Origin: Patescibacteria group bacterium
GTDB taxonomy: Bacteria > Patescibacteriota > Patescibacteriia > UBA1558 > GWA2-36-10
NCBI GenBank assembly: GCA_041665505.1
Contig: JBAYIR010000003.1
Span: 45,363 to 109,362, forward strand
Reading direction: 5' to 3'
DNA length: 64,000 nucleotides
This document shows, piece after piece, positions 1 through 64,000 of this stretch (positions within the stretch are counted from its first letter, which is position 1; every line of letters starts with the position of its first letter). The notes under the pieces are model-generated. The model made no database searches and had not been told where the DNA came from. It was given only the letters and a program-made list of their open reading frames with translations. The translations under genes were made by a program, and so were the position numbers.

Positions 1-710
1 CCATATTAGCCAAGGCATCTACAGCTAATTCGGGTCTAGAGGTCCAAACTCATAATCCTTACCTAATGTTGGCTATTGGTGTAATTGTGTTTTTGGTAGC
101 CACCTATGTGCTTTGGAACATGGGTATAGCTGATAAGATAGCTTCTTATTTAAATAAATGGTATCTAACAAGTAGTACGGGAATATATACTAGATTTTTC
201 TTTGGTATGTTGATGTTGGGAGCTTCTGTCACTGCTCTTTTGGGTTTAGAACCAGTTTTGGGAGCTTTTGGTATCGGAGTAGTACTTTCTAAAGTAGACG
301 ACAAAATCAAACACGAAGCTTGGGAAAAAATTGAGGGCTTTATGCATATTTTCGTCGGTGCTTTTTTGGTCAGTATTGGTACAATGTTACCTCGTGCCTC
401 TTTGGTAAATTTTAAAGTTTGGTTGTGGGCAATATTATTTACGGTTTTAGCTTTTGTTGGTAAATATTTGGTTAAATATTTATTTAAAAATAAGCAAGAT
501 GGTAACTTAGTTGGTTTGGCTATGACTATTCGTGGTGAAGTTGGTTTGGTATTTGTGGCGGTAGCTTTGGCTAATAAGGCCTTAGATGAGACCATGGCTG
601 CTGCTGCACTACTGGCAGTAATTTTGGTGACAGTAGCTGGGGCTATAATTTTTGAAAAAGCAGTGATGAGAGAAACAAAATTGGAGAAAACGCAGAATAT
701 TGAAGCTTAG
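1..710 (+). CDS. Cation:proton antiporter (Na+/H+ exchanger family), C-terminal part. The reading frame is open back to the window edge, so the gene is probably 5'-truncated; first in-frame ATG is at 66.
   Basis: The frame carries no stop from position 3 to 710. The translation is polytopic membrane protein with a GLAMTIRGEVGLVFVAVALA motif typical of the second half of CPA1/CPA2 exchangers. 214 aa is only about half of a normal exchanger. Confidence 0.6.
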   Translation, partial: ILAKASTANSGLEVQTHNPYLMLAIGVIVFLVATYVLWNMGIADKIASYLNKWYLTSSTGIYTRFFFGMLMLGASVTALLGLEPVLGAFGIGVVLSKVDDKIKHEAWEKIEGFMHIFVGAFLVSIGTMLPRASLVNFKVWLWAILFTVLAFVGKYLVKYLFKNKQDGNLVGLAMTIRGEVGLVFVAVALANKALDETMAAAALLAVILVTVAGAIIFEKAVMRETKLEKTQNIEA

Positions 711-737
711 TTTAAAGTGTAAATAAAATTTTAATTC

Positions 738-772
738 TCAGCCCTGAGTCTATTCAAGGGGCTGAGTTTTTT
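738..772 (+). terminator. Rho-independent terminator
   Basis: 8-bp stem ctcagccc/gggctgag with a 13-nt loop, followed by a T-run, directly after the antiporter stop. Confidence 0.6.
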
Positions 773-785
773 ATTTTATGTATTT

Positions 786-1769
786 GTGTTAAAATATGAT
801 TATAATATAAAAATATTTATGCTTACTTATACATTATTTATTGCTGGTTTTTATTTCTTGATTAAGGGTGCTAGCTATTTGGTGGACGGTGCTTCTTCTA
901 TTGCCAAAAAATTTAAAGTTTCTAATCTGATGATTGGATTGACCATTGTGGCTTTTGGCACTTCAGCTCCAGAATTGATTGTTAATTTATTTGCCTCTTT
1001 CAGAGGTAGTAGTGATTTGGCTATTACCAATATTGTTGGCTCAAATATTGCTAATATTTTACTTATTTTAGGTATATCGGCCATTATATTTCCTTTAGCT
1101 GTAAAAAAAGGTACAGTAATTAAGGAAATACCCCTTAGTTTTTTAGCGGTGTTGGTGTTATGGTTTTTGGTCAATGACATGATGATTGATCATTTGAGTT
1201 TTTCAGCTTTAACTAGAATAGATGGGGCTATTTTGATAGCTTTTTTTATAATATTTATATATTATACTTTTGGTTTATCTAAAGCTGAAGGCGATGGGGA
1301 AGATATAAAAGAATATAAAACTTGGCAGTCTATCATTATGGTTATAGCTGGAGTAGTGGCTTTGACTCTAGGTGGTCAGTGGATAGTAGATGGGGCTACT
1401 AAAATTGCTTTAAAATTTGGGATGAGTGAATCACTAATCGGCTTGACTATAGTGGCAGTTGGCACTTCATTACCAGAATTAGCCGCCAGTGCTGTAGCGG
1501 CTTATAAACATAAAGCTGATATCGCTATTGGTAATGTGGTGGGGTCAAATATTTTTAATATATTTTGGATTTTGGGCATTAGTGCTTTGGTTCGTCCTTT
1601 AGTTTTTTCACCTATTTTAAATATCGATATTTATTTTATGGCTTTGGTGACACTAATATTATTTTTGTTTATGTTTATTGGTAAAAAAGGTATTTTACAA
1701 AAATGGCAAGGTATTAGTATGATTAGTATTTATATAATTTATATAGTTTATCTAATTAATAGGGGATAA
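786..1769 (+). CDS. CaCA-family Ca2+/Na+ antiporter (YrbG-like)
   Basis: Two alpha-repeat motifs (GTSAPELIVNLFA and GTSLPELAASAVAA) and a polytopic architecture, 327 aa. Confidence 0.85.
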   Translation: MLKYDYNIKIFMLTYTLFIAGFYFLIKGASYLVDGASSIAKKFKVSNLMIGLTIVAFGTSAPELIVNLFASFRGSSDLAITNIVGSNIANILLILGISAIIFPLAVKKGTVIKEIPLSFLAVLVLWFLVNDMMIDHLSFSALTRIDGAILIAFFIIFIYYTFGLSKAEGDGEDIKEYKTWQSIIMVIAGVVALTLGGQWIVDGATKIALKFGMSESLIGLTIVAVGTSLPELAASAVAAYKHKADIAIGNVVGSNIFNIFWILGISALVRPLVFSPILNIDIYFMALVTLILFLFMFIGKKGILQKWQGISMISIYIIYIVYLINRG

Positions 1770-1773
1770 TATT

Positions 1774-3405
1774 ATGGAAAATTTGGAAAATAATAATCAA
1801 GTCAGTAATACTTCAGAAAGTCAAATTAAGGCAGTTGATCCACAACAAAATATTCCTATACCTCAAGCTTTAGAGGAGAGGATAGCTCAACAAGCCACTA
1901 AAGGCAATCATTCTAGAGCTAGAATATGGTTGCTGGTTTCAGTAGTGGTTTTATTTGTTTTAGTCGGTGTAGGAGGTTTTTGGTATTATGCCCAAGGTCA
2001 AGCTTGGTTATTGCTCAGACAAGCCAAATGGTCTTGGGGTGATAGTACTTTAGAAAATTATCAGCAAGATACTAATTTATCATTGGCTATTAGTACTAGT
2101 GGTAATAGTGATCAACCGGCTGCAGCCAGCACACTCTTAGGTGGTAAAAAATTTGACATAGATATCACTACTCAGCAAAAAAATATAGCCACTAATATGG
2201 AGGCAGATATAAATCTTAAAGCTAAATCAGATAATGTAAATTTTGATATTAAACTTAAGACCAAAAAAATAGATGATAAACTTTATTTATTTATTGATGT
2301 GGGTGATATTAAAGATTTGTTGGGCGGTTTAGTACCAGTACCAGATTTTGGTGACACTTGGTTAGCAACTGATATTAAAAATTCTTATAATATTAGTTTA
2401 GATAAAGCCAAAGAAACTAAAGTCAATACAAAATTTAATGAATTTTTGGATAAATTAATAACGGAGAGAGTTTTTGATATCAAGGACCTTAAAAAAGATC
2501 AAAATGGCTTTAGAAAAATACAATTAAATGTTAAAGCCAATAAAATTGATAATTTTATATTATCGACTATCAACTACGGAGCAGATATTTATGAAATAGT
2601 TTCGGAAGTAGATGAAGTAGATAAAGATTCTTTAACTTACAAGAATTATAGAGAAGAAAATATCAAGAATTTTGAAAAAATGAAAACAGACAAGCCAGCT
2701 GAATGGGAAAAAATGAAAACAGCCTTGGTTAGTATAGATTTTATGATTTTATTGGATGAAGACACCAAAATAATTCATGGTCTAGAGCTATATTTAAATA
2801 ATGTAGTTTTTGATTCAGCTGGTGTTTCCACTACTGTTTTAGGCAATATAAAATATTTGATTAAACCTATTGAGGCTTATCAGATAATCAAGCCTACTAA
2901 TGTCAAAGAGATTGGTGACTGGCAAGAAATTTTTACTCCGACTCTAGTTGAACCAAATGAGACAAGCTATTTTTCTGATGATGTTGACAGTGACCAAGAT
3001 GGTTTGAGTGATTTGGCAGAATCTCTTTATGGTACCCAGATAGATAATTCTGATAGTGATGGTGATGGTTATTTAGACGGTCAAGAAGTGGATAATGGTT
3101 ATAATCCCATGGGGGAGGGCTCTTTGGATAAAGAAAAATTAATTGATAAAAATTATGCCTATCAGCAAGCCACTAAAGCTAGAAATATATGTGAAGAGGA
3201 TGGGGGTTTATGGAAATATGATTTCGATTTTAATACCATAGATAATATTATAGCTATAGATGATAAATGTTATGAGTATAAGGATGCCTTATCTTGCCAA
3301 AGTGATAGTAATTGTGTTTTTAACGGGGGAGAATGTTTTATGAATATTTGCCAGTGCCCAGTTGGTAAAATATTTGATCTGCGTGAACTGAGTGGTTGTA
3401 AATAA
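1774..3405 (+). CDS. Membrane-anchored secreted protein with thrombospondin type-3-like Ca-binding Asp-rich repeats and a Cys-rich C-terminal module
   Basis: Single N-terminal TM (IWLLVSVVVLFVLVGVGGFWYYA). DxDxDG motifs (DSDQDGLSD, DSDGDGYLDGQEVDNGYNP). Nine Cys in the last ~80 aa. Confidence 0.6.
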   Translation: MENLENNNQVSNTSESQIKAVDPQQNIPIPQALEERIAQQATKGNHSRARIWLLVSVVVLFVLVGVGGFWYYAQGQAWLLLRQAKWSWGDSTLENYQQDTNLSLAISTSGNSDQPAAASTLLGGKKFDIDITTQQKNIATNMEADINLKAKSDNVNFDIKLKTKKIDDKLYLFIDVGDIKDLLGGLVPVPDFGDTWLATDIKNSYNISLDKAKETKVNTKFNEFLDKLITERVFDIKDLKKDQNGFRKIQLNVKANKIDNFILSTINYGADIYEIVSEVDEVDKDSLTYKNYREENIKNFEKMKTDKPAEWEKMKTALVSIDFMILLDEDTKIIHGLELYLNNVVFDSAGVSTTVLGNIKYLIKPIEAYQIIKPTNVKEIGDWQEIFTPTLVEPNETSYFSDDVDSDQDGLSDLAESLYGTQIDNSDSDGDGYLDGQEVDNGYNPMGEGSLDKEKLIDKNYAYQQATKARNICEEDGGLWKYDFDFNTIDNIIAIDDKCYEYKDALSCQSDSNCVFNGGECFMNICQCPVGKIFDLRELSGCK

Positions 3406-3422
3406 TATTTAAGATATTTTAA

Positions 3423-3460
3423 TCCATCCAGCCCCTCGCGAAGGGCTGGATGGATTTTTG
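3423..3460. terminator. Bidirectional rho-independent terminator between convergent genes
   Basis: 12-bp GC-rich stem tccatccagccc/gggctggatgga with loop ctcgcgaa, flanked by T-run and A-run. Confidence 0.8.
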
Positions 3461-3488
3461 TTTTAACAATTTTTGTAGAGTTGGAGAA

Positions 3489-4817
3489 TTATTTAATATA
3501 GTTTAGAGGATTTTTCTTTGCTTCATTAACTCGTACTTCAAAGTGAAGATGTGGTCCAGTAGACCGACCAGTTGATCCTACCAAGGCAATAGTTTGACCA
3601 CGCGAAACTGAATCACCAGCTGATACTAATACTTTGCTAGCATGCCCATAAAGAGTTTTCAGGCCATTACCATGATTTATTATTACATAATTTCCATAAC
3701 CACCACTATTCCAGCCAGCTTTTTCTACTTTACCAGCCTCAGCTGCATAGATTGGATTGCCAGTTTTGTCACCAACATCTAAACCAGAATGACCCCAGTG
3801 GTAGTATTGAGTAATTTTATGACTAAGCAAAGGCCAGAGTAGCTTGGTACCAGTATTTACATCATCAGCATCGGGCGGTATGACATTGGAGCTACTGTTG
3901 GAGCTACTATTTGATTTAGGAGGAGTATATGAGGATACTATTTTAGTCGGAGGTACACCATCAGGAATAAATAACATATCACCAATACTAATATCAGATG
4001 AATCAGCTAGTTTATTAGCGGCTACAATTTTTTCTGCTTCAGTTTGATATTTTTTGGCTATAGCCAAAATTGTGTCACCTGATTTTACTTTATGATTAAT
4101 ACCAGAATCTTGTAAGATATTTAATTTTTGACCGGCACGAATAGTGCTATTCCAAGTCAAATCATTTTCCCATAAAATAGTATTGGCTGATACACCAAAT
4201 TTTTCGGCAATACTACCTATGACATCGCCTGCTTGGACAGTATATTCAACTAATTTGGTTCTAGATATTTCATTTGGTGTTTCACTAGAGTCAAGGGTGT
4301 CTTCTGGACTAAGTAGTACCAAGCTAGATGAATCTGGTGACACCCCAGCTCCCAAATCTTCTTCTTCTGCAAAAGGAGTGGCTACCACCAATTGTTGTAA
4401 GGCCCCTTGTTCATCTAGATAATTTACTACTGGAGCTTGATTTATAGCCGGACCAGTTTCTTCTATTAATTCACTCCAAGAAGCTGTTTCATCTTCACTA
4501 GCGGGTATGATATTGGATAAGAGAGTGCGATTGGCGTATTCGTCAGTACTATAATTTTGAGCAAATATATTATTGGTAGTGACTGATATAATGATAATAA
4601 CAATAATGGCACTCGGTAAATATTTTTTAACCAGTATAATATAGTTTATATTGTCAAATTTTATATTTTTGGATTTTATCCTTATTTTTAGGATATTTCT
4701 ATAAACTAGTAGTATACTAGGTAAAAATGTATATTTACCTAGCCAAAGTAAAGATAAACCAAAAAAGGCACCTAATTTTAGCGATTTATTGTATAAATAA
4801 ACCAAGGTGTCGGCCAA
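3489..4817 (-). CDS. M23-family metallopeptidase with two LysM domains (cell-wall hydrolase). The N-terminus or start codon is uncertain.
   Basis: C-terminal M23 signature (GLDVGDKTGNPIYAAEAGKV ... GYGNYVIINHGNGLKTLYGH ... GSTGRSTGPHLHFEV). Two LysM-like segments (YTVQAGDVIGSIAEKFGV and HKVKSGDTILAIAKKY). Hydrophobic signal-like segment SAIIVIIIISV. Confidence 0.85.
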   Translation of the reverse strand: MADTLVYLYNKSLKLGAFFGLSLLWLGKYTFLPSILLVYRNILKIRIKSKNIKFDNINYIILVKKYLPSAIIVIIIISVTTNNIFAQNYSTDEYANRTLLSNIIPASEDETASWSELIEETGPAINQAPVVNYLDEQGALQQLVVATPFAEEEDLGAGVSPDSSSLVLLSPEDTLDSSETPNEISRTKLVEYTVQAGDVIGSIAEKFGVSANTILWENDLTWNSTIRAGQKLNILQDSGINHKVKSGDTILAIAKKYQTEAEKIVAANKLADSSDISIGDMLFIPDGVPPTKIVSSYTPPKSNSSSNSSSNVIPPDADDVNTGTKLLWPLLSHKITQYYHWGHSGLDVGDKTGNPIYAAEAGKVEKAGWNSGGYGNYVIINHGNGLKTLYGHASKVLVSAGDSVSRGQTIALVGSTGRSTGPHLHFEVRVNEAKKNPLNYIK

Positions 4818-5057
4818 GCGGATAGCTAGTTTATTAAATATTTTTTTGATAAAAAGACTAATATAGTTAGCTTAATATTTAAATATTTTCATAGTATAAA
4901 TGATAACATATCAGAACATATTTTAACAGTCAAGCTCTATTTTGTTAGATTAAACATTTTTGTCAGCAGTTGTTTTTAAATTAAAATCCTTGTGGGTTTT
5001 AATTTGATTTTTTAGCTAGCAAATGATAAAATTTGACTACGATTTTGTAAAATCTAT

Positions 5058-7481
5058 ATGAAATATCAACCGAGTAAAATTGAAAAAAAATGGCAAAAGT
5101 ATTGGGAAGATAATAATACTTTTGTCACTAAAGATAATGCCGAGGCGGCCAAATTTTACGCTTTGGTAGAATTTCCTTACCCTTCCGGTGAAGGTTTGCA
5201 CACGGGGCATCTTAGATCTTATACAGCTTTAGATATTATTTGCCGTAAAAAAAGAATGGAAGGCAAAAATACTTTATTTCCCATGGGTATGGATGCTTTT
5301 GGTTTACCAGCCGAAAATTATGCTATCAAGACCAATACTCATCCACAGATTACTACTCGTAAAAATATAGATAATTTTGTTCGTCAGCTCAAGGGCACAG
5401 GTTTGGCTTTTGACTGGTCTCGCTTTATAGAAACTACTGATCCAAAATATTACAAATGGACACAGTGGATTTTTATCCAGATGTTTAAAAAGGGCTTGGC
5501 TTATAAAGCTAGTGAAAATATTAATTGGTGTATTTCTTGTAAGATTGGTTTGGCCAATGAAGAAGTAGTGGGTGGGGTTTGTGAAAGATGTGGGGGAGAG
5601 GTAATCAAAAAACAAAAAGAACAATGGATGCTCAAAATCACAGATTATGCTGATCGTTTACTGGCTGGTTTAGACAAGGTAGATTTTTTGACCACTATCA
5701 AAAAACAACAAAGTGATTGGATTGGACAGAGTCATGGTGCAGAAATAGATTTTCCCATATTAGATAGCGATGAAAAATTAAAAGTTTTTACTACTCGTCC
5801 GGATACTTTATTTGGAGTAACTTTTATGGTTTTGGCTCCTGAACATCCTATACTGCAAAAGTTGGAAAAAAATATTAAAAATATTTCAGAGCTTAAAGAG
5901 TATATAGAGGCCGCTAGTAAAAAAACTGATCTAGAGCGAGCTAGTGAAGATAAAGCTAAAACAGGGATTAAACTACAGGGCCTTAAGGCTATTAATCCAG
6001 TCAATAATGAAGCTTTAGCTATTTTTGTGGCTGATTATGTAATGATGACTTATGGCACTGGAGCCATTATGGCTGTACCAGCCCATGACGAGCGTGATTG
6101 GGATTTTGCTAAAAAGTATAATTTAGAAATAAGGGAAGTCATTAGTGGTGGTGATGTCAGTCAGAGTGCTTATACTAATACACAAACAGGTCAGATGCTA
6201 AATTCTGGTGAATATAATGGTTTGCTGGTTAAAGATTTTCAAACTAAAATAGTAAAATATTTAGAAGATAAAAAATTTGGTCAAGCAGCCACACATTATA
6301 AATTACATGATTGGATTTTTTCTCGTCAGAGATATTGGGGAGAGCCAATTCCAATGGTCTATTGTCAAAACTGCGCTTGGCAGCCGCTGGATGAAAAAGA
6401 TTTGCCGCTGACGCTACCAGAGATAGATAATTTTAAACCTGGTGAAAATGGTGAGTCACCTTTGGCTGGTATAACTGATTGGGTAAATACTACTTGTCCA
6501 AAATGTGGTCAAGCGGCTAAACGTGAAACAGACGTGATGCCAAATTGGGCTGGCTCCAATTGGTATTTTATTCGTTATTTGGATCCACATAATGATACAG
6601 AATTAGTTAGCAGACAAAAAGCTGATTATTGGTTGCCAGTTGATTGGTATAATGGCGGTATGGAACATGTCACTCTTCATTTACTTTATTCTAGATTTGT
6701 TTACAAATTTTTGGCTGATATTGGTATTGTGCCAAAGAATAAAAATATTGGAGACGAGCCTTATACCAAGCGTACTGCTCAGGGCATGATACTAGGTGAA
6801 GGTGGCATCAAGATGTCTAAATCCAAAGGTAATGTCATAAATCCTGATGCTTATTTGGAGAAGTATGGGGCAGATACAGTTAGAACTTATGAAATGTTTA
6901 TGGGGCCTTTTGATCAATCAATAAGTTGGGATGACAAAGGTGTGATGGGTGTTTTTAGATTTTTAAATAAAGTTTGGGATTTACAAAACAAAGTTAGCGA
7001 GCTAGAAATAGATAAAGCCACTCAAATTTTACTTCACAAAAGTATCAAAAAAGTCGGTGAGGATATTGATAGCATGCGCTTTAATACAGCAGTGTCTCAA
7101 ATGATGATTTTGGTTAATTTTCTAGATAAACAAACATCTATAGCTAAAGACGTTTTTGCTGATTTTATACTAATATTAGCTCCTTTTGCTCCACATATGG
7201 CTGAGGAAATGTGGCAGATTCTTGGTCATCAGACCAGTTTAGCTGATTATGCTTGGCCAAAATATGATTCAAAATTGGCTCAAGACGAAAGAGTAATTAT
7301 TGGTATTCAAATCAATGGTAAAGTGCGTGATGAAATAGAATTGGATTTTGATACTGAACCATCAAAAGATTTGGAAAAAGAAATATTAGCTAGAGAAAAA
7401 GTAGCTAGAAATATTTTGGGTAAAGATATAGTAAAGTTTATACACATTAAAAATAAAATAATTAGCATTGTCGTTAAATAA
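5058..7481 (+). CDS. leuS: Leucyl-tRNA synthetase
   Basis: Class I HIGH-type motif (PYPSGEGLHTGHLRSY) and KMSKSKGN motif, with CP1 editing and Zn-knuckle cysteines. 807 aa, typical bacterial LeuS length. Confidence 0.95.
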   Translation: MKYQPSKIEKKWQKYWEDNNTFVTKDNAEAAKFYALVEFPYPSGEGLHTGHLRSYTALDIICRKKRMEGKNTLFPMGMDAFGLPAENYAIKTNTHPQITTRKNIDNFVRQLKGTGLAFDWSRFIETTDPKYYKWTQWIFIQMFKKGLAYKASENINWCISCKIGLANEEVVGGVCERCGGEVIKKQKEQWMLKITDYADRLLAGLDKVDFLTTIKKQQSDWIGQSHGAEIDFPILDSDEKLKVFTTRPDTLFGVTFMVLAPEHPILQKLEKNIKNISELKEYIEAASKKTDLERASEDKAKTGIKLQGLKAINPVNNEALAIFVADYVMMTYGTGAIMAVPAHDERDWDFAKKYNLEIREVISGGDVSQSAYTNTQTGQMLNSGEYNGLLVKDFQTKIVKYLEDKKFGQAATHYKLHDWIFSRQRYWGEPIPMVYCQNCAWQPLDEKDLPLTLPEIDNFKPGENGESPLAGITDWVNTTCPKCGQAAKRETDVMPNWAGSNWYFIRYLDPHNDTELVSRQKADYWLPVDWYNGGMEHVTLHLLYSRFVYKFLADIGIVPKNKNIGDEPYTKRTAQGMILGEGGIKMSKSKGNVINPDAYLEKYGADTVRTYEMFMGPFDQSISWDDKGVMGVFRFLNKVWDLQNKVSELEIDKATQILLHKSIKKVGEDIDSMRFNTAVSQMMILVNFLDKQTSIAKDVFADFILILAPFAPHMAEEMWQILGHQTSLADYAWPKYDSKLAQDERVIIGIQINGKVRDEIELDFDTEPSKDLEKEILAREKVARNILGKDIVKFIHIKNKIISIVVK

Positions 7482-7508
7482 TTATTATTTATGAGTTTAC
7501 TTAAATAG

Positions 7509-8144
7509 TTGCGACGGCTAAGTTTGAATATTATGATAGAGATAAAATTAACTAAAGATAATAAAGCACAAGTTTTACAAACAGCTATTGAAGTTTTAAA
7601 TAAGGGTGGAATAATAATTTATCCCACAGAGACTTCTTATGGTTTGGGTTGTGATTTTTATAATACCAAAGCCAACAATAAGATTTATAAAATAAAAGGA
7701 CGTGGTAAGAAAAAACCATTATCAGTTATTGTACCAGATGTTATAGCCGCTAGTTATCTAATTAATTTTTCTGACCAGTCTAGGCGTCTAGCTTTAGAAT
7801 ATTGGCCAGGACCTTTGACTTTAGTTTTGCCATATAAATATTGTAAATTACAAAACCATTGTGATGATTATTTGGCACTAAGAGTATCAAGTCATCCTTT
7901 TGCTAGCTATTTGTCTATTAATTTTGGTAAGCCGATAGTAGCTACTTCCGCCAATATAAGTGGTCAGTCAGATTGCTATACGCCAGAAGAAATTATGAAT
8001 CAATTTAAAGATTTAGAAACAAAAGCAGATTTATTTATTAATGCTGGCAACTTACCTAGAAAAGCTACTTCTACTATTATAAAATTCGTTGAAGATAGGG
8101 GAGAAATTCTTCGCCAAGGAGATATAAAAATATCTCTTATTTAA
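7509..8144 (+). CDS. tsaC: L-threonylcarbamoyladenylate synthase (YrdC/TsaC family)
   Basis: YrdC signature IIIYPTETSYGLGCD and later SANISG motif; 211 aa. Confidence 0.85.
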   Translation: MRRLSLNIMIEIKLTKDNKAQVLQTAIEVLNKGGIIIYPTETSYGLGCDFYNTKANNKIYKIKGRGKKKPLSVIVPDVIAASYLINFSDQSRRLALEYWPGPLTLVLPYKYCKLQNHCDDYLALRVSSHPFASYLSINFGKPIVATSANISGQSDCYTPEEIMNQFKDLETKADLFINAGNLPRKATSTIIKFVEDRGEILRQGDIKISLI

Positions 8145-8168
8145 ACTAGGCGATTAAAAATAAAAATT

Positions 8169-9344
8169 ATGATGCACTTTATTAGGAGTTTTTTGCCTCA
8201 TCATATGAGGCGTCAAGTTAAAGAGCTATTTATCTTTACTAGCTTGATAGATTTTGCTTTAGCTTTGGTGACAATTTTTGAACCAATTTATCTTTATAAG
8301 ATTGGCTATGGGCTAAGTGAGATAATGTTTTTTTATTTTGTAGTTTATATTTTATATTTTGTTATTGTGCCAGTCGGAGCCAAATTTGCTCATCGTTTTG
8401 GTTATGAATTAGGCATGTTTGTTGGTTCCGGCTTCTTCATCGCTTTTTATCTGTCTTTATTTTTTATAGATAAATACCCTATTTTATTTTTTATTACGCC
8501 TATAATCTTCGCTATTCAAAAAATGTTTTATTGGCCAGCTTATCATGCTAATTTTGCTAGATTTTCTGATAAGGAGGAGCAGGGCAAACAAATTAGCGTG
8601 GTCAATGTAGCCACTTCGGCAATTTTTATTATTGGTCCGGTCTTGGCTGGTTTTATTATTTCTCAGTGGGGTTATGGAGCTTTGTTTATTGTAGCTTCTA
8701 TTATATTTTTGTCTTCCAATATTCCTACTCTACTCACCAAAGAGAGTTTCAAACCCAGTAGTTTTTCTTATCGGAGAGCTTATCAGGATCTTTTTAGTAA
8801 AGAAAATCGTCAGAGTTTTTTGGGCTATGTTGGCTTTGGTGAAGAGCTAATTGCTGTTATCATTTGGCCGGTATTTATTTCTATTGTGATTGTCAATGTT
8901 TTTGATTTAGGTCTAGTAGTTACGCTAGCTACTTTTATTACTACTTTAGTGGTTTTTTATATTGGTAAATTGACGGATTCTAAAAACAAAAGAAAAATTT
9001 TATCTCTCGGTGCTTATATTTATGCGCTGGCTTGGTTTTTTAGAATATTTATTATAAATACTGCGGGAGTATTTTTTGTAGATACTCTTTCTAGATTAGG
9101 TAAAAATATAATTTCTGTGCCTTTGATAGCTTTGACTTATGAAAAAGCCAAAGAGCAAGAAGCTAATAAAGAAAGAGTAATAATGAGTCGAGTACTATTT
9201 TTTGAAATGGCTTTAATTGTTGGTAAACTTCTGGCTATTATAATTATTTTTATTTTGACTTATTTTATAGCTGATGAAGCCCTGGCTTTTAAAATAACTT
9301 TTATACTGGGCGGAGCCATGACTTTACTTTATATGTTGCTTTAA
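8169..9344 (+). CDS. Polytopic membrane transporter, likely MFS family
   Basis: About 12 predicted hydrophobic helices in two halves separated by a charged loop; 391 aa. Confidence 0.55.
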   Translation: MMHFIRSFLPHHMRRQVKELFIFTSLIDFALALVTIFEPIYLYKIGYGLSEIMFFYFVVYILYFVIVPVGAKFAHRFGYELGMFVGSGFFIAFYLSLFFIDKYPILFFITPIIFAIQKMFYWPAYHANFARFSDKEEQGKQISVVNVATSAIFIIGPVLAGFIISQWGYGALFIVASIIFLSSNIPTLLTKESFKPSSFSYRRAYQDLFSKENRQSFLGYVGFGEELIAVIIWPVFISIVIVNVFDLGLVVTLATFITTLVVFYIGKLTDSKNKRKILSLGAYIYALAWFFRIFIINTAGVFFVDTLSRLGKNIISVPLIALTYEKAKEQEANKERVIMSRVLFFEMALIVGKLLAIIIIFILTYFIADEALAFKITFILGGAMTLLYMLL

Positions 9345-9348
9345 TTTT

Positions 9349-10179
9349 ATGACCATAGAGCAATTAGAGTTTTTGTTAAAAACATATCATCTAACGCCCA
9401 ATAAAATACGGGGGCAGAATTTTTTGATTTCCGATGAAGTACTAGATGATATTGTGGCTAGCTCAAAAATTGATAAAGAAACACTAGTGCTAGAGGTAGG
9501 GCCAGGTTTGGGTGCTTTGACGCAAAGACTAATAGCTAGCGCCAAGCAAGTAGTGGCTTTGGAGATTGATCATAATTTTAAAATAGTGCTTGATAAATTG
9601 GTCAAGGTCAATAAAAATTTAGAAATTATTTGGCAAGATATCTTATCTTTAACAGACCAAAAGTGGCAAGCTATTTTGGATAGGTATAATTTTAGGGATT
9701 ATAAAATAGTAGCCAATATTCCATATTATCTGACTGGTAAGTTTATACAAAAATTTGTTTTGGCTGACAAAAAACCGCTTAGTATGACTTTGATGTTACA
9801 GAAAGAAGTAGCTCAAAGGGTGGTAGACAACAAAAAACAAAGCCTCTTGTCACTAGCAGTGGCTTTTTATGCTAAGAGCCAGCTAATTCGGATTGTGACT
9901 AGAAATAATTTTTATCCTCAACCCAAAGTAGATTCAGCTATACTCTATATATATGATATTCATAGTTGGAATTATGATGTGCCTGAGAAAAAAACTTGGC
10001 AGATTGTCAAACGGGGTTTTGCTTTTAAAAGAAAAAAACTTTTCAATAACCTATTGAGTGATCAGAATATAGATAAGGAAAAATTGCAGGCTATATTTAG
10101 CAAAATAGGCCTAGATCTTAATATCAGAGCGGAAAAATTGAGAGTAGATGATTGGTTAAATATAGTAAAATATTTATAA
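9349..10179 (+). CDS. rsmA: 16S rRNA (adenine1518/1519-N6)-dimethyltransferase
   Basis: KsgA/RsmA signature IRGQNFLISDEVLDDIV, SAM motif VLEVGPGLGALT, and NIPYYLT motif. Confidence 0.9.
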   Translation: MTIEQLEFLLKTYHLTPNKIRGQNFLISDEVLDDIVASSKIDKETLVLEVGPGLGALTQRLIASAKQVVALEIDHNFKIVLDKLVKVNKNLEIIWQDILSLTDQKWQAILDRYNFRDYKIVANIPYYLTGKFIQKFVLADKKPLSMTLMLQKEVAQRVVDNKKQSLLSLAVAFYAKSQLIRIVTRNNFYPQPKVDSAILYIYDIHSWNYDVPEKKTWQIVKRGFAFKRKKLFNNLLSDQNIDKEKLQAIFSKIGLDLNIRAEKLRVDDWLNIVKYL

Positions 10180-10239
10180 AAACTTCTGGGGATAAATTGG
10201 CTAGGAGTTTTTTTAAAACCCTTTGGTTATTTTATAATT

Positions 10240-11079
10240 TTGTGTTATAATATACACAAGTTAATAAATTGGATGACTGAAAAATTTGACAAAAATAATA
10301 ATCTGCAATCCCTAGATCAAGAAGCTCTAGTTGGCGACAATTATACCGCTAATTTAGACAAAGATAATCAGGCATTATACCCTACGCAAAAGAGCCATAA
10401 ACATCTAAAGTTTTGGTCTTTTTTAATTTTAGTAATTTTTATAATTTTTCTTAGTGGCTATCGTTTTTATAGTAATATTTTTGATCCTCTGAAGTATGAT
10501 GTACCAGATTGGCTAGCCAATCAAATAAGCTCAGAGGAGCAAGCAGCCAAAACCATTGCTGAGCTCAAAGAAAGTGACACTGATCAAGATGGTTTGACAG
10601 ATTATCAAGAAATTTATCAATACTACACTAGTATGTTTTTGCCAGATACTGATAGTGATGGTTTTACTGATGCCGAAGAGGTTAATCTTGGTCAAGATCC
10701 AGTTTGTCCAATTGGCGAGTCTTGTAATTTATTAAGATTGATTACTCCCAATACTAAATTATCTAGTATTATCCAAGATATTAATTTGGATGCTGATTTG
10801 ACTGTTCAAACAGCAGCGGTAGCAGAGTTTAGGAAATTTTTAGAAGCCAATGGTATGGATAAGGCGGAGTTAGACGCTCTGACAGATGAAGATCTTTTGG
10901 CCATTTTTAGGATAGTAGATGAAAGTAACATTTTAGATGGAGACCAGCTTAGTGCCAGTACTACGCCAGGTCAAATTAGGGAATTTTTATTGTTGTTACC
11001 CGGTGTTGATCCAGTAGAAATCAATGCCATGACTGATGAAGAATTAATAATTATTGCTGAGGATTTGATAGCCAAATAA
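10240..11079 (+). CDS. Membrane-anchored protein with thrombospondin type-3-like Ca-binding repeats and a tandem C-terminal repeat
   Basis: TM segment FWSFLILVIFIIFLSGY. Motifs DTDQDGLTDYQE and DTDSDGFTDAEEVNLGQDP. Repeated LTDEDLLAIF / MTDEELIIIA. Confidence 0.55.
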   Translation: MCYNIHKLINWMTEKFDKNNNLQSLDQEALVGDNYTANLDKDNQALYPTQKSHKHLKFWSFLILVIFIIFLSGYRFYSNIFDPLKYDVPDWLANQISSEEQAAKTIAELKESDTDQDGLTDYQEIYQYYTSMFLPDTDSDGFTDAEEVNLGQDPVCPIGESCNLLRLITPNTKLSSIIQDINLDADLTVQTAAVAEFRKFLEANGMDKAELDALTDEDLLAIFRIVDESNILDGDQLSASTTPGQIREFLLLLPGVDPVEINAMTDEELIIIAEDLIAK

Positions 11080-11099
11080 TAAAACAAGTAACATATAGT

Positions 11100-14000
11100 A
11101 TGAATAATTACAAAAAAATTATTTTAACCCTTTTTCTGGCCGGTTTTACTTTAATGGGAGTAGTCACCCCGCGGCCAGCTGATGCCCAATTTGCCGATGT
11201 TATTGGAGGACCAACCACCATCATCAAATATGTCTGGGAGAAAGTAGAAAAGGCTTATGATTTTGTCCAAGGTATAGTGGGAGCAGAACTTTCCAATAGG
11301 ACAGTGGGTATGTTTTTGGATTCCTTGGCTTATGATGTCGCCACTGAATTGGCTACTGGTGGACCAGGAGGTAAACCCCAATTTAGGACAATCTCTATAG
11401 AAAAAACTTTAGATAATGCTAGCCAAAAAGCCCTAGGAACATTTTTGGGAGAGTTGACCTCCAAGGGTTTTGATGAGTTGGGTCTTAATCTTTGTGATCC
11501 TTCTCTAGAATTAAAGTTAACTTTGACTTTAGGATTATTAGATGAAGATTCTCCTTCACCAAATACGCAACGAGGTTGCGAGTGGAGTAGTTTGCAAAAA
11601 AATTGGGCAGATTTTGGTGATAATGTCCAAGCTGATATTATAAAATTTCAATTAAATCCTGTGCAAAGTGGTGTAACTAGTACCTCACAGTATGCTAAGG
11701 GCATGTATTCTAGTATCTCTAATTTTTTCCGTGGTGTAGCTTCTCAGAAGGGCTCAGATTTAGGTATCGCTTTTGAATTGGATGCAGAATTAAATCAAAG
11801 AAAATTAGAAGCCGAAAAAGCTTTGGAATTATCTATTGAAGAGTGCCAAGGTTTTATTGACAAAAAAACAGCTGTGACTCAAGAGGTCATTACTCATTGT
11901 TCAGTTACTCATAGCATGGCAGAAAATTTGTTTGTCAATGCTACAGAAATAGAAGCAGCTAAACAGCTAGCTAGAAAAGAAGCTGCTTCCAATAAAAAAT
12001 TATCTGATATTTTGAAAGATGCTGGTAATAGATTCCTTAATACCTTTACTTCTAAGTTGATGAAAAACTGGATTAAAAAAGGTATGTGGTCTTTATTTGG
12101 TAATACAGAAAATGACATTTATCAGGATTATAGAAATACTTTGATTGATAGGCTAAGAGGTGGATCAGATGTCAGACAGCCTAGGGGAGCAGATATTTTC
12201 AAAGATATTAAAACAGTCAATATTGAGACATTGGAGTCTTTTGATTATTTAAATGACTTTACTATTTGTCCAAATGAATTTAGAAAACCAGACAATTGTG
12301 TCATGAGTCCAGCTTTTTTGACGGCTATAAATAATAAGATGAGCATCAAACAAGCCATTGAACAAGGCATCATTGATGGTCGAATATCTTTTGTTAGCCC
12401 CAATGATGCTATCAATCACACAGTTGATAAATGTTATCGAGATGGGCTTTGTTATTCTAATCTACTCAAATTAAGAAAGGCCAATATGATTCCAGTTGGT
12501 TGGGAGTTGGCTGCTTTGCGGGCTCCAGTATCATTACAGCAAGCGATTGATTGTTTTGAAGAAAATTCCAAGTGTGGTTTTGATCGTTTACCAGAATATG
12601 CAGTGGATGGTAACCCCCACAATCCATTTTATCATTTAGTAGATCCAAATTGGGTCTTAAAAGCACCTGATGTTCGTTGTGACGCTTATTCTTTTTCGGC
12701 TGTTTTGGAATCTCCGGAAAGTAGTAGTCGTCAACAATATTGTGCTGACCCAAAAATATGTTTGCGTGAAGATGCAGATGGTAATTGTTTAGATGACCAA
12801 TTTAATTATTGTACGCGTACTGAAAATAGCTGGAATTTTCAAGGTGATGCTTGCGGTGCGGGTGGAGTTTATGCTGGTTGTTTGACTTTTGCCAATGCGG
12901 ATTTTGGTAATAATTCTTATATTGAAGATAGTCTTGAATATTGTAATTCCAATCAAGCTGGTTGTCGTCGTTATTCTCAAGAAAAAGATGCTAATGGCAA
13001 TTGGGTTTTAGAGTCTATTAGTTCTGATCCTAATGATTTGTTTTTAAATAATCAAGCCACAGAGTGTATTGAAGAAAATGCTGGCTGTAGCGAATATATT
13101 GCTATGGCGGCTGATACAGGGACCAATTTAGTATCAAACGGTAGTTTTGATAATTTGGACGCTGATGTCAGCGCGGCTTTTCCTGATGGTCGGCCAGATG
13201 GTTGGATAAATGATATAACAACATTTGAGGGTGATGGTTATGATTATGATGGTGATTGGCTAGCCAATGGCTATCCTTGGGGTGGAGGAGCTGTTGGTAC
13301 AGAAGGGATTTATCAATTAGTACCTTTGGTGCCAAACACTAGTTATAGAATTACAGCTTCCGCTGCTCGTTATAATCCAGCTGTAGCTTCAGTCGGTAGA
13401 ATATCAATATTATTGTGTGACATTACAGGGGATTGTGGTAATAGTAGTGAATCTAAACCTTTGGCTTTAACTGGTCCAGGGTATTGTACTATACCAAATC
13501 CAGGTGATAACAATCCTAACCTGAATATTAATCCAACAGATGGAGAGATGCTTAAAGCGAGCTGTACATTTACTACTAATGGGGCAGCGATTGGAGAAGC
13601 TCGTTTACATGTGGTCTCTGACGGTACACATATCAGTTGGTTTGATGATATAAAAGTAGAAATGATAAGTGATGCTAGCCAGCATATAGATGGGCAGTAT
13701 TCTGATTATGGTGATGGTAGTCGTATTTATATGGACAATGCGGCAGTAATGTGTTCAGCTGATGAAGTAGGCTGTCAGGGTTATTTACCAGTAAGTGGCG
13801 ATCCGATGATCCCAGCGGTTATTAGTCAAGGTGATTTGTGTCCAGCTGAATGTCTAGGTTATGACACCTTTACTGAACAGCCAAATACATTTGATGTGAT
13901 AGAACATCCTACTCATAATCCTTTGGTTGAATATTATAATTTTATACCTGATACTACACAGCAGTGCCCTGACCAAGAAGTGGGTTGTGAAGAGTTTACT

Positions 14001-17000
14001 AATCTTGATGTGGTAGCTGAAGGTGGGGAAGGCAGAGAATATTTTACTTATCTAAGACAGTGTGTGGAGGAGAGCTTGGGAGAAATTTATTATACTTGGG
14101 AAGGTACAGAAGTGTCTGGTTATCAAATAAAGACTTGGTATGCTTTACCAAGTAGCATTAGCGATGCTCCTTGTACCAACATGGCTCCCGAAGGTAGTGC
14201 TTGTCAGGATACCGCTGCCAATGTAGCATCTTGTGGTCCGGACACAGCTGATATATCAGATGATCCAGAAAACAATCCAAATTGTCGAATGTTTTTTGAT
14301 GTCAATGACGCGGTGCATTATAGATTACAAGACAGAATTATTTTTGCTACTAGTAATTGTCATGATTATCGTCGAGCATTAACCAATCAAGTTTATAAAG
14401 CAGTGCCAGACGAGAGTATTCATTGTGCGGCCGCCAATAATGGTTGTCGGTCTTATTATGGTAATGATGCCAATAATATCCGTCTAGCCACCTCAGACAA
14501 TTTTGAGCAAGGTACTTATGAACCTTGGTTTGGTGTCGGTGGGGGCAGTCTAGTTGATTTGTCTAATATATCTTTGAATAATAATGGTCATTCTCTGAAA
14601 GCAGAAACAGGTGATGTTTTTGCTCGTGATATGAGAGAAGCATCTATACAAGATAATAAAGAGTATGTATTTTCTTGGTGGATGAAAAGTGATGCCTTGA
14701 TAGAAAATCTTTATATGCACATGCAAGGCAACGATAGCGGAGGAGGAGTTTATAATCAAGAATTTATAAATCCAGCCACCGATAGTAATTTTCAAAATAT
14801 TGAAGCCGGACGTTGGCATTATTATGTGACTTCAGTTTATATAGATAATTTGGATGCTTTGGATATGGATTTGATACAAGAACTTGAACTTCAAATCAGG
14901 ACAGAAAGTCCTTTAGCTAATTTGGGCTTGTATATAGATAATTTTATAATCAAAGAAGTAGCTAATAATTTCTCGGTAGTGAGAAATTCTTGGGAGACTC
15001 CAAGATCTTGTGATGATCCTTATAATGGCTATCATTTGGGTTGTCAGGCCTATACAGATCTTAATGGACGAAACTTTAATTTAAAATCATTTGATCATTT
15101 GTGTCGAGAAGAGGCTATTGGTTGTATGCCGGTTATTGGTACAAATAATTCTACTTATCCTTTTACAGAAACTTTCCATAGTGGTGATTATTCACAAATT
15201 ACTGTCGCTACCGATAATATGGCTTACTTGGTGCCAAATCCAAATAACTACTGCCCGCAAGAGTTCAAGGGCTGTACTGAACTTGGTACACCAGATAGAT
15301 TGGATGAGACAAAATTCTCAACAATTTATAAGATAAATGATCCAGATAAATATGCTTCTATATTATGTAGTGCAGAGGGTTTAAATTGTGCAGAGTATGA
15401 TACAGCCAAAGGCATGCTTTATTTTAAAGATCCAGGAGCCAATACCTGTACTTACCAACAAAATACTCTAATTGATAATAGTTTATTATCTGGGTGGTTT
15501 AAAACTAGTAGTTTAGGAGAAGTTGTGCCACTAGGTTGTGCTGATACCGACAATAATACCGATACCAATGGTGATGGTTTCTATGATGTGGAAGAATTGA
15601 TATTACCTAAAGATTATTGTAGCGTTTCAGCTAGCAATCCGACTCAATTACCTTTTTTCACTAGGGACGATTGTGAAAATAATAGTGGTTATTGGAATAA
15701 TTATTTAGCGGCTGCCCAGTGTCCAACTAATGAAAATCTATGTACTTCCTTTAGAGATCCAGCTGATCCCATAAATTGTGATGTTAAAGGTAAAAATTTA
15801 GACGTTGGCGATACTTGTAGCTCTAATTTGTATGATGATAGTGCATCTTGTACGGCAGCTGGTTTTGTCTGGACTATGGAAAGCCGAGATGGTTATTGCT
15901 ATGACGATGACTATAATGATAACGATAGCTATAATAATGAGAGAGACTGTCTAGCCGCTGGCCGTGTTTGGACACCATATTGTCGAGATTACTATTATTA
16001 TGATAATGAAGCTATAGATGAGAGCTCTTGTAATGGTTTAGCAGACAGAAATAATGGTTGTGTATTATTTTTTGATGCTAATAATTGGACAGGCGAACAC
16101 AATCAAGTGCGCACTATATATGATACCAATGAGACTTATGAAGATGTAGAAGTCTCCAATAGACCAGCCAGTCCAGTAGTTTGTGATCCTAGTTTTGACC
16201 CAGCTTGTAAATTGACGGCTAATAAATTAATCAAAGTAGTCAAAGACAGGCAATGTTCAGAATGGCTAGCTTGTAAATCTTCTACTGCTTCTTATGATTC
16301 AAAAACTGATGAGTATAAGATTATTTGTGATGAGTTGGATACTTGTCTAGAATTTCAATATGATCCAGATAGTAATACTACCAAGTGTAAAAAATGGGGT
16401 AGCTATGATGAAGATGTTGAGGCTTTGACTTTTGAGAAATATCAGTCTCGTAATACTGGTCTAAGAGACCATGTTTCCTGGAGTGATAAAGAATATACTG
16501 GATATTCAATACCAAATATGTTGCCAGTTAGTGAATTATCTGTTTATGATTTTGGTCAAGCTACAAACAAAACTACTCGTTTAGTTTACAATGTATCTGA
16601 TAGCGCTGATGCCGAGGGTGTATATTATTCAGGCTGTGTAGATGCAGCTGGAGATGCTATAGATGGGCAAGCTTGCACCGCCGTAATCAACACTGACGGA
16701 GTCTATAATTTTAGAGGTGAATGCCAACAGCGTATTTGTTGGGTCAGTCCAAAAGTCAATGATAATGCCACTACTACCTATGCTATAGAGTCTAGAGCTT
16801 ATGCTATTACTGATGCGCCATTCCCAGCCGCTATTGAATCCAATGGAGTAGATAGATTATCCAAGTACAAGATGGCTAATATTTGTAGTAATAATGCCAC
16901 TAGTCCAAATTCTTGTGAATTATCTTTCAAGCGAGTAACTTTTGGTTTTGGTGGACAAATATTTTATTATCCAGAAGAACTTTCTAGTGGAGAAATACCA

Positions 17001-19769
17001 ACTGGTATTTGTACAGCTGGTGTCACCACTGAGGGAGTAGAAAGAACCACCAAAACTTGTGTAAAAAATTCTGAATGTGATTCTAAAAATGATGATGGCA
17101 GCTCAAGAGGGGACGGTTCTTGTGCTTTGAGGACAGAGGAAATAGTCTTTAGAAATTGGCCAGGTATTTGTTTGGAATATGATTTAGATAATCCAGTGAC
17201 CAAAGATATAGCCAATTCATATTATTGTAATCAATGGTACCCAGCACAAAAAATAAAAGGTACGGCTAGTCTTTTTGATAATTATCGGGATGCTGGCTAT
17301 TATGATGTTTATGGACGGGATGCTTTATTTTGTGCCGTAGCTGAACCTTATGTCACCACTGAAGATAGATTTTATTGTGGTTACTTTACTACTTCTGGTG
17401 AAGCTGGACAGTGTAATGTTTTGATGAAGATACCAGCTGGTTCAAAGATTAATCTAGAAATGGCTTCTCAGTATATTGAATTGTTAGATGAAGGCTCTTG
17501 GTTAGAAGAGGGAGCTGGTTTTTCTATCTGGGCCGCGGCTAACAATAATGTACATAGAGATATTATTTTGCCACCAGGGGGAGGATTTGGAAATAAATTT
17601 AATAGGTTTGAGCATTTTGGTAATGTTTTACCAAACGTTACTGATTTTATGGGTATTATTAATCAGATGTTTGATGCTACCGAAGTTTATGTAATTCCTG
17701 GTAATGTTGCCTCAGGTCGGGTTAATGTGCATCGTTTTTATTATGATGATGATGTTACAGCTGGCGGTTCCACAAGCTACTCTTCATATTTGAATATTTC
17801 TGGAGCTACTACTTATCAGCAATCAGATCAGTGTCAAGATTGTCCAGCTCCAGCTTCTTGTGGTGCAAATGGTCATTTAGTTTATAATACTTGTTGGAAA
17901 AATACTCATTGCGGTTGGCATATGTGGCGTCATACTGGTACTTGGTGTAATCCTTATACTTATAATTATTATGTTGATTTAAATACTAGTGCTAGTGGCC
18001 CCATAGTACCAGAAGTACCAGCACCGGTATATGAAGGTAGTTGTTCGCCAGATTGTAAATTTATCAATAATACTATATTAGATTCCAATCATGGTCGAGG
18101 ATGCTTGCAAGCACCAGCTAATACCTTAGCTTATGAGCCAATGTTAGTAGCTTATGCTAGTTCTACTTTGCCAGGTGATTTTGATTTGGCCGCTTGCTTA
18201 GCTAACGCCACAACAGATCCAGAAGACTGTAATTTTATTAGTTGTGTGCAAAATTTAAATATTGCCAATCAAAATAATAGCCATCTTTGTGCTGATTACG
18301 GCCTTTGTTTGCAAAATACTATGGAAGCAAATGCCCCCTATACTTCTACAACTAGTGCTTGGATGCAGGAAGATATAAATAGATGTTTTTATACTGCTAA
18401 TGGTACTGAATTAGGGCCTTTATCAATGTATGATCCAGCTGAAGAGGAAATTTGTTTAGCACAAAATGAACGTGATTTTACCGACCGTTGGTCAGGCGAA
18501 TTAGATGAGGAGGGTTTAAATGCTTATTGTTCTAAGTGTGTCTATGTCCCTGCCCCAGTGACGCATTCTACTTTAGCTAGCGGAGTTAACTGCGCTTTTG
18601 ATGGTTTAGATTATGATCCTTTAAGATGTTATCAGCAGTGTCGTATAGTCACTCAATTGGATAGTGAAGGACTTTTGTCAGCAGTGCGAACTGATATTTG
18701 GTGGAGAAGTGATAAGACAAATACTAGAGTGCGACCAGCTTTTCCTTGGATCTCTTATTATTGGGCTCCCGGTAGAGGCTATGTGACCAATACACCAGCT
18801 ACTGTTGGTGATGACGAAGTGCTATTTCACAATATTGCTACTTTTCCAGCTCCAGAGGGAGATTATCCAAATAATTTTTCTCATTTTGGAGCCGGTTTAG
18901 ATGTGTTTGATATGGATAGAATAGTGTCTACCAGAGTGCCATATTATAGAGCTAGCCCAGACAATATTACGGCGGCTACTTTCTTTAGTAATTTAGAGGC
19001 ACCGCTGACTTTAGAGCAAGCTTTAGATAGAGCTAAATTGGAAATGCAAGATATATTTTTTAGAGTTTACAATTTGGATTGGGTAGCGGCTAGTAGCTCT
19101 TATGAACATTATGCGGAAGCTGATGTAAATACCAAATTATCTGGTGGCAATCATAGTAATACTTTTGCTGGCCCAGATTATGTGCCACGTATTTTTACTA
19201 CTTGTGGTGATAGACTTTGTGAAACATTGGACGTCGATGGTAATGTCATAGCAGTACAAGAAGGTGTTACAGTCAATGGTGTAACTGGTGGTACTTTGTT
19301 TGGTCAAAATTCTTCTTTATTCACTAGCGCTAAATTTTTCTATCATGCTCATCCAGATCACATGCCAGTTTATAGTATTGATGTAGATTGGGGAGATGGA
19401 GTGGTCAATAATTTTGCACTGAGCCCAGGTAAATATAAGAATTCATTACCAGCTGATTATTGTAATCCAGATTTGGATGTCCCCGGTGATGCCAACCCAG
19501 CTACCGCGGCTAGAGAACCTCAAAAACTTGGTTTTGGTGGGGAAGATGCCACTTGTCAGCCTGGCTATAAGATATTTTATCATGACTATATCTACGATGA
19601 GACTAGAGCCCATGATTGTAATGGTAGTGCTGGTGGTGCGGCTGGTACACCTCCTAAACCAATAATACTAAATGCTTCATGTTATCAACCTCGTGTCAGG
19701 GTGATGGACAATTGGGAATGGTTTAGTATGGAGCCTTTCAATGGTTGGTTGGTTGTTTATGATAGTTAA
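11100..19769 (+). CDS. Giant (2889 aa) secreted cysteine-rich surface protein; possible adhesin or T4SS-associated protein
   Basis: Uninterrupted 8.67-kb ORF. N-terminal signal peptide (MNNYKKIILTLFLAGFTLMGVVTPRPADAQ). Well over 100 Cys in recurring C..C modules. An internal TSP3-like DTDNNTDTNGDGFYD motif. Host-like composition. Confidence 0.8.
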   Translation: MNNYKKIILTLFLAGFTLMGVVTPRPADAQFADVIGGPTTIIKYVWEKVEKAYDFVQGIVGAELSNRTVGMFLDSLAYDVATELATGGPGGKPQFRTISIEKTLDNASQKALGTFLGELTSKGFDELGLNLCDPSLELKLTLTLGLLDEDSPSPNTQRGCEWSSLQKNWADFGDNVQADIIKFQLNPVQSGVTSTSQYAKGMYSSISNFFRGVASQKGSDLGIAFELDAELNQRKLEAEKALELSIEECQGFIDKKTAVTQEVITHCSVTHSMAENLFVNATEIEAAKQLARKEAASNKKLSDILKDAGNRFLNTFTSKLMKNWIKKGMWSLFGNTENDIYQDYRNTLIDRLRGGSDVRQPRGADIFKDIKTVNIETLESFDYLNDFTICPNEFRKPDNCVMSPAFLTAINNKMSIKQAIEQGIIDGRISFVSPNDAINHTVDKCYRDGLCYSNLLKLRKANMIPVGWELAALRAPVSLQQAIDCFEENSKCGFDRLPEYAVDGNPHNPFYHLVDPNWVLKAPDVRCDAYSFSAVLESPESSSRQQYCADPKICLREDADGNCLDDQFNYCTRTENSWNFQGDACGAGGVYAGCLTFANADFGNNSYIEDSLEYCNSNQAGCRRYSQEKDANGNWVLESISSDPNDLFLNNQATECIEENAGCSEYIAMAADTGTNLVSNGSFDNLDADVSAAFPDGRPDGWINDITTFEGDGYDYDGDWLANGYPWGGGAVGTEGIYQLVPLVPNTSYRITASAARYNPAVASVGRISILLCDITGDCGNSSESKPLALTGPGYCTIPNPGDNNPNLNINPTDGEMLKASCTFTTNGAAIGEARLHVVSDGTHISWFDDIKVEMISDASQHIDGQYSDYGDGSRIYMDNAAVMCSADEVGCQGYLPVSGDPMIPAVISQGDLCPAECLGYDTFTEQPNTFDVIEHPTHNPLVEYYNFIPDTTQQCPDQEVGCEEFTNLDVVAEGGEGREYFTYLRQCVEESLGEIYYTWEGTEVSGYQIKTWYALPSSISDAPCTNMAPEGSACQDTAANVASCGPDTADISDDPENNPNCRMFFDVNDAVHYRLQDRIIFATSNCHDYRRALTNQVYKAVPDESIHCAAANNGCRSYYGNDANNIRLATSDNFEQGTYEPWFGVGGGSLVDLSNISLNNNGHSLKAETGDVFARDMREASIQDNKEYVFSWWMKSDALIENLYMHMQGNDSGGGVYNQEFINPATDSNFQNIEAGRWHYYVTSVYIDNLDALDMDLIQELELQIRTESPLANLGLYIDNFIIKEVANNFSVVRNSWETPRSCDDPYNGYHLGCQAYTDLNGRNFNLKSFDHLCREEAIGCMPVIGTNNSTYPFTETFHSGDYSQITVATDNMAYLVPNPNNYCPQEFKGCTELGTPDRLDETKFSTIYKINDPDKYASILCSAEGLNCAEYDTAKGMLYFKDPGANTCTYQQNTLIDNSLLSGWFKTSSLGEVVPLGCADTDNNTDTNGDGFYDVEELILPKDYCSVSASNPTQLPFFTRDDCENNSGYWNNYLAAAQCPTNENLCTSFRDPADPINCDVKGKNLDVGDTCSSNLYDDSASCTAAGFVWTMESRDGYCYDDDYNDNDSYNNERDCLAAGRVWTPYCRDYYYYDNEAIDESSCNGLADRNNGCVLFFDANNWTGEHNQVRTIYDTNETYEDVEVSNRPASPVVCDPSFDPACKLTANKLIKVVKDRQCSEWLACKSSTASYDSKTDEYKIICDELDTCLEFQYDPDSNTTKCKKWGSYDEDVEALTFEKYQSRNTGLRDHVSWSDKEYTGYSIPNMLPVSELSVYDFGQATNKTTRLVYNVSDSADAEGVYYSGCVDAAGDAIDGQACTAVINTDGVYNFRGECQQRICWVSPKVNDNATTTYAIESRAYAITDAPFPAAIESNGVDRLSKYKMANICSNNATSPNSCELSFKRVTFGFGGQIFYYPEELSSGEIPTGICTAGVTTEGVERTTKTCVKNSECDSKNDDGSSRGDGSCALRTEEIVFRNWPGICLEYDLDNPVTKDIANSYYCNQWYPAQKIKGTASLFDNYRDAGYYDVYGRDALFCAVAEPYVTTEDRFYCGYFTTSGEAGQCNVLMKIPAGSKINLEMASQYIELLDEGSWLEEGAGFSIWAAANNNVHRDIILPPGGGFGNKFNRFEHFGNVLPNVTDFMGIINQMFDATEVYVIPGNVASGRVNVHRFYYDDDVTAGGSTSYSSYLNISGATTYQQSDQCQDCPAPASCGANGHLVYNTCWKNTHCGWHMWRHTGTWCNPYTYNYYVDLNTSASGPIVPEVPAPVYEGSCSPDCKFINNTILDSNHGRGCLQAPANTLAYEPMLVAYASSTLPGDFDLAACLANATTDPEDCNFISCVQNLNIANQNNSHLCADYGLCLQNTMEANAPYTSTTSAWMQEDINRCFYTANGTELGPLSMYDPAEEEICLAQNERDFTDRWSGELDEEGLNAYCSKCVYVPAPVTHSTLASGVNCAFDGLDYDPLRCYQQCRIVTQLDSEGLLSAVRTDIWWRSDKTNTRVRPAFPWISYYWAPGRGYVTNTPATVGDDEVLFHNIATFPAPEGDYPNNFSHFGAGLDVFDMDRIVSTRVPYYRASPDNITAATFFSNLEAPLTLEQALDRAKLEMQDIFFRVYNLDWVAASSSYEHYAEADVNTKLSGGNHSNTFAGPDYVPRIFTTCGDRLCETLDVDGNVIAVQEGVTVNGVTGGTLFGQNSSLFTSAKFFYHAHPDHMPVYSIDVDWGDGVVNNFALSPGKYKNSLPADYCNPDLDVPGDANPATAAREPQKLGFGGEDATCQPGYKIFYHDYIYDETRAHDCNGSAGGAAGTPPKPIILNASCYQPRVRVMDNWEWFSMEPFNGWLVVYDS

Positions 19770-19797
19770 TTTATAGATTAATTTTCAGTAAATATAT

Positions 19798-22700
19798 ATG
19801 AAGTTTAAAAATTATAAACTAGTGAGCAAATGGCCATATTTGGCAACAATTTTTGCTTTAATTGTTGTTGTACCAATGAAAATTTCAGCCATATCTCCCT
19901 TGGTCAAACTCTTGGTTCAACCAATTTGGAATTTCTTTGTCTGGCCACTGACTTGGACCATTCAATTGGAGATGGAGCTTTTGCGTTTGGTAGCTAGGTA
20001 TAATAATTTTACTAACGAAGGAGGAGTAATGCTTGGTTGGATAGCACTTAGAGATTTATCCAATATGTTTTTTATTCTGATATTACTAGTTATTGCTTTT
20101 GCTACCATACTGAGAATTTCCAATTATGGTTACCAACAACTTTTGAAGAAAACTTTTATTATTGCTATTTTGATAAATTTTTCCAAGACCATTGTCGGTT
20201 TTATGATTGATGTGGTTCAAGTAGTGATGTTGACTTTTATCTCAGCTATAGATGAAGTGATGGCTGGGGGAGTAGTAGTAGCTATTGGTTTACATAAATT
20301 AACTCAAATTCAATTACCGGGAGACGGTGTACCGATGGAGGATTATGTTTTAGCTTTGGTTATGGGGGCAGTTTTTTTGGCTATTTTGGTGGTAGTGATG
20401 GGAGTGATGGTGATGATGCTAATGATGAGGATTGTGGCTTTGTGGGTAGCCATTGTTTTGGCTCCCTTGGCTTTTGTGGCTAGCATTTTTCCAGCTACCA
20501 AGTCTTTTTATTCTAGATGGATAAAAGAACTAGGCACCAATTTGGTAACTGGTCCGATGTTGGCGTTTTTTATGTGGCTGACTTTTACTATTGTCGGAAA
20601 TGGTGAGGCCTATCGTACTTTTTTAAATGATAATCCATCCATGCCAGGGCCAACAGAATTTTTGGGTACAGCCAATATGGTCAATTATGTAGTGGCTATT
20701 TCTTTGCTACTAATGGGTATCAAGATGGCTTCGGCTTCTGGAGCAGCAGGAGCTAGTTTTGCCGCCAAAGGCATGGGTATGATCAATAATACGGCTAGTA
20801 AATTGGCTAGGCGTTATCCAATGGCTGTTGGTAAGAGATTAGCTAACTGGGCTGCCGGCGGGGTGGTAGATAAAGATGGCAAGGCTAGGCCTTTATTACA
20901 GATGGGTGCAAATAGAATTATTAATAGTCGTTTGGGTAAAAGAATGAATTTAACTGAACGTGCTACAGATTTTAGTGAACGAGCGGATAGTTTACGGGCT
21001 TCAAATAATATATTGGCTCAGGCAGCTGGTAGAACTATGACTGGAGCAAGGGATTTCCAATGGAATAGAATTCCATTTTATGGTGGCAGAGTTCAACGTG
21101 GAGCTATGAAGGCTCAAGGTAAATATAGTGCTATGGTTGATGAATTTCAAGCTGAAGATGAGAAATTTATTAATCCAAAACAAAGAGAACAATTTGAAGC
21201 ATCTCAAGATAATGTTAAAGGCGGACCAAAATTTTTGTCCAGAGTGCCAATATTAAATCGGTCCAGACGTTTACGAGAGCTAGGTTTGGGTGATGCGGCT
21301 GGCAATGTTACTTCTTTAGGTGGAAATGCTGATAGGCGGGTGATGCAATCTAAAACTAAATTAGATAGAGGTGATATAGCAGATCAGGCAGAGGCAGATT
21401 TTGTTGCTGAAAATTTAGAAAGAGTTAATGATCAGTCAAGACTTGATAAATTGCATAAACAATGGGGTAGTACTTATAGGGATAAGGCAGATGTTGATAA
21501 GGATATAAATCAAGATGGTATTCAATCATTACTACGTGATCAAAAAGCTGATGCAGCTATTGATCCAGAGACTGGCTTGCCATATGAAGGAAGTAGATTA
21601 TTAATAGAAGGAGCTTTTCGTGATACTGACTCCGTAGGTTTGGATATTGGTAAAGCAATTTTATCAAAATTTAAAACAGCTAGAGTAGCCTGGTCAAAAG
21701 CTTTGGCACATGTTGCTCAAACTATGGGACACACCATGGAGCGAACAGAAGAGAATTTAAAAAATTATGGCACAGTGGCTGCTACAGAAATAAACCCAGC
21801 TACTGGCATGAGGGAAATTGGTTTTAATAATAAAAGTGTAGTAGAATTAAATGCTTATCATCCTATGGTTAAAGCTGTAGGATCAACTACTCAAGTTTAT
21901 CCTCAACAGGCAGTCAATCCATATAATGAGGCTATGGACCATCTAGAGCAAGGGGTAATTGATGGTTTTTATAATTTTGATGCCGCGTCTATAAATTATT
22001 TAAAACAAAGGTCTAAAGAGCCTGATAAGGATTTTGAAGTTAGAAAAAAAGCGGCTACAGATTCTTGGGAGCAAAATACAGCTTCTTTTGAGGCTGGGCA
22101 TATTACTGCAGAAGAGATGTATAAACACAGACGTCAAACCCTTGGTGTTTATACACCAGAGGAGATAGAAACTGAAGCTGCACCAATTAGAGCTAGAATG
22201 CAAAATTTAGAGGCCGGTCGAGCTAGTGGTAGTATTAGTGAAGAGCAATATAATGATGATTTAGAAATAGAGAAAAAAGCTTTGAAAGACTTATATGATT
22301 CTCCTATAGCACGTATAGCTGGAAATTCAGATGATATTGAATTAGCTATGCAAATTAGTAGCCGTTTGCCAGATAAACCAATTAGAGGCACAGCTCAATT
22401 AGAAAAGGTTGAAGATGCAGAAATTGAAGAAAAGACTAAGAAAAAGGTATCAGAAATATCCGAAACAGAGATAACTAAGAGAGTGAAAGCTAGCGGACAA
22501 ACATTCACTGATCCTGTAAATGAGAAACAGGCCAGAGCACGAGTCCGTCAGGATATGGAAGAAGAGATAAGAGGAAAAACACGTGATAGTTTGGTTCAAG
22601 AAAAAGGCACTAAGAGAGATGAAGAGCAAAAAAAGATAGATGATAAATATAATAAAGATTTAGCTAATTATAATACTGAAAGAGATGCTCTGAGACGCAC

Positions 22701-23274
22701 GATTGGAGAAGCTTTAACTAGTATAGCCAAAGATAAAGATGCTACTAGATTAGGTAATATACAAGTAGAAATTGATGGGGCTAGAAGTAGTAATGATACT
22801 GACAGATTGGCTAAATTATTAGCTGAACAAAATACCTTAACTAGATTACAAAATACTAAACGTCGAGAAGCTTTAGGTTTGGCTACGCCTAATACTAAAA
22901 ATATTTTTTCTCGAGCTTTATTAAAAGATGCTACAGACGGGGCAGATTATTCTAGGCTACAGGAGATGGATATTAATGTTGAATCGGAAAGACATTTATT
23001 TATAGAGTTAGCCAAAGTAGCTACTCCAGATCAACAAAGGCAGTTATTTCAAGAGGCTAACCCGGATCAACTTAAACTATTTGCTGAAGTTTTAGCTAGC
23101 ACCGGGCAAAAGTTGAATAAAGTTATTGTCGATAATTTAACTCCAGCGGTGAAGAAGGAGATATTTAGAATGATGCATACAATTAAGCTTACACAAGAAG
23201 GAGTTATGTCAGCGATAGAGATTAAGGAGTTTGTAGCTAAGATGACAGATGAACAATTAGCTAAGATCAAATAA
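19798..23274 (+). CDS. VirB6/TrbL-like polytopic membrane protein with a ~800-aa charged, coiled-coil-like C-terminal tail
   Basis: N-terminal ~330 aa contain 7 or more hydrophobic helices, including a Met/Val-rich helix (GVMVMMLMMRIVALWVAIVLAPLAF) reminiscent of VirB6/TrbL/PrgH. The remainder is K/E/R/D/Q-rich and low in hydrophobics. Confidence 0.5.
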   Translation: MKFKNYKLVSKWPYLATIFALIVVVPMKISAISPLVKLLVQPIWNFFVWPLTWTIQLEMELLRLVARYNNFTNEGGVMLGWIALRDLSNMFFILILLVIAFATILRISNYGYQQLLKKTFIIAILINFSKTIVGFMIDVVQVVMLTFISAIDEVMAGGVVVAIGLHKLTQIQLPGDGVPMEDYVLALVMGAVFLAILVVVMGVMVMMLMMRIVALWVAIVLAPLAFVASIFPATKSFYSRWIKELGTNLVTGPMLAFFMWLTFTIVGNGEAYRTFLNDNPSMPGPTEFLGTANMVNYVVAISLLLMGIKMASASGAAGASFAAKGMGMINNTASKLARRYPMAVGKRLANWAAGGVVDKDGKARPLLQMGANRIINSRLGKRMNLTERATDFSERADSLRASNNILAQAAGRTMTGARDFQWNRIPFYGGRVQRGAMKAQGKYSAMVDEFQAEDEKFINPKQREQFEASQDNVKGGPKFLSRVPILNRSRRLRELGLGDAAGNVTSLGGNADRRVMQSKTKLDRGDIADQAEADFVAENLERVNDQSRLDKLHKQWGSTYRDKADVDKDINQDGIQSLLRDQKADAAIDPETGLPYEGSRLLIEGAFRDTDSVGLDIGKAILSKFKTARVAWSKALAHVAQTMGHTMERTEENLKNYGTVAATEINPATGMREIGFNNKSVVELNAYHPMVKAVGSTTQVYPQQAVNPYNEAMDHLEQGVIDGFYNFDAASINYLKQRSKEPDKDFEVRKKAATDSWEQNTASFEAGHITAEEMYKHRRQTLGVYTPEEIETEAAPIRARMQNLEAGRASGSISEEQYNDDLEIEKKALKDLYDSPIARIAGNSDDIELAMQISSRLPDKPIRGTAQLEKVEDAEIEEKTKKKVSEISETEITKRVKASGQTFTDPVNEKQARARVRQDMEEEIRGKTRDSLVQEKGTKRDEEQKKIDDKYNKDLANYNTERDALRRTIGEALTSIAKDKDATRLGNIQVEIDGARSSNDTDRLAKLLAEQNTLTRLQNTKRREALGLATPNTKNIFSRALLKDATDGADYSRLQEMDINVESERHLFIELAKVATPDQQRQLFQEANPDQLKLFAEVLASTGQKLNKVIVDNLTPAVKKEIFRMMHTIKLTQEGVMSAIEIKEFVAKMTDEQLAKIK

Positions 23275-23284
23275 TTTATTTTAA

Positions 23285-24544
23285 ATGTTAATCAATGATT
23301 TAAAAACTCTACCCGAAGAAGTACAGGATTTTATTTGGGAAACTATGTCAGATGTAAATTATACTATATTTGATAAGTTTTCTTTTGATTTTGCGCAATT
23401 TGAATTTTTTAATAAATTGGAAGATGATATTTTATTGAAGAAAAAAAATATCATTGATTTGCCCAAAGATTTAGAAAAAATGCCTGGTCAGTTCAAAGGG
23501 GACTTTAGGGAGCTGGCTTTACAAATGGCTACAGAAATATTTTGGCCCTTACAGGAATATCTAGGCGGAGTAGATCGTCTCATTTTACGCTTAGGTGCCA
23601 AAGTGCCTAGGGCAGTTTTTTTGAAGAAAAAAAATACTACGGTAGTTGATAATCAACTACCAGAAGTTTTTCAAGGTAGGGTCAAAGACTTAATGGAAAA
23701 GTATGAAGAATTTAAAGACCTGCGTTTAACACCCAATAAATTGGTCAATGAAAAAGGCCTAATGGTCAATGCTAGCGTGCAAAATTGGATTAATGATTAT
23801 ATTCATTTTTTGGGAGCTGGTCAGCATAATTCTTTAGAAAGAGCAGTTTATCTTTCTAAAAGTCCAAATGTTTTGGAGTTGACTGATAAATATAGAGATA
23901 GTTTGCGTTATTTATTATTATCTTATGATGAGGGAGTAGAACTTTATTTTAATTATTCACAGGGCTTTTTGTTTATAGAGGAACAGCCAACCAAAAAATC
24001 CACAGATAAAGAAGCTATTTCCAATAAAATGGATTTCGATAAATTTTTAGGAGCTTTTAAAAATAAATTAACAACTTTTCAAAAACAACTTTTGCCTAGT
24101 GACATGATAATATCTGAATCCCAAGGAGATATTAATAAAGTTAGAGATATTCTTTGGCAGGCGATTGGTATTTCTGACAAAGACAAAGCAATTAGTTGTT
24201 TAAAACTCTTGGTGGAGAGGAAAACTCTTGATTTGATGATTAAAGAGGATAATAGGTTTAAAAATACTTTAAAGAGGTTTATTGGTATTAAATATGGTCA
24301 AAACATGGAAAGGTCTTTGGCTGAAAATATAGACCAATTGATAATTAGGCGTCTTTTTTTGGAAATGATTTTGTCTGATAAGTTGAGATTATCTGAAGAA
24401 GAACTTTATGTCACTGTTTTTTATCTGACTAATATTTTGCCAAATTCAGGACAGCTAATATATCTAGATGAAAAAGATCAAAAATTCAAATGGCGAGCTG
24501 TTCAAGTCAGTGGTAATAAATTTGCTTGGGTAGATAAAATATAA
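23285..24544 (+). CDS. Hypothetical protein (419 aa), co-oriented with the giant protein and VirB6-like genes
   Basis: Long ORF with host-like composition, 10-nt gap from the upstream gene; no motif recognised. Confidence 0.55.
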   Translation: MLINDLKTLPEEVQDFIWETMSDVNYTIFDKFSFDFAQFEFFNKLEDDILLKKKNIIDLPKDLEKMPGQFKGDFRELALQMATEIFWPLQEYLGGVDRLILRLGAKVPRAVFLKKKNTTVVDNQLPEVFQGRVKDLMEKYEEFKDLRLTPNKLVNEKGLMVNASVQNWINDYIHFLGAGQHNSLERAVYLSKSPNVLELTDKYRDSLRYLLLSYDEGVELYFNYSQGFLFIEEQPTKKSTDKEAISNKMDFDKFLGAFKNKLTTFQKQLLPSDMIISESQGDINKVRDILWQAIGISDKDKAISCLKLLVERKTLDLMIKEDNRFKNTLKRFIGIKYGQNMERSLAENIDQLIIRRLFLEMILSDKLRLSEEELYVTVFYLTNILPNSGQLIYLDEKDQKFKWRAVQVSGNKFAWVDKI

Positions 24545-24555
24545 TTTATTTTTTA

Positions 24556-24588
24556 ATATCCCGCGGCCTATGGCCGCGGGATATTTTA
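24556..24588. terminator. Bidirectional terminator between convergent genes
   Basis: Perfect 12-13-bp GC-rich palindrome atatcccgcggcc-tatg-gccgcgggatat followed by a T-run. Confidence 0.8.
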
Positions 24589-25761
24589 GTTGACTGCTTT
24601 TATTTTCCAGAGAGTGATTTGTCTTTTTACTTTTTGCTCCGGACGGCTATAGATTATATCTTTGTCTAGCAGATATTCAAAACCTAGTTGGGAGATTATT
24701 TTTTTATCTAGGGTATAAATATCGCTATTATCCAGATGAAAAATTGGAAAAACAAAAATTACCAAGCCTTCTGGGCTTAATATTTTTTTAAATTGGCTAA
24801 AAGCGGCTAGATATAACTCTTGCAATTCATTTTTTATCTCAGTGATGTCACTAGCTTTATTTTGTCTGGCAATTAGACGGGCATCACCCATAAATGGCTC
24901 AGTCACTATAGTATTTATACTATTTTTTTCAAAATATTTGTCTAGATTTTTTATATCAGCTTGGTTTATTTTTATATCAGCTTGAATTTTAAAATTTTTA
25001 GCCAGCCAAGCTAGATTAGCTTTGCTTTCTTCAACTGCTTTATCACTAAGATCACTGCCATATATTTTTTGCCATCCCAAAAGCATTGCTTCTTGCAAAA
25101 CAGTGCCAGAGCCACAAAAAGGGTCTAAAATATTTTTATCTTTATTAGAGCCACTTAAGTTGACTAACATTTGGGCTACTTTGGGTGGGAGCATACCGCT
25201 TTTGTTGTCACGATGAGGACGCTCTATATCTCTAAAGCCATAACTGACAAAATCTTGTACAGCTTTAGTCAGACCCAGTAAATATTTTTCTTGGTGTTTT
25301 ATTATTAAGAGTTCATTACCTAACAATTTATTTTTGGCGACTATGACAGAGGATAGCTCTGCCTCTTGGCCAGTGACTAAACGGCTTTTATATTTATATT
25401 CTTTTAGTAATTTTTTTAATCCCAAAGCCACTCTTTTTATAGTGTCATAATTTTTGGCGTCACCATGATACAGGCTAAAGCCAAAATTATTTTTAGATTC
25501 AGTTTGTAGCTTGGTTTTTAGTAGTTCATACCAAGTATCAACATCCAAATCACTGAGTTTATCAATAGTTTTGATATAACTAGCGATTTTGATTGTGCCA
25601 CCCAAAATATTGATCAAATCAGCTGCTTCTTTGTCAGTATTAGCTAATACAAAATCAGGACCTAAGAGTTCTAATTGGTCATTTTTGTCGCTTAAAACTG
25701 TTTTTAATTCTGCTTGGGCTAAGTCCGGAGATTGTCCAAGCATAAATAAGTATTTATTCAT
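24586..25761 (-). CDS. Putative SAM-dependent RNA (guanine-N2) methyltransferase, UPF0020/Trm11/RlmL-like
   Basis: Motif I LDPFCGSGTVLQEA and motif IV-like TEPFMGD, with an N-terminal THUMP-like region; 391 aa. Confidence 0.55.
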   Translation of the reverse strand: MNKYLFMLGQSPDLAQAELKTVLSDKNDQLELLGPDFVLANTDKEAADLINILGGTIKIASYIKTIDKLSDLDVDTWYELLKTKLQTESKNNFGFSLYHGDAKNYDTIKRVALGLKKLLKEYKYKSRLVTGQEAELSSVIVAKNKLLGNELLIIKHQEKYLLGLTKAVQDFVSYGFRDIERPHRDNKSGMLPPKVAQMLVNLSGSNKDKNILDPFCGSGTVLQEAMLLGWQKIYGSDLSDKAVEESKANLAWLAKNFKIQADIKINQADIKNLDKYFEKNSINTIVTEPFMGDARLIARQNKASDITEIKNELQELYLAAFSQFKKILSPEGLVIFVFPIFHLDNSDIYTLDKKIISQLGFEYLLDKDIIYSRPEQKVKRQITLWKIKAVN

Positions 25762-25807
25762 TACTATATAATAGTTTAAATAATATTTTTACGCAATATA
25801 TTAAGTA

Positions 25808-25836
25808 TTGACTTATGCCTATGATTATGGTAAATT
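25808..25836 (+). promoter_or_regulatory. Candidate sigma70-type promoter for the rpsF-ssb-rpsR-efp cluster
   Basis: TTGACT, 17-nt spacer, TAAATT, about 90 nt upstream of rpsF. The leader beyond it contains small inverted repeats. Confidence 0.3.
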
Positions 25837-25924
25837 GCGTGCAGTTAATATATCTTAATTAACCACGCCTCTGTATTAACTGTAGGGGCCCTTGGTGTAA
25901 AAATCAAGGTAATTAGATAGAAAA

Positions 25925-26428
25925 ATGAAATACGAACTATCTTTTATTATTAGTCCAGCTATTCCTGAAACAGATCATTTATCTGTTAATCAGCAAGTTT
26001 TGGACTATCTCAAAGGCATCGAAGCTAATGTTACTCGAGCGCCTTACTTTATGGGCCGTAGAAAATTGGCTTATCCAATTGCCAAACAAAAACACGGTTT
26101 TTATGTTTGTCTAGAATTTACTACAGAGGATAAGGCTTCTCTGAAGGAATTAGACATTAAATTGAAGCACAACAATAGTTTGCTTCGTCATTTGATTATC
26201 AAATTGGAAAACCGTTCAGAGAGTGCAGCAGTTGATTTTTCTAAAATGGAAGAAAGAGATACTGATAAAGCCAAGGGTCGTCCGGTCAGAAAAGCTAGAG
26301 TGTCAGCCCCAAAAAGTTTTTCTAAAAAATCAGAACCTAGAAGTCGACAGGAAAGTAAAGTCAAAGTAAATTTAGATGATATTGATAAACAGCTAGATAG
26401 AATTTTGGATGAGCCAAAAGTTGATTAA
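25925..26428 (+). CDS. rpsF: 30S ribosomal protein S6 (with C-terminal extension)
   Basis: N-terminal MKYELSFIISP ... YFMGRRKLAYPI matches S6. Classic rpsF-ssb-rpsR synteny. Confidence 0.9.
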   Translation: MKYELSFIISPAIPETDHLSVNQQVLDYLKGIEANVTRAPYFMGRRKLAYPIAKQKHGFYVCLEFTTEDKASLKELDIKLKHNNSLLRHLIIKLENRSESAAVDFSKMEERDTDKAKGRPVRKARVSAPKSFSKKSEPRSRQESKVKVNLDDIDKQLDRILDEPKVD

Positions 26429-26446
26429 TTTTCTTAACATAATTAT

Positions 26447-26929
26447 ATGAATCTAAACAAAGCTATGATCATTGGTAATATAGTGCGCGATCCAGAAATG
26501 CGTACTACTCCCAGTGGTCAAAATGTCACTTCTTTTTCCATAGCTACCAATCGTGTTTGGAACGACACCAACGGTCAAAAGCAGGAAAGAGCCGAGTTTC
26601 ACAATATTGTCGCTTGGCGTAGATTAGCTGAAATTGCTAGTCAATATCTCAAAAAAGGAGCTAAAGTGTATATTGAAGGCAGACTACAAACCAGATCTTG
26701 GGATGATCCAAATGGTGTTAAAAGATATCGTACAGAAATTATTGCTGAAAATATGATCATGCTCGATAGGGCTGGTAATATGCCCAGCGGTGGTGGCGGT
26801 GGAGATTACAATACCGAGCAACCATCAATGGATCAAACTCCCACAGTAGATGTTAATCGCTCCAGCTCTTCAAATATTCCATCAAATGATGGAGAAGAAG
26901 AAATTAGCATTGAAGATATTCCATTTTAA
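26447..26929 (+). CDS. ssb: Single-stranded DNA-binding protein
   Basis: OB-fold signature (MIIGNIVRDPEMRTTPSGQNVTSFSIATNR ... FHNIVAWRRLAEI ... VYIEGRLQTRSWDD) and Gly-rich tail ending in the acidic DIPF. Confidence 0.95.
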   Translation: MNLNKAMIIGNIVRDPEMRTTPSGQNVTSFSIATNRVWNDTNGQKQERAEFHNIVAWRRLAEIASQYLKKGAKVYIEGRLQTRSWDDPNGVKRYRTEIIAENMIMLDRAGNMPSGGGGGDYNTEQPSMDQTPTVDVNRSSSSNIPSNDGEEEISIEDIPF

Positions 26930-26954
26930 AGATTAATTAAATTCAAATTTTAAT

Positions 26955-27173
26955 ATGCATACCAAACAAACTAGTAAATATTGCCACTTTTGTGTAAACA
27001 ATATGTCAGATATTGATTATAAGAATTGGCAACAATTAAAACGCTTTACTTCTTCTTATGGCAAGATTGTGCCAAAAAGAAGAAGTGGTGCTTGTTCCAA
27101 ACACCAAAGAAGCTTAGCCCAGGCTATCAAACGTGCTCGTTTTATGGCTTTACTTCCTTATGTAGCCAAATAA
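26955..27173 (+). CDS. rpsR: 30S ribosomal protein S18
   Basis: CHFC ... [51 protein letters not shown] is the S18 signature. Confidence 0.95.
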
Positions 27174-27177
27174 AATT

Positions 27178-27735
27178 ATGTTGTCACTCAGCGATTTAAA
27201 ATTGGGTAAAGTCATATCGGTTAATGACGAACCATATCAGATTGTGTTTAATCAACACATCAAAGTAGCTAGAGGTGGAGCAGTGGTAAAAACCAAGCTC
27301 AAGAATTTGATTTCTGGAAATACTTTAGAAAAAACATTTTCTGGTTCAGATAGTATAGCCGAAGCAGATATTACTCGTCGTAAAGCGAATTTTCTTTACC
27401 AGCAAGAAGAGGATTTTCATTTTATGGACAATGAAAGTTTTGAACAATTTCAATTTCCTAAAAATGATTTAGGAGATTTAGTAAAATATCTTATTGATGG
27501 TCAAGAGGTTGATGTCTTGGTTTTCAACGATGTGCCAGTGTCAATTGCTTTGCCTACCAAAATTACCCTAGAAGTCAAATCAGCTCCAGAAGGAGTAAAA
27601 GGTAATAGTGCTGGGGCTATTACTAAGACAGTAATTTTAGAAAACGATTTAGAAGTGAGAACTCCTTTATTTATTAAGTCAGGTGAAAAGATAGTTATCA
27701 ATACAGAAACAGGGGAATATGTAGGTCGGGCTTAA
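27178..27735 (+). CDS. efp: Elongation factor P
   Basis: LSDLKLGKVISVNDEPYQIV ... KVARGGAVVKTKLKNLISGN (KOW-like N-domain) plus two OB domains; 185 aa. Confidence 0.9.
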   Translation: MLSLSDLKLGKVISVNDEPYQIVFNQHIKVARGGAVVKTKLKNLISGNTLEKTFSGSDSIAEADITRRKANFLYQQEEDFHFMDNESFEQFQFPKNDLGDLVKYLIDGQEVDVLVFNDVPVSIALPTKITLEVKSAPEGVKGNSAGAITKTVILENDLEVRTPLFIKSGEKIVINTETGEYVGRA

Positions 27736-27756
27736 TTTTTTATTATATTTTTTAAA

Positions 27757-27789
27757 ATTACCTCTCAGTTTATCTGGGGGTAATTTTTT
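27757..27789 (+). terminator. Possible terminator after efp
   Basis: Imperfect hairpin (tacc...ggta, cag/ctg) followed by a T-run. Confidence 0.35.
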
Positions 27790-27801
27790 GTTTAATTATG
27801 G

Positions 27802-27836
27802 TTGGCTATATACATATAAATATGTTATAATATAAT
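27802..27836 (+). promoter_or_regulatory. Candidate promoter of the T4SS-like operon
   Basis: TTGGCT, 18 nt, TATAAT (twice, overlapping), about 55 nt upstream of the 27888 start. Confidence 0.3.
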
Positions 27837-27887
27837 TAAATATTTACCCTTTGGTAGCTAAGAAATAAACATAGACATAAATAATTC

Positions 27888-29294
27888 ATGGATTCTTCAA
27901 ATAATAAAGTAAATGATATTTTAGACACTGCTAATTGGTCTGATGCTCTTTTAGTTAAAGATGCCAAAGGCAATTTAGGGTCTTTAAAACTGGTTCTAAA
28001 AGATAATTCTCCTAAAATTTCACCCTCAATTAATGCTGTTTCTGAAGGTAGTTTGGCTCCTAAAGACGCTAGTTTCGCTCCTTCACAAAATATTATTGGT
28101 AATTCTCAGACTAAATCAGAGCTGGTTTTTCACCCAGATGATAAAGAAGAACTAGATTTTTTTGCTCAAAATATAGTCAAAGATGATAGTAAAAAATATA
28201 GTGTTGAGAAAATAGTAGACCGTATTATTGCCAAACAATCTTTGGATTTGGATGAGAAAAATAAAAAGATTTTCGTTAATATTTTGTACAATTTTTTTAG
28301 AAATAGAAAAAGTACAATTATTACCAGAGAGCTTTTGACAAATAGTGTCTTGATAAAAAACAAAAAAATAGATACTGAAGTAATTGATATCATTTTGTCT
28401 GTTATCAAAGGTATTAAAAATAAAATTGATGCTGTTGGTGGTTTGGTGGTCAATCAAACTGAGCTAAAAATTGAGCAAAATTTATCAAGCGCCAAAGAAA
28501 AAAAACATCTTTTACAGACTCCACCAGTTTTAGTCAAGCCGTTTAGCCAAGAAGAAAAGATTTTAGATTTGGAAGATTCAAAAGACAGCTCATTATCAGC
28601 TCAAGATGAAGTCAAAATGGCGCTCGGTCAGTTACAGCCAACAGTAGTAAAGGAAAGCAAGGTAGAAACCAAAGCGCCAGTTGTCAAAGCGCCAGCCGCT
28701 GGATTTTCTATTCCGGCTCCTCTTGAAAAGTTATCTAAACCAGATAAACCTGAGCTAAAAGAAGAAATTATAAAACCAGTTGCTCAGCCAGAAATTAAAG
28801 CTAGCTTAGTAGTGCAACAAGATGAGCCAGAGCTAGCCAAAGTGGAAACATCGCTACCAAAAGTATTAAGATCAAACCTAAATCAAACGCCCAAAAAACC
28901 AATTAGCGACGTAGTCAGCCCCATCAAAGAAGTCAAAAAACCAAACATCCCAGTAGGAGCAAAAAATGTTTTAATGGGGGCAGTACAAGAATTACAATCA
29001 TTTGATTTAGTTGGTTTTCGTCGTTTGGGTAGTACAGCCAATGAGCGTGTTCAGAAAATATTTGATAAAATAAATTTATTAGAACAAGAATCATATACTA
29101 AAAAAGCTCAAGGTATTGCTGCTTGGAGAGATAGTGAAGTCTATAAATTATATTTACAATTAGGCACGGAGAGTATGATAGCTGGCCAAGAAGTAGCCAA
29201 TTTTATACTGGAGCGCCAAAGTAAAAATCAAAATACACTTAGTATAGAAGAGTTTTCAGCTATCTCGGATTTAAACAAACAATTAAGATTTTAG
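27888..29294 (+). CDS. Hypothetical soluble protein with Lys/Pro-rich low-complexity central region; first gene of the T4SS-like operon
   Basis: 468-aa ORF, no TM. Central PKVLRSNLNQTPKKP / KEVKKPNIP region. A 3-nt gap to the next gene suggests co-transcription. Confidence 0.6.
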   Translation: MDSSNNKVNDILDTANWSDALLVKDAKGNLGSLKLVLKDNSPKISPSINAVSEGSLAPKDASFAPSQNIIGNSQTKSELVFHPDDKEELDFFAQNIVKDDSKKYSVEKIVDRIIAKQSLDLDEKNKKIFVNILYNFFRNRKSTIITRELLTNSVLIKNKKIDTEVIDIILSVIKGIKNKIDAVGGLVVNQTELKIEQNLSSAKEKKHLLQTPPVLVKPFSQEEKILDLEDSKDSSLSAQDEVKMALGQLQPTVVKESKVETKAPVVKAPAAGFSIPAPLEKLSKPDKPELKEEIIKPVAQPEIKASLVVQQDEPELAKVETSLPKVLRSNLNQTPKKPISDVVSPIKEVKKPNIPVGAKNVLMGAVQELQSFDLVGFRRLGSTANERVQKIFDKINLLEQESYTKKAQGIAAWRDSEVYKLYLQLGTESMIAGQEVANFILERQSKNQNTLSIEEFSAISDLNKQLRF

Positions 29295-29297
29295 TTT

Positions 29298-29774
29298 ATG
29301 CCAGAAAGGTTTATAGTGCCACAATTTATAGATGCCGAAGATAAAATCTGGGGACCAATTACTGTTCGTCAATTTGTGATTATATTGGTTGGTTTACTTT
29401 TTGGATTTATTGCTTATAAACTTTCAGATTTAACTTTGTTTATTTTCTGGATGGTGATCATTGTGATTTTTGTAGTGTTATTTGCTTTTTATAAAATCAA
29501 TGGAGCACCTTTCCATATTTTTGCTATCAATTTTATTGAAACCACTTTTAAGAAACCGGCTCTTCGTGTTTGGCATAAACAATATGTTAAAGTAGAAAAA
29601 GTTAAATCAAAAGATGAAATGCAAGTCAAAGAAGGTCCAGTGGCCCCCAAAAAGATTGCCTCTAGTCGGAAATTATCAGAGCTTTCTTTGATTATTGATA
29701 CCGGAGGGGTATATAAAGGAGAAAGACGAGCTAATGAAGAAAATAACGTTAGTTTTTCAGATAAAAATATTTGA
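29298..29774 (+). CDS. PrgI/VirB3-like small two-TM T4SS protein
   Basis: N-terminus FIVPQFIDAEDKIWGPITVRQFVIILVGLLFGFIAY matches the PrgI-family pattern (..P.d.d..edki.g.lt.RQ..yl). Two adjacent TM helices. It sits immediately upstream of VirB4, as in Gram-positive T4SS. Confidence 0.6.
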   Translation: MPERFIVPQFIDAEDKIWGPITVRQFVIILVGLLFGFIAYKLSDLTLFIFWMVIIVIFVVLFAFYKINGAPFHIFAINFIETTFKKPALRVWHKQYVKVEKVKSKDEMQVKEGPVAPKKIASSRKLSELSLIIDTGGVYKGERRANEENNVSFSDKNI

Positions 29775-29809
29775 TATTTTAGTGAACTCAATATAAATTA
29801 TAAATTACT

Positions 29810-30490
29810 ATGAAAAGTAAAAAATTAACTGGTAACCAAGCAGCTACAGCCACTCAAAAATATTTAGATATTGCTGAGATTAGAGATGATTTGGTAGTTT
29901 TAAATGACGGCACAGTCCGAGGAGTTTTATTGGTGGCCTCTATAAATTTTGATTTGAAATCAGAAGATGAACAAAGGGCTATTATTGGTAATTATGTTAA
30001 TTTTTTAAACACCCTAGATTATCCATTGCAAGTTATTATACAATCTCGCCCTTTAAATATTGATGACTATCTTGTTAGATTAAAAAAGATGGAAAGGGAG
30101 CAAACTAATGAATTATTGCGCATGCAGACCGCTGATTATAGAGGTTTTGTGGAAGAACTACTAACTTTAGAAAAGATAATGAGTAAGAAATTTTATGTAG
30201 TAGTCCCTTATAGTGCGCTCAGTGATAAAAGAATAAACTTTAAAAGTCGTTTTGCCTCTGTTTTTTCTCCTGCTAAAATAGTTAGTTTGAGTCGCAAACG
30301 TTTGGAAGAATTTAGTGATCAATTAGAAAAGAGATGCAATTTTATTGGAGCGGGTTTGGGTAGTTTGGGCTTAAGGAGCCAGCGTCTTAGCACTCAAGCT
30401 TTGATTGAGCTATATTATAATAGTTATAATCCAGAGTTATTTCAAAAACAACCAATGGATGATATAAATAAATTAACCATCGAAACATAA
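29810..30490 (+). CDS. VirB4/TraC-family N-terminal domain encoded as a separate ORF (split VirB4, part 1)
   Basis: LVVLNDGTVRGVLLVASINFDLKSEDEQRAIIGNYVNFLNTLDYPLQVIIQSRPLNIDDY is the conserved VirB4/PrgJ/TcpF N-terminal block. Its stop TAA overlaps the next ATG (TAATG at 30488-30492). Confidence 0.7.
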   Translation: MKSKKLTGNQAATATQKYLDIAEIRDDLVVLNDGTVRGVLLVASINFDLKSEDEQRAIIGNYVNFLNTLDYPLQVIIQSRPLNIDDYLVRLKKMEREQTNELLRMQTADYRGFVEELLTLEKIMSKKFYVVVPYSALSDKRINFKSRFASVFSPAKIVSLSRKRLEEFSDQLEKRCNFIGAGLGSLGLRSQRLSTQALIELYYNSYNPELFQKQPMDDINKLTIET

Positions 30491-32415
30491 TGTTTGGTTT
30501 TAACAAAATAAAACAAGCGCAAAAAGTTTCCAAAATTGACAAAGACTTAGAAAGATTGTCAGGTAATTCTCGACCGCAGATATCTCCTCAGGAACAAGTC
30601 ACTAAAGAAAAGAAACTGATTGAAGCGGAAAGAGTCTTTAGAGAGGGGATTGTCTCAGTTAGAGATATTGTGGCTCCAGCCGCTTTAAAGATTGATCCAC
30701 AATATTTGCAACTAAATAATCTTTTTGTCCGGACTTTATTTGTCATGACTTATCCACGTTATGTAACTATTGGTTGGTTTGCTCCGATTATCAACGAAAG
30801 TTTGACTTTGGATATTTCTATGTTTTTTTATCCTTTGGATATCCAAATGGTCCTTAAACAATTGAAAAATAAAGTCGGTACTATGGAAGCTCAGATTATA
30901 TCTGATCATGAAAAAGGAGCACCTCGTGATCCTATTTCGGAGACCGCTTTGCAAGATATAGAAGGTTTACGAGACGGCCTGAGTCAGGGGACGGAAAAGT
31001 TTTTTCAATTTGCTCTTTATGTCACTATTTATGCTAAAGATAAAAATGAACTTGATTTAGCTAGCGACAGAATAGAAAATCTTTTGGGTATGCAGTTGAT
31101 TTATTCTCGTCGGGCCTTATTTCAAGCCGAGCAAGGTTTTAATTCTACTTTACCTTTAGGTAATGATGAATTGGGCATTGCTACCAATATGAATAGTTCT
31201 CCTATTGCTTCATCATTTCCTTTTGTTTCCTCTGAGCTGACTTCTGATGATGGTATTTTATATGGTATTAATCGACACAATAACAGTTTGATATTATTTG
31301 ATAGATTTTCTTTACAAAATGCCAATATGGTGGTTTTTGCTACTTCTGGGGCTGGTAAAAGTTATGCTATCAAATTGGAAGTTTTACGTTCTATGATGCT
31401 GGGATCGGATGTTATTATTATTGACCCAGAAAATGAGTATCAGCATCTTTCTGAAGCGGTTGGTGGCGCTTATATCAATGTATCTTTAAATTCGGAAAGC
31501 AAACTAAATCCTTTTGATCTGCCTAGAGGTGTAGGAGGGGACAGTAAGCCAGAAGACATCATTAGAAGTGCTATTATTACCCTTAAGGGCTTAATACGTC
31601 TAATGATTGGTGATATTACCAATGGTGAAGATTCACTCTTGGATAGGGCTATACTAGAAACTTATGCCAAAAAAGATATTACGCCGGCTAGTGATTTGGC
31701 CAATATCGAAGCACCTATTATGTCTGATTTGGAAGAAATATTACTTAGTATGGAGGGTGGTGAAGATATGGCTCTACGTATTAAAAAATATACCGAAGGT
31801 ACTTTTTCCGGCTTGTTTAATAGTCCAACCAATATCAAAGTAGATAATCAATTGGTAGTATTTTGTATTAGAGATTTAGAAGATGAGCTTCGTCCGATAG
31901 CTATGTATATGATTATGACTCACATCTGGAATATTATCAGGAGTGAGCTCAAGCGTAGAATGTTGGTAGTAGATGAAGCTTGGATCATGATGAGGCATGA
32001 AGATAGTGCCAAATTTATGTATGCTTTGGTCAAACGCTGTCGTAAATATTATTTGGGAGTGACGACTATTACCCAAGATGTCAACGACTTTTTGACTTCT
32101 ACTTATGGTAACGCCATTGTTAATAACTGTGCTCTGCAGTTACTGCTCAAACAAACTCCAGCCGCAGTCAATTTGGTTCAACAAACCTTTATGTTGACCG
32201 AAGGAGAAAAATATCTTTTACTAGAAGCTGGCTTGGGAGAGGGTATATTTTTTGCTGGGGCCAAACACGCTGCTATAAAAATTCAAGCTTCCTATGCTGA
32301 ACACCAAATCATTACTTCTGATCCAAGACAGCTGATAGAGATAGAAGAAGCAAAAAAGGAATTTGAAGAGCAGATGATGGCCGAAGCAGAAGAGAATCCC
32401 AATCAAAAAAAATAG
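30490..32415 (+). CDS. VirB4/TraC-family T4SS ATPase, C-terminal ATPase domain (split VirB4, part 2)
   Basis: Walker A FATSGAGKSYAIK, Walker B MLVVDEAW, and later ITQDVNDF motif; 641 aa. Confidence 0.85.
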   Translation: MFGFNKIKQAQKVSKIDKDLERLSGNSRPQISPQEQVTKEKKLIEAERVFREGIVSVRDIVAPAALKIDPQYLQLNNLFVRTLFVMTYPRYVTIGWFAPIINESLTLDISMFFYPLDIQMVLKQLKNKVGTMEAQIISDHEKGAPRDPISETALQDIEGLRDGLSQGTEKFFQFALYVTIYAKDKNELDLASDRIENLLGMQLIYSRRALFQAEQGFNSTLPLGNDELGIATNMNSSPIASSFPFVSSELTSDDGILYGINRHNNSLILFDRFSLQNANMVVFATSGAGKSYAIKLEVLRSMMLGSDVIIIDPENEYQHLSEAVGGAYINVSLNSESKLNPFDLPRGVGGDSKPEDIIRSAIITLKGLIRLMIGDITNGEDSLLDRAILETYAKKDITPASDLANIEAPIMSDLEEILLSMEGGEDMALRIKKYTEGTFSGLFNSPTNIKVDNQLVVFCIRDLEDELRPIAMYMIMTHIWNIIRSELKRRMLVVDEAWIMMRHEDSAKFMYALVKRCRKYYLGVTTITQDVNDFLTSTYGNAIVNNCALQLLLKQTPAAVNLVQQTFMLTEGEKYLLLEAGLGEGIFFAGAKHAAIKIQASYAEHQIITSDPRQLIEIEEAKKEFEEQMMAEAEENPNQKK

Positions 32416-32471
32416 ATTTAATATTATTTATATAAATTATATTTTATTCCAGCATAAATTAATAAAAAAAT

Positions 32472-33023
32472 ATGGATAAAGACAAAAGAAAAAAAATATT
32501 ATGGGCCGTAGCAATTGTGATATTACTTTTGGCTCTTTTACTTTGGGTACTGAGAACCTCAGATAAAAATCCTAATGTTAATGAAAATAATAATACACCA
32601 CCAGTTTTTGTCCCACCTAGCACCAATATAGAGTATGATCCTTTGGCAGTACCAAAACAAAATTCTACAGAATTTTCGGCTATCAATTTAGCTAAATCTT
32701 ATATTGCTAGATTTGGTTCTTGGTCTACTGATAATCAAGGAGCCAATCTTAAGGAATTATTGCCTCTAAGTAGCCCCAAAATGCAGGAATATTTGGCTAG
32801 TATTGAATTGAATTTTGCCAAACAGGAGTTTAGCGGCAATACTACGAAGAGTCTGAGTGCTAAGATTATTAATATTAATGATAATGAGGCGGAAATATTG
32901 GTTAATACTCAAAAAATTAATACTAAGGCCAATTTAGAGCAGGAAGTTTATTATCAAGAAGCTTTAGTCAAATTAATTAAATCAGGAGAAACGTGGTTAG
33001 TAGATCAAGTTGAGTGGAAATAA
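32472..33023 (+). CDS. VirB8/PrgL-like bitopic protein (N-terminal TM plus NTF2-like domain)
   Basis: TM helix ILWAVAIVILLLALLLWVL, then a ~150-aa domain with NTF2-like features (AKSYIARFGSWSTDN ... ETWLVDQVEWK). Confidence 0.4.
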   Translation: MDKDKRKKILWAVAIVILLLALLLWVLRTSDKNPNVNENNNTPPVFVPPSTNIEYDPLAVPKQNSTEFSAINLAKSYIARFGSWSTDNQGANLKELLPLSSPKMQEYLASIELNFAKQEFSGNTTKSLSAKIININDNEAEILVNTQKINTKANLEQEVYYQEALVKLIKSGETWLVDQVEWK

Positions 33024-33036
33024 TTTTATTTAATTT

Positions 33037-33522
33037 ATGCCAGGAGGTTTTGATACGCCATTTGAACAGACCAGAGTCCAATTGCAGTTAGATGAGGAGG
33101 AACAAGCTCAAAATCCTGCCACCAAAGCTACGCAGGAAGCTTTTAGAAGGCGCTTGTTAGCCGAAAAAAAAGCTTTGAAAGAAAAAGCCACTGATGCAAT
33201 TAAAAAGAAATTAGCTCAGAAAGTAGGCACGCGTTTAGTTTTGCGGGTAGTAGGGGCAGCTTGTGCATCTTCCATAATATTTCTTATTGTTACTTGGCTT
33301 ATTTGGACAGTTCAAGCTTTGGCTGGTAATTTGATGGGTTCCAAGTGGATACCAGAATTGGAATGGTGGGAAATTATCCTTTGGGGCATATTGACCATTA
33401 TAATATTAGCCATTGTAATAATACTAATAACATTATCGTCAATAGCTATAGTATTTTCCAATCCACTTTTGGCTATTAGTATCTTGGGAACAATAATTTT
33501 TGAGGCGGTCACAGGTTCATAA
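33037..33522 (+). CDS. Small membrane protein (hydrophilic N-terminus plus 3 TM) in the T4SS-like operon
   Basis: 161 aa with a charged coiled N-terminus, then three hydrophobic helices. Confidence 0.5.
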   Translation: MPGGFDTPFEQTRVQLQLDEEEQAQNPATKATQEAFRRRLLAEKKALKEKATDAIKKKLAQKVGTRLVLRVVGAACASSIIFLIVTWLIWTVQALAGNLMGSKWIPELEWWEIILWGILTIIILAIVIILITLSSIAIVFSNPLLAISILGTIIFEAVTGS

Positions 33523-33537
33523 AATAAATTAAGCGTT

Positions 33538-34758
33538 ATGGATAAGAAAAAAATTTTAATGGTAGTGGCTTTTATTCTCCTAGTGTTGGGCTTAAGCTTT
33601 GCTTTGTATTGGGTATTTTTTAGATCCACTCCACCAGTGACACCTCCAGACGATTTTAATGCTGGTAATTTACCAGGTATTGGTGATGGTAATGTTACTA
33701 TTGTCAATCAAAATACCAATACTAATAATAATGGTTTACCTTGGCAAATATATGTTCCAGATAAAGTTTCAGATGTGGCTAGTGGAGGACTAACCAAAGT
33801 TGATGAATTGGTAAACAATGAAGTGAAAGGTTTGACTACTAGCCCCAATGGCTTACAATATTATGATACCAATACTCAAAAATTTTATCGTATCAATGAA
33901 AATGGACAGATTGAAGAATTGAGTAATAAGGCATTCTATAAAGTAGATACTGTGACTTGGGCTGGTAATGGTGATAAGGCTATTTTGGAGTACCCAGATG
34001 GGTCAAATATTTTATATAATTTTAGCACTGGTAAACAAGTAACTTTACCAGCCGAAATGGAAGATTTTTCTTTTGATGCTTCTAATAGCAAAATTGCTGC
34101 CAAATGGATTGGTCCTAGTGAAGATGACAATTGGCTAGTAGTCTCCAATGATGATGGTTCAGGTATGGCTTTGATTGAGCCTTTAGGAGATCAAACACAC
34201 ACTACTTTTGTTGGCTTTTCTCCTGATAATCAAGTAGCGGTGATGCATAGTAAATATGTTGATGCCCAAAGGCAAGAGGTCTATCCGCTTGGCTTAAATG
34301 GCGAATCATTTAAGTCTTTTATAGTCAATGGAGCTGGTTTTGATTATGATTGGTCTCCAGAAGGTAATAGTATGATTTATAGTGTTTATAATGGAGACAC
34401 AAACTATAATCCTAATCTTTGGGTGACCAACGGTCAGACCAGTGAATTGGGTGACATCAAAGTATCTCTCAATATAGCTACTTGGCCAGACAAATGCACT
34501 TTTGCTGGAGAGGACGCTATGTATTGTGCAGTACCACAAGGGCTACCTCGCGGAGCAGGACTCTATCCAGAAATAGCTGATCGTTATCCAGATAATTTTT
34601 ATTATATAAATTTGAATTCCGGCACCAAAAATTTGATTGCCTCTCCAATAGGAGCTAGCGGTAGTTATACTGCCCATAATCTTTTTAGATCACCAGATGG
34701 ATCCTTATTATATTTTACTGATGGCAGTGGAAATTTACAAAGTATTAGATTAAAATAA
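33538..34758 (+). CDS. Membrane-anchored beta-propeller (TolB/PD40-like) protein
   Basis: N-terminal TM, then repeated WSPEGNSMIYSV / FSPDNQVAVMHS / WAGNGDKAILEY blades typical of PD40/TolB propellers. Confidence 0.5.
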   Translation: MDKKKILMVVAFILLVLGLSFALYWVFFRSTPPVTPPDDFNAGNLPGIGDGNVTIVNQNTNTNNNGLPWQIYVPDKVSDVASGGLTKVDELVNNEVKGLTTSPNGLQYYDTNTQKFYRINENGQIEELSNKAFYKVDTVTWAGNGDKAILEYPDGSNILYNFSTGKQVTLPAEMEDFSFDASNSKIAAKWIGPSEDDNWLVVSNDDGSGMALIEPLGDQTHTTFVGFSPDNQVAVMHSKYVDAQRQEVYPLGLNGESFKSFIVNGAGFDYDWSPEGNSMIYSVYNGDTNYNPNLWVTNGQTSELGDIKVSLNIATWPDKCTFAGEDAMYCAVPQGLPRGAGLYPEIADRYPDNFYYINLNSGTKNLIASPIGASGSYTAHNLFRSPDGSLLYFTDGSGNLQSIRLK

Positions 34759-34761
34759 ATT

Positions 34762-35553
34762 ATGTTTATGAAAAACAAAAATTTAATTATTTTAGGATTT
34801 CTGATAGTTTCTTTCTCAATATTCTTATCTAGCATCAATGTTCAAGCAGCTGGATCGGCCACAGATTTGACCTATAGACCCAATGTGCCATTACCTATTA
34901 CTATTGGGGGCATCAATTTTGCCGGCACCAATGTGATCACTGGCGGAGATTTTTTAGCCAAATATATTGTGGCTATTTATAGCTATGGAGCAGGCTTTGC
35001 CGGAATTATAGCGATGTTTATGCTAGTTATTGCTGGTTGGAAATGGCTAATGGCTGCTGGTAATGCTCAAAAAATCAGCGGCGCCAAGGATATTATAAAT
35101 GGCGTGCTAATTGGTTTGGCTTTACTTTTCGGTGGACAATTACTACTAAGACAAATTAGTCAAAATTTTAGTTCCGTGCAGAGCTTGAGTGTCAAATTAC
35201 CAGAAGCAGCTCTAAGAGCTATCTCAGCTAACCAGGCCACTGTAGACTGGTGTCAGGAAAAGAAAGGAGCTGATGGAGATGGTGGTGAGTGCTCTGATTA
35301 TGTCACGGAAGCAAATTGTGCAAATGATGTTTGTGTTTTTTTAGAAAATCCAAGAGATTTTGATAATCGTTGTATACCAGATTTTGATAGAGCTGGGATT
35401 TTTGAAAGATGTAGTGATTGTCCTAATCGCTGTGATTGTGAGGATAATTATTCCTCGATTTTTTATAGGAATATAGATGCTTGTGATTGTGATGAGGATG
35501 GTTTATGGCCAGACACAAATGGCTGTGATGGCATTGTAGAAATACCTACTTAG
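34762..35553 (+). CDS. VirB2/TrbC-like pilin with a Cys-rich C-terminal extension
   Basis: Signal peptide ending VQAAGS. Two hydrophobic helices separated by a short polar loop (YIVAIYSYGAGFAGIIAMFMLVIAGWKWLMAAGNAQKISGAKDIINGVLIGLALLFGG), which is VirB2 topology. A ~110-aa tail follows with 14 Cys and a DGDGGEC motif. Confidence 0.5.
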   Translation: MFMKNKNLIILGFLIVSFSIFLSSINVQAAGSATDLTYRPNVPLPITIGGINFAGTNVITGGDFLAKYIVAIYSYGAGFAGIIAMFMLVIAGWKWLMAAGNAQKISGAKDIINGVLIGLALLFGGQLLLRQISQNFSSVQSLSVKLPEAALRAISANQATVDWCQEKKGADGDGGECSDYVTEANCANDVCVFLENPRDFDNRCIPDFDRAGIFERCSDCPNRCDCEDNYSSIFYRNIDACDCDEDGLWPDTNGCDGIVEIPT

Positions 35554-37632
35554 TTATTCCAAATGAGTTTCGGTTTTTAGAGTATTGATAGTTTTTTGGA
35601 GATCTTGTCGCTCTATATATTTTTGATCAGTCAATATTTCCTGAGCCCATAATTGGGCTTTTTTGATTAGGTTGACATCTGATAATTTGGCTATTTTTAG
35701 CTTGATTAAGCCCGTTTGTTTATTACCGAATATTTCACCACTACCGCGCAGTTCTAGGTCCAAATCAGCCAATTTAAAGCCATCATTGCTTTGACACAGT
35801 GCCTTAAGCCTCTTGGTATTTAGTTGAGAATGATCGCTAGTAAATAGCATACAAAAACTGGCCAAGTTATTCCTGCCAATACGACCTCGGAATTGGTGTA
35901 ATTGGCTCAGTCCAAATCTTTCAGCACTTTCAATAATCATAATAGTAGCTCCAGGAATGTCTACCCCTACTTCAATTACCGAAGTAGCTACCAAAATGGG
36001 AAATTTATTATTTTTAAAATCTTCCATTATTTTTTCTTTGGTTTCAGATGGTAATTTACCATGTAGCATCCGGATATCTAAGTTCGGGAAAATTTCTTGA
36101 CTGAGCTTTTGGTATTCAGCTGTGACTGATTTGACACCCAATTTGTCGCTGTCATCTATCAAAGGACAAATAACAAAAACTTGTTCTTGTTTTTGTATTT
36201 TTTCCAATATAAATTTATAAGCGTCAGACCGTTTACTATCAGGCACCAAAAAAGTTTTTATATCTTGCCGACCGGCTGGTTTTTCTTGAATCAGGGATAT
36301 GTCCAAATCTCCATAAAGAGTCAGAGCTAGAGTGCGAGGAATAGGAGTGGCCGTCATAGATAAAAGGTGTGGTGCTTTATTATCTATATTTTTATCTTTG
36401 AGAGCTTTTCTTTGTCTGACACCAAAGCGGTGTTGCTCATCTATAATGACTAGGGCCAGGTGCTTAAAATTTACTTTTTCTTGAATCAAACTGTGCGTGC
36501 CAACGACAAATTTTATACTAGCTTGGGCTATTTTTTGACTTAGTATCTTTTTGCTGATTTCTTTATCATCACCCAATTTTTGGCTGCTGCTAGTCAGTAG
36601 TGCTAAGTGGGGGAGATATTGATTTGGTAATAGTTTTTTGATACTAGTAAAATGCTGTTTGGCTAGTATTTCAGTGGGAGCCATTAGAGCTACTTGCAGT
36701 CCGCTAGCTATGACACTTAAAGCGGCCAAAATAGCTACTATAGTCTTACCAGAGCCAACATCTCCTTCTACTAGTCTATTCATTGGTACGGCCTTGTTTA
36801 AATCAGCCAAGATATCATAGAGGCTTTTTTGCTGATCCAAGGTCAATTGCCAAGGCAAATCTTTTATGATTTGGTTGGTCAATTTATTGTCTAGTGGTAT
36901 TTGGTAAGTAGCTTGTGATTGATAATTTTTCTTGGCCAATTGGTATTTTATTTGTAAATAAAATAATTCTTGGAATTTTAATCTATTGCTAGCTTTATTT
37001 AGAGCCTTTTGGTCAAGAGGGAAATGAATCGTCTTAAGGGATTCTTCTAGCCAAGGGTATTTTTCTTTGTTTAATATTTCTACTGGCAGAGGATCATCTA
37101 AACTAGGTAGTTCTTTGATAGCTTTGTTTATCAAAAAACGTAGTTGTTTTTGGGTGATTTTGCCACTCAAATGATAAATTGGCACCAAGCGGCCGCTATG
37201 GATAGGGTCTATTTTTGTTTTTTCATAATTGGGGCTGACAAATTGCCAAAGAGATTTTTTGGCTTTTACTTTACCACTCAAATAGACCTCATCACCTACT
37301 TTTAGTATTTGAGAAATAAATTTTTGTCTAAACCAAATAGCTTCCACTTGACCGCTGGCGTCTTCAGCCAATATTTCTGTTATCATCATTTTGGCTCGCC
37401 AAGCACGATAAGTTTTTATTTTTATTATTTTGACAAAGACACTATTTACTTCTTCTGGATCAATGTCTTTGATTTGTTTTATTTCAGAGAGGTCAGCATA
37501 GCGGTAGGGGAAATACCAAAGAAGATCGCCGATAGTGTGGATGTCCATTTTTTTTAAATCACTAGCAAGATTGGCTGCTATAGCATGCAGATTTTTTATA
37601 TCCAAGTTCCAATTTAAAATCGCCTTGCTCAT
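35554..37632 (-). CDS. recG: ATP-dependent DNA helicase RecG
   Basis: N-terminal wedge/OB region. Helicase motif I VEGDVGSGKTIVAILAAL, DEQHRFG (motif II), and C-terminal helicase motifs; 692 aa. Confidence 0.9.
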   Translation of the reverse strand: MSKAILNWNLDIKNLHAIAANLASDLKKMDIHTIGDLLWYFPYRYADLSEIKQIKDIDPEEVNSVFVKIIKIKTYRAWRAKMMITEILAEDASGQVEAIWFRQKFISQILKVGDEVYLSGKVKAKKSLWQFVSPNYEKTKIDPIHSGRLVPIYHLSGKITQKQLRFLINKAIKELPSLDDPLPVEILNKEKYPWLEESLKTIHFPLDQKALNKASNRLKFQELFYLQIKYQLAKKNYQSQATYQIPLDNKLTNQIIKDLPWQLTLDQQKSLYDILADLNKAVPMNRLVEGDVGSGKTIVAILAALSVIASGLQVALMAPTEILAKQHFTSIKKLLPNQYLPHLALLTSSSQKLGDDKEISKKILSQKIAQASIKFVVGTHSLIQEKVNFKHLALVIIDEQHRFGVRQRKALKDKNIDNKAPHLLSMTATPIPRTLALTLYGDLDISLIQEKPAGRQDIKTFLVPDSKRSDAYKFILEKIQKQEQVFVICPLIDDSDKLGVKSVTAEYQKLSQEIFPNLDIRMLHGKLPSETKEKIMEDFKNNKFPILVATSVIEVGVDIPGATIMIIESAERFGLSQLHQFRGRIGRNNLASFCMLFTSDHSQLNTKRLKALCQSNDGFKLADLDLELRGSGEIFGNKQTGLIKLKIAKLSDVNLIKKAQLWAQEILTDQKYIERQDLQKTINTLKTETHLE

Positions 37633-37693
37633 TTGTGATGTTTTAATAAGCTGGACATGTATTGCCCAGCTTAGTTTTTTGCTTTTTTATATT

Positions 37694-38263
37694 TTATAAT
37701 TTTAGGATTTTTGTAATGCTTTCGCTAGTCGGAATTTCTTCTTTTTTTGTGTCTTCCTCTAGATACTGGAGTAGTATTTGGCGGATATAGACTGGGTTTT
37801 CATTTTCCAAAGGAATTACTATTCTTTGTTTGAAGAAACTTTTTGTTTCTAGATATAGATTTTTTATTTCTGGGGGGTAATATATTATGTAGAAAGCACG
37901 AAAATCTTCATAAGGGATAAATTTACTGCCAATAAATATACCGTCTTCGGTGATTGCTGTTTCTACAGTGACGGGCTCAGCTTTAGCTGAGCTTAGGTAA
38001 ATTATAGCAAAGATAGCCAGGATAATAGCAAAGAGTAGATTATTAGAAAAATAAGAATAAATTAATAGAGCTAAAAATATAACAATAAAACCTATATACC
38101 ATAATTTACTTCTTTCATATTTTATGAATTCAGGAAAATCCCAAAGGGCCAAAATTCTTCCATAGTCACTTTCTAGAGGGTCTAAAGTTTCTGCTTCTTC
38201 AATTTTTTCCTCTATTTTTGGCTCTTGGCTAGTGTTTTTTTTAGCTTTAGTACTTTTTGGCAT
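37694..38263 (-). CDS. Hypothetical membrane protein. The start is likely the internal MPKSTKAKK rather than the 38335 ATG.
   Basis: Two TM helices and a charged N-terminus. Bounded by recG and the tRNA cluster. Confidence 0.45.
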   Translation of the reverse strand: MPKSTKAKKNTSQEPKIEEKIEEAETLDPLESDYGRILALWDFPEFIKYERSKLWYIGFIVIFLALLIYSYFSNNLLFAIILAIFAIIYLSSAKAEPVTVETAITEDGIFIGSKFIPYEDFRAFYIIYYPPEIKNLYLETKSFFKQRIVIPLENENPVYIRQILLQYLEEDTKKEEIPTSESITKILKL

Positions 38264-38387
38264 ATTTTTTATTATATATATAAGTTTATTATAACATATT
38301 CGTTGCATTTCTACCATTGTTGTAGCTCTTGTCAAAAATGATATAATATACTATTATATACCAGTCTTTTATCTTATGGAGAGTTGG

Positions 38388-38444
38388 CAGATCCCGCAGG
38401 GCGGGACCCCGCTACGCGGGGGCGGCTTAAAAAGTTCTTGAGTC
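38388..38444 (+). repeat. Miniature copy of the tRNA-Ser-targeting element: a 14-nt duplicate of the tRNA-Ser(TGA) 5' end plus a 43-nt GC-rich double hairpin
   Basis: ggagagttggcaga is identical to nt 1-14 of the downstream tRNA. It is followed by tcccgc-agg-gcggga and ccccgc-tac-gcgggg hairpins. About 90% identical to the copy at 38847-38903. Confidence 0.6.
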
Positions 38445-38470
38445 TTTGGAAAGAATAATTTATTTTATAT

Positions 38471-38558
38471 GGAGAGTTGGCAGAGCGGTCGAATGCGGCG
38501 GTCTTGAAAACCGTTGAGCCGAAAGGTTCCGAGGGTTCGAATCCTTCACTCTCCGCCA
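38471..38558 (+). tRNA. tRNA-Ser (anticodon TGA), long variable arm, encoded CCA
   Basis: Manual cloverleaf: 7-bp acceptor GGAGAGT/ACTCTCC, anticodon loop CTTGAAA, long extra arm, T-arm GAGGG-TTCGAAT-CCTTC. Confidence 0.9.
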
Positions 38559-38692
38559 TTCGATTCCGTCGCGTATGACGCGACTTCACTCATGGCCTTC
38601 GGCCACTTATTTGGTATATAAAGTGATAAGTTGTCGAATGTCCTGAGCGATCCCGAGCATAGCGAGGGAGAGTCGAAGGGCAGGAGTATATT
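38553..38692 (+). repeat. Repeat R1 copy 1 (~95-nt well-conserved core within a ~140-nt span), immediately 3' of tRNA-Ser(TGA); second copy at 62189-62320
   Basis: About 93% identity over attccgtcgcgtatgacgcga ... ggccttcggccacttatttggtatataaagtgataagtt.tcgaatgtcctgagcga. Contains a gtcgcgt-atg-acgcgac hairpin and a ggcc-ttc-ggcc hairpin. Confidence 0.7.
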
Positions 38693-38727
38693 ACCGATAG
38701 GCAGTAGTTACTTTGTTTTTTTATCAT

Positions 38728-38803
38728 GTCCTCGTAGCTCAATGGATAGAGCGTTTGGTTGCGGTCCAAAAGGCTGCAGGTTCGATTCCTGCCGGGGACA
38801 CCA
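38728..38803 (+). tRNA. tRNA-Arg (anticodon reads GCG), encoded CCA
   Basis: Manual cloverleaf: acceptor GTCCTCG/CGGGGAC, D-stem GCTC/GAGC, anticodon stem TTTGG/CCAAA with loop TTGCGGT, T-arm GCAGG-TTCGATT-CCTGC. Confidence 0.8.
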
Positions 38804-38846
38804 CACTTCGCTAAAGTAAGGTTGTTTATTAAAATTTATTTATTTA

Positions 38847-39186
38847 GGAGAGGTGGCAGATCCCGCAAGGCGGGACCCCGCTACGCGGGGGTGGCTTAAA
38901 AAGCTTACTGTTATGTATAAAGTTTATATTTTACAAAGTATTAAATATAAAATATATTATATAGGGCATACTAAAGATATAAATGATAGAATGAGCAGAC
39001 ATAATAGTGGGGGATCGTCTTATTCAAAAAAATTTATGCCTTGGAAATTGATTTATACTGAATTTTATAATACTAAATCGGAAGCTTATAAAAGAGAGTT
39101 AGAAATTAAAAGTTATAAAGGTGGTATAAAATTTAAAAAGTTGATAGGAGTTTGGGAAAAATAGTTTATTAAAATTTATTTATCAT
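38847..39186 (+). mobile_element. GIY-YIG nuclease cassette inserted into the 5' region of tRNA-Ser(GCT), duplicating ~35 nt of target
   Basis: attaaaatttatttat plus ggagaggtggcaga occurs both at 38825-38860 and at 39168-39200 (the true tRNA start). Between the two copies lie the conserved GC-rich double hairpin and an 83-aa GIY-YIG ORF. Confidence 0.45.
38913..39164 (+). CDS. Small GIY-YIG (URI-domain) nuclease, UPF0213/COG2827-like
   Basis: YKVYILQSIKYKIYYIGHTKDINDRMSRHN ... YKRELEIKSYKGG shows the GIY-(x10)-YIG and R..HN motifs. The upstream in-frame ATG at 38853 lies in the GC hairpin, so it is unlikely to be the start. Confidence 0.75.
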   Translation: MYKVYILQSIKYKIYYIGHTKDINDRMSRHNSGGSSYSKKFMPWKLIYTEFYNTKSEAYKRELEIKSYKGGIKFKKLIGVWEK

Positions 39187-39276
39187 GGAGAGGTGGCAGA
39201 GTGGTCGAATGCGGCACCCTGCTAAGGTGTTATCCGGGAAACCGGATCGAGGGTTCGAATCCCTCCCTCTCCGCCA
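39187..39276 (+). tRNA. tRNA-Ser (anticodon GCT), long variable arm, encoded CCA
   Basis: Manual cloverleaf: acceptor GGAGAGG/CCTCTCC, anticodon stem GCACC/GGTGT with loop CTGCTAA, long extra arm, T-arm GAGGG-TTCGAAT-CCCTC. Confidence 0.9.
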
Positions 39277-39365
39277 CATCGAGCTAGCACGAGGATCTAG
39301 AGAGACTCGAGCGCTCGAGGATGTAAAAAACAACTTCTTTATGAAGCTGTTTTTTTGTTTAATAA
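39277..39365 (+). repeat. att-like segment plus terminator directly 3' of tRNA-Ser(GCT); related copies at 41860-41975 and 62315-62375
   Basis: Shared agctagcacgagga core and a conserved aaaaaacaacttctt..gaag..gttttttgtt hairpin/T-run terminator module. Confidence 0.55.
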
Positions 39366-39369
39366 ATTA

Positions 39370-40044
39370 TTAAGTATTTTCTGGTTTTATCACACCATCT
39401 TTAAGCCAAATGACTCTGTCTACGTGTTTTCTATCATCTAATTCATGAGTGACCATGATGATAGTCTGACCAATTTCTTTATTAAGTTTTTTGAATAATT
39501 TTAAAATTGTTTCTGATGATTCACTATCCAGATTTGCTGTCGGTTCATCGGCAAATAAAATAGCCGGATCGTTTACTAAGGCCCTGGCAATAGCTACTCT
39601 TTGTTGTTCTCCACCAGACATTTCTTTTGGCAGATGATATATACGTTCACCAAGCCCAACTTTTTCTAACATTTCAGTGGCTTTCTTAATGTATTGGCTC
39701 TTGGATGCACCAGTGAGCATAAGTGGTAAATAGACTGACTCAAGAGCGTTTAATTCTGGTAATAAAGCATAAGACTGAAAAACGTAGCCTAATTTTTTTA
39801 AACGAAATTCACTTTTTTGCTTTTCCGTAAATGATACTATATTTGTACCATCAATAATAATCTGACCTGCCGTAGGAGAATCCAAAAGACCAAGTTGGTG
39901 AAGAAGTGTAGATTTACCAGAACCACTTCGTCCCATAAGAGCAATAAATTCACCTTTTTTTACGCCAAAACTGACCTCTTTAAGTGCATAAGTTGGAACT
40001 TTTCCTTCGTATGTTTTTTTTAATTTTTTTACTTCAATAATCAT
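39370..40044 (-). CDS. ABC transporter ATP-binding protein (MacB/FtsE/LolD-like). The start is taken at the internal MIIEVKKLKK; the 40128 ATG would overlap the permease.
   Basis: Walker A GRSGSGKST, Q-loop, signature LSGGEQQRVAIARAL, Walker B ILFADEPT, and H-loop. Confidence 0.85.
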   Translation of the reverse strand: MIIEVKKLKKTYEGKVPTYALKEVSFGVKKGEFIALMGRSGSGKSTLLHQLGLLDSPTAGQIIIDGTNIVSFTEKQKSEFRLKKLGYVFQSYALLPELNALESVYLPLMLTGASKSQYIKKATEMLEKVGLGERIYHLPKEMSGGEQQRVAIARALVNDPAILFADEPTANLDSESSETILKLFKKLNKEIGQTIIMVTHELDDRKHVDRVIWLKDGVIKPENT

Positions 40045-40063
40045 TTGTGTTTTATTATTAGGT

Positions 40064-41278
40064 TTAGCCCCATATTGAATCAAGGATACTTTCTTTTGTA
40101 CCTCGAAATGCTGGTATAAAACCACCAATTAAAGCTGCTACCATAAGACTAATATTACTTATTCTAATTATATTAAAGGTGATTTTTAGTGATACCCAAC
40201 CGACTGGAAAATCCAAAGGATTATCTATAAAAAATGGCCGAACAAGAAATAATATTATACTGACACCAAGAATAATTCCAATAATGGCATAAAATATAGC
40301 TTGCATAACAAAAGATAAAATTATAGTATTTTCTTTCATTCCGATAGCTTTTAGTATTCCAATTTGTCGTCTTTTGTTTACAATACTAACAAAAATAATA
40401 ATAAATATGGTAATTCCTGCCACAACAGTACCAATTGCTCCTAAGATAATACTAATCATAGTAAAGCTCTTGCTGGCGCTAGAAGTAAAGCCAGTTAGTT
40501 GTTTCCAAGTCTTTATATCTTCATCGTGTAAGCCTGCTTGTCTTATTTGTTCTATATATTTTTCTTCTTGCCCTTTTTCGTCAATTTTTACTATTATTTC
40601 TGAAGCTAAATTATAGACATGGAGAACTGACTCCATTTCTTTTGTAGTAATAAAAGCCATTTGATCTGCTTGGCTATTTTTTGTAGAAAAAATACCTTTG
40701 ATAGTATAAGTTCTTTTTATACCATTGCTAAATTTAACATCAATTTGATCACCAACATACACACCTCCTAAGCTAAGATAATCTAGATCTCCACCATGGC
40801 TGCCAGCAATTTCTTTTCCGATAACTATCTTATCTCTATCGTTGTCTTCTAAATATTCACCCTCAATTATAGAATCACTAATTTTGGTTACCTGTGTTTC
40901 ATCGGCTACATCCACTGATTTTATGAGCCATTTTCCTTGCTGAACATCACGACCATCATGATTTTCATCATAGCTAATAGCAGTATTATTTATATAGTGA
41001 GCAGAACTAGCGACTATTCCAGGTATTGTGTCTATAGAATTCATAGCATCTTTATTTTCTATATAAATTTCATCATCAGCTGGAGCTATTACAATGTTAC
41101 TATATAGATTATTTATTGATTGTTCATTAATAGCTTCAACAATTCCACCAAAGACAGATGAAATAAAAATTAAATTAACATAAGCCAAGGTCATGATAAG
41201 TATGGTCATAGCTAGAGTACCTTTGTTGCCCCGAATAATTGATGTTCGAGCTAGAAAAAAAGAAGCTTTAATATTCAT
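40064..41278 (-). CDS. ABC transporter permease, FtsX/MacB-like
   Basis: N-terminal TM, a large extracytoplasmic domain, and three C-terminal TMs (FtsX-fold topology). Immediately upstream of the ATPase. Confidence 0.75.
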   Translation of the reverse strand: MNIKASFFLARTSIIRGNKGTLAMTILIMTLAYVNLIFISSVFGGIVEAINEQSINNLYSNIVIAPADDEIYIENKDAMNSIDTIPGIVASSAHYINNTAISYDENHDGRDVQQGKWLIKSVDVADETQVTKISDSIIEGEYLEDNDRDKIVIGKEIAGSHGGDLDYLSLGGVYVGDQIDVKFSNGIKRTYTIKGIFSTKNSQADQMAFITTKEMESVLHVYNLASEIIVKIDEKGQEEKYIEQIRQAGLHDEDIKTWKQLTGFTSSASKSFTMISIILGAIGTVVAGITIFIIIFVSIVNKRRQIGILKAIGMKENTIILSFVMQAIFYAIIGIILGVSIILFLVRPFFIDNPLDFPVGWVSLKITFNIIRISNISLMVAALIGGFIPAFRGTKESILDSIWG

Positions 41279-41280
41279 TA

Positions 41281-41700
41281 TTATTTGTTATTAACCAATA
41301 AAGATAGTTTTTTTAAGATTAATATAAAATCTCGACGTTCTTTGGCTGATAAAAGAGACAACCTCTTATGTAAATGTTTTTTTGATTTCGCAAAACCTGC
41401 CTGTAATTCCTTTTTACCTTTATTACTAATACCCAAACGAACTATTCGTTTATCATCAGCATCATAAACACGCTTAACTAGCCCTAATTTTATTAGGTTG
41501 TTTACCAAGAAGGTAGCAGATGGTGGAGTGATATTTAGATACTCAGCGACATTTTTCATTATTGGATTTTTTTGATGTAAAATAAAAGACAAGGCTTGTA
41601 ATTGAATATAAGATGGGGAACCCTTTTCATGTTCCATACCTTCTTTGGTTAATCTATTCATTGTAAATACCAAGTCAATTAGTTCGTCTATGTCGGGCAT
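41281..41700 (-). CDS. MarR-family transcriptional regulator
   Basis: Winged-helix region LSFILHQKNPIMKNVAEYLNITPPSATFLVNNLIKLGLVKRVYDADDKRIVRLGIS; 139 aa. Confidence 0.8.
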   Translation of the reverse strand: MPDIDELIDLVFTMNRLTKEGMEHEKGSPSYIQLQALSFILHQKNPIMKNVAEYLNITPPSATFLVNNLIKLGLVKRVYDADDKRIVRLGISNKGKKELQAGFAKSKKHLHKRLSLLSAKERRDFILILKKLSLLVNNK

Positions 41701-41859
41701 GTTTATTAAATAATAATTGTTAGATAATCTAAGTATATATTATTATATTTATAATATCAAGTATATTGATAACTTTATTGATTTTTTAAAGTTTGTGTAT
41801 TGTTAGTATAATATTAATAGTAAGAGCACTAATATTAGCCACGTAGGTGGTTAAAAACA

Positions 41860-41975
41860 TTAACATCTTAGAGCTAGCACGAGGATGTTCGAATCCCTTT
41901 GTGTCCGCCACTTCGTGCTAGCACGAGGGACTTAAAAAACAACTTCTTGAAGAAGGTGTTTTTTGTTTTAACTTA
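41860..41975 (+). repeat. Degenerate tRNA-Ser 3' fragment with att-like core and terminator module (island junction)
   Basis: gaggatgttcgaatccctttgtgtccgcca resembles the T-arm and acceptor 3' end of tRNA-Ser(GCT), flanked by agctagcacgagga / cttcgtgctagcacgaggg repeats and the conserved terminator hairpin. Confidence 0.55.
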
Positions 41976-42032
41976 GCTTGATTTTAGTAGTTTGTAGGTG
42001 TAAAGTGTAAATATTATTAACTCTTATGTAAT

Positions 42033-42818
42033 ATGATAGAGTTGTTATATAAATGGCAAACATTAATTGGGTCTTTTTTGGGTCCTTTTTTGGCAGTAGC
42101 ATTTTCAGTTATTGGTTATTTCTTTATAGAGTCTCGGAAGAGAAAAGAATCCATGAGGATAATTGAAGTTTCTTTAACACAAACTCTAAATGATTTGTTT
42201 GTAGCCAGAAAGACAGCAGAACAATTTTTAAAAAGAGTGGAGATAATAATGGAGGAAATACAAACTGATATGGATAAAGATAAATATGTTTTAACAGAAA
42301 CTAACTTACCGCCGATTAATATTTATTTAGATGAAGAATTACCAAAAATAAAAACTAAATCTTATTATGTACATAATAAACTTTTAATAATAACTGGGAC
42401 CTTAAAAAATATAAATACAAATTTGAAAGAATTAAAAAATAATTTTAGTAGTCTAGCTAAAAAAAATGAATTTTTAATTCATGTTGAAGCCACACATAAA
42501 GAACAAAAACAAACATATTTAGCAAATTTAAAAGATTTTTATCGTATTGTAGAAGAAGATTTAATTAAAAAAAATTTAAATAGAGGAACTGAAGTACTTG
42601 TACAAACAAAAATTTACAATCAAAAATTAATGAAAAGGTGGAGTTTTATTATAAAATGGAAATATGAAGGAGTGTCTTTTAAATATTTTAAAAATAATGG
42701 TGGTATATTAAAAGATAATAGACATATGAGCGCTCTTGACAGAATAGATGAAATGTTAAAACAAGAGGTTGAATGTCAAATAAAAGAAGCTGAAGACAGA
42801 CAAAAACAGTTCAATTAA
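42033..42818 (+). CDS. Hypothetical N-terminally membrane-anchored, coiled-coil-rich protein (partner of the DUF4238 gene)
   Basis: 261 aa with TM segment LIGSFLGPFLAVAFSVIGYFFI and a K/E-rich helical remainder. 7-nt gap to the next gene. Confidence 0.55.
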   Translation: MIELLYKWQTLIGSFLGPFLAVAFSVIGYFFIESRKRKESMRIIEVSLTQTLNDLFVARKTAEQFLKRVEIIMEEIQTDMDKDKYVLTETNLPPINIYLDEELPKIKTKSYYVHNKLLIITGTLKNINTNLKELKNNFSSLAKKNEFLIHVEATHKEQKQTYLANLKDFYRIVEEDLIKKNLNRGTEVLVQTKIYNQKLMKRWSFIIKWKYEGVSFKYFKNNGGILKDNRHMSALDRIDEMLKQEVECQIKEAEDRQKQFN

Positions 42819-42825
42819 TATAATT

Positions 42826-43827
42826 ATGTCTATAAAAACTGCAACACATCATTATGTGCCCAGGTGTTACCTAGAGAATTTTTTATGTGAAAAATCTAAT
42901 AATCAAATTTACGGGTATAAAAAGAGTGGTGAAATAATTAAATCAAATATAAAAAATATAGCTGCAAAGAATAATTTATATACATTTACTGATAAAACAA
43001 CAGGTAAAAAAACTAATATTGTTGAGAAAATGTTTGGAATAATAGAGTCAGCAGCCTGTCCGGTTATAAAAAATGTTATAGTTAATAAAGATATAAATTT
43101 AACAGATGCAGATAGAGGTGCTATAGCACAGTTTACAGCTTTTTTAGTAACTAGAAATTTATATTATGATACTCAGCAGAAGCACATGACTGCTGAACTT
43201 ATTAAACAAATGTCGATTGAAAGAGCCAAACATAAAGAATCTTTCAAGCATAGTTTTAAAGATGCTGGAATTACATTTGACAGCGATAAAGAATTTGAAG
43301 ATTTAAGAGATGCAGTATTAGATTTTGACAATCATTTTAAAGTTGATATAAGTGGGGGCGAGGGACATTTTATGAAAGTGGCAACTGACATAGCCATGGA
43401 ATTAACCAATATATTATATTTTAAAGAGTGGCACTTACTTATTAACGATGGTTCTCGTGTTTTTATCACCTCGGATAATCCTGTTACTCTCTGGGGTTTG
43501 AAAAGTACACCTAAGCAATTTAGATTGGGGTTTGCATTTGCATCTATTCTTTTAACTCTATCACCAGATGTATTACTTTTAATGCGTGATAGATTACTTA
43601 GTAAAACAATAATTAAATTAAATAGGGAAAAAATAGATTATGTAAATAAATCAATTATGAAAGGATCTGATAAATTTATTTATTCAAATTTAAAGTCTAA
43701 AGATTTATATAATAAATATTCGGAGTTATCTCAACACTCAAATCAAGTAAAAGTTCATAATATAAAATGGGCACCATATATTATTACACAGCAACCTGAA
43801 GCAGATATTGAGCCATCATTAGTCTAA
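42826..43827 (+). CDS. DUF4238-family protein (a family reported as a stand-alone anti-phage defence gene)
   Basis: N-terminal HHYVPRCYLENF matches the hallmark HhYvPqfYLrnF start of DUF4238; 333 aa. Confidence 0.65.
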   Translation: MSIKTATHHYVPRCYLENFLCEKSNNQIYGYKKSGEIIKSNIKNIAAKNNLYTFTDKTTGKKTNIVEKMFGIIESAACPVIKNVIVNKDINLTDADRGAIAQFTAFLVTRNLYYDTQQKHMTAELIKQMSIERAKHKESFKHSFKDAGITFDSDKEFEDLRDAVLDFDNHFKVDISGGEGHFMKVATDIAMELTNILYFKEWHLLINDGSRVFITSDNPVTLWGLKSTPKQFRLGFAFASILLTLSPDVLLLMRDRLLSKTIIKLNREKIDYVNKSIMKGSDKFIYSNLKSKDLYNKYSELSQHSNQVKVHNIKWAPYIITQQPEADIEPSLV

Positions 43828-43892
43828 AATAAAAAAAACAGTTCTTGCAGACTGTTTTTTTATTAAAATTTAAATTATATAGGTGCCTTTCT

Positions 43893-44615
43893 CTATAGTT
43901 TCTTTTGTATATGTCTTTCTATTATCTTATTTACATATTTATTTTTTAACCTGAAAGCCCTAATTTCAGCTGGTTGATTACTAAATGGTTGAACTGTTTT
44001 TGATTTATTACAATTTGGATCTTTAAATTTACCATTATGCTTGGGGCAGATAGTTAAATATTCATGCTGACCCTGATGTATATCGTGAGCCCGGCCCTCT
44101 TTTATTTTGGAAATAATTAAATTATAATCAGGCCGAAGTTCATTTAAAACTTTATTATCCATTTCCCATAAAAAAACATATTTTATAGTATATTCTGACC
44201 TAGACTTACTTTTCAAGTGTATATAAAAAATAAACAATATCTTTTTATTTTTTTTATAAAGTTCTGATTCCGTAATATCATTACATAAAGCTTCTTTACT
44301 ATAATTTATTATATTAAGCGATAATGGCTCTTTCACTCTTAAGGTCTTGTTATCAGATAAATATTTAAGCGGACATGTTTTTATTTCTATCCCCAGATGA
44401 TTTATATCTGGTAAAGCAGAGCTGTTCATATTTATTCCAAAGAAACCTTTTTCTATTAAGTAGCCAACATTGCCTTTAGTTGTGACCCTTGATTCTTCAT
44501 CTGATGTTTTTATAGATTTATGAATCTGATTCAAAGTTTTGCCTTCTAGCCACTTTGCTTCTTTTAATAAGGCTTCTTCGTTTGGTATGTCTTCAATTTT
44601 TTTATAGTTTATCAT
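43893..44615 (-). CDS. MutH/Sau3AI-family GATC-type endonuclease (restriction component)
   Basis: TKGNVGYLIEKGFFGINMNSSALPDINHLGIEIKTCPL aligns with the MutH block KGWIGVLLEIWLG ... PEQDFAALGVELKTIPV. Divergently paired with a C5-MTase. Confidence 0.75.
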   Translation of the reverse strand: MINYKKIEDIPNEEALLKEAKWLEGKTLNQIHKSIKTSDEESRVTTKGNVGYLIEKGFFGINMNSSALPDINHLGIEIKTCPLKYLSDNKTLRVKEPLSLNIINYSKEALCNDITESELYKKNKKILFIFYIHLKSKSRSEYTIKYVFLWEMDNKVLNELRPDYNLIISKIKEGRAHDIHQGQHEYLTICPKHNGKFKDPNCNKSKTVQPFSNQPAEIRAFRLKNKYVNKIIERHIQKKL

Positions 44616-44707
44616 ATTTTGTTAATATATTTTATGTAAAATAATGAAATTTGATCAATTTTAATCTTTATGTTATAATAGCAATAAATATATAAGTCAG
44701 CAAACTT

Positions 44708-45982
44708 ATGCCAAATAATAAAAAGAAAAAAACAATTAAAGTTATAGACCTTTTTGCCGGTGTCGGAGGCTTTCGTGTTGGGTTAGATAGAGCAAGTAAT
44801 ACAAAATATGGCTCTTTTGAGACCATCTGGAGCAATCAATGGGAGCCAGCTACCAAGAAACAACATGCTTCCGAAGTATATGTAGCTCGTTTTGGTAATA
44901 AAAACCACTCTAATGAAGATATAGCTAAAGAAGTGCAAAAGAATAACGTACCTGACCACGATCTTTTGGTTGGTGGTTTTCCCTGCCAAGATTATTCTGT
45001 AGCTAGGACTCTTAGCCAATCTGCTGGCATTGAAGGAAAAAAAGGAGTGTTGTGGTGGGAAATATATAAGATATTAAAAAACAAAGGAGCTAAGGCACCA
45101 AAATATTTATTTCTTGAAAATGTTGATAGATTATTAAAATCACCAGCCAACCAAAGAGGAAGAGATTTCGCAATTATACTAGGTTGTCTGGCAGAGCTTG
45201 GTTATGCTGTTGAGTGGCGTGTTATAAATGCTGCTGAGTATGGTTTTGCTCAAAGAAGAAGACGAGTCTATATATTAGGCTTTAAAAAAGGAACTAAGCA
45301 CTATAAAAAAATTGAAACTTTGCATAAAGAAAATAAGATACTAGATATAATAGAAAAAACTGGAATATTTGCCAAAGCTTTCCCTATAGAAAAAAATGAT
45401 ACTCCCATACCAGACATTAAACTTGATAAAAATATCAAAAAAATATCTGATAATTTTAATAAAGAGAAAGCTGGCTCCCGTAGCCTATTCAATAATTCTG
45501 GCGTCATGTTTAATAATGAAATATTTACATTACAAGTAAAAGAAGATTACACTGGCCCAAAGAAAACCATAGGTGACATAATATTACCTCTCAATAAAAT
45601 ACCAAAAGAATTTTTCATAGATAAAAATAGTTTAAAGAAATGGAAATATTTAAAAGGTGCAAAAAAAGAGCCTAGAAAAGGAAAGGATGGTCATGAGTTT
45701 TTCTATACTGAAGGTGGTATGGTTTTCCCTGATGCACTTGATAAACCATCCAGGACTATTATAACTGGTGAGGGTGGAGCATCTCCATCTAGATTTAAAC
45801 ACGTAATTGAACAAGATGGACAACTAAGAAGACTAACTCCTCTAGAGTTAGAACGTTTATGTGGTTTTGATGACCACCATACAGAAGGAGCAGCTGATGT
45901 AAAAAGAGCCTTCTTTATGGGTAATGCTCTCGTGGTTGGTGTTATAGAAAAAATAGGTAGAGAACTAATTAAGCGTGTTTAA
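44708..45982 (+). CDS. DNA (cytosine-5) methyltransferase
   Basis: Motif I IDLFAGVGGFRVGL, motif IV GGFPCQDYSVA, motif VI LFLENV, and C-terminal motifs; 424 aa. Confidence 0.9.
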   Translation: MPNNKKKKTIKVIDLFAGVGGFRVGLDRASNTKYGSFETIWSNQWEPATKKQHASEVYVARFGNKNHSNEDIAKEVQKNNVPDHDLLVGGFPCQDYSVARTLSQSAGIEGKKGVLWWEIYKILKNKGAKAPKYLFLENVDRLLKSPANQRGRDFAIILGCLAELGYAVEWRVINAAEYGFAQRRRRVYILGFKKGTKHYKKIETLHKENKILDIIEKTGIFAKAFPIEKNDTPIPDIKLDKNIKKISDNFNKEKAGSRSLFNNSGVMFNNEIFTLQVKEDYTGPKKTIGDIILPLNKIPKEFFIDKNSLKKWKYLKGAKKEPRKGKDGHEFFYTEGGMVFPDALDKPSRTIITGEGGASPSRFKHVIEQDGQLRRLTPLELERLCGFDDHHTEGAADVKRAFFMGNALVVGVIEKIGRELIKRV

Positions 45983-46011
45983 TTTAATATAATCTTACTT
46001 TCAAAATAAAA

Positions 46012-46039
46012 AGACCGAGAAATATTTACGGTCTTTTTG
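46012..46039. terminator. Bidirectional terminator between methylase and recombinase
   Basis: agaccg-agaaatattta-cggtct hairpin with an A-run upstream and a T-run downstream. Confidence 0.6.
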
Positions 46040-46076
46040 TTATTCAAGGAAATATTTTGTTTTTCAGGTATAATTA

Positions 46077-47387
46077 CTATACCAGCTTAATTTTTTTATT
46101 CATATAAATTAACTTGCTTTCTAGATTAGTTAGTAATTCTCTTTTTTCTAAAATTGAACCTTCTTTGAGTAAATATTTAGTATAATTTTTAATATCGATG
46201 TCGTCTACGTTAATGTCTTTAGTTTCTCCAGTTACCATACTTTGGAATTCTTTAAATCGTTTAATTTCATATTTTAATTTATTTTGTATAGGTAACTTTT
46301 TAATATCCAGCTTATCTACCAACTTTTGTAATTGTTTAATCAAATCTACTTCATTTATATACCCACACTTACAATGTTTATCTTTTGCTTTAGTACACCC
46401 ATAATAAATATGTTTGTTAGTATCTCCATTTTTTAATTTCTTGAATTTTTCAGTTGCAGATATACCAGAACCACAAAGTCCACATTTCATTATTTTAGTA
46501 AAAGCAAATTCAATATTTTCTTTTCTAACAAGTTGTGAATTTTTCATCTGATCTTGAACCATATCAAATAATTCTTTTGTTATTATCGGTTCATGCTTAC
46601 CTTGATACCAATTACCACTACCCCGTGGATATTCAAAAGGGCCATAGTAGAAAGTATTTTCAAGTAAGCGATAAATATTACCAAGACTCAAATGTTTTTT
46701 GCCCAAATGTGTTCTGAAGTTTAAATCAAATTTAAGCCAGTGATATATTTTTCTGCCCGACCATTTCTCATAAGCAACTTTTTCAAACATTTGTTTTATA
46801 ATATGGCCTCTATCTGGATCAACTAGACATTCTCCTTTGTGATCTATTCGTTTTTCTTTGAAATATCCAGTTGGCGGACAAGTTGGCCACAAACCCATTT
46901 CACATCTTGTCCTTAAACCACGTTTAACATTTATGCCTCTGTTATCATTTTCCAGTTTAGCTTGAGAACATAGAATCATTAATAAGAATTTTTCGTTTGG
47001 TGAATTACTAAACGTTTGTCCGTAGGTACGAATACCAAGAAGTTTTTTAGCATCCATCAGATCCACCAAAGACCCCAGATCTCCTGCGTTTCTAGATAGT
47101 CTATCTGGCGCCCAAGTTAAGATAGCATTAAATCTTTCTTCTGATATATCATGAATTAATTCTTTAAACACAGGACGATTACCAGAATCTTTAGCTGATT
47201 TGGATTCTCTTCTGATATCAATAATTTCAAGGTTTTCACGTTCTGCAATTTGAAGCATTTCTTTAACTTGAGAATCAATTGATAGAGCTTGTCGTTCATC
47301 TGATTCAGTACTTTTTCGGGCGTATAGGCAATACTTCAATTTAATGTCTGGGGTTAGCCCAAATTTGGTTTGTTGTGATATATTCAT
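46077..47387 (-). CDS. Large serine recombinase (resolvase N-domain, recombinase domain, zinc ribbon)
   Basis: N-terminal YARKSTESDERQALSIDSQ (catalytic Ser region), R..G motif, recombinase domain, and a C-terminal Cys cluster (CGLCGS ... YYGCTKAKDKHCKCG); 436 aa. Confidence 0.85.
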   Translation of the reverse strand: MNISQQTKFGLTPDIKLKYCLYARKSTESDERQALSIDSQVKEMLQIAERENLEIIDIRRESKSAKDSGNRPVFKELIHDISEERFNAILTWAPDRLSRNAGDLGSLVDLMDAKKLLGIRTYGQTFSNSPNEKFLLMILCSQAKLENDNRGINVKRGLRTRCEMGLWPTCPPTGYFKEKRIDHKGECLVDPDRGHIIKQMFEKVAYEKWSGRKIYHWLKFDLNFRTHLGKKHLSLGNIYRLLENTFYYGPFEYPRGSGNWYQGKHEPIITKELFDMVQDQMKNSQLVRKENIEFAFTKIMKCGLCGSGISATEKFKKLKNGDTNKHIYYGCTKAKDKHCKCGYINEVDLIKQLQKLVDKLDIKKLPIQNKLKYEIKRFKEFQSMVTGETKDINVDDIDIKNYTKYLLKEGSILEKRELLTNLESKLIYMNKKIKLV

Positions 47388-47401
47388 ACCCCATTAATGA
47401 C

Positions 47402-47466
47402 ACATTTTATAGCTTTTGCTAAGCTTTTAGCTGTCGACAACTTGTTGGCAAGTTTCCTTAGCAAAA
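47402..47466 (+). repeat. Direct repeat A (~65 nt, internal 10-bp dyad ttttgctaag/cttagcaaaa); partner B at 52165-52230
   Basis: acattttatagcttttgctaagc ... tgtcgacaacttgttggcaa.tttccttagcaaaa is shared by both copies (~88% identity) with a divergent 7-nt central block. Confidence 0.7.
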
Positions 47467-47684
47467 TCGTCAAAAAGCTTTATAATATGGACCTATATGT
47501 CATTTGCTAATATTAGCTATAAATTTGACATTACATCAGTTTAGTAGTATAAATTTATTGCTTGTCAGAGTTGGTACTTTGACAAATTTCGCTTTAAAAC
47601 GTAGAGTGTTATTGATAAAGCTTATTTATTGGTCATTTATCAATAATTTGATATACTTTATTAGTAAATAATTAATTTAAAACA

Positions 47685-48320
47685 ATGAAAAAACAAGGAG
47701 TAATAATTGTAGTGTTTATAATCCTAATAGTATTAGGTGGTTTGGCTTATTGGCAATCTGGCCAAAAACCAGTGGTTAATAATGAAAATAATAATCAAAA
47801 TACTACTAATCAAAATACGAACATTGACAACTCAAATGGGCAAAACACAGAAGAAGTAGACATGGGTGATTGGCTTATTTATACGAATGATGAATACAGG
47901 TTTAGTTTTAGATATCCTAAGGATTGGACTATTTATAATCAAAGTGATAAATACGTATCTTTTAACTACAGCCAAACTTATCTTTCTACAGAGTTGACTC
48001 TTTTTGTATTTCAAAACCCAAATAAAGAGTCTATTCATGATTTCTACAATAATATAGATGAAAATAAAAAAATAGCAGGTAATGATAGCCTAATGTATAA
48101 TTGGTATGCATCAACTGAAGACTATGGATCTCAAAAAAATATTGTAGTTGATGGCATTGAAGCAGTTAATTTTGTATCTCCTATGGGTATAATGGAAAAT
48201 ACTACTGTTTCCATACCAAAAGATAGTTTAATAGTAGAAATCCAAATTAGAGGTGTTGAAGAAATTTTGAAGGATAGTGAATATGAGGCAATTTTGAATA
48301 GTTTTGAATTTACAAATTAA
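47685..48320 (+). CDS. Hypothetical N-anchored secreted protein with an Asn/Gln-rich linker
   Basis: TM or signal anchor VIIVVFIILIVLGGLAYW, NNENNNQNTTNQNTN linker, and a ~150-aa globular part. AT-rich, host-like. Confidence 0.55.
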   Translation: MKKQGVIIVVFIILIVLGGLAYWQSGQKPVVNNENNNQNTTNQNTNIDNSNGQNTEEVDMGDWLIYTNDEYRFSFRYPKDWTIYNQSDKYVSFNYSQTYLSTELTLFVFQNPNKESIHDFYNNIDENKKIAGNDSLMYNWYASTEDYGSQKNIVVDGIEAVNFVSPMGIMENTTVSIPKDSLIVEIQIRGVEEILKDSEYEAILNSFEFTN

Positions 48321-48552
48321 ATAAAGTTTTATAAGAAAAGCGAAATTGAGAGTCACTTACAATGGTTAGTCTTTTTGTATCTAGAAAATAATAAATTATT
48401 ATAGTTTATTATTTTCTGGCTATAATAGTGTAGCCAGAAATAGTTCATTACAACTTAAAACAACAAAACGAGAGGAGTAAAAACAGATTAATTTACTAAT
48501 CCAATGCGGGATTAGTAGACCAGTCATAAAGAATTCTGAAAGAAGGTTCACC

Positions 48553-51500
48553 ATGAGAAAGAGTCTGCTCTTCGCAATGGCAATTGTGATGCTTATGGCA
48601 TCGTCAATTGCCTACGGACAAGGTCCAATCAGCGGGTTTTATTACCCTGCAGACGAGATGCTCAACAGTTGGCAATACTACAATAACCGAAGCTTTTATA
48701 TTTATAATGGTACTTATAACAACCATCTTGGAGCTGATATTGATCTAGCCGAAGGCACGGCCATAAAGGCCATAGCCAAAGGCAAGATAGTAGAGTACAG
48801 CTCACTATATGATGGCTATGGTGAATTGGTAGTAGCGATTGAGCATGAGTTGCCAGAGGATATCACTTTTTTGAATGCTGATGGCAATCCACAAACAACT
48901 AGATATATCCTGTCAATCTATGGCCACCTGCGCAAGAGCCAAGAAAGAGGTGGCACAGCATTGACTTGGTCTATCGGTCAGACCGTTCAGCAAGGGAGTG
49001 TTATTGGCTACATAAACAACAGTAGCCATCCAGATGGTGGTAGCCCAGACCCAAATGGTGATGGACTTGAGCATTTGCACCTAGGGATTCGCTTGTCGAA
49101 CGAAGCAACCGCTAAAGCTCAAGATGGTGGCTTTTGGCTACGCGGATATAATAGTGGATCGGGCATGCAAATTCACTTTGCAAATCCGATGCCCCTTATA
49201 GCCGGACTGGCGCAATTTGCCCAGTCACCTTCCTGGAGGACTGCCAATGGTGTATCATCAGCTTTTATGAACAGGTATAATGATTTCGCCACAAATGGTC
49301 ATCGCCTTGGCTTTCCCTGGCAAAACACTCAGTACGGTTCTACTTATGTCCACGAAGTCAACGGCATGTTGATCCAGGATTTCAAAGATCGCCGCGATGA
49401 TGAGGGGCCTAGTAATGGGTATTATCATCCTTATACAACCGTTATTTACTATAATGATCCTTGGATGAGTAGAGAACCTCATCTCGTCAAGGAGGGATTT
49501 TGGGATGAGTATATGACTCGTTTTGGCTGGCTCAAGTTTGGTGCACCAGTCACTGATGAGTATCCAAATAGTAGTGAAGTGTGGCAGAGTTTTAACCTTT
49601 TTGGTTCAAACTATGCCACCAATCCAAATGATTATGAGCGTTTTTATTTCACTTGGGATGAAGGTTCTCAAACTCTGGAGGTACTTGATAGTAATTATCA
49701 AGTAGTGCCTCGTGCCAATTTGACAGTAACCAACGGAGGAACAAACAAAGCCAACAAAGCGCTCACTGACGGTGTCTATCATTCTGGACTCAAGGTGTCA
49801 AACTTTGACCAGGCCTTTGAACTGATAGATGGAAATAATTATCAGAATTTCTATGCCTCCATTAATGGAGTGGAGATCCTCATGGATCCATTTGTCATGA
49901 ATGGTGATATGACTATAGTTGTTAGTGATGTGGATGTGCCAGTTGCCAACTTCAGTGCAACTCCAATGTCTGGAAATACCCCGCTTACCGTGCAGTTTAC
50001 CGACCTTTCAAGTGGTAACACCACTTCTTGGTTGTGGAACTTCGGTGATGGGGGTACTTCAACCAATCAGAACCCCAACCACACGTATACTACCCCTGGT
50101 AGTTATACTGTCAGCCTAACTGCTACCAATAGTGGTGGGAGTGACACGGTTGTTGGTGGCAGTCCAATTGTCGTTAACAACGTTGCTGCTCCTGTGGCAA
50201 ATTTCAGTGCAACTCCAATGTCTGGATATGCACCACTTACCGTTCAATTCACCGACCTTTCAAGTGGAGGTGCCACTTCTTGGTTGTGGGACTTTGGTGA
50301 CGGTAGTACGTCTACTAGCCAGAATCCTAGTCACACTTACAACATTGTGGGTAGCTACACAGTTTCTCTTACTGCCAGTAATAATGGCGGTAGTGATACT
50401 GTGCTTGGAGGTGCTCCTGTTATAGTAGGTAACCCACCAGCTCCAATAGCTGGTTATACTGTTTCGCCGACTTCTGGCGTTGTCCCTTTGACGGTGCAAT
50501 GTACAGATACATCGGTTGGGACAGTAACCTCGTGGTTGTGGGACTTCGGTGACGGTAGTACGTCTACTAGCCAGAACCCTAGTCACATTTACAACGTTGT
50601 GGGTGTCTACACTATCACCTTGACGGTGTCCAATGCCGGAGGCTGGGACTCTTTACAGTTTATTGACGGTATAACCACTACCAGTGTGTCTAATCTGGCA
50701 CCATGTGTTGTAAGTGACCTAAGCGTAGATAACGTCACAGTTATCTTCGTCTCTGGTAACTACGCCTACGTGGCAGATGGTAGTGCTGGTCTGAAGATCA
50801 TCGACGTTTCTGTTCCTGCAACGCCGACCATAGTTGGTTCGGCTAGTATGGATCACGTCATGGATGTGTTTGTTTCCGGGGACTACGCCTACGTGGCAGA
50901 TGGTAGTGATGGATTGAAGGTGGTCAACATCTCCAATCCGGCGACGCCAGTCATCGTTGGATCGGTAGTCACTGAAGGTGCTGAAGGCCTCTTCGTCTCT
51001 GGTAACTACGCCTACGTAGCTGATCTCTGGACACTAAAGGTCATCAACATCTCCAATCCTGCAACTCCGACAGTAGTTGGTTCGTTGAGCATGGATTGGG
51101 TTGTGGATGTGTTTGTTTCCGGTGACTACGCCTACGTGGCTGATAATGATGTAGGCTTGAAGGTGGTCAACATCTCCAATCCTGCGACGCCAGTCATCGT
51201 TGGATCGGTAGTCACGGACAGTGCTAGGGATGTCTGGATTTCTGGTGACTACGCCTACGTGGCTGATGGTAGTACTGGCTTGAAGGTGGTCAACATCTCC
51301 AATCCTGCGACGCCAGTCATCGTTGGTTCGGTAGTTACGAATGGAGCTATTGGCGTTTCTGTTTCCGGTGACTATGCCTATGTGGCAGACGTTAGCGCTG
51401 GCTTGAAGATCATTGATGTTTCTGATTCTACAACACCAACCATTGTTGGTGCGGTAGAGGCAGGTGGTTATATTAAAGACGTCTTCGTACTAGGAGACTA

Positions 51501-52080
51501 TATTTATTTGACAGAGTTCCATGAAGCAATGAAAATAGTCCAAAAAGATTGTGGGCTATTCCTGTCTGCAGACTTCACCGCTAACCCAACCAGCGTCTAT
51601 ACTGGTAACCCTGTTCAGTTCACTGACCAATCAACTGGAAACCCTAGTTCTTGGTCATGGAATTTCGGTAACGGCGTTACCTCAACTGCACAAAATCCGA
51701 TCTACGCTTACCCAGTTCACGGCACCTACACGGTGTCATTGACAGTAGGGGATGGAGTTACTTCAGACACTTTGGTGCGTACTGGCTACATTACGTCGTC
51801 AAGACCACCTATTGGTGAAGATCCTCCTTATCCCTACTGTGAACCCAACCCCTCTAACCCTGTTTCTGTCATCAAGTTCAAGGTCAATCAACCTGGCTAT
51901 GTCAACCTGTCCATTTTTGATGTACAGGGTCGACGCGTTCAGGTTTTGGTTGATCAGGTTCTTGATACTGGTGTGCATCAAGCGACTTTTAATGGCGAAA
52001 GTTTTGCCTCCGGCATCTACTTCTACATGATACGTAGTGCCGAGGGGACTGACGTCCGAAAGATCACACTGGTGAAGTAG
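48553..52080 (+). CDS. Secreted multidomain protein of foreign origin: M23 peptidase-like domain, four PKD domains, LVIVD beta-propeller repeats, a further PKD domain and a T9SS (Por) C-terminal sorting domain
   Basis: Signal peptide MRKSLLFAMAIVMLMASSIAYGQG. M23-like HLGADIDLAEGTAIKAIAKGKIV ... EHLHLGIR. PKD consensus repeated (FSATPMSG.TPLTVQFTDLS ... W.FGDG.TST.QNP.HTY ... GSYTVSLTA.N). Seven GDYAYVADG.GLKVVNISNPATP LVIVD units. C-terminal VNLSIFDVQGRRV ... GIYFYMIRS Por-tail. GC about 48% against ~31% for the flanks, and no SD upstream. Confidence 0.85.
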   Translation: MRKSLLFAMAIVMLMASSIAYGQGPISGFYYPADEMLNSWQYYNNRSFYIYNGTYNNHLGADIDLAEGTAIKAIAKGKIVEYSSLYDGYGELVVAIEHELPEDITFLNADGNPQTTRYILSIYGHLRKSQERGGTALTWSIGQTVQQGSVIGYINNSSHPDGGSPDPNGDGLEHLHLGIRLSNEATAKAQDGGFWLRGYNSGSGMQIHFANPMPLIAGLAQFAQSPSWRTANGVSSAFMNRYNDFATNGHRLGFPWQNTQYGSTYVHEVNGMLIQDFKDRRDDEGPSNGYYHPYTTVIYYNDPWMSREPHLVKEGFWDEYMTRFGWLKFGAPVTDEYPNSSEVWQSFNLFGSNYATNPNDYERFYFTWDEGSQTLEVLDSNYQVVPRANLTVTNGGTNKANKALTDGVYHSGLKVSNFDQAFELIDGNNYQNFYASINGVEILMDPFVMNGDMTIVVSDVDVPVANFSATPMSGNTPLTVQFTDLSSGNTTSWLWNFGDGGTSTNQNPNHTYTTPGSYTVSLTATNSGGSDTVVGGSPIVVNNVAAPVANFSATPMSGYAPLTVQFTDLSSGGATSWLWDFGDGSTSTSQNPSHTYNIVGSYTVSLTASNNGGSDTVLGGAPVIVGNPPAPIAGYTVSPTSGVVPLTVQCTDTSVGTVTSWLWDFGDGSTSTSQNPSHIYNVVGVYTITLTVSNAGGWDSLQFIDGITTTSVSNLAPCVVSDLSVDNVTVIFVSGNYAYVADGSAGLKIIDVSVPATPTIVGSASMDHVMDVFVSGDYAYVADGSDGLKVVNISNPATPVIVGSVVTEGAEGLFVSGNYAYVADLWTLKVINISNPATPTVVGSLSMDWVVDVFVSGDYAYVADNDVGLKVVNISNPATPVIVGSVVTDSARDVWISGDYAYVADGSTGLKVVNISNPATPVIVGSVVTNGAIGVSVSGDYAYVADVSAGLKIIDVSDSTTPTIVGAVEAGGYIKDVFVLGDYIYLTEFHEAMKIVQKDCGLFLSADFTANPTSVYTGNPVQFTDQSTGNPSSWSWNFGNGVTSTAQNPIYAYPVHGTYTVSLTVGDGVTSDTLVRTGYITSSRPPIGEDPPYPYCEPNPSNPVSVIKFKVNQPGYVNLSIFDVQGRRVQVLVDQVLDTGVHQATFNGESFASGIYFYMIRSAEGTDVRKITLVK

Positions 52081-52109
52081 CTCCGTTTGTTGTTTTGAAA
52101 CCCTAACCG

Positions 52110-52155
52110 AGCCCTACTTGTTGCACGCAGTGCAGCGGGTAGGGCTTATTTTTTT
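52110..52155 (+). terminator. Rho-independent terminator after the foreign gene
   Basis: agccctac ... gtagggct stem with an internal GC-rich hairpin, followed by TTTTTTT. Confidence 0.65.
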
Positions 52156-52164
52156 ATATAAATA

Positions 52165-52230
52165 ACATTTATATAGCTTTTGCTAAGCCTCGCTATGTCG
52201 ACAACTTGTTGGCAACTTTCCTTAGCAAAA
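52165..52230 (+). repeat. Direct repeat B (partner of A at 47402-47466)
   Basis: See repeat A; the same orientation on the + strand. Confidence 0.7.
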
Positions 52231-52488
52231 CTATAAAATTGCGTTATGATAATATAGACATTTGGCTAGTTTTGAGCTAAAATGTTATTGACAATTAGGT
52301 GTAAAAACCGATGCCTAAACCCTAGAAATTCTAGGGCATGGTATAAAAAACTCGTTGAAAATATTGAACTCCGCGTTCAGTGACTTTTCAACGAGTCATA
52401 TCGGGAAACTGGTATGGGGCCGTAAGGCCTAGCTGGCGCGGGGTTTTATGTTTGCGTCAGCTGATAATTAATAAGTAAGTAAAATATT

Positions 52489-52989
52489 ATGAAAAAAGCA
52501 CTATTTTTACTTTTGATGACCGTAGTAGTTACAACTGGTTGTACAACCCAGTCAAATACTATCCAATCATCTACAGATTCATCAAGCCAGAAAAGCGTGA
52601 GTACTAATGTACAAAAACTAAATTTAACAGACAAGGTCGATGTTAAATTAATAGATAAAGGTTTTCAGGCAGCTGATATCTACAAAGGTACTTATCAAGA
52701 TTATATTACTATGAAGTTTGAATTAACCAATAAGACTGATAAGGATGTCAAAGGTGTCCAAGGAAATACTATTTTCTATGATATATTTGATAATCAAATA
52801 TATCAGTCTACCTTCAGTTATGATCAAGGAATATTAGCTAGTGGCACAGCCACTTGGGACGCCACTATAGAATATAATGAATTTATGGATGATCATCAGA
52901 AGTTGAAAACTACTAATCTAGAAAATATAAGATTAGAATGGGTGCCAGAGGTTATTATCTATAGCGATGGTACTAAAGAACAAGTCTAA
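52489..52989 (+). CDS. Lipoprotein (166 aa)
   Basis: Signal peptide with lipobox LMTVVVTTGC, a Ser/Thr-rich linker, and a small beta-rich domain. Confidence 0.6.
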   Translation: MKKALFLLLMTVVVTTGCTTQSNTIQSSTDSSSQKSVSTNVQKLNLTDKVDVKLIDKGFQAADIYKGTYQDYITMKFELTNKTDKDVKGVQGNTIFYDIFDNQIYQSTFSYDQGILASGTATWDATIEYNEFMDDHQKLKTTNLENIRLEWVPEVIIYSDGTKEQV

Positions 52990-53009
52990 TTATTATTAAA
53001 TAAATATTT

Positions 53010-53435
53010 ATGAAAAAGTACAGAGCTTTAAAAATTCTCTTAACACTTTTGCCAGCTTTGGTGTTTACTCAAAACTGGGCTTGGATGAGTGCTAACAAAA
53101 TACTAGGTATTGCTTTTATAGTAATATGGGCACTTATGATTTGGTCAGTTTGGAAAATAGACAATAAGTACAAAATATTACAAAAAATATTTAGAGCCAC
53201 AGAAATAGGTTTTTTCCTATTACCTATTTCAGCTATAATTCTTACCTTTGTCATAGGTGCCCAAGCAGTTAACTCAACTAACGATGAATTTGCTCAGGCT
53301 GGCGCCGCTATAGGTACAGCTATTGGTGGCACCTTTATTGTAGTCTTAGCTTTTATCTTTGGATTATCAGGAGGCATAATCTTGCACTTGATAGCCAACA
53401 AGTATGAGAAAAAGGCAGAGCAAAATAGTAAATAG
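53010..53435 (+). CDS. Small integral membrane protein (4 TM)
   Basis: 141 aa with four hydrophobic helices. Confidence 0.5.
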   Translation: MKKYRALKILLTLLPALVFTQNWAWMSANKILGIAFIVIWALMIWSVWKIDNKYKILQKIFRATEIGFFLLPISAIILTFVIGAQAVNSTNDEFAQAGAAIGTAIGGTFIVVLAFIFGLSGGIILHLIANKYEKKAEQNSK

Positions 53436-53438
53436 AAA

Positions 53439-54902
53439 TTAAGCAAAATAAATTCTATAAGTTTTTGGTCTATGTTCTGATAAGCTATGGACCAGATTGG
53501 CAAAGGCATCAGCTAAGTCGTCATGTTTTTCTACCCCAAAATGAATAATCTGTTGTATCAATTGTTCAGCTCCTTGTTTAGGAAATAGTATCTGTCCATT
53601 TTTGATCATGTTAGCTGTCAGGACAAGGCGACTACGCTTGTCCTGATTACCTGGCCTTGTTGTCATGACGTTCAAAATACCCTCACTTTCTAATTGTTGC
53701 GGCAAAGCTTTTTGATAAGCTACATCTTCAATAACAAAGGTAGGATGAATTTCGTCCTTTTCGTAGCTTTTGTCCAATATTTTGCAGGTATCAACGGTTT
53801 CCGGAAAGCTCAAACGTTTATTTATTATCTTTGGCAAAATATAAATCTGATAACCAGTTTTGGTTTCATATAGAAGTCCGGGAACCATAGCCGTATAATC
53901 AGCCACATTACTTTTTGAAATAGCTGGATCTATACCTATTCTTATTTCAATATGAGAAGAATAAGCACTGTCTATTTTTATAGGAGCTGGTATCTCATCA
54001 TAGTATTGAATCCATTCTGGATATATAACTTGATCTTCATCTGGAACTATATTAAGCATATATTCTCGTTGCCAAGCAATTTCATTGCCTGTTTTTTTTC
54101 GTTCTGTTTGTACGTCTTGCTCTGTAGGATATTTACCAGGCCAGAGACATTTTCCTTTACTATCAATAATTGGAAAATAAAGAAATTTTCCATCAATAAA
54201 ATCATTATCAATTTCACTTTTAAGTCGCATGAGAAGTGAATCTTCGTGTAATAAATTACCAACTATAACTAACCGTGTATTTTTATCTCCTGCTGGGATT
54301 AATTCTCCTTTTAACCATTGATAAGTCTTATTTCTTCCTTCTCTTGTTTTTGTAGAAGCAATATTTTCAACATCGTCACAGATTATCAAATCTGGTCTAT
54401 GCTCATGATGTCTTAAACCGCGAATACTTTGTTCTGAAGAAGCTACTGTAATACGAGCGTCTGTATTAGAAAATACCAATGACTGTGAACCCCACTCATC
54501 GCTATCTTCACGAAATGGGCCGAGGTCTTTTTTAAGTAATTCGTTGTCCTCAAGTTCACGGCGTAAATTCATCATATGCTGTTTGGCCTGGGCTTGTGTC
54601 TGACAAAATATAACGACGAATCTCTTTTGCTGTTTACCTAAAATAGCCCAAATAGGATAGGCGGTTGTAACCATTGTCGATTTTCCACTTCCCCTGAAGG
54701 CGACCACAAATAGATTGTCTCGGTCACTTATTTCTATTAAATGGATAATCTCTTTTTGGAAATCAGCTGTAGCGTATTTTACATAGTGAGCGTAATAAAA
54801 ATGGAAAAAATATGAAAAACTTTCTTTAGTTATTGTCGTCCTTACTTTCCTGTCCTTGGTCATCTGGTCTACCAGATCCTGTGGTATCATTTTGTTTGTC
54901 AT
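53439..54902 (-). CDS. Phage terminase large subunit
   Basis: N-terminal ATPase Walker A VAFRGSGKSTMVT and Walker B LIICDDVEN. C-terminal RNaseH-like nuclease region with acidic residues; 487 aa. Confidence 0.75.
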   Translation of the reverse strand: MTNKMIPQDLVDQMTKDRKVRTTITKESFSYFFHFYYAHYVKYATADFQKEIIHLIEISDRDNLFVVAFRGSGKSTMVTTAYPIWAILGKQQKRFVVIFCQTQAQAKQHMMNLRRELEDNELLKKDLGPFREDSDEWGSQSLVFSNTDARITVASSEQSIRGLRHHEHRPDLIICDDVENIASTKTREGRNKTYQWLKGELIPAGDKNTRLVIVGNLLHEDSLLMRLKSEIDNDFIDGKFLYFPIIDSKGKCLWPGKYPTEQDVQTERKKTGNEIAWQREYMLNIVPDEDQVIYPEWIQYYDEIPAPIKIDSAYSSHIEIRIGIDPAISKSNVADYTAMVPGLLYETKTGYQIYILPKIINKRLSFPETVDTCKILDKSYEKDEIHPTFVIEDVAYQKALPQQLESEGILNVMTTRPGNQDKRSRLVLTANMIKNGQILFPKQGAEQLIQQIIHFGVEKHDDLADAFANLVHSLSEHRPKTYRIYFA

Positions 54903-55296
54903 CTGATTTATTATTTAATGGTAAAATCTCCGCCAGTTGCAAAGCTTTGCGTACAATCTCTGCTTGTGACGGTGTAAGTTCTCCTGAGTCTTCAAATTTA
55001 GAAGTAACTTCCACTTTATCTCTAAATTTTGGATTTCTATGATTAAGCCAAAATCTTATAGCCGAAAAGTTTTTTTCTTTTATAAGGGTAAGTAATTGGC
55101 TTTCACTCATATCATTGACCAATGCCTCACCTTCGGTTAATGCCTCATCCATAGCTTTAGAGAAATTTTTATCATCTCGTTTCCAACGATAGATACTATT
55201 TCTTGAGATACCTGTTTTTTCACAGGCTATCTGTACGATTGGAATTTTCTTTAGTTCCTCTAGGAATATATTTTTGATTTTATTTTTCTTAGACAT
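54826..55296 (-). CDS. HTH DNA-binding protein, probable phage terminase small subunit
   Basis: IVQIACEKTGISRNSIYRWKRDD helix-turn-helix, acidic C-terminal tail, positioned immediately upstream of and overlapping the large terminase. Confidence 0.5.
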   Translation of the reverse strand: MSKKNKIKNIFLEELKKIPIVQIACEKTGISRNSIYRWKRDDKNFSKAMDEALTEGEALVNDMSESQLLTLIKEKNFSAIRFWLNHRNPKFRDKVEVTSKFEDSGELTPSQAEIVRKALQLAEILPLNNKSDDKQNDTTGSGRPDDQGQESKDDNN

Positions 55297-56563
55297 GATC
55301 CACCTTTGCCTTTCTGCCAGTTAACTTCTCATATCTTCTAATTGTTAGGTCACAAAATATAGGCTCTAACTCAAGGGCATATACTTTTCGTTTTAATTGT
55401 TCCCCAGCTGAAATGGTGCTACCTAACCCAGAGAAGGAATCTAAAATGATGTCGCCAGGCTTAGTACAACGGCGAATAGCCTTCTCGTGTAGCTTTGGTG
55501 GTTTGCTGGTCGCGTGTTCGTATTTTTGACCAGATAAGCGTTTTACCAACCATATATCAAGCTCATCAGAAGCTTCACTAAGTAGATTATTGCCAGTTGT
55601 TATTTCTTTATTCAATACCTCATTTAAGTTTTGAATTGATGGTGCAATATATGGTTTTCCTATAACCCCATATACTGTTGGCTCATAACATTTATTAAAA
55701 GCCACTTTTGGTGTCGGGTTTTGAGAGTTTTTGAGCCATAGGCAAACTCGCTTGTTTACTATGCCAAGCTCTCGATATAATTCTTGAATTAATCCTATGT
55801 AGGTTTGGTCACACCAGTAGAAAATATGGCAATTTGATTTAGTAATTGATAGTGCTACCACCAGAGTTTCTTTTATGAAGTTTCTATATTCCTCATAGGT
55901 ACGGCTATCATTTACATTACCGCCGTAGTCATTTTTACCTCCAATACCTTTTGAGTAATTAAGATTGATGTTATATGGGGGATCGGAATAAATCATTGAA
56001 GCTTTTTCATTCCCAAACAATCTTTTTAGATTTTTCGTATCGCTAGAGCTACCACATAACAACTTATGTGGTCCCAGATGAATTAAATCACCTAGTTTAG
56101 TTTTAGGCTCTTTAATCTTTTTAATTTCTTCATCAACGTCAAAGTCTTCATCTTTAACCTCTAGATTATTATCCCATAGGTGTGATAGATCAACTTGATC
56201 GAATCCTATGTCGACCAATAGGTCTAAATCAAAAGATTTGAGTTTTTCGAAATCCCATTCACCACCTAGAGCGTTGCTGGCTATAAGGTAGCTATCTGAT
56301 TCCTTTTTGGTTAAAGGTCTGTTGGGGATGCGGATATCAATTAACTCTTCTCCTCGACCTAGTAGCTGAAGAGCTTTAATTCTTTGATGTCCTGCGAGTA
56401 TCTTGCCGTCTAGGTCAATTGCTGGTATCTCTACCAAATTGTATCTTTTCAGGCTTTTTTTGAGATCCGACATTTGCTTGTCGGAAATAGTTCGTGGGTT
56501 AATATCTTGGGGGACAAGATCATTAACCCGTTTCGGCACGGTGTGCCATTTTAATTTTTCCAT
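55289..56563 (-). CDS. Phage-type DNA methyltransferase with an N-terminal ParB-like nuclease domain (N6-adenine or N4-cytosine class)
   Basis: ParB-N-like VEIPAIDLDGKILAGHQRIKAL, motif IV SDPPY, and a SAM-binding region FSGLGSTISAGE; 424 aa. Confidence 0.8.
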   Translation of the reverse strand: MEKLKWHTVPKRVNDLVPQDINPRTISDKQMSDLKKSLKRYNLVEIPAIDLDGKILAGHQRIKALQLLGRGEELIDIRIPNRPLTKKESDSYLIASNALGGEWDFEKLKSFDLDLLVDIGFDQVDLSHLWDNNLEVKDEDFDVDEEIKKIKEPKTKLGDLIHLGPHKLLCGSSSDTKNLKRLFGNEKASMIYSDPPYNINLNYSKGIGGKNDYGGNVNDSRTYEEYRNFIKETLVVALSITKSNCHIFYWCDQTYIGLIQELYRELGIVNKRVCLWLKNSQNPTPKVAFNKCYEPTVYGVIGKPYIAPSIQNLNEVLNKEITTGNNLLSEASDELDIWLVKRLSGQKYEHATSKPPKLHEKAIRRCTKPGDIILDSFSGLGSTISAGEQLKRKVYALELEPIFCDLTIRRYEKLTGRKAKVDHV

Positions 56564-56734
56564 AACATTTTATGGTTAGTTGGTTAAAAAATGTATGGAT
56601 AAGAAAAAACCTATTCCACACACGAAATAGATGAAGTCCTAAAACCTCAAAGCTATTTCTTGCGCGGAACAGGCATGGCTTTTTCAGCGATACGCTATTC
56701 TACTTTTTACTACGCATTAAATTGTACTTATATT

Positions 56735-57142
56735 TTAATCCACATTTTTATTTTTTGCAAGTTTGCGGATAATCCTTTGACCATTTTTACTTTTTATAAA
56801 ATTTTCGGTATCTTTGCCTATGGCTATTGGCAGGCCATCTTTGGGTATGGAAATTAGCACTTTGTAGCCTTTTTTCTCTTCTTTTTGTAATAATTTAATA
56901 AAAGAGGGATCTTTATACAGATTTTCCAAAAACCAATCAGCACTAGGAGTATGACCATTGTTTATAATAGGACCATAAACTCGGTCTGGCCTGTTTTGGT
57001 CAAAAGCATGTTTTACTTTCTTACCTATATATTTCGTCGGCTGTTTGTCACTGGTATGCAGAGCAAAATCAGTCAATTGAATAACCTTGTATTTGACCCC
57101 ATCTTGCCTTTTAAATGGTTTTACCTCTAGTTTGTAGTCCAT
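56735..57142 (-). CDS. Hypothetical protein (135 aa)
   Basis: ORF with host-like composition in the phage-derived module; no motif recognised. Confidence 0.4.
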   Translation of the reverse strand: MDYKLEVKPFKRQDGVKYKVIQLTDFALHTSDKQPTKYIGKKVKHAFDQNRPDRVYGPIINNGHTPSADWFLENLYKDPSFIKLLQKEEKKGYKVLISIPKDGLPIAIGKDTENFIKSKNGQRIIRKLAKNKNVD

Positions 57143-57151
57143 AGTTATTTT

Positions 57152-57397
57152 TTAGCCTTTAGATTTAGTTGGATCAGCGCTCTTGGGATAGGTTCGTTCT
57201 TCTTCATAGGTTCCATCCATTTTTTTAATTTTTACAGATCCGCCTTCATTACCTACGGCTTTTCTTAAAATTCCGCCAGCTGTGGCCTCTTCTTTAGTTT
57301 CGAAAGTTTTAACGATTTTATCTGTTTTGTCATTTTCTAGTTCCCAACGATCTTTTTTTGCGTTGTAATCGAGGGTAAATTTTGGTAATTTTGCCAT
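57152..57397 (-). CDS. DUF2188-like small protein
   Basis: W.L ... KTFETKEEATAGG ... GSVKIKKMDGTYEEERTY fits the DUF2188 pattern common on phages and mobile elements. Confidence 0.45.
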   Translation of the reverse strand: MAKLPKFTLDYNAKKDRWELENDKTDKIVKTFETKEEATAGGILRKAVGNEGGSVKIKKMDGTYEEERTYPKSADPTKSKG

Positions 57398-57416
57398 AAA
57401 TTTGTAGTTTATTTAA

Positions 57417-57689
57417 TTATAAGTTATTTTTAATCCAGGTACTTACATTTACCCCCAAATTTTTCCAGGCAGCGGCTCTATCCGTAACATCAATGATCAA
57501 TATTTTGTCATTGGCATCAAGATATTGTTGTACTGTATTTCTTAGCTGTTCTGCTGTGAGTGACGACTTAATTAACCATAACGATTCTAGGGGTTTTGCC
57601 CAGTTACTGTAGCTTTTTAAATGATGGTGCAAGGTAGAGTAATCCTTGCCAGGCCTAATAAGGTCATAAGATACTAAAAATGTGTTCAT
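57417..57689 (-). CDS. Hypothetical small alpha/beta protein (90 aa)
   Basis: ORF. The pattern V.YDL ... hydrophobic beta strand ... DKILIIDVTD loosely recalls the Cas2/VapD fold, but no array or cas genes are nearby. Confidence 0.4.
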   Translation of the reverse strand: MNTFLVSYDLIRPGKDYSTLHHHLKSYSNWAKPLESLWLIKSSLTAEQLRNTVQQYLDANDKILIIDVTDRAAAWKNLGVNVSTWIKNNL

Positions 57690-57784
57690 TTGATTATAAA
57701 TTAATTATTTTTCAATTCGGCAAAGTAAGTTTAACAAAATGATGAAGACTTGTCAAATCGTATTGAAAAGTCTATACTATCAGT

Positions 57785-58123
57785 ATGATAAATAAACAAA
57801 CCCCAGAACAATTTATTGGTTCCCGTATTAAAGCGGCGCGTGAAAAAAAACGATTTTCTCAGCTAGATTTGGCGAAGCTTCTTGGTTTTCAGTCAGCCAC
57901 CGCTATTTCATTAATAGAAGCTGGTGAAAGAGGTGTCCCAGCTATAATTTTAGAGAAGCTCGGTAAAGTGTTAGATCGTGATATTATGTATTTTTTAGGT
58001 AAAGAAAATACTACTCCAGATATCAAAGTAGCTTTAAGAGCCGACAAAGATCTGTCCGACGAAGACAAGGATGCTTTAAATTTATTTATTGACCTAGCTA
58101 AAAACAGAAAGAAACGTAAATGA
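57785..58123 (+). CDS. XRE-family HTH transcriptional regulator
   Basis: FSQLDLAKLLGFQSATAISLIEAGERGVP is a canonical XRE helix-turn-helix. Confidence 0.85.
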   Translation: MINKQTPEQFIGSRIKAAREKKRFSQLDLAKLLGFQSATAISLIEAGERGVPAIILEKLGKVLDRDIMYFLGKENTTPDIKVALRADKDLSDEDKDALNLFIDLAKNRKKRK

Positions 58124-58620
58124 ATGGAGAAATCACGGATTTAGGTCCACGTAAAAAAAGTGCAAAAATTATTGCCCAAAAACTTATAAAAGAAGCCGGA
58201 GTAAAAGCTGCTCCGGTTTCTTTACAATGTATTATAGAGCATCTTCAGTTAACACATGATCTTGAGGTTCGTCGAATTTTTACTAGTAAAAAGGTTTCTG
58301 GATTGCTTGTAGTCTGCAGTGAAATGGACAAAGAGTATTCAACTATAGGATTCAATGCTAATGATTCTTGGTATCGTAGGAGATTTACAATAGCACATGA
58401 AATTGGTCATCTTCTTTTTGGTCACGCCTGTACTAAGGGCCAAGGTAATGGTTCGCACAACGAAAGAGAGGCCGATGTTTTTGCTGCAGAATTACTTATA
58501 CCCACAAAACTTATAAAGATGGATTTTAAACAATTACCCAATTTACAGCAACTTTCTAATCTTTATAGAGTAAGCCAGCAAGCACTTACTATAAAGTTAA
58601 TAGAATGTCGGTTGGTGTGA
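58120..58620 (+). CDS. ImmA/IrrE-family metallopeptidase
   Basis: HEIGHLLFGH (HEXXH) preceded by RRRFTIA. A 4-nt overlap with the XRE gene, the classic XRE/ImmA pair. Confidence 0.8.
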   Translation: MNGEITDLGPRKKSAKIIAQKLIKEAGVKAAPVSLQCIIEHLQLTHDLEVRRIFTSKKVSGLLVVCSEMDKEYSTIGFNANDSWYRRRFTIAHEIGHLLFGHACTKGQGNGSHNEREADVFAAELLIPTKLIKMDFKQLPNLQQLSNLYRVSQQALTIKLIECRLV

Positions 58621-58647
58621 AGTTAAAAAATTAAAGTTTTTAATATA

Positions 58648-59313
58648 ATGGGTTTGTCTCAGGATAGAATTAAAGAATTTAAAGAACTTCTTGAAAAAAA
58701 GACAAAAAAAGAGGTTTCTTGGGCTGAAGCAGAAGAAGGGGCTAATAATTTAGCTAATTTTTTCAAACTTCTTTATGATCAGGAAGTAATAGAGAAAAAA
58801 CGTCAAATAAGGCTAGAAAAGGAGCCAAAAGGCTTTCATTTAGAGGGTAAAGGTTACACTTGTGCTATTTGTAAAAGGCCTATATCAGACGAAGAAACTT
58901 GGTATGATAAATGGGGTATTAAATGCCCAATATGCCAAAAAGCTATAAATAAAAGGATTATCCCTGGATCTGTGGCTAAAAATGATAATAGTTGGTACTC
59001 AAAATATGATTTAGAAAGTCGTTTTAATATAGATAGATATGCTATAAAACGATTTATTAAAGAGGGTGTTTTAAAACCTCGAATTGTCCCTAGCACATCA
59101 GGAAGACCACATGTATATCTATTTTTGATTAAGGACAACAAAGAAGTGCTACCACCTAAAAAATTAACAGAATCTCAACTAGTAAAAGAAATTAAAGAGG
59201 ATGGTAAAGAATGGCTTCGCTTAGAGCCGTGGTATAGGTTTGTTGATCCTTTTAAACATTTAGAGGGGTATAAAATTATGGAGTATTTAAAGTTTACAAA
59301 AGATAAGGCATGA
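58648..59313 (+). CDS. Hypothetical zinc-ribbon protein
   Basis: CAICKRP ... CPICQK pairs (CxxC ... CxxC); 221 aa; overlaps the next gene by 4 nt. Confidence 0.5.
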   Translation: MGLSQDRIKEFKELLEKKTKKEVSWAEAEEGANNLANFFKLLYDQEVIEKKRQIRLEKEPKGFHLEGKGYTCAICKRPISDEETWYDKWGIKCPICQKAINKRIIPGSVAKNDNSWYSKYDLESRFNIDRYAIKRFIKEGVLKPRIVPSTSGRPHVYLFLIKDNKEVLPPKKLTESQLVKEIKEDGKEWLRLEPWYRFVDPFKHLEGYKIMEYLKFTKDKA

Positions 59314-62015
59314 ATAAAATTGATACTAAAATTTTAGATATTGATAAAGTAATATGTAAAAATATTGATAGATTTGATGACTCTGAAAGAGGTTTACTAT
59401 CTCAAAATATCTTATCTCAACTTAGAAATTTTGTTGAGCATATTTCGTTAAAAGTACACAGTAATGGGAAAGATATTGAAAATACATATGAAAATATTCA
59501 GATAGCTAATGCTTATGTAAGAACAAGGGGTGAATTAAAATTTTTAAGTAAATTTCATAAACTTCTACAAATCACAGCCTCTCATTACACACTTGATACA
59601 GAAAACTCTGAAAGACTGATGTTAAAATATTATGAATACTTGCTTAAAATAAAGTTATATCTCAAGGATAATCACAATTTGGAGGTTCTGAAAAACATTG
59701 ATTCTTTTCCCATCAACACAGATACTGTGTTGCAAGAATACTATAAAAAAATAGTTGAAAAGATTAATCAATCAAAATCAACAAAGGCAGAAAATGATTA
59801 TGATAGATATTATATTCAGAAAATAAAACCATTTTTTGTTGAGTATAAAGTATATTATGAAGTTACTTTTACAGCAGCTAATGATAAGGCAAGTAAATTC
59901 GATAGAGTTATCGCATTCACGAAATTTGATATTTCACACAACTATGCTGTAAAACTTTCTGTAAGTAATGATACTATACAAATTTTAGATAAAAATATGC
60001 CCATTCAAATTATTGATGATTGGGAGGTGTCAATTCGTCCATGCGAGCTAAATAATTTTGCCAGCATATTTTTAGGAAATCGTTCAGGCATACAAAGCAA
60101 CTACAGTGAATACCGTAATCTAATGACATTTTTAACTAAAACGGGGTTAAATCTAGTTGAATTTATTGACTCCGCAGACGATTATTATAAAAAAATAAGA
60201 AGTCTTATAATTAAGGAAGCTAAAGCCGTTTATTTGTTTAATATTTTGGATAAGTGTCGCGAGTTAACACAAAGCAATAAATCAGGAAACAATGTTATTA
60301 GGTATTTATTATATAATTTGAATAATAAAATAATAAAACAACAACATAAATTTGGAGGTTGCCACCTATTATCAGATTTACATCTTGAATATGGATGTAT
60401 ACCTTTTGATAAAATGCCATTTAACACTTCCTTAATAGAACATAATCCAAAAATTTCTGATTTATTCGATTGTCTAGATTCAAGTAATAGAGAACATGAG
60501 ATATTTGCTAGGTTTATAAAAAATAATACTGAAACAAAGGGGCAGTTGTATACTCCTAAAAAAAATATCACTAGCTTTGAAAATATAGACAATCTTATGC
60601 AGTTATATAATGATAGTCTATATTATAAACATGCCCATCGTAAACTCGAAGAATATAAAAATCATATTTATATAAAGGGTTATGAAGAAGGCGCCTTCCA
60701 TATTATTAAAAATTTAAAAGACCTATCTTCTACGGGGATCAAAAATTATAAAAATTCTGTAAATTCTTGGTTAAAAACATCTGCATATGAAATTGATTGT
60801 GACGATAAAAAAGAAGCCTTAAGAAACATGTTTGAAAAATCAAGAGTAGCTTTAATATATGGTCCTGCTGGAACAGGAAAATCAACTATGATAAATCACG
60901 TATCTAACTTTCTCAATAATTACAGAAAACTATATTTGGCTAATACTAACCCGGCAGTCGAAAATCTAAAAAGAAGAGTTAACGCTTCTAACAGCACTAT
61001 TAAAACTATTACTAAATTTTTATCTGCTAGAAATGAAGATGTTGAATTTGATGTATTAATAATTGATGAATGTAGTACGGTTAGCAATTCTGATATGCAT
61101 AAAATTTTGGATAAAGCATCATTCGAATTATTAGTCTTAGTAGGAGATGTTTTTCAAATAGAGTCTATACTTTTCGGAAATTGGTTTAATATAGTACAGT
61201 CTTTCGTTCCAGAAACTTCAATATTTGAATTAACTAAACCATATCGTAGCAAAAATCCTAAGTTACTTAATCTATGGGATAAAGTCAGAAATATAGATGA
61301 TGATATAGATGAACAAATTACAAAACATAATTATTCAGCTACTTTAAATGAATCTTTTTTTACTAGTTCTGATGAAGATGAGATAATCCTGTGTCTTAAC
61401 TATGATGGACTTTATGGCATAAATAATATAAATAAATTTTTACAAAGTGATAATAAGAATAAACCAATAAATTGGGGTGTTCATACATATAAAGTTAATG
61501 ATCCTATATTATTTAATGAGTCAGAAAGATTTACACCTTTGATTTATAATAACTTAAAAGGAAAAATAGTCGGCATAAAAAAATTTAGTGACAAAATACA
61601 ATTTGATATTGAGATAGATAAGGCCATAAACCAGTTTGAAGCCGATAGATATGATTTTGAATTAATTGGTGATTCTAATAATGGTAACTCAATAATCCGT
61701 TTTTTTGTTAATAAGCATGGAAGTACGGATGAAGATGATGATTCATATTCAAATACTATAGTCCCTTTTCAAGTCGCTTATGCCGTATCAATACATAAAG
61801 CTCAAGGTTTAGAGTACAATTCAGTTAAAATTGTTATTATAGACGAAACGGAAGAAATGATTACCCATAATATTTTTTATACTGCTATAACAAGAGCTAG
61901 GGAAAAGTTAAAAATATACTGGACACCGGAAACTGGGCAAAAGATATTAAGCAATCTTGAGAGGAGAAATAACGGGAAAGATGCTAAATTATTAGCATTA
62001 AAATTTAATCTTTAA
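59310..62015 (+). CDS. SF1 DNA helicase (RecD/Pif1-like AAA_30 plus UvrD_C_2) with an uncharacterised ~480-aa N-terminal domain
   Basis: Walker A ALIYGPAGTGKST, Walker B VLIIDECSTVS, and C-terminal AYAVSIHKAQGLEYNSVKIV ... YTAITRAREKL typical of RecD/TraA-like SF1 helicases. Confidence 0.75.
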   Translation: MNKIDTKILDIDKVICKNIDRFDDSERGLLSQNILSQLRNFVEHISLKVHSNGKDIENTYENIQIANAYVRTRGELKFLSKFHKLLQITASHYTLDTENSERLMLKYYEYLLKIKLYLKDNHNLEVLKNIDSFPINTDTVLQEYYKKIVEKINQSKSTKAENDYDRYYIQKIKPFFVEYKVYYEVTFTAANDKASKFDRVIAFTKFDISHNYAVKLSVSNDTIQILDKNMPIQIIDDWEVSIRPCELNNFASIFLGNRSGIQSNYSEYRNLMTFLTKTGLNLVEFIDSADDYYKKIRSLIIKEAKAVYLFNILDKCRELTQSNKSGNNVIRYLLYNLNNKIIKQQHKFGGCHLLSDLHLEYGCIPFDKMPFNTSLIEHNPKISDLFDCLDSSNREHEIFARFIKNNTETKGQLYTPKKNITSFENIDNLMQLYNDSLYYKHAHRKLEEYKNHIYIKGYEEGAFHIIKNLKDLSSTGIKNYKNSVNSWLKTSAYEIDCDDKKEALRNMFEKSRVALIYGPAGTGKSTMINHVSNFLNNYRKLYLANTNPAVENLKRRVNASNSTIKTITKFLSARNEDVEFDVLIIDECSTVSNSDMHKILDKASFELLVLVGDVFQIESILFGNWFNIVQSFVPETSIFELTKPYRSKNPKLLNLWDKVRNIDDDIDEQITKHNYSATLNESFFTSSDEDEIILCLNYDGLYGINNINKFLQSDNKNKPINWGVHTYKVNDPILFNESERFTPLIYNNLKGKIVGIKKFSDKIQFDIEIDKAINQFEADRYDFELIGDSNNGNSIIRFFVNKHGSTDEDDDSYSNTIVPFQVAYAVSIHKAQGLEYNSVKIVIIDETEEMITHNIFYTAITRAREKLKIYWTPETGQKILSNLERRNNGKDAKLLALKFNL

Positions 62016-62188
62016 GCCCTATATTTATAAAAATTACAGCTAAATGTAACTTTATACTGGCTTGCCGTGTCACTTTTGTCACTTTTTTATAAAAATAAGG
62101 CGCACGAGGATCTATTGATTTGTAAAATTATAATATAGTAAAATAACCTTACTGGGCTTATTCGGAATACGGTTCCAGCCCGAAGTAG

Positions 62189-62320
62189 CCCGCCATTCAA
62201 TTCCGTCGCGTATGACGCGATTCCACTCATGGCCTTCGGCCACTTATTTGGTATATAAAGTGATAAGTTATCGAATGTCCTGAGCGAGTGAACAAAGTGA
62301 ACGAGTCGAAGGGCACTCGT
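62189..62320 (+). repeat. Repeat R1 copy 2, preceded by a degenerate tRNA-Ser(TGA)-like 3' half; right junction of the accessory region
   Basis: 62150-62197 cggaatacggttccagcccgaagtagcccgcca resembles the variable/T/acceptor 3' part of tRNA-Ser. A 95-nt segment ~93% identical to 38556-38650 follows, then the att/terminator module (62315-62375). Confidence 0.6.
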
Positions 62321-62404
62321 GCTAACACGAAGTACTTAAGAAAACAGCTTCTCAGGTAAGCCGTTTTTTGTTATTATAAAGATAATTAATATTTAGATTA
62401 TTGT

Positions 62405-63004
62405 ATGTCAGATATCCCAATAAAATTAGATTTTTTTAGAAAATTAGAGCTATTTCAACAATTGATAGTTCTAAATAGAAGATCTAAAAATGGTAATGAT
62501 TATGTTAAAAAAAATTGGAGAATGGAGAAGAAAATTCTCAGATGGGCTAGTAAAAATTCTCATATATTGTCAATACCATTTGATATGGATCATATTTATT
62601 TTGAATTTTATCAAGAAGAATATGATGACACTAAGACACGCTTACTTAGAAAATTTGTTAATGAGAATAAGCTGGATTCTTATGATATTACAGAAGAACA
62701 TGAACAAATAATAGAAAAGCAAACTAAAAATTATTTTGAAGAAAAGTATGGTGAGTTTAAATATATTTTTGGTAATCTGGTACATAGGGGTTTTGCAGAA
62801 TATTCCTCTAAAAAATTTAATAATTATGAAATATTTATAACACAAACAGGTCTTTTGATGGGCAACGTAATAGATGATTATGAAGGTTCTATTTTCTGGT
62901 TAAAATATCCCTTGTTTATAATAATAGTTTGGATTTTTGTTATATCAGTGATTATTATAACCATATCACAAGCAATTAGTGTTTTTTTGTTTGATCTTAG
63001 ATAA
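62405..63004 (+). CDS. Hypothetical protein with a C-terminal TM helix
   Basis: 199-aa ORF with C-terminal LFIIIVWIFVISVIIITISQAISVFLF. Confidence 0.45.
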   Translation: MSDIPIKLDFFRKLELFQQLIVLNRRSKNGNDYVKKNWRMEKKILRWASKNSHILSIPFDMDHIYFEFYQEEYDDTKTRLLRKFVNENKLDSYDITEEHEQIIEKQTKNYFEEKYGEFKYIFGNLVHRGFAEYSSKKFNNYEIFITQTGLLMGNVIDDYEGSIFWLKYPLFIIIVWIFVISVIIITISQAISVFLFDLR

Positions 63005-63028
63005 AAATAAATGAATATTTAACTATTA

Positions 63029-63057
63029 TTGACAAAATCATTACAAAATAATATACT
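63029..63057 (+). promoter_or_regulatory. Near-consensus sigma70 promoter
   Basis: TTGACA, 17-nt spacer, TATACT, followed by a tctgg..ccaga hairpin and a GGGAGA RBS 7 nt before the ATG at 63118. Confidence 0.5.
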
Positions 63058-63117
63058 GTTTTGATTCTGGTAATCCTGCCAGAATGTTTGTACACACTCG
63101 TGATAGGGAGATCCATC

Positions 63118-63351
63118 ATGGACGACCAAGCACCAGATACCACCCCGGGCACCACCACTCCTGGAACTCCGCCCACGGACAGTGAGAACAGCACCTACCT
63201 TCGGGACCTCCTGGACGATCCCGAGCACTTCAAGCTGACGGCTCAGGTGACCAGGCGTCACTACGAGGCGCTCTGCGAGGTCGGCTTCACGCCGGATCAG
63301 GCCGTCAAGATCGTGTCTCACAACATGATGATGTTGCCCTGTTCCTGTTGA
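63118..63351 (+). CDS. Small (77 aa) protein encoded in a ~60% GC segment; function unknown
   Basis: ATG with a good RBS. GC-rich third codon positions (gac/acc/ccg/ggc ...). Thr/Pro-rich N-terminus then HYEALCEVGFTPDQAVKIV. Followed by a 13-bp GC hairpin (ccggaccgccaac ... gttggcggtccgg) and an AT-rich terminator at 63404-63433. Confidence 0.45.
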   Translation: MDDQAPDTTPGTTTPGTPPTDSENSTYLRDLLDDPEHFKLTAQVTRRHYEALCEVGFTPDQAVKIVSHNMMMLPCSC

Positions 63352-63403
63352 TCGACGTGCGTACCCGGACCGCCAACATAGTTAGTTGGCGGTCCGGGGC
63401 ACT

Positions 63404-63433
63404 TTACACAGCCAATACTGTTTTTAACAGTAT
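63404..63433 (+). terminator. Rho-independent terminator
   Basis: aatactgtt-ttt-aacagtatt 9-bp stem followed by a T-run. Confidence 0.55.
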
Positions 63434-63545
63434 TTTTTGTTTTTATTTTAGCTTGATTTAATGTATAATTAAGCTTAATATATACTAAGATACATCAGAA
63501 TAGCTTATCTATTATACTACTAAAATTTGAAACAAAAATATTGTT

Positions 63546-64000
63546 ATGAGAATTGGTTTTTTTACGGAGATATATCTACCACATCTTAATGGAATTACCA
63601 TTAGTTTAATTTTTGCTAAAAAAGAATTAGAAAAAAGAGGCCATCAAGTATATATTTTTACTCCAAAAATAGCTGGTTATAAAGATAAAGAAAATAATAT
63701 CATCCGCCTACGTTCTATAGCCATCCTTAATCCAGAACTAGAACTAAAACTTCCTATATCAGCCATTGATGTTCGTAAAATTCTTAAACTAAAATTAGAT
63801 GTTGTCCATGGTCATGGCTGTGGGCTAGTGAGTATCCTTGGTTATGAGTTAGCTCTGACCAAAGGATATCCTTATGTTTTTACTTATCACACCTATTTAG
63901 AAAAATATACCCACTACTTTTTTTTAAAAAATAAAAAAATAACTAATAAAATAGCCAAAAATAGCAGCCGTTTTATCTGTAATGTCAGCGATCTAGTAAT
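63546..64000 (+). CDS. Glycosyltransferase family 4 (N-terminal part; gene continues beyond the window)
   Basis: MRIGFFTEIYLPHLNGITISLIFAKKELEKRGHQVYIFTPK is the typical GT4 N-terminal domain. The frame is open to the window end. Confidence 0.7.
   Translation, partial: MRIGFFTEIYLPHLNGITISLIFAKKELEKRGHQVYIFTPKIAGYKDKENNIIRLRSIAILNPELELKLPISAIDVRKILKLKLDVVHGHGCGLVSILGYELALTKGYPYVFTYHTYLEKYTHYFFLKNKKITNKIAKNSSRFICNVSDLV

Follow-up and report, generated by a model that had tools for sequence, protein, structure and literature searches.

A candidate selfish GIY-YIG cassette with conserved double hairpins at partially duplicated tRNA-Ser genes in a Patescibacteria genome

Integrases classically land at tRNA genes and use the 3' end of the gene, introns use the anticodon loop, and site-specific homing enzymes such as I-TevI and the Seg proteins possess a separate DNA-binding domain and a long recognition site. 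The structure-specific nucleases of the UPF0213/YhbQ/SLX1 class are closest in sequence to the nuclease considered here, and are likewise small and made up of the catalytic domain only; to our knowledge, neither tRNA-gene linkage nor partial gene duplication nor associated hairpins have been reported for them, and our literature searches found none of the three. These searches also yielded no prior description of GIY-YIG genes beside bacterial tRNA genes, and a paper on tRNA introns in Patescibacteria mentions neither hairpins nor tRNA-Ser nor tRNA-Tyr.

The nearest parallel in design is offered by mitochondrial mobile ORFs (mORFs) with a duplicated gene end, known from atp6 of Allomyces macrogynus and from atp6, atp9, cox2 and nad3 of Glomus (Paquin et al., 1994, via PMC3630166). 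There, as in the arrangement reported below, an endonuclease ORF lies beside an essential gene, and the stretch that an insertion would break exists in duplicate: with one copy the gene is whole and functional, if sometimes hybrid, while the other survives as a displaced fragment. Close relatives differ in carrying the filled or the empty state, and the two parts seem at times to stem from different lineages. Compared with those mORFs, the present arrangement differs in its bacterial host, in targeting a tRNA gene rather than a protein-coding gene, in duplicating either the 5' or the 3' part, in an ORF that is an 80-aa catalytic domain with no in-frame fusion, and in a displaced fragment that mostly matches the functional copy exactly, apart from the conserved hairpins that split it. 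Fungal mitochondria also harbor double-hairpin elements and GC clusters that are suspected to be mobile (Paquin and Lang; PMC10085805, PMC2800124). Likened by description, these and the hairpins in our tRNA copies are short GC-rich two-hairpin modules of AT-rich genomes, highly conserved across species and located in or beside structured RNA genes, whereas those in the tRNA copies are undispersed, sit at loop positions and are tied to one nuclease family.

Among GIY-YIG genes, T4 segB is located in a tRNA gene cluster, and SegB activity can cause segmental amplification of tRNA loci (PMC2330249). The T4-like seg genes spread without an intron by nuclease-induced recombination, as the gene at our locus would, and likewise place a GIY-YIG gene among tRNA genes (PMC2330249, PMC13096335), but the Seg proteins exceed 200 aa, carry DNA-binding domains and are phage-borne, and their loci contain neither partial tRNA copies nor hairpins. 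In the rRNA genes of CPR bacteria, which are the same host group, GIY-YIG ORFs occupy insertions of neither group I nor group II type at the tops or bases of stem-loops (PMC11270868); compared by context, both settings place GIY-YIG ORFs in structured-RNA genes, but the rRNA insertions interrupt the gene itself, whereas here the functional tRNA is left whole and the insertions lie in a partial copy. In the current study, we describe two such tRNA-Ser loci within a 64-kb stretch of Patescibacteria DNA (the window), together with their homologous loci.

Organization of the two tRNA-Ser loci

Both tRNA-Ser genes of the window are intact and uninterrupted, as anticipated in the original prediction, and each is preceded by a partial copy identical to its own 5' end (Table 1). 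The exact 14-nt copies and their co-variation with the cognate isoacceptor were thus confirmed, although the first of them places the start of the feature at 38378 rather than at 38388. A clean 14-nt target duplication stopping at the hairpins was not borne out: the partial tRNA copy is longer and has the hairpins within it, resuming behind them with nt 15–18 of the cognate gene, and these four nucleotides co-vary with the isoacceptor as well. The same pattern of resumption behind the hairpins was observed in L014, L031 and L007. At the TGA locus, both tRNA copies have T7 and the GCGG behind the hairpins agrees with the cognate gene, which is not predicted by simple copy-in from the GCT locus.

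Table 1. Features of the two tRNA-Ser loci and their surroundings, with positions in the window
Feature	Position	Strand	Remarks
Promoter-like site TTGTCA-17-TATTAT	38329..38357	+	10/12 consensus match, weak; upstream of partial tRNA-Ser(TGA) copy
Partial tRNA-Ser(TGA) copy, nt 1-14, GGAGAGTTGGCAGA	38378..38391	+	Exact; native position beside native upstream flank
GC-rich double hairpin, TGA locus	38392..38421	.	Splits partial copy between tRNA nt 14 and 15
GCGG = tRNA-Ser(TGA) nt 15-18	38422..38425	+	Partial copy resumes past hairpins
ORF-less spacer, TGA locus (CTTAAAAAG...TTATAT)	38426..38470	+	Repeat D3, 76%
Intact tRNA-Ser(TGA)	38471..38558	+	ARAGORN and Rfam
tRNA-Arg(GCG)	38728..38803		ARAGORN and Rfam
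Upstream flank of GCT partial copy, first copy of duplicated AT-rich flank	38822..38846	+	Repeats D10 and D4
Partial tRNA-Ser(GCT) copy, nt 1-14, GGAGAGGTGGCAGA	38847..38860	+	Exact
GC-rich double hairpin, GCT locus	38861..38890	.	29/30 identical to TGA-locus hairpins
GTGG = tRNA-Ser(GCT) nt 15-18	38891..38894	+	Partial copy resumes past hairpins
GIY-YIG nuclease gene, 83 aa, UPF0213/SLX1-like, catalytic domain only, intact	38913..39164	+
AT-rich flank, second copy, directly 5' of intact tRNA-Ser(GCT)	39162..39186	+	Overlaps ORF stop codon
Intact tRNA-Ser(GCT)	39187..39276	+	ARAGORN and Rfam

Each double hairpin consists of two 15-nt hairpins with 6-bp stems and 3-nt loops; the two-hairpin repeat had been recognized correctly at both loci, but its length is 30 nt instead of the ~43 nt first estimated. 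It is embedded in a wider repeat of 68 nt that is 88% identical between the TGA and GCT loci, and a 33-nt pattern spanning the hairpins occurs at only two places in the 64 kb, with none expected by chance. The window has eight islands in which GC reaches 70% or more over 30 nt; the two hairpin blocks, which had been singled out for their composition, both rank among the three longest, and no other two islands resemble each other. The duplication of the flank at the GCT locus was likewise verified (38822–38839 vs. 39162–39179, 17/18 identical), and the end of the TGA spacer next to the tRNA resembles both this flank and the ORF's 3' end (repeat D3; p about 0.04). An origin of the TGA unit by internal deletion between two TTAAAAAG repeats was considered and dropped, since the similarity is marginal at this p value and MAFFT put the gap elsewhere. 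A separate spacer motif at 38640–38685 of the window was not found in the other loci.

The TGA unit had been read as a MITE-like remnant. It is a gene-less version of the same unit, but the hallmarks of a MITE are missing: internal palindromes take the place of terminal inverted repeats, no dispersed copies are present in the 64 kb, and, instead of a short target duplication of fixed length, the loci show a duplicated tRNA segment that varies between 18 and about 50 nt. In the window, Rfam assigned no intron family, group I or archaeal, to the tRNA-Ser genes; with E values up to 1, it returned only the tRNAs and spurious sub-threshold plastid/sX4 matches for the region, and at gathering thresholds no family beyond tRNAs was detected in four loci.

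The ORF between the GCT duplicates encodes a GIY-YIG protein, as proposed (PF01541, Pfam E 2.3e-16, covering residues 2–67 of 83). Seven residues are invariant in 24 homologues (Y5, Y16, G18, R26, H30, N31 and E62), and a profile search of the PDB retrieved 1zg2 (E 7.5e-12), 1ywl (4.3e-10) and SLX1 (2e-6), which places the protein in the UPF0213/SLX1-like class. Nearly all of its 83 aa fall within the Pfam match and there is no additional DNA-binding domain of the kind found in homing enzymes; no NCBIfam model matches the protein, and the defence-system and phage-family libraries, like NCBIfam, gave no meaningful matches. A dN/dS of about 0.15 with saturated synonymous sites indicates purifying selection on the ORF, and the protein sequences cluster by tRNA type; conservation and clustering of this sort could also be produced by old, vertically inherited paralogues. 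Viral contigs contained neither relatives of the protein nor the hairpins, which argues against carriage by phages.

Recurrence of the design and its empty sites

The homologous ORFs collected from metagenomes number 73 after removal of redundancy. An adjacent tRNA gene on the same strand is present for 66 and a partial tRNA copy was detectable for 59, the other seven lying near a contig end; as in the window, the ORF lies between overlapping intact and truncated copies of its target at 59/73 loci and in both orientations. At every locus with a tRNA, the nearest one shares the strand of the ORF. The adjacent tRNAs are of the Ser, Tyr, Thr and Pro types and hairpin-bearing copies of tRNA-Cys and tRNA-Ile were also found; tRNA-Ser was therefore a correct target but too narrow a one. 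The partial copy commonly precedes the ORF (51 loci with a 5' copy only, 48 of which carry GC-rich inserts), two further loci have copies on both sides, and a mirror layout of tRNA, ORF and 3' partial copy exists as well. One Melioribacteraceae genome and one Bacteroidota genome display the same design.

The partial copies extend to nt 18–50 of the tRNA, and the inserts cluster after nt 14–16, 19–25 and 34–37. The hairpins occur in partial copies only, at positions coding for the D-loop, the anticodon loop and the T-loop; the D-arm site originally named thus holds for the D-loop positions, with other hairpins inside the anticodon and in the T-loop. When compared with the adjacent tRNA, 28 of 55 partial copies are perfect and the overall identity is 96%, a likeness that would require the copies to have arisen recently, to be still undergoing gene conversion or to be kept identical by selection. 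The copy differs from its neighbour in L021, L022, L029, L038 and L050, and the types of tRNA copy are swapped between L032 and L067. The idea that the intact tRNA is a resistant allele (GTGGTC vs. GTGGCT past the hairpin site) was abandoned, as L011, L056 and L082 keep GTGGCT in the intact gene. The gaps between ORF and tRNA measure 0–30 nt, and in L104 and L106 the stop codon of the ORF lies inside the tRNA, so the two must be co-transcribed; there is often no room for a promoter of the ORF's own between the partial copy and the intact tRNA.

The short GC-rich two-hairpin module is kept across species, with 98.4% of hairpin cells paired in the alignment and compensatory changes at 5 of 12 pairs, and hairpin type tracks both protein clade and tRNA type. 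A search independent of the protein matched eight genome loci, of which seven are inside partial tRNA copies; dispersed intergenic copies are absent from the 64-kb window, where the only two copies both lie in tRNA copies. A helix predicted to close the hairpins, formed by the 14-mer with GYGGCUU, was discarded, given that pairing is in a different register at each locus and that the T/G and C/T differences are not partners.

That the unit is an accessory, tRNA-linked element sparing an intact tRNA was upheld by presence/absence polymorphism at the same sites in relatives. For example, in L107 (neighbour protein 92% identical) a near-identical flank is joined directly to an intact tRNA-Ser(TGA), forming an exact empty site; the window thus has a 93-nt indel after nt 14, consisting of the hairpins, GCGG, the spacer and one 14-mer, a difference that could equally be explained by deletion in L107. 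In L109, tRNA-Ser(TGA), tRNA-Arg and tRNA-Ser(GCT) are separated by 0 and 25 nt without hairpins or ORF, and in L096 and L098 tRNA-Ser(GCT) is present without hairpins or the nuclease gene. The tRNA-Ser(GCT) genes of the window and L109, which are orthologues, show six differences in the D-arm (nt 10–26) and one in the other 64 nt, a clustering that, like the divergent and swapped copies above, would suit hybrid or foreign tRNA parts. Truncated and intact copies in the window are alike in sequence, however, and so do not distinguish a native from an imported part. The L107 comparison further reveals that the native upstream flank adjoins the truncated copy at the TGA locus; an element-borne "guide" role for the tRNA copy is disfavoured because the partial copy sits on this native flank.

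A proposed tRNA-borne cassette and competing explanations

The two loci may well represent a selfish "mobile ORF" cassette of the homing type that lives inside tRNA transcription units, complete at the GCT locus and without its gene at the TGA locus. According to this reading, the nuclease would stimulate recombination at tRNA genes, and the cassette would bring, or generate, a duplicate of the tRNA part that it would otherwise disrupt; one functional tRNA would then always be rebuilt, much as the gene end is duplicated when a mitochondrial mobile ORF inserts. The native 5' part, once displaced, may have become promoter and leader for the nuclease gene, and the ORF-less TGA unit is presumably a decayed or trans-dependent derivative. 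The hairpins probably act at the DNA level, as candidate recognition or immunity sites for the nuclease or as heterologies that survive gene conversion and block clean deletion of the cassette by recombination between the tRNA repeats. We infer both the movement of the cassette and the role of the hairpins from comparison of loci; the sequence around the hairpin site recurs unchanged in the intact tRNA, which counts against this reading where immunity of the intact gene is concerned. Also against it stand the missing DNA-binding domain, the near-identity of most partial copies to the adjacent tRNA and the agreement of both TGA copies with their own isoacceptor.

A more doubtful proposal is that the minimal SLX1-like nuclease and the palindromic hairpins constitute a structure-guided system acting on the loops of tRNA genes folded as DNA cloverleaves. 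The hairpins would then be functional modules rather than scars, possibly recognition sites of the enzyme, or else "poison pills" that addict the host to the cassette: as palindromic heterologies escape repair, any recombination that removed the cassette from behind a hairpin would leave the host's only copy of the tRNA gene dead.

Several observations on the hairpins would suit an explanation in which they are themselves small mobile palindromic elements that enter tRNA DNA at loop-coding positions and persist only where the tRNA fragment is redundant, with the GIY-YIG gene as a trans-acting enzyme or a mere co-resident that creates such fragments. They are found without a nearby ORF (L013, a tRNA-Ile 3' copy; L007, tRNA-Cys; and the TGA locus of the window), they nest in the loops of other hairpins (L069, L060, L074 and L094), several insertion positions are possible within a single partial copy, and their stems are identical across loci whose ORFs have saturated synonymous sites. 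We nevertheless regard this explanation as unlikely, since no hairpin lies outside tRNA copies in the 64-kb window, the confinement of seven of the eight genome matches to tRNA fragments is not the dispersal usual for such elements, and particular hairpin types go with particular protein clades and tRNA types.

The conserved hairpin pairing, together with the co-transcription of ORF and tRNA, the match between copy and cognate tRNA and the purifying selection on the protein, could alternatively reflect an RNA leader serving the host, that is, a tRNA-mimicking 5' UTR controlling nuclease translation, transcript stability or tRNA maturation, with the nuclease as a domesticated, tRNA-gene-linked housekeeping factor. 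A small alignment had hinted at G.U pairs in the sense strand only, but the 51 inserts contain 35 vs. 31 G.U pairs on the two strands and the better-folding strand is divided 23 vs. 23, such that neither measure is biased. Moreover, the unit is missing in close relatives, 3' copies with hairpins follow the ORF or tRNA and thus cannot act as leaders, no Rfam family matches, and covariation lends the hairpin-closing helix no support; a host-serving leader is accordingly improbable. The related alternative in the original prediction, in which the 14-mer of a leader would compete for the 3' strand of the acceptor, is not supported in view of the same absence from relatives and lack of strand bias, and of co-variation that reaches unpaired D-loop and anticodon-loop bases. 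Attachment-site duplications left at tRNA genes by integrase islands or prophages, with an unrelated small ORF trapped between them, would agree with the serine recombinase gene adjoining the tRNA in L001 and with tRNA-Ser(GCT) being a rearrangement hotspot in the relatives L095 and L097, its 3' fragments repeating in L098. However, the duplicated part is the 5' end, the units are just 93–340 nt long, no integrase gene is present between 36000 and 41500 of the window, and the same ORF family recurs with hairpins at more than 60 independent loci, so this origin is largely refuted and very improbable.

Implications for tRNA genes and the UPF0213 class

The favoured cassette would represent selfish DNA, apparently undescribed, that makes its home in tRNA genes yet leaves them intact, and its design recurs across Patescibacteria and also in Ignavibacteriota/Bacteroidota genomes. 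Unlike integrases and introns, a GIY-YIG gene with only a catalytic domain would borrow the promoter of the tRNA and spare the tRNA by partial duplication, the spare copy being marked by conserved palindromes at loop positions. If the structure-guided proposal were true, selfish DNA would have a novel route into the essential RNA genes of very small genomes. If the cassette is confirmed, it would constitute a widespread family of selfish elements, hidden in annotation as "GIY-YIG nuclease family protein", and would provide the first clear genomic context for the large UPF0213/YhbQ class. It would also account for tRNA genes of hybrid or mosaic make-up and for N-terminal extensions that are over-called when metagenomes are annotated, make it tractable to test, in reduced genomes, how a homing element gets into an RNA gene that is essential and single-copy, and stand as a bacterial counterpart of mitochondrial mobile ORFs and double-hairpin elements.

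Two tRNA-Ser units with split partial copies

Each of the two tRNA-Ser genes in the window has its own first 14 nt repeated exactly upstream, as the original prediction had it, and at both loci the copy runs directly into a pair of 15-nt hairpins, TCCCGCNNNGCGGGA and CCCCGCTACGCGGGG. The duplication had been thought to end at the hairpin, a point that has to be corrected: the tRNA sequence resumes 3' of the hairpins with the cognate nt 15–18 (GCGG in the TGA unit, GTGG in the GCT unit), and the hairpins thus split a partial tRNA copy. The two hairpin pairs match at 29 of 30 positions within a 68-nt repeat of 88% identity; the pattern has no third site within the 64 kb (chance expectation 0), and the hairpin blocks are the sole mutually similar pair among the eight GC-rich islands of the window (background 35% GC). 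The GCT locus also has two copies of an AT-rich flank (17/18 identical), and the flank/tRNA repeats enclose a GIY-YIG ORF, whereas the TGA locus has similar hairpins and no ORF, all of which agrees with what had been predicted. The TGA-locus spacer shows a marginal similarity to the ORF 3' end (p about 0.04).

Features of the tRNA-Ser units and the intervening tRNA gene
Feature	Position	Strand	Sequence	Evidence or placement
tRNA-Ser(TGA) partial copy, exact first 14 nt	38378–38391		GGAGAGTTGGCAGA	upstream of tRNA
Double hairpin, TGA locus	38392–38421			directly 3' of 14-mer
tRNA-Ser(TGA)	38471–38558	+		ARAGORN, Rfam
tRNA-Arg(GCG)	38728–38803	+		ARAGORN, Rfam
tRNA-Ser(GCT) partial copy, exact first 14 nt	38847–38860		GGAGAGGTGGCAGA	upstream of tRNA
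Double hairpin, GCT locus	38861–38890			directly 3' of 14-mer
GIY-YIG ORF, 83 aa	38913–39164			Pfam E 2.3e-16
tRNA-Ser(GCT)	39187–39276	+		ARAGORN, Rfam

The 169-nt spacer between tRNA-Ser(TGA) and tRNA-Arg(GCG) (38559–38727) folds strongly (−57 kcal/mol, z −3.5), with a T-loop-like TTCGATTCC at its start and a D-loop-like AGTTGTCGAATG inside; the same two genes abut (0 nt) in L109, a relative without the cassette. This spacer may consist of decayed tRNA fragments and hairpins like those of the tRNA-Ser units.

The nuclease gene and its recurrence beside tRNA genes

An identical annotated copy of the 83-aa protein occurs in one Patescibacteria MAG, and its homologues (55–81% identity) keep every GIY-YIG catalytic residue invariant. 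A profile search against PDB matched UPF0213 proteins (1zg2, E 7.5e-12; 1ywl) and the SLX1 nuclease domain; NCBIfam and phage family libraries gave no match to the protein, and a defence library gave two matches only, both marginal (E 0.003–0.005). Against its closest homologues, the ORF has a dN/dS of about 0.15 with saturated synonymous sites, which marks the gene as functional. The first hint of the general arrangement came from database homologues with over-called N-termini (P0002, P0012, P0020, P0039, P0044, P0065, P0082, P0100, and P0103), whose spurious Arg/Pro/Gly-rich extensions (e.g., MERSHSG...LVPQSGMPLRGRK, ...PAQRDPA...) are the translated tRNA 5' end and GC-rich hairpins.

A protein-alignment scan of metagenome contigs yielded 80 loci with 73 non-redundant ORFs. 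The nearest tRNA lies on the ORF's strand in all tRNA-bearing loci; a same-strand tRNA adjoins 66 of the 73 ORFs, the remaining seven being near a contig end, and a partial copy of the adjacent tRNA is detectable at 59. Tyr(GTA) and the four Ser isoacceptors make up most of these tRNAs, alongside some Thr genes and a single Pro gene. Alignment of each tRNA with the 220 nt that precede its ORF showed 5' partial copies extending from tRNA nt 1 to nt 18–50, with the ATG 0–25 nt past their end. GC-rich hairpins interrupt the copies at two D-loop positions (after nt 14–16 and after nt 19–25) and between TG and (T/G)AAA in the anticodon loop. Two insertions occur in some copies, and some hairpins are nested within the loops of others. 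In a mirror layout (L052, L063, L073, L087), the intact tRNA is followed by the ORF, a 3' partial copy whose anticodon loop or T-loop holds hairpins, and a terminator, and combined layouts also occur (L069, L050, L091, L106).

The gap between ORF stop and tRNA is often 0–30 nt, and in a Melioribacteraceae genome (L104:1740–1765) and a Bacteroidota genome (L106:1800–1826) the stop codon lies within the tRNA D-loop. ORF and tRNA must therefore share a transcript that starts upstream of the partial copy. At the latter two loci, RNase P processing would yield a non-stop mRNA, which could limit nuclease expression.

Several individual loci show further rearrangements. In L063 (2740–2870) and L073 (2745–2900), a duplicated unit comprises the tRNA 3' part, the trailer/terminator, and the opening codons of another, truncated ORF copy, and whole units of tRNA part plus ORF thus seem to be tandemly duplicated. 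In L007 (about 2100–2450, minus strand), a 16-nt inverted repeat flanks an intact tRNA-Cys that seems to lie within the anticodon loop of a second tRNA-Cys, a diverged, full-length pseudogene with hairpins at 14/15 and 34/35; 3' tRNA fragments lie beyond. Directly downstream of the GIY-YIG cassette in L041 (about 2750–3020), tRNA-Tyr(GTA) is split after GACTGTA by a group I intron-like insert of about 230 nt, in line with the group I introns recently described from tRNA genes of Patescibacteria (PMC13011429).

Filled and empty sites and possible tRNA mosaics

Relatives without the cassette supply the corresponding empty sites. In L107, whose neighbouring DUF5673 protein is 92% identical to that of the window, a near-identical upstream flank joins directly to an intact tRNA-Ser(TGA); the window has 93 nt more after nt 14, made up of the hairpins (30 nt), GCGG with the 45-nt spacer (49 nt), and the second 14-mer. 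The TGA partial copy of the window therefore occupies the native position, behind the native promoter-like flank, and the intact tRNA is shifted downstream, where it follows a flank like that of the GCT locus. The Ser(TGA)-Arg-Ser(GCT) cluster is also found in L109, where the genes are 0 and 25 nt apart and there are no hairpins and no ORF; L042 is a filled version with an L109-type tRNA. In L096 and L098 (ABC ATPase 96% and 89% identical), nothing was found upstream of tRNA-Ser(GCT). These pairs fit insertion as well as precise deletion.

The 3' end of tRNA-Ser(GCT) appears to be a rearrangement or integration breakpoint. The tRNA end (..CGCCA), a GCTAGC-centred palindromic trailer, and the terminator are conserved (39277–39369; about 3676–3760 in the related loci L095, L096, and L097) and adjoin the ABC ATPase gene in relatives with 96% identity, with all upstream sequence different; in L095 and L097, the tRNA body upstream of the trailer is lost.

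Partial copies match their adjacent tRNA perfectly in 28 of 55 cases (96% identity overall), which is striking beside the age of the protein divergence. In L021, L022, L029, L038, and L050, the copy and the adjacent tRNA are distinct variants of one isoacceptor, and L032 and L067 each have the other's types. The tRNA-Ser(GCT) of the window differs from its L109 orthologue (2333–2422) at six positions in the D-arm (nt 10–26), a stretch in which it is similar to the tRNA-Ser(TGA) of the window, and at one of the remaining 64 nt; it looks like a mosaic or hybrid tRNA. Copy variants and D-arm differences would be expected if tRNA 5' segments were exchanged together with the cassette, but they do not prove it.

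Hairpins, rival readings, and known parallels

In a set of 21 double hairpins, pairing holds in 98.4% of cells and compensatory changes occur in 5 of the 12 pairs, values reached by 0 of 500 shuffles, and identical stem sequences recur across loci with synonymously saturated ORFs; by these comparisons, the hairpins are under selection. A protein-independent scan with the hairpin sequence against one genome per species gave eight loci: five after nt 14 of a tRNA-Ser copy, one within a tRNA-Cys copy, one at the T-loop of a 3' copy of tRNA-Ile, and one likely chance match in a GC-rich genome. Hairpins at loci without an ORF, together with the nested ones, lend real support to the rival view that the hairpins are independent mobile palindromes. 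Neither G·U pairs (35 versus 31) nor folding energy (23 versus 23) shows a strand bias in the hairpins, a symmetry that a DNA palindrome would be expected to have and that argues against a purely RNA-level structure. It also weakens the reading of the unit as a host-serving RNA leader, as do the empty sites and the 3' partial copies. Remnants of integrase att sites are argued against by the 5' position of the duplication, the small size of the units, and the absence of an integrase.

In heteroduplex DNA, repair of palindromic heterologies is inefficient. Purely as a hypothesis, this could let hairpins persist as their flanks are homogenised, and the palindromes may keep recombination from removing the cassette cleanly.

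Of the systems described, the mitochondrial mobile ORF comes closest: in the account given by PMC3630166 (citing Paquin et al., 1994), it enters atp6, atp9, cox2, or nad3 with a duplicate gene end, turning the native end into a displaced fragment and at times creating hybrid genes. The hairpins in the tRNA copies resemble mitochondrial double-hairpin elements (PMC10085805). Among GIY-YIG enzymes, T4 SegB is a homing enzyme located in a tRNA cluster and can amplify tRNA segments (PMC2330249, PMC13096335), and CPR rRNA genes carry GIY-YIG ORFs in non-intron insertions at stem-loop tips (PMC11270868). Full-text literature searches and the relevant Patescibacteria papers yielded no account of GIY-YIG genes set beside partial tRNA copies at tRNA genes of bacteria, a negative that holds for the literature covered and does not prove novelty. 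The tRNA cassettes stand apart in that they lie in bacterial chromosomes, target tRNA genes, encode an SLX1-like enzyme of catalytic domain only, have partial copies in both orientations, and bear conserved palindromes only at loop positions of the spare copy. The best-supported reading is a selfish, homing-type mobile-ORF cassette residing in tRNA transcription units, whose nuclease, we infer, would cut tRNA-gene DNA or the palindromes.

Follow-up and report, generated by a model that had tools for sequence, protein, structure and literature searches.

The tRNA cluster and the accessory DNA behind it

The window, which is the whole 64,000-nucleotide stretch of DNA analysed, comes from the genome of a Candidatus Komeilibacteria (CPR) bacterium and contains a cluster of three tRNA genes, two copies of a repeat (R1a and R1b) and a block of accessory DNA, with the following features.

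38379–38434, +: ORF-less copy of the GIY-YIG cassette 5' module (repeat D9, 88% identical to 38836–38903)
38471–38558, +: tRNA-Ser(TGA), core gene, whose encoded CCA end adjoins R1a on the left (ARAGORN; Rfam tRNA model; synteny with L001, L002 and L003)
38559–38681, +: R1a, core of R1 copy 1 (covariance-model match, 68.7 bits)
38682–38727, +: tail of the R1a insertion, with a T-run at its end, abutting tRNA-Arg position +1 (sequence)
38728–38803, +: tRNA-Arg(GCG), core gene (ARAGORN; Rfam tRNA model; 96–97% identical to L001 and L003)
38804–39186, +: GIY-YIG cassette, an insertion relative to the sister genomes (Pfam; repeats D7 and D9)
39187–39276, +: tRNA-Ser(GCT), core gene and real anchor of the accessory block (ARAGORN; Rfam tRNA model; synteny)
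39277–39362, +: trailer A, native-type tRNA-Ser(GCT) trailer comprising hairpin TCGAGCTAGCACGA, a second hairpin and a terminator (aligned to L002 and L003 trailers)
39370–41700, −: islet 1, with ABC ATPase, FtsX permease and MarR regulator (Pfam)
41869–41971, +: scar B (repeats D8, 86%, and D13, 84%)
42033–47387, strand not assigned: islet 2, with a 261-aa ORF, DUF4238, MutH-like endonuclease plus C5 methylase, and large serine recombinase (Pfam)
46077–47387, −: the large serine recombinase of islet 2, 436 aa (Pfam)
47685–52080, +: PsbP-like gene and a GC-rich gene for a 1175-aa M23/PKD/LVIVD surface protein whose C-terminal domain is of the T9SS type (Pfam)
52312–52430, +: LOOT RNA (Rfam RF03000) within the accessory block (89.4 bits against a gathering score of 46.4)
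52489–62015, strand not assigned: phage-derived remnant (Pfam; PHROGs phrog_38, 6e-81, and phrog_325, 1e-81)
62102–62114, +: further scar, 13 nt identical to a stretch of trailer A (GCACGAGGATCTA; 2 copies in the window, 0.02 expected)
62153–62195, +: hairpin ending in CCGCCA, directly 5' of R1b (−16.6 kcal/mol, reached by 14/500 shuffles)
62196–62314, +: R1b, core of R1 copy 2 (covariance-model match, 68.5 bits)
62316–62372, +: trailer C, third full tRNA-Ser(GCT)-type hairpin and terminator, the last scar of the array (alignment)
62405–64000, +: 199-aa ORF and start of a glycosyltransferase gene (L001 and L003 lack both at the syntenic position)

In three sister genomes (L001, L002 and L003), tRNA-Ser(TGA), tRNA-Arg(GCG) and tRNA-Ser(GCT) are tightly packed without R1, with spacers of 0–12 nt between the first two genes (0 nt in L001 and L003, where the CCA abuts tRNA-Arg) and of 14–23 nt between the last two. 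This packing identifies tRNA-Arg(GCG) and tRNA-Ser(GCT) as core genes rather than the cargo for which the first-pass annotation had taken them. Synteny with L001 and L003, at the level of both DNA and protein, stops after tRNA-Ser(GCT), at 39276, and conserved synteny (MFS, phosphoribosyltransferase, ClpB) returns ~800 nt past the window end. The MFS gene directly follows tRNA-Ser(GCT) in the empty form represented by L001 and lies at ~64.8 kb here, and the genes past this point match, at 70–93%, those starting directly 3' of tRNA-Ser(GCT) in L001 and L003. No empty site of the form first proposed, with 38558 joined to ~62380, was found, and such a join would delete two conserved tRNA genes.

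The gene content originally listed for the block was confirmed with Pfam and PHROGs, and for most of the interval the earlier description holds: mosaic accessory DNA, placed at a cluster of tRNA genes and marked by att-like scar repeats. Behind tRNA-Ser(GCT), L001 and L003 lack counterparts of the island ORFs, and islet 1 has none at the syntenic position in L001–L003. A recombinase 69% identical to that of islet 2 is found in L002 at an equal distance from its tRNA-Ser(GCT), accompanied by other cargo. The region 47685–52080 has a GC content of 0.44–0.49 versus ~0.33 elsewhere, and a homologue is present in L101. The phage remnant retains small and large terminase, N6/N4 methylase, DUF2188, an XRE and ImmA-like pair and a Dda-like helicase, with no capsid or tail genes recognised in 52489–62015 by Pfam or PHROGs.

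Scar B consists of a partial trailer hairpin (41869–41886), a 24-nt tRNA 3' fragment (41887–41910) and trailer copy B with its terminator; the acceptor sequence of the fragment is unlike that of the resident tRNA-Ser(GCT), which makes the history more complex than a simple series. Trailer C is, as first noticed, homologous to the hairpin and terminator 3' of tRNA-Ser(GCT), both here and in the sister genomes. R1b sits directly on this last trailer copy, so the right edge proposed earlier near 62.37 kb is a real junction, and no further trailer copy follows trailer C up to the end of L017. The segment from 62373 to ~64790 is also missing from the sister genomes, yet is scar-free.

Two copies of R1 in the window

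The direct repeat initially reported as ~95 nt with ~93% identity (38556–38650 and 62197–62291) is real, although the second coordinates were ~4 nt off: R1 spans 98 nt (38553–38650 and 62190–62287) at 96% identity. Past a non-homologous segment of 19 or 15 nt, both copies also share the box GAGTCGAAGGGC, at 38670 and 62303. The conserved boxes occur twice each in the window (0.05–0.06 expected), and a covariance-model search of the window and 9 kb further along the same contig returned R1a and R1b only. No half or hybrid R1 was found at the tRNA-proximal junction or elsewhere in the window.

Relative to the three sister genomes, R1a is a clean 169-nt insertion between two core tRNA genes, with no visible target-site duplication. 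It is predicted to form a four-way junction of P1 (TTCGATTC/GAGTCGAA), a P2 hairpin, a long P3 and a P4 hairpin, with a fold energy of −57.2 kcal/mol (z = −3.68) that 0/200 shuffles reached; the two strands of R1 are about equally stable when folded, and R1 receives no score from the tRNA covariance model. R1b differs from R1a by two substitutions that break pairs and may be decaying; R1a and R1b are near-identical over their 5' 98 nt but have unrelated P4 segments. A contig from another sample (L018) starts within R1b, at window position 62240. A promoter-like site (62115–62144) precedes the hairpin upstream of R1b. This hairpin had been regarded as a degenerate tRNA-Ser-like 3' half, a view that the alignment does not bear out: CCGCCA is its sole match to the tRNA-Ser 3' end, and beyond it 62140–62195 shows no significant similarity to either tRNA-Ser (score 12 versus a shuffle mean of 13.5).

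The R1 family and GIY-YIG cassettes

R1 belongs to a family, with no entry in Rfam 15, of elements of 95–135 nt predicted to form a four-way junction. In several phyla, most members start precisely where a tRNA or tmRNA gene ends in CCA (0–1 nt past a CCA in 9/11 top members). Members from unrelated GC-rich bacteria score 67–100 bits with the covariance model, and the CCA ends that precede members in other phyla belong to unrelated tRNAs as well as to tmRNA; in the tmRNA cases, box 1 is the T-loop of the tmRNA itself. P2 and P4 covary across the family, with 13 pairs changed on both sides (reached by 0/500 shuffles). RNAalifold independently recovered P1 and P3, in which the L148 element has compensatory changes. 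The sequence of P1 and P3 is nearly invariant across the family, and RNA structure explains this no better than DNA recognition by a protein or terminal inverted repeats would. On the tRNA strand, G-U pairs outnumber A-C mismatches (24 versus 10), and terminators stand 3' of R1 in the tRNA direction.

The presence of R1 differs among relatives. A separate CPR contig (L148) has the order GIY-YIG gene, tRNA-Ser(GGA), R1-like element and the same trailer, an intact unit without an island, and L101 has CCGCCA, R1 and trailer among neighbouring genes that differ from those of the window. In L048, a 62-nt direct repeat of tRNA-Leu, not of R1, lies on both sides of a 2.7-kb islet, and an R1-like element follows the displaced copy. 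R1-related units also occur in tandem and in frame inside coding sequence (L029, L125 and L126).

The GIY-YIG cassette of the window comprises a duplicated leader with the first 14 nt of tRNA-Ser(GCT), two hairpins and an 83-aa ORF (38913–39164; Pfam GIY-YIG, E = 2e-16); no DNA-binding domain was recognisable with Pfam in the 83-aa proteins. Its homologues lie 5' of tRNA-Ser genes, and the cassette itself is on the 5' side of its tRNA, with hairpins unlike those of R1. The ORF-less module at 38379–38434 similarly duplicates the first 14 nt of tRNA-Ser(TGA), followed by two GC hairpins, and such modules also precede GIY-YIG genes in L142, L143 and L148. GIY-YIG ORFs adjoin R1-like leaders in L030, L038, L056, L065 and L069, and the R1 boxes also stand, inverted, on either side of GIY-YIG ORFs; no Komeilibacteria genome yielded a GIY-YIG gene led by R1.

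Placement of R1 and history of the array

Serial site-specific integration at the tRNA 3' end gives rise to island arrays anchored at tRNA or tmRNA genes and leaves the 3' part of the tRNA behind as direct repeats. The block resembles them in starting right at a tRNA, in the partial repeats of tRNA 3' end and flank that punctuate it, in its mosaic cargo (defence, transport, phage remnants) with a recombinase inside, and in the other cargo held at the same tRNA by sister genomes. It differs in that the window has no tyrosine integrase, the sole recombinase being of the large serine type, and in that the repeats reach far into the trailer of the tRNA; R1, the most conspicuous of them, is not an att site. 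The Rickettsia palindromic elements, the Neisseria Correia elements and enterobacterial ERIC are examples of miniature palindromic repeats, co-transcribed or inserted in frame. Like these, R1 is small, ORF-less, variably present and stably foldable through inverted-repeat boxes, with related units in tandem and in coding sequence; unlike them, it forms a predicted four-way junction with two hairpins of free sequence rather than a simple hairpin, and lies mostly at tRNA or tmRNA CCA ends in several phyla, with no target-site duplication seen. RNAs can also mature from tRNA precursors or tRNA-like signals, as do the E. coli 3'ETS-leuZ sRNA, MALAT1/mascRNA and the herpesvirus tRNA-miRNA units. 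R1 shares with them a position in the 3' external spacer, from the exact tRNA end to the terminator, and a predicted cloverleaf-like topology, but it escapes the tRNA covariance model. A further parallel is offered by free-standing GIY-YIG homing-endonuclease cassettes lying among tRNA genes, such as phage T4 SegB (PMC2330249). The window likewise has a small GIY-YIG gene between tRNA genes, cassettes copy the neighbouring tRNA end, and conserved boxes are common to R1 and the surroundings of some GIY-YIG ORFs; the proteins here are, however, putative nucleases of 80–120 aa with the catalytic domain only, and R1 is ORF-less.

The first-pass annotation took R1a and R1b for attL and attR of one ~24-kb island at tRNA-Ser(TGA), with two tRNAs among its cargo. 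While a long direct repeat that opens with the last 6 nt of tRNA-Ser(TGA) and encloses accessory genes and a recombinase would suit such an island, this reading is largely refuted, and we give it almost no weight: three sister genomes keep tRNA-Arg and tRNA-Ser(GCT) in synteny, as core genes immediately behind tRNA-Ser(TGA), the synteny break is at 39276 rather than 38558, L148 has R1 without an island, the sequence 5' of R1b is not tRNA-like and the P4 segments are unrelated. It is also improbable that the island recombinase uses R1 as its attachment site (attB or part of attP), which would make the position of R1 at the distal edge causal. In favour of such a role are the placement of R1b exactly at the last scar, the islet between tRNA and R1-like element in L048 and the large serine recombinase gene overlapping a tRNA-Ser 3' end in L149; against it, no half or hybrid R1 was found in the window, the L048 repeat is the tRNA itself and no island stands behind R1a.

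It is likewise improbable that R1b arose from the tRNA-Ser(TGA) flank by local segmental copying or gene conversion, with neither mobility nor function, and that the family likeness is due to a common low-information hairpin motif. The patchiness of near-identical 5' 98 nt beside different P4 segments is typical of conversion, and the pair-breaking changes in R1b agree, but R1 occupies the equivalent CCGCCA/trailer position in L101 and L148, members in unrelated GC-rich bacteria reach 67–100 bits, and 9/11 adjoin a CCA. A possible, if unlikely, alternative is that R1 acts purely at the level of DNA, as a miniature inverted-repeat element without any role as RNA, in which TTCGAYTC...GAGTCGAA and CGCTCA...TGAGCG would be terminal or subterminal inverted repeats for a nuclease or transposase, for example a GIY-YIG protein, and CCA placement would reflect target choice such as T-loop DNA recognition. 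The invariant, mutually complementary boxes, their inverted occurrence around GIY-YIG ORFs, the identity of box 1 with the tmRNA T-loop, the tandem and in-frame copies, the similar folding of both strands and the variable presence in relatives all favour this; the lack of a target duplication at R1a, the covariation that maintains P2 and P4 despite free sequence, the G-U bias toward the tRNA strand, the consistent position between tRNA and terminator, and the GIY-YIG proteins without a recognisable DNA-binding domain argue against it.

We consider it likely that R1 is a post-CCA element rather than an island boundary, and that R1b was displaced by stepwise insertions behind tRNA-Ser(GCT). R1 would be a structured, palindrome-like element of ~120 nt, normally placed between the encoded CCA of tRNA-Ser and the hairpin-terminator trailer. 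R1a occupies that place behind tRNA-Ser(TGA), and R1b still sits on a tRNA-Ser(GCT)-type trailer, parted from its tRNA by ~23 kb of accessory DNA that probably entered in several steps at the tRNA-Ser(GCT) 3' end and trailer, leaving scar copies A, B and C. The islands may have been put in by site-specific recombinases, for which the large serine recombinase is the sole candidate present. That R1 came first and the islands later is suggested by two analogies, L148 and L048. The function that we infer for R1 is that of a processing signal: R1 would be transcribed together with the tRNA, and the cloverleaf-like four-way junction that it forms at the CCA would most plausibly act as a tRNA-mimic RNase P site, in which case its insertion would be harmless to tRNA 3'-end formation. 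Some small GIY-YIG nuclease cassettes bear the same boxes, and R1 may spread as their ORF-less relative. The island array is ordinary; the interesting part is the R1 family.

The tRNA cluster and the R1 repeat

Just downstream of RecG, which shares 77–78% identity with its counterparts in two sister genomes (L001 and L003) and 63% with that of a third (L002), identities that place the genome in Candidatus Komeilibacteria, lie three tRNA genes supported by both ARAGORN and Rfam. The order tRNA-Ser(TGA), tRNA-Arg(GCG), tRNA-Ser(GCT) is found in 3/3 sister genomes with spacers of 0–12 nt and 14–23 nt, and because this packed order is kept in all three, tRNA-Arg(GCG) and tRNA-Ser(GCT) are core genes. 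Relative to the sisters, the cluster in the window has gained three small insertions.

Features of the tRNA cluster (window coordinates)
38379–38434, ORF-less hairpin module, insertion relative to sister genomes
38471–38558, tRNA-Ser(TGA) (ARAGORN and Rfam)
38559–38727 (169 nt), first R1 copy (R1a) and its tail, insertion relative to sister genomes
38728–38803, tRNA-Arg(GCG) (ARAGORN and Rfam)
38804–39186, GIY-YIG cassette, insertion relative to sister genomes
39187–39276, tRNA-Ser(GCT) (ARAGORN and Rfam)

The repeat finder aligned R1a (38553–38650) with the second copy, R1b (62190–62287), over 98 nt at 96% identity, so that the direct repeat of the first-pass annotation is real, with slightly shifted coordinates and a higher identity than it had given. 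Its first six bases, CCGCCA, are those with which tRNA-Ser(TGA) ends, and past an unrelated segment of 19 or 15 nt both copies share GAGTCGAAGGGC (at 38670 and 62303). Each of two conserved boxes occurs exactly twice in the window against ~0.05 expected, and two R1 copies were found in the 73 kb comprising the window and the contig beyond it. As the 5′ 98 nt are 96% identical beside unrelated P4 segments (P1–P4 being the predicted R1 helices), the sequences suggest that one copy may recently have been copied into, or converted by, the other.

The same annotation had read R1 as the attL and attR of a ~24-kb island at tRNA-Ser(TGA), and this reading survives in part: there is accessory DNA at a tRNA and its right edge is a true junction, but the anchor is tRNA-Ser(GCT) and R1 is not the att repeat; of the tRNA only CCGCCA (6 nt) is shared, and the remainder lies beyond it. 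The two inner tRNAs, taken as cargo, are core genes in the same order in L001, L002 and L003, and in place of an empty site joining the flanks, these three genomes keep tRNA-Arg and tRNA-Ser(GCT) behind tRNA-Ser(TGA). The proposed degenerate tRNA-Ser 3′ half in front of R1b, past CCGCCA, is no more similar to the tRNA than shuffled sequence, and the shuffle test rules out the hairpin there as a decayed tRNA-Ser 3′ half. Correctly recognised were the homology of the module after R1b to the tRNA-Ser(GCT) trailer, as confirmed by alignment, and the gene list (ABC/FtsX/MarR, DUF4238, MutH-like endonuclease and C5 methylase, serine recombinase, GC-rich PKD/LVIVD gene, terminases, methylase and helicase). 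Contigs of the same species from another sample revealed no alternative junction; they break inside R1b and, judged by coordinates, at the 14 nt of tRNA-Ser(TGA) that are duplicated.

Elsewhere around the cluster, L001 carries at 9156–9191, ~90 nt upstream of the intact gene, a duplicated tRNA-Ser(TGA) 5′ half that reaches to the anticodon loop and is another scar of 5′-side insertion. The PrgI-like, TraC-like and TraG/DUF87 ATPase genes at 29298–32415 of the window form a secretion- or conjugation-like cluster that is part of the conserved region, because the block containing it is syntenic with the sisters.

An accessory block behind tRNA-Ser(GCT)

DNA and protein similarity to the sisters ends directly after tRNA-Ser(GCT) (39276) and its trailer. 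Synteny returns at window coordinate ~64.8 kb, on the window's own contig past 64000 (L017), with MFS, phosphoribosyltransferase, ClpB, M48 peptidase and LemA genes that match L001 and L003 at 70–93%; in L001 the MFS gene lies directly behind tRNA-Ser(GCT). These break and resumption points define the block missing from the sisters as 39277 to ~64790, anchored at tRNA-Ser(GCT) and not at tRNA-Ser(TGA). The native trailer of tRNA-Ser(GCT), a TCGTGCTAGCACGA hairpin followed by a terminator, stands directly behind the tRNA in L002 and L003, and trailers of this type occur at four places in the window (one partial), with no further copies downstream to the end of L017.

Trailer copies and cargo of the accessory block, in order
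39253–39362, scar A, repeat of tRNA 3′ end and trailer, trailer from 39279
Islet 1, ABC/FtsX/MarR genes
41869, partial trailer copy
41887–41971, scar B, 24-nt tRNA 3′ fragment followed by trailer at 41913 (84–86%)
Islet 2, DUF4238, restriction-modification pair and serine recombinase
Next, PsbP-like gene and GC-rich surface-protein gene
Last, LOOT RNA and phage remnant (terminases, methylase, XRE/ImmA pair, Dda-like helicase)
About 62316–62372, scar C, distal trailer copy, only CCGCCA of the tRNA kept

The locus has two marks of a tRNA-anchored array, namely a synteny break at the 3′ end of tRNA-Ser(GCT) with later resumption, and direct repeats of the tRNA 3′ end and flank at internal and distal junctions. 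Given the copies of trailer or tRNA 3′ end at 39279, 41869, 41913, 62317 and 62102, the block is a scar-punctuated array. The copy at 62102 belongs to an exact 13-nt repeat, GCACGAGGATCTA, present at 39287–39299 (inside native trailer A) and at 62102–62114, ~50 nt before the hairpin preceding R1b; this repeat may represent either the core of a recombination site or an element site that has not recombined.

The serine recombinase (436 aa, large type) looks intact, and the scar closest to it is 4 kb away; a tyrosine integrase was not found in the window, and we infer the enzyme behind each junction. The recombinase of L002 is 69% identical, and what lies between it and tRNA-Ser(GCT) is a different defence cargo (MmeI-type enzyme, helicase and T5orf172 protein), which marks the site as a hotspot of this lineage. 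As an island array, the block is of a known and ordinary sort.

Several other features of the block were recorded. An 83-nt direct repeat of 81% identity (D6; 47405–47487 and 52169–52251) was considered as the att sites of the recombinase and ruled out, because its sequence has the look of a promoter/operator module present in duplicate (TTAGCA-17-TATAAT/TATGAT, enclosed by the inverted repeat TTTTGCTAAG...CTTAGCAAAA); the first copy falls between the genes for the serine recombinase and the PsbP-like protein, the second upstream of the LOOT RNA. This RNA (Rfam RF03000; 52312–52430, + strand; 89 bits against a threshold of 46) is just upstream of the phage-derived genes, among which no phage structural genes were recognised. 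A 1175-aa protein encoded at 48553–52080 (+ strand) combines an M23 peptidase, PKD and LVIVD repeats and a T9SS-type C-terminal sorting domain, which is unusual for the phylum, and its gene has a GC content of 44–49% compared with ~33% for the CPR genome. On another contig from the window's sample (L149), the gene of a 510-aa large serine recombinase with 28% identity to that of the window (10470–12079) overlaps tRNA-Ser(GGA) at its 3′ end and stands at the head of a >10-kb island with Vsr, Z1 and AAA genes; no displaced R1 was found within 10 kb behind it.

The R1 family at tRNA and tmRNA ends

An exact scan of metagenome contigs with the R1 3′ box pair returned at least 120 matches, which makes the box pair by itself a very common motif, and a subset of these matches are full R1-like elements of 95–135 nt. 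Their layout is TTCGAYTC, a P2 hairpin of any sequence, YCRCTCAWGG ... GTCGAATG-TCCTGAGCGA, a P4 hairpin of any sequence and GAGTCGAAGGGC. Minimum-free-energy folds give the same four-way junction in most members, with predicted helices P1 (TTCGAYTC with GAGTCGAA) and P3 (CRCTCA with TGAGCG), both recovered independently by RNAalifold. In P2 and P4, 13 pairs have changed on both sides, a number reached in 0/500 shuffles and destroyed by sliding the partners, for a set of only 11–12 sequences from which the structure itself was derived and with a signal that DNA-level palindromes can also give. In one member (L148), P1 and P3, which do not vary otherwise, show compensatory changes (CTCGACTC with GAGTCGAG, and CGCTCG with CGAGCG). 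R1 therefore has base pairs backed by covariation, as expected of a conserved structure.

A covariance model built from 11 members found only the two known copies in the window, further members in metagenome loci and none in the three sister loci. Rfam 15 gave no R1 match for the whole window at gathering scores, for the R1a region at E ≤ 10 or for ten loci with GC-rich members at E ≤ 1; viral contigs scanned exactly with the long R1 pattern gave 0 matches, and neither did a GC-rich family member match any of 72,556 plasmids by BLAST. The conserved junction was also compared with the cores of the hammerhead, hatchet, pistol and twister ribozymes; these identities were rejected, and no Rfam model matched. 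The family appears to be undescribed in Rfam 15 and the searched literature, and it may already have been described under another name.

Of the 11 best members, 9 start 0–1 nt after a CCA.

R1-like elements and the sequence that precedes them
R1a, tRNA-Ser(TGA)
L045, tRNA-Arg(CCT)
L067, tRNA-Leu(CAG)
L088, tRNA with a group I intron
L048, L127 and L130, tRNA- or tmRNA-type 3′ fragments
R1b and L101, bare CCGCCA

R1 sits on the tRNA strand between tRNA and terminator, starting exactly at the CCA end, and its cloverleaf-like topology is kept. In L148 the order is GIY-YIG cassette, tRNA-Ser(GGA), R1-like element right after CCGCCA, 18 nt and a hairpin-terminator trailer of the window type, and L101 has CCGCCA, R1 and trailer among unrelated neighbouring genes. 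In L048, a 62-nt direct repeat of tRNA-Leu(GAG), from anticodon loop to CCA, flanks a 2.7-kb islet, and the R1-like element stands behind the distal copy, which is displaced, and not behind the intact tRNA; it is part of the old tRNA flank and not of the islet. The intron of L088 (1320–1583, − strand; Rfam, 83 bits) interrupts the tRNA ahead of the R1-like element, so that two elements of different kinds, each selfish or structured, share one tRNA gene.

In every context examined, the gene for a homologue of the GIY-YIG protein of the window is found immediately 5′ of a tRNA-Ser gene. Small 5′-side cassettes of this kind were seen in several CPR genomes, in the window (38804–39186 and 38379–38434) and in three other contigs (L142, L143 and L148), at tRNAs with anticodons TGA, GCT and GGA; each opens with a duplicate of the initial 14 nt of its tRNA and two GC hairpins, and ORF-less and tandem copies also exist. 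GIY-YIG ORFs adjoin the box-pair motif in ~11 among the 120 matches listed, and they stand directly behind R1-like leaders in five loci (L030, L038, L056, L065 and L069); such cassettes with R1 boxes were found in other bacteria only and none in the window's lineage. The tmRNA cassettes of L122 and L138 consist of a hairpin and sense box pair, the ORF, an antisense box pair (CCCTTCGACTCCGCTCAGGAC) and a duplicated tmRNA 3′ end, box 1 being the tmRNA T-loop itself. Because these cassettes carry box pairs with the T-loop as box 1, we infer that the R1 copies are ORF-less relatives of GIY-YIG cassettes of this kind.

The short box pair (GTCCTGAGCGA-hairpin-GAGTCGAAGGGC) forms tandem arrays in L029 (3745–4581), L125 and L126; in L029 it occurs five times inside an apparent repeated coding sequence, which suggests in-frame insertions.

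Possible origin and role of R1

On the simplest reading of R1b, tRNA-Ser(GCT) would once have had the order tRNA, R1, trailer, and later insertions at its 3′ end would have pushed R1b and trailer C ~23 kb away, R1a being the equivalent element behind tRNA-Ser(TGA). In the sisters, tRNA-Arg begins (position +1) directly behind the CCA of tRNA-Ser(TGA), so that the cut made by RNase P at tRNA-Arg would also generate the 3′ end of tRNA-Ser. An R1 junction acting as a tRNA mimic would keep such an RNase P site and make the insertion harmless. That the junction is a tRNA-mimic cleavage site is the reading we prefer, and we consider it more likely than any single alternative.

Its main rival holds that R1 is purely a DNA-level inverted-repeat element, and it is favoured by the invariance of the boxes, by folds that are alike on the two strands and by copies that occur elsewhere in tandem and in frame. 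Indirect hints of transcription are the place of R1 between tRNA and terminator, the 24 G-U pairs against 10 A-C mismatches on the tRNA strand and a promoter-like site ahead of R1b; the asymmetry of folding between the strands is too weak to choose RNA or DNA. R1 resembles a MITE in being short (119–169 nt), in having no ORF and in its inverted repeats, TTCGAYTC/GAGTCGAA and CRCTCA/TGAGCG being complementary, but unlike a MITE it has no target-site duplication at R1a, where the junctions are CCGCCA|TTCGATTC and TTTATCAT|GTCCTCG. A wider extension of the tRNA-mimic reading, which we regard as improbable, is that R1-like elements are undescribed, phylum-spanning mobile cloverleaf RNAs for tRNA and tmRNA CCA ends; minimal GIY-YIG nucleases resembling Slx1 and recognising four-way-junction or T-loop-like DNA would spread them, and they would be tolerated because the transcribed junction mimics a tRNA, recruiting RNase P or self-cleaving exactly at the CCA of the upstream tRNA.

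For island prediction, the locus is a caution that the longest and cleanest direct repeat beside a tRNA is not the att pair; R1 taken as such would label two essential tRNA genes as cargo. CPR tRNA-Ser genes are targeted in three ways, by GIY-YIG cassettes on the 5′ side, by R1 at the CCA end and by recombinase-borne islands behind the gene. The R1 family, whose conserved four-way junction starts exactly where tRNA and tmRNA genes end in CCA, both in CPR bacteria and in unrelated GC-rich ones, outweighs the island array in interest and is the part worth pursuing at this locus. If transcribed, R1 would be a candidate for a selfish RNA or processing signal of a new, tRNA-linked kind; acting as DNA instead, it would be a candidate for the substrate of single-domain GIY-YIG proteins, which are very common and uncharacterised.

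Follow-up and report, generated by a model that had tools for sequence, protein, structure and literature searches.

The block at 42033-47387 in the window (the whole 64,000-nt stretch analysed here) raises the question of whether it is anti-phage defence cargo, and whether its first two genes, encoding a membrane protein (A) and a DUF4238 protein (B), form a dedicated pair. The initial annotation had read it as a defence island of five ORFs (A to E), and ORF calling returned exactly these ORFs with the same 7 nt between the stop of A and the start of B; the domain calls held as well (Table 1). All five genes are real coding sequences, because homologues exist and the dN/dS ratios compared with a related element, L001, were 0.18 for A, 0.13 for B and 0.07 for E. 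Purifying selection acts on both A and B. Over 42-47 kb the G+C content falls to 0.245-0.33, compared with about 0.35 around it. PADLOC models matched B (DUF4238-Pers, 4e-11) and D (MTase_II, 1.8e-167). The proposal that the block is defence cargo was borne out: it contains a DUF4238 gene and both genes of a type II restriction-modification system, and it lies on a mobile element together with a large serine recombinase.

Table 1. Features of the block and of the element around it, with positions in the window
Feature	Position	Strand	Length	Description
98-nt direct repeat, left copy	38553-38650	+	98 nt	3' end of tRNA-Ser(tga) plus flank
tRNA-Ser(gct) remnant	41862-41975	+		degenerate copy of the 3' end, palindrome CGTGCTAGCACG and terminator hairpin; immediately left of A
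Gene A	42033-42818	+	261 aa	N-terminally membrane-anchored helical-bundle protein, unclassified family; ORF call
Gene B	42826-43827	+	333 aa	DUF4238 protein, candidate anti-phage gene; start ...HHYVPRCYLENF
Gene C	43893-44615	-	240 aa	single-domain MutH/Sau3AI-family restriction endonuclease
Gene D	44708-45982	+	424 aa	C5-cytosine DNA methyltransferase, cognate of C
Gene E	46077-47387	-	436 aa	large serine recombinase
att-like repeat, copy 1	47405-47487	.	83 nt	directly upstream of the recombinase start; imperfect palindrome inside
att-like repeat, copy 2	52169-52251	.	83 nt	81% identical to copy 1
Packaging and methylase module	53439-56563	-		terminase large subunit (PHROG terminase, 6e-81), HTH small-terminase-like protein, N6/N4 DNA methylase (Pfam)
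Regulators	57785-59313	+		XRE-type HTH gene, ImmA/IrrE (Peptidase_M78) gene, conserved 221-aa Zn-ribbon gene
Hotspot cargo	59310-62015	+	901 aa	SF1 helicase, PADLOC candidate defence gene PDC-S53
Conserved right-end segment	62045-62198	+		ends in tRNA-3'-end mimic GGTTCCAGCCCGAAGTAGCCCGCCA
98-nt direct repeat, right copy	62190-62287	+	98 nt	96% identical to the left copy; candidate att duplication

The element around the block

The product of E has the Pfam domains Resolvase, Recombinase and Zn_ribbon_recom, all above their cut-offs, it matched a PHROG integrase with 5e-60, and it is 84% identical to the recombinase of L001. Its best NCBIfam match was CcrB, far below the cut-off (115 compared with 900). 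A three-domain large serine recombinase was thus present as annotated, but the idea that it flanks the block had to be revised, because E lies within a larger element of about 20-24 kb that has terminase genes, and the 83-nt att-like repeats bracket a different insert. This 4.7-kb insert, with a PsbP-like gene and a gene for a 1175-aa secreted protein, is distinct from the A-D cargo and is absent from L001, where the repeat occurs as a single copy. The recombinase gene is interior to the window element and not at its end, and L001 differs in this respect.

E was shown to be part of a wider element. This element encodes TerL, a TerS-like protein and an N6/N4 methylase, has XRE and ImmA regulators, and includes a hotspot of variable cargo. 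Genes homologous to those of the L001 element were found across 46-59 kb, with the packaging and methylase module at 48-73% identity. The Zn-ribbon gene marks the start of the hotspot, whose cargo differs among the window and the three related elements L001, L010 and L011; in the window it is a helicase that matched PDC-S53 over its full length (PADLOC E=0, 1350 bits) and contains Pfam AAA_30 and UvrD_C_2. Homology to L001, L010 and L011 ends at the conserved right-end segment, and the flanks diverge past CCGCCA. At its outer boundaries the element has tRNA-type repeats, a kind of direct repeat not usually seen with serine integrases. The left boundary is ambiguous among positions at 38.6, 39.3 and 41.9 kb, and the tRNA-Ser(gct) remnant may be an old junction. 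Among the element ORFs scanned, the gene set of a satellite was present, namely integrase, regulators and packaging genes plus cargo that varies at one fixed position, and no capsid or other head or tail genes were seen.

The reading that we favour, with moderate confidence, is that the block at 42033-47387 forms the cargo arm of a phage-satellite-like element of about 20-24 kb, integrated at a tRNA-Ser locus of a Patescibacteria genome and running to about 62.2 kb, with A as a facultative partner of B and with C and D as a Sau3AI-type pair.

A Sau3AI-type restriction-modification pair

C matched Pfam MutH (8e-23) and NCBIfam Sau3AI (3.8e-54), and its best structural-sequence match was Sau3AI (3.7e-22), followed by MutH (1e-6). 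Against the NCBIfam Sau3AI equivalog it scored 184 bits, below the cut-off of 300, over model positions 4-221 of 475. The catalytic residues D70, E77 and K79 are intact and align with the MutH motif D..GvElK. D lies 92 nt from C in divergent orientation and matched Pfam DNA_methylase with 3e-66, so both the endonuclease call and its divergent pairing with a C5-cytosine methyltransferase stand. The pair had also been considered notable for this lineage, and this view was not sustained. At least 250 single-domain MutH-like homologues of C share 58-71% identity with it; nearly all of the 120 listed are 233-286 aa long, and wherever a source is named it is a CPR or DPANN MAG. Given so many homologues of similar length, the single-domain length of C is natural. 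The best plasmid homologues of D share records with Sau3AI-family nucleases, with the two genes adjacent in both records inspected, and in an archaeal MAG a nuclease 66% identical to C abuts a methylase 60% identical to D. C and D were shown to form a type II restriction-modification pair of the Sau3AI/MutH kind that is conserved and has spread horizontally, and the pair is an ordinary one.

GATC specificity is assumed for this pair. GATC was not specially depleted in the window, with an observed/expected ratio of 0.81 that is similar to other 4-mer palindromes. By homology, C and D would cut unmethylated GATC and protect host DNA as GAT(m5)C. Since C is without the second, allosteric domain of Sau3AI, it probably works as a homodimer or as a nickase. 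A function of C as a MutH mismatch-repair endonuclease was considered and not supported, as the NCBIfam MutH models gave 76.5 and 59.1 bits compared with cut-offs of 243 and 230, and the paired methylase is an m5C enzyme and not Dam.

The relation between A and B

A has a single hydrophobic helix at residues ~9-32 followed by RKRK, and in an AlphaFold model (pLDDT 82.7) the transmembrane helix runs on into a long helical bundle. The description of A as an N-anchored coiled-coil protein was therefore correct for the anchor, but the remainder is better termed a helical bundle. No Pfam family matched A. Its own family has 246 representatives or clusters at E<=1e-3, and no Pfam or PADLOC family was common to the 64 members checked. 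W8, Q9, G13 and G17 are kept in at least 90% of the members, and a GxxxG motif is conserved within the transmembrane helix. The predicted topology is N-out and C-in, and A would probably oligomerise through this motif. B contains a full-length DUF4238 domain by both Pfam (PF14022, 4.4e-45, 154.7 bits, model positions 2-280 of 281) and PADLOC (PDLC03000, model positions 5-291 of 309), and the only viral protein with a related fold comes from Stenotrophomonas phage Smp131. Fold and sequence comparisons gave no match that assigns a biochemical activity to B or points to one for A. An E. coli DUF4238 gene blocks T7 as a single-gene system (PMC9122126), and by homology to it B would be the anti-phage component. 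A may serve as a membrane tether for B or as a membrane-perturbing abortive-infection effector, and not as an obligate sensor.

The nucleotide homology to L001 over A and B spans exactly 42030-43821, with 79.7% identity. In L001 the two genes occupy the hotspot, between a 220-aa gene and the conserved right-end segment, and in the window they are beside the recombinase. A and B were shown to be a discrete two-gene cassette that occupies two different positions in related elements and has moved between them whole. They would be co-transcribed, because only 7 nt separate them and no terminator was found in between. The initial annotation had gone further and proposed A as a dedicated DUF4238 partner in a two-gene sensor and effector variant, not described as such. 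Of about 20 distinct loci of the A family, only 2 have DUF4238 beside A, and upstream of the closest relatives of B (76-89% identity) lies not A but the gene for a 194-aa protein or a second DUF4238 gene; an obligate sensor-effector pair is therefore not supported. Conservation was found to the extent that the pair recurs in one other genome, that of L001, and two of the five B-locus types carry it. Nor is a DUF4238 gene with a partner new, as a TIR defence system of E. coli was reported to include a DUF4238 domain (Nat Commun 2024, PMC11350192). At other loci A is coupled at no more than 7 nt to HEPN_AbiU2 (L006), NUDIX (L005), a trypsin-like peptidase (L024) or a HerA-like gene with small ORFs (L008). 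We infer that A is an occasional, facultative and interchangeable partner of DUF4238 rather than a fixed one, and the coupling of A to B may be facultative.

A less probable but serious alternative is that A and B are functionally independent neighbours, co-transcribed in a cargo hotspot, with B a stand-alone defence gene as in E. coli and A an accessory CPR membrane protein, perhaps for envelope or quality control, that has no role in the activity of B. The single-gene function of the E. coli homologue and the other upstream genes of the nearest B relatives agree with this, as do the roughly 18 of 20 A loci without DUF4238, several of them among housekeeping genes (GyrB, MetK, IF3, GatC, ribosomal proteins S9/L13). 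A trypsin-like peptidase adjoins A in three loci, and only a minority of the 59 genes within three positions of A matched PADLOC, four of them as protease-domain matches. However, the cassette changed position as a whole, with the homology breaking off precisely at its two ends, and the 7-nt junction is identical in the window and L001 despite a divergence of dS ~0.8-1.1 for A and B. Independence is also at odds with the 2-7 nt spacing of A from the conflict-type enzymes HEPN_AbiU2, NUDIX and the HerA-like protein, and with the B-clade genes, which in every locus examined had a tightly packed upstream gene and were never first in the operon. The opposite extreme, an obligate two-component system with a membrane sensor and a DUF4238 effector, or the reverse, that would form a distinct two-gene DUF4238 subtype, appears improbable. 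Although the spacing, the co-transfer of the cassette, its retention in L001 and the purifying selection on both genes would suit it, co-occurrence is confined to two related elements, a six-frame HMM search of other DUF4238 loci found no A-family gene, and the A family is distributed far more widely than the pairing. Furthermore, the A-linked B genes do not group as a clade; the B of L001 is nearer to the copy in L011 (89%), which is without A, than to the B of the window (80%).

Type II restriction-modification pairs can act as selfish addiction modules. It would thus be conceivable, though we regard it as very improbable, that the block is not primarily anti-phage and that both C with D and A with B stabilise the mobile element by post-segregational killing, with B as toxin and A as its membrane-bound modulator. 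All of A to D ride on a mobile element, and the toxin-type domains HEPN and NUDIX adjoin A in other loci. In contrast, neither A nor B matched a toxin-antitoxin family in Pfam, PADLOC, NCBIfam or PHROG, the hotspot elsewhere in the same element holds the PDC-S53 defence candidate, and there is direct experimental anti-phage evidence for DUF4238 (PMC9122126). A cargo arm with a facultative A-B cassette remains our preferred reading. A wider version of it, which we hold to be rather unlikely, is that A represents a CPR-wide, previously unclassified family of membrane-anchored helical-bundle proteins with a GxxxG helix, acting as a plug-in membrane effector or tether for DUF4238, HEPN_AbiU2, NUDIX, HerA-like ATPases and serine peptidases, and riding the cargo hotspot of a new Patescibacteria family of satellite-like elements with serine recombinase and terminase.

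Comparison with known systems

C shares with Sau3AI (R.Sau3AI, PDB 4PXG) and MutH the MutH-type PD-(D/E)XK fold with its three catalytic residues, and the C5 methylase beside it corresponds to the m5C methylase M.Sau3AI, with homologues of D pairing with Sau3AI-family nucleases. In contrast to Sau3AI (about 480 aa) and the plasmid homologues (450-484 aa), which at 450-490 aa overall have an allosteric second domain, C consists of the N-terminal catalytic domain only and falls in a single-domain clade of its own that extends across CPR and DPANN.

B resembles the single-gene DUF4238 system from a P2-like prophage hotspot (Rousset et al. 2022; PADLOC DUF4238-Pers) in its full-length domain and in its place among the variable hotspot cargo of a mobile element related to phages. 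Its match to the PADLOC model is only a distant one (40.9 bits), its host is a Patescibacteria MAG, and its architecture is not that of a stand-alone gene, since in the loci examined B and its relatives always have a tightly packed upstream gene, here A. The E. coli TIR and DUF4238 systems (PMC11350192) likewise indicate that DUF4238 can work alongside another module and not only alone, but the partner there is a TIR NADase, whereas A is a helical-bundle protein with a transmembrane helix, in which no enzymatic domain can be recognised.

The element as a whole is similar to the P4-like satellite and P2-like prophage hotspots (Rousset et al. 2022) and to PICI-type satellites in being compact and integrative, in having an integrase, regulators and packaging genes, and in keeping its hotspot at a fixed position. 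As in the P4 and P2 hotspots, the content varies between relatives, with DUF4238 and various partners or the PDC-S53 helicase. Unlike these elements, it uses a large serine recombinase and not a tyrosine integrase, it encodes its own TerL with no head or tail genes seen in the scanned ORFs, and it resides in a bacterium of the candidate phyla radiation. If the plug-in role of A in such hotspot elements were true, they would constitute a defence system like that of the P4 and P2 hotspots, but in ultra-small episymbiotic bacteria.

Gene content and the family of protein A

The initial annotation had placed five open reading frames in this block, and all were found at exactly the coordinates it gave; its domain calls for B, C, D and E were each borne out by Pfam, PADLOC, NCBIfam or PHROG matches. 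The observation was confirmed as a whole and its interpretation in part, as neither an obligate A+B pair nor a simple recombinase flank was upheld. The restriction-modification pair (C and D) and the serine recombinase (E) are new representatives of known kinds. Protein A was 100% identical to the NCBI entry 'MAG: hypothetical protein WCV71_02760 [Patescibacteria group bacterium]' and had no family match in Pfam, PHROG, NCBIfam or PADLOC.

Features of the block and its surroundings in the window
Feature	Coordinates	Strand	Description
Two very large ORFs	11100-23274	+	2889 aa and 1158 aa; left half of the window
tRNA cluster	38367-39300		Ser-tga, Arg-gcg, Ser-gct, with a small GIY-YIG ORF (38853-39164)
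tRNA-Ser 5' fragments	38367-38434; 38836-38903		68 nt, with a GC-rich hairpin; 88% identical
tRNA-like region	41785-41975	+	Promoter-like TTTAAA-16-TATAAT, then degenerate tRNA-Ser 3' end, then perfect 12-nt palindrome (CGTGCTAGCACG) and terminator hairpin
A	42033-42818	+	261 aa
B	42826-43827	+	333 aa; full-length DUF4238 protein (Pfam 4.4e-45; PADLOC DUF4238-Pers 4e-11)
C	43893-44615	-	240 aa; MutH/Sau3AI nuclease (Pfam MutH 8e-23; NCBIfam Sau3AI 3.8e-54)
Divergent C/D promoter region	44616-44707		GATC at 44653
D	44708-45982	+	424 aa; C5-cytosine methyltransferase (Pfam 3e-66; PADLOC MTase_II 1.8e-167)
E	46077-47387	-	436 aa; large serine recombinase (Pfam Resolvase, Recombinase and Zn-ribbon domains; PHROG integrase, 5e-60)
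att-like repeats	47405-47487; 52169-52251		83 nt, 81% identical; the former directly upstream of the recombinase start
Insert genes	47405-52251		PsbP-like gene; 1175-aa protein with Peptidase_M23, 4 PKD, 6 LVIVD and a T9SS-type Por_Secre_tail
Phage-like module	53439-59313		TerL, TerS-like HTH, N6/N4 methylase, DUF2188 protein, XRE, ImmA/IrrE, conserved Zn-ribbon gene
SF1 helicase	59310-62015	+	901 aa; AAA_30 and UvrD_C_2; PADLOC candidate PDC-S53, full length (E=0, 1350 bits)
tRNA-3'-end mimic	62165-62195		…GGTTCCAGCCCGAAGTAGCCCGCCA

Since the single hydrophobic helix of A (approximately residues 9-32) is followed by RKRK, the positive-inside rule would place the remainder of the protein in the cytoplasm. 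In the AlphaFold model (pLDDT 82.7), the transmembrane helix runs on into a long bundle of helices. When 1.84 billion representatives were searched with a profile, the family came to 246 clusters, of which 203 had E ≤ 1e-10. The full-length members were nearly all stand-alone proteins of 250-320 aa, and the shorter matches covered just part of the profile. Across 64 diverse members, W8, Q9, L11, G13, G17, P93, S110, Y112 and N115 were at least 90% conserved, with G13 and G17 forming a GxxxG motif within the transmembrane helix, and these members had no Pfam or PADLOC family in common. Viral contigs scanned with the A and B profiles yielded no relatives. The broad family alignment (A3) was too diverse for scanning loci, so A1 was used instead, and the resulting locus sample covers relatives with the QxKxYN motif.

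Linkage of A and B and their partners elsewhere

L001, a related element on a 438-kb metagenome contig, aligned by blastn with 42030-43821 of the window at 79.7% identity, a stretch that takes in the A+B pair and nothing more. The pair of L001 is placed between the conserved right-end segment and a gene for a 220-aa Zn-ribbon protein; in the window that position is filled by another gene, and A+B are found 16 kb off, beside the recombinase. The pair occupies different positions in the two elements and has therefore moved as one unit. The 7-nt junction was the same in both, and the comparison indicated purifying selection on A (dN/dS 0.18) and on B (dN/dS 0.13), with dS at approximately 0.8-1.1.

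A two-gene DUF4238 system had been proposed for this locus. The linked cassette, moved together and recurring in L001, stood up to comparison, but an obligate partnership did not, as DUF4238 was found beside A in just 2 of approximately 20 distinct A-family loci, namely the window and L001. Elsewhere A was tightly coupled to a bona fide HEPN_AbiU2 gene (L006, 1811-2530, ending 2 nt before the A homologue), to a NUDIX gene (7 nt), to a trypsin-like peptidase gene (7 nt) or to a HerA-like ATPase gene with small ORFs, and further loci had A amid housekeeping genes (GyrB, MetK, IF3, GatC, ribosomal S9/L13). When the neighbours were searched as a pool, one neighbour of an A gene matched PADLOC PDC-S05 (3e-54).

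The loci of the closest B relatives told the same from the other side. Upstream of B lay a gene for a 194-aa protein at 8 nt (L009/L010), a second DUF4238 gene of 32% identity (L011/L012) or an unrelated gene (L013-16), and a six-frame HMM search found no A-family gene in the B loci L009-L016. The tandem DUF4238 genes of L011 (1375-3357) are 12 nt apart and sit in the same cargo hotspot. In the small sample of loci examined, B-clade genes were never first in the operon, and the slot upstream of B was always occupied, by varying genes. The A-linked B genes do not form a clade, because the B of L001 was 89% identical to the A-less L011 copy and 80% identical to the B of the window. We take A to be a facultative and interchangeable partner of B. 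In E. coli a DUF4238 gene is active on its own (PMC9122126), and the domain has also been reported as part of a TIR-containing system (PMC11350192). Two proteins encoded upstream of A or B in relatives, of 136 aa (L001, 7548-7958) and 194 aa (L010, 1338-1922), shared an HEPN-like R-x4-H motif, though at a BLASTP E of just 0.075, and had no Pfam or PADLOC match.

The mobile element and the restriction-modification pair

Homologues of the L001 element genes were spread across 46-59 kb of the window, with identities of 84% for the recombinase, 48% for TerL, 72% for the TerS-like HTH protein, 73% for the N6/N4 methylase and 63% for the 221-aa Zn-ribbon protein. Beyond this set, the window has XRE and ImmA regulators and the SF1 helicase. 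No capsid or tail genes were seen in the phage-like module. The L001 version is compact, with recombinase, TerL, TerS-like, methylase, 220-aa gene and cargo in 9 kb, and together the two may represent a family of satellite-like elements in bacteria of the candidate phyla radiation (CPR). The helicase of the window sits in a hotspot bordered by the 221-aa gene on one side and the element's right end on the other, and in L001, L010 and L011 this hotspot carries DUF4238 cargo instead. The earlier description of the block as recombinase-mobilised defence cargo was right in spirit, because an element with a recombinase does carry the block as cargo, but the recombinase is more than a flank.

On the right, the element has a well-defined boundary. 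The conserved segment terminates in the tRNA-3'-end mimic, directly after which the flanks diverge in all relatives, and beyond it lie 98 nt with 96% identity to the sequence that starts at the tRNA-Ser(tga) 3' end at 38553. Host genes (glycosyltransferase, MFS transporter, ClpB) return right of approximately 63 kb. The left end is ambiguous, with three candidates: the repeat at 38553, a 13-mer that occurs at 39287 and 62102 only, and 41862-41975, directly left of A, which combines a degenerate tRNA-Ser(gct) 3' end with the palindrome and the terminator. The stretch at 41.86-41.91 kb was dismissed as a tRNA or tmRNA gene, since ARAGORN and Rfam were negative and the sequence is the degenerate 3' end. 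The whole tRNA-like region may represent a small transcript or may mark an old att junction. Copies of the tRNA-Ser(gct) 3' end also bracket the small island of L010. As in the tRNA cluster of the window, small GIY-YIG genes were seen at L002 and L003, where they adjoin A-family genes.

The 83-nt repeats flank a 4.7-kb insert that is absent from L001 and has a G+C content of 0.44-0.49, compared to approximately 0.35 in the surroundings. Patescibacteria would not be expected to have a T9SS sorting tail, so the insert could have arrived by horizontal transfer or be a chimera of binning or assembly.

The nuclease C aligned with Sau3AI (PDB 4PXG, 3.7e-22) and with E. coli MutH (1e-6). In the alignment D70, E77 and K79 coincided with the MutH catalytic motif, and thus the MutH-like assignment, which hung on these D/E/K residues, was retained. 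C covers the N-terminal catalytic half of Sau3AI alone (NCBIfam positions 4-221 of 475), and plasmid Sau3AI-family homologues are 450-484 aa long. A Sau3AI truncated by insertion of the A+B cassette was ruled out, since the 120 closest homologues listed were, with few exceptions, of similar length (233-286 aa). At least 250 database proteins were homologous to C at 58-71% identity, and the few with a named source came from Paceibacterota, Saccharimonadales, Nanoarchaeota and other archaeal MAGs. One archaeal MAG has a C homologue of 66% identity directly next to a methylase 60% identical to D, and the best plasmid homologues of D (45-49% identity) share records with Sau3AI-family nucleases. 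Because paired homologues recur in this MAG and on plasmids, C and D are a horizontally spread restriction-modification unit, real but ordinary. The pair had been considered notable for the lineage, which does not fit so many single-domain relatives in CPR and archaeal MAGs; the pairing of a single-domain MutH/Sau3AI nuclease and an m5C methylase is a common form of restriction-modification that CPR bacteria share with DPANN archaea.

From family membership, C and D would recognise GATC and protect it by m5C. GATC avoidance, a possible signature of restriction-modification, was not seen in the window (observed/expected 0.81, no special depletion). A mismatch-repair role for C is not indicated, because C falls far below the NCBIfam MutH equivalog cut-offs. 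In the divergent promoter region, the GATC falls in the -35-like hexamer TTGATC of the best promoter match for D and is a possible methylation-sensitive control point.

Relation to known defence systems

Defence systems of the CPR are poorly charted. Relatives of the E. coli-validated DUF4238 circulate there as swappable cargo of a compact serine-recombinase/terminase element, and members of the unannotated membrane-protein family of A are at times linked to DUF4238 and to other conflict enzymes. If A is a generic effector or tether, it would be a new building block for the defence-system repertoire and a handle on the mode of action of DUF4238; otherwise this is a routine defence island. The interest would grow if A served conflict enzymes in general as a membrane module, or if the family of elements were a true satellite with a defence hotspot. 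B itself belongs, as a distant member, to a known defence family, and its architectural setting is new: it forms a cassette with a membrane protein of no classified family, within the hotspot system of a satellite-like Patescibacteria element.
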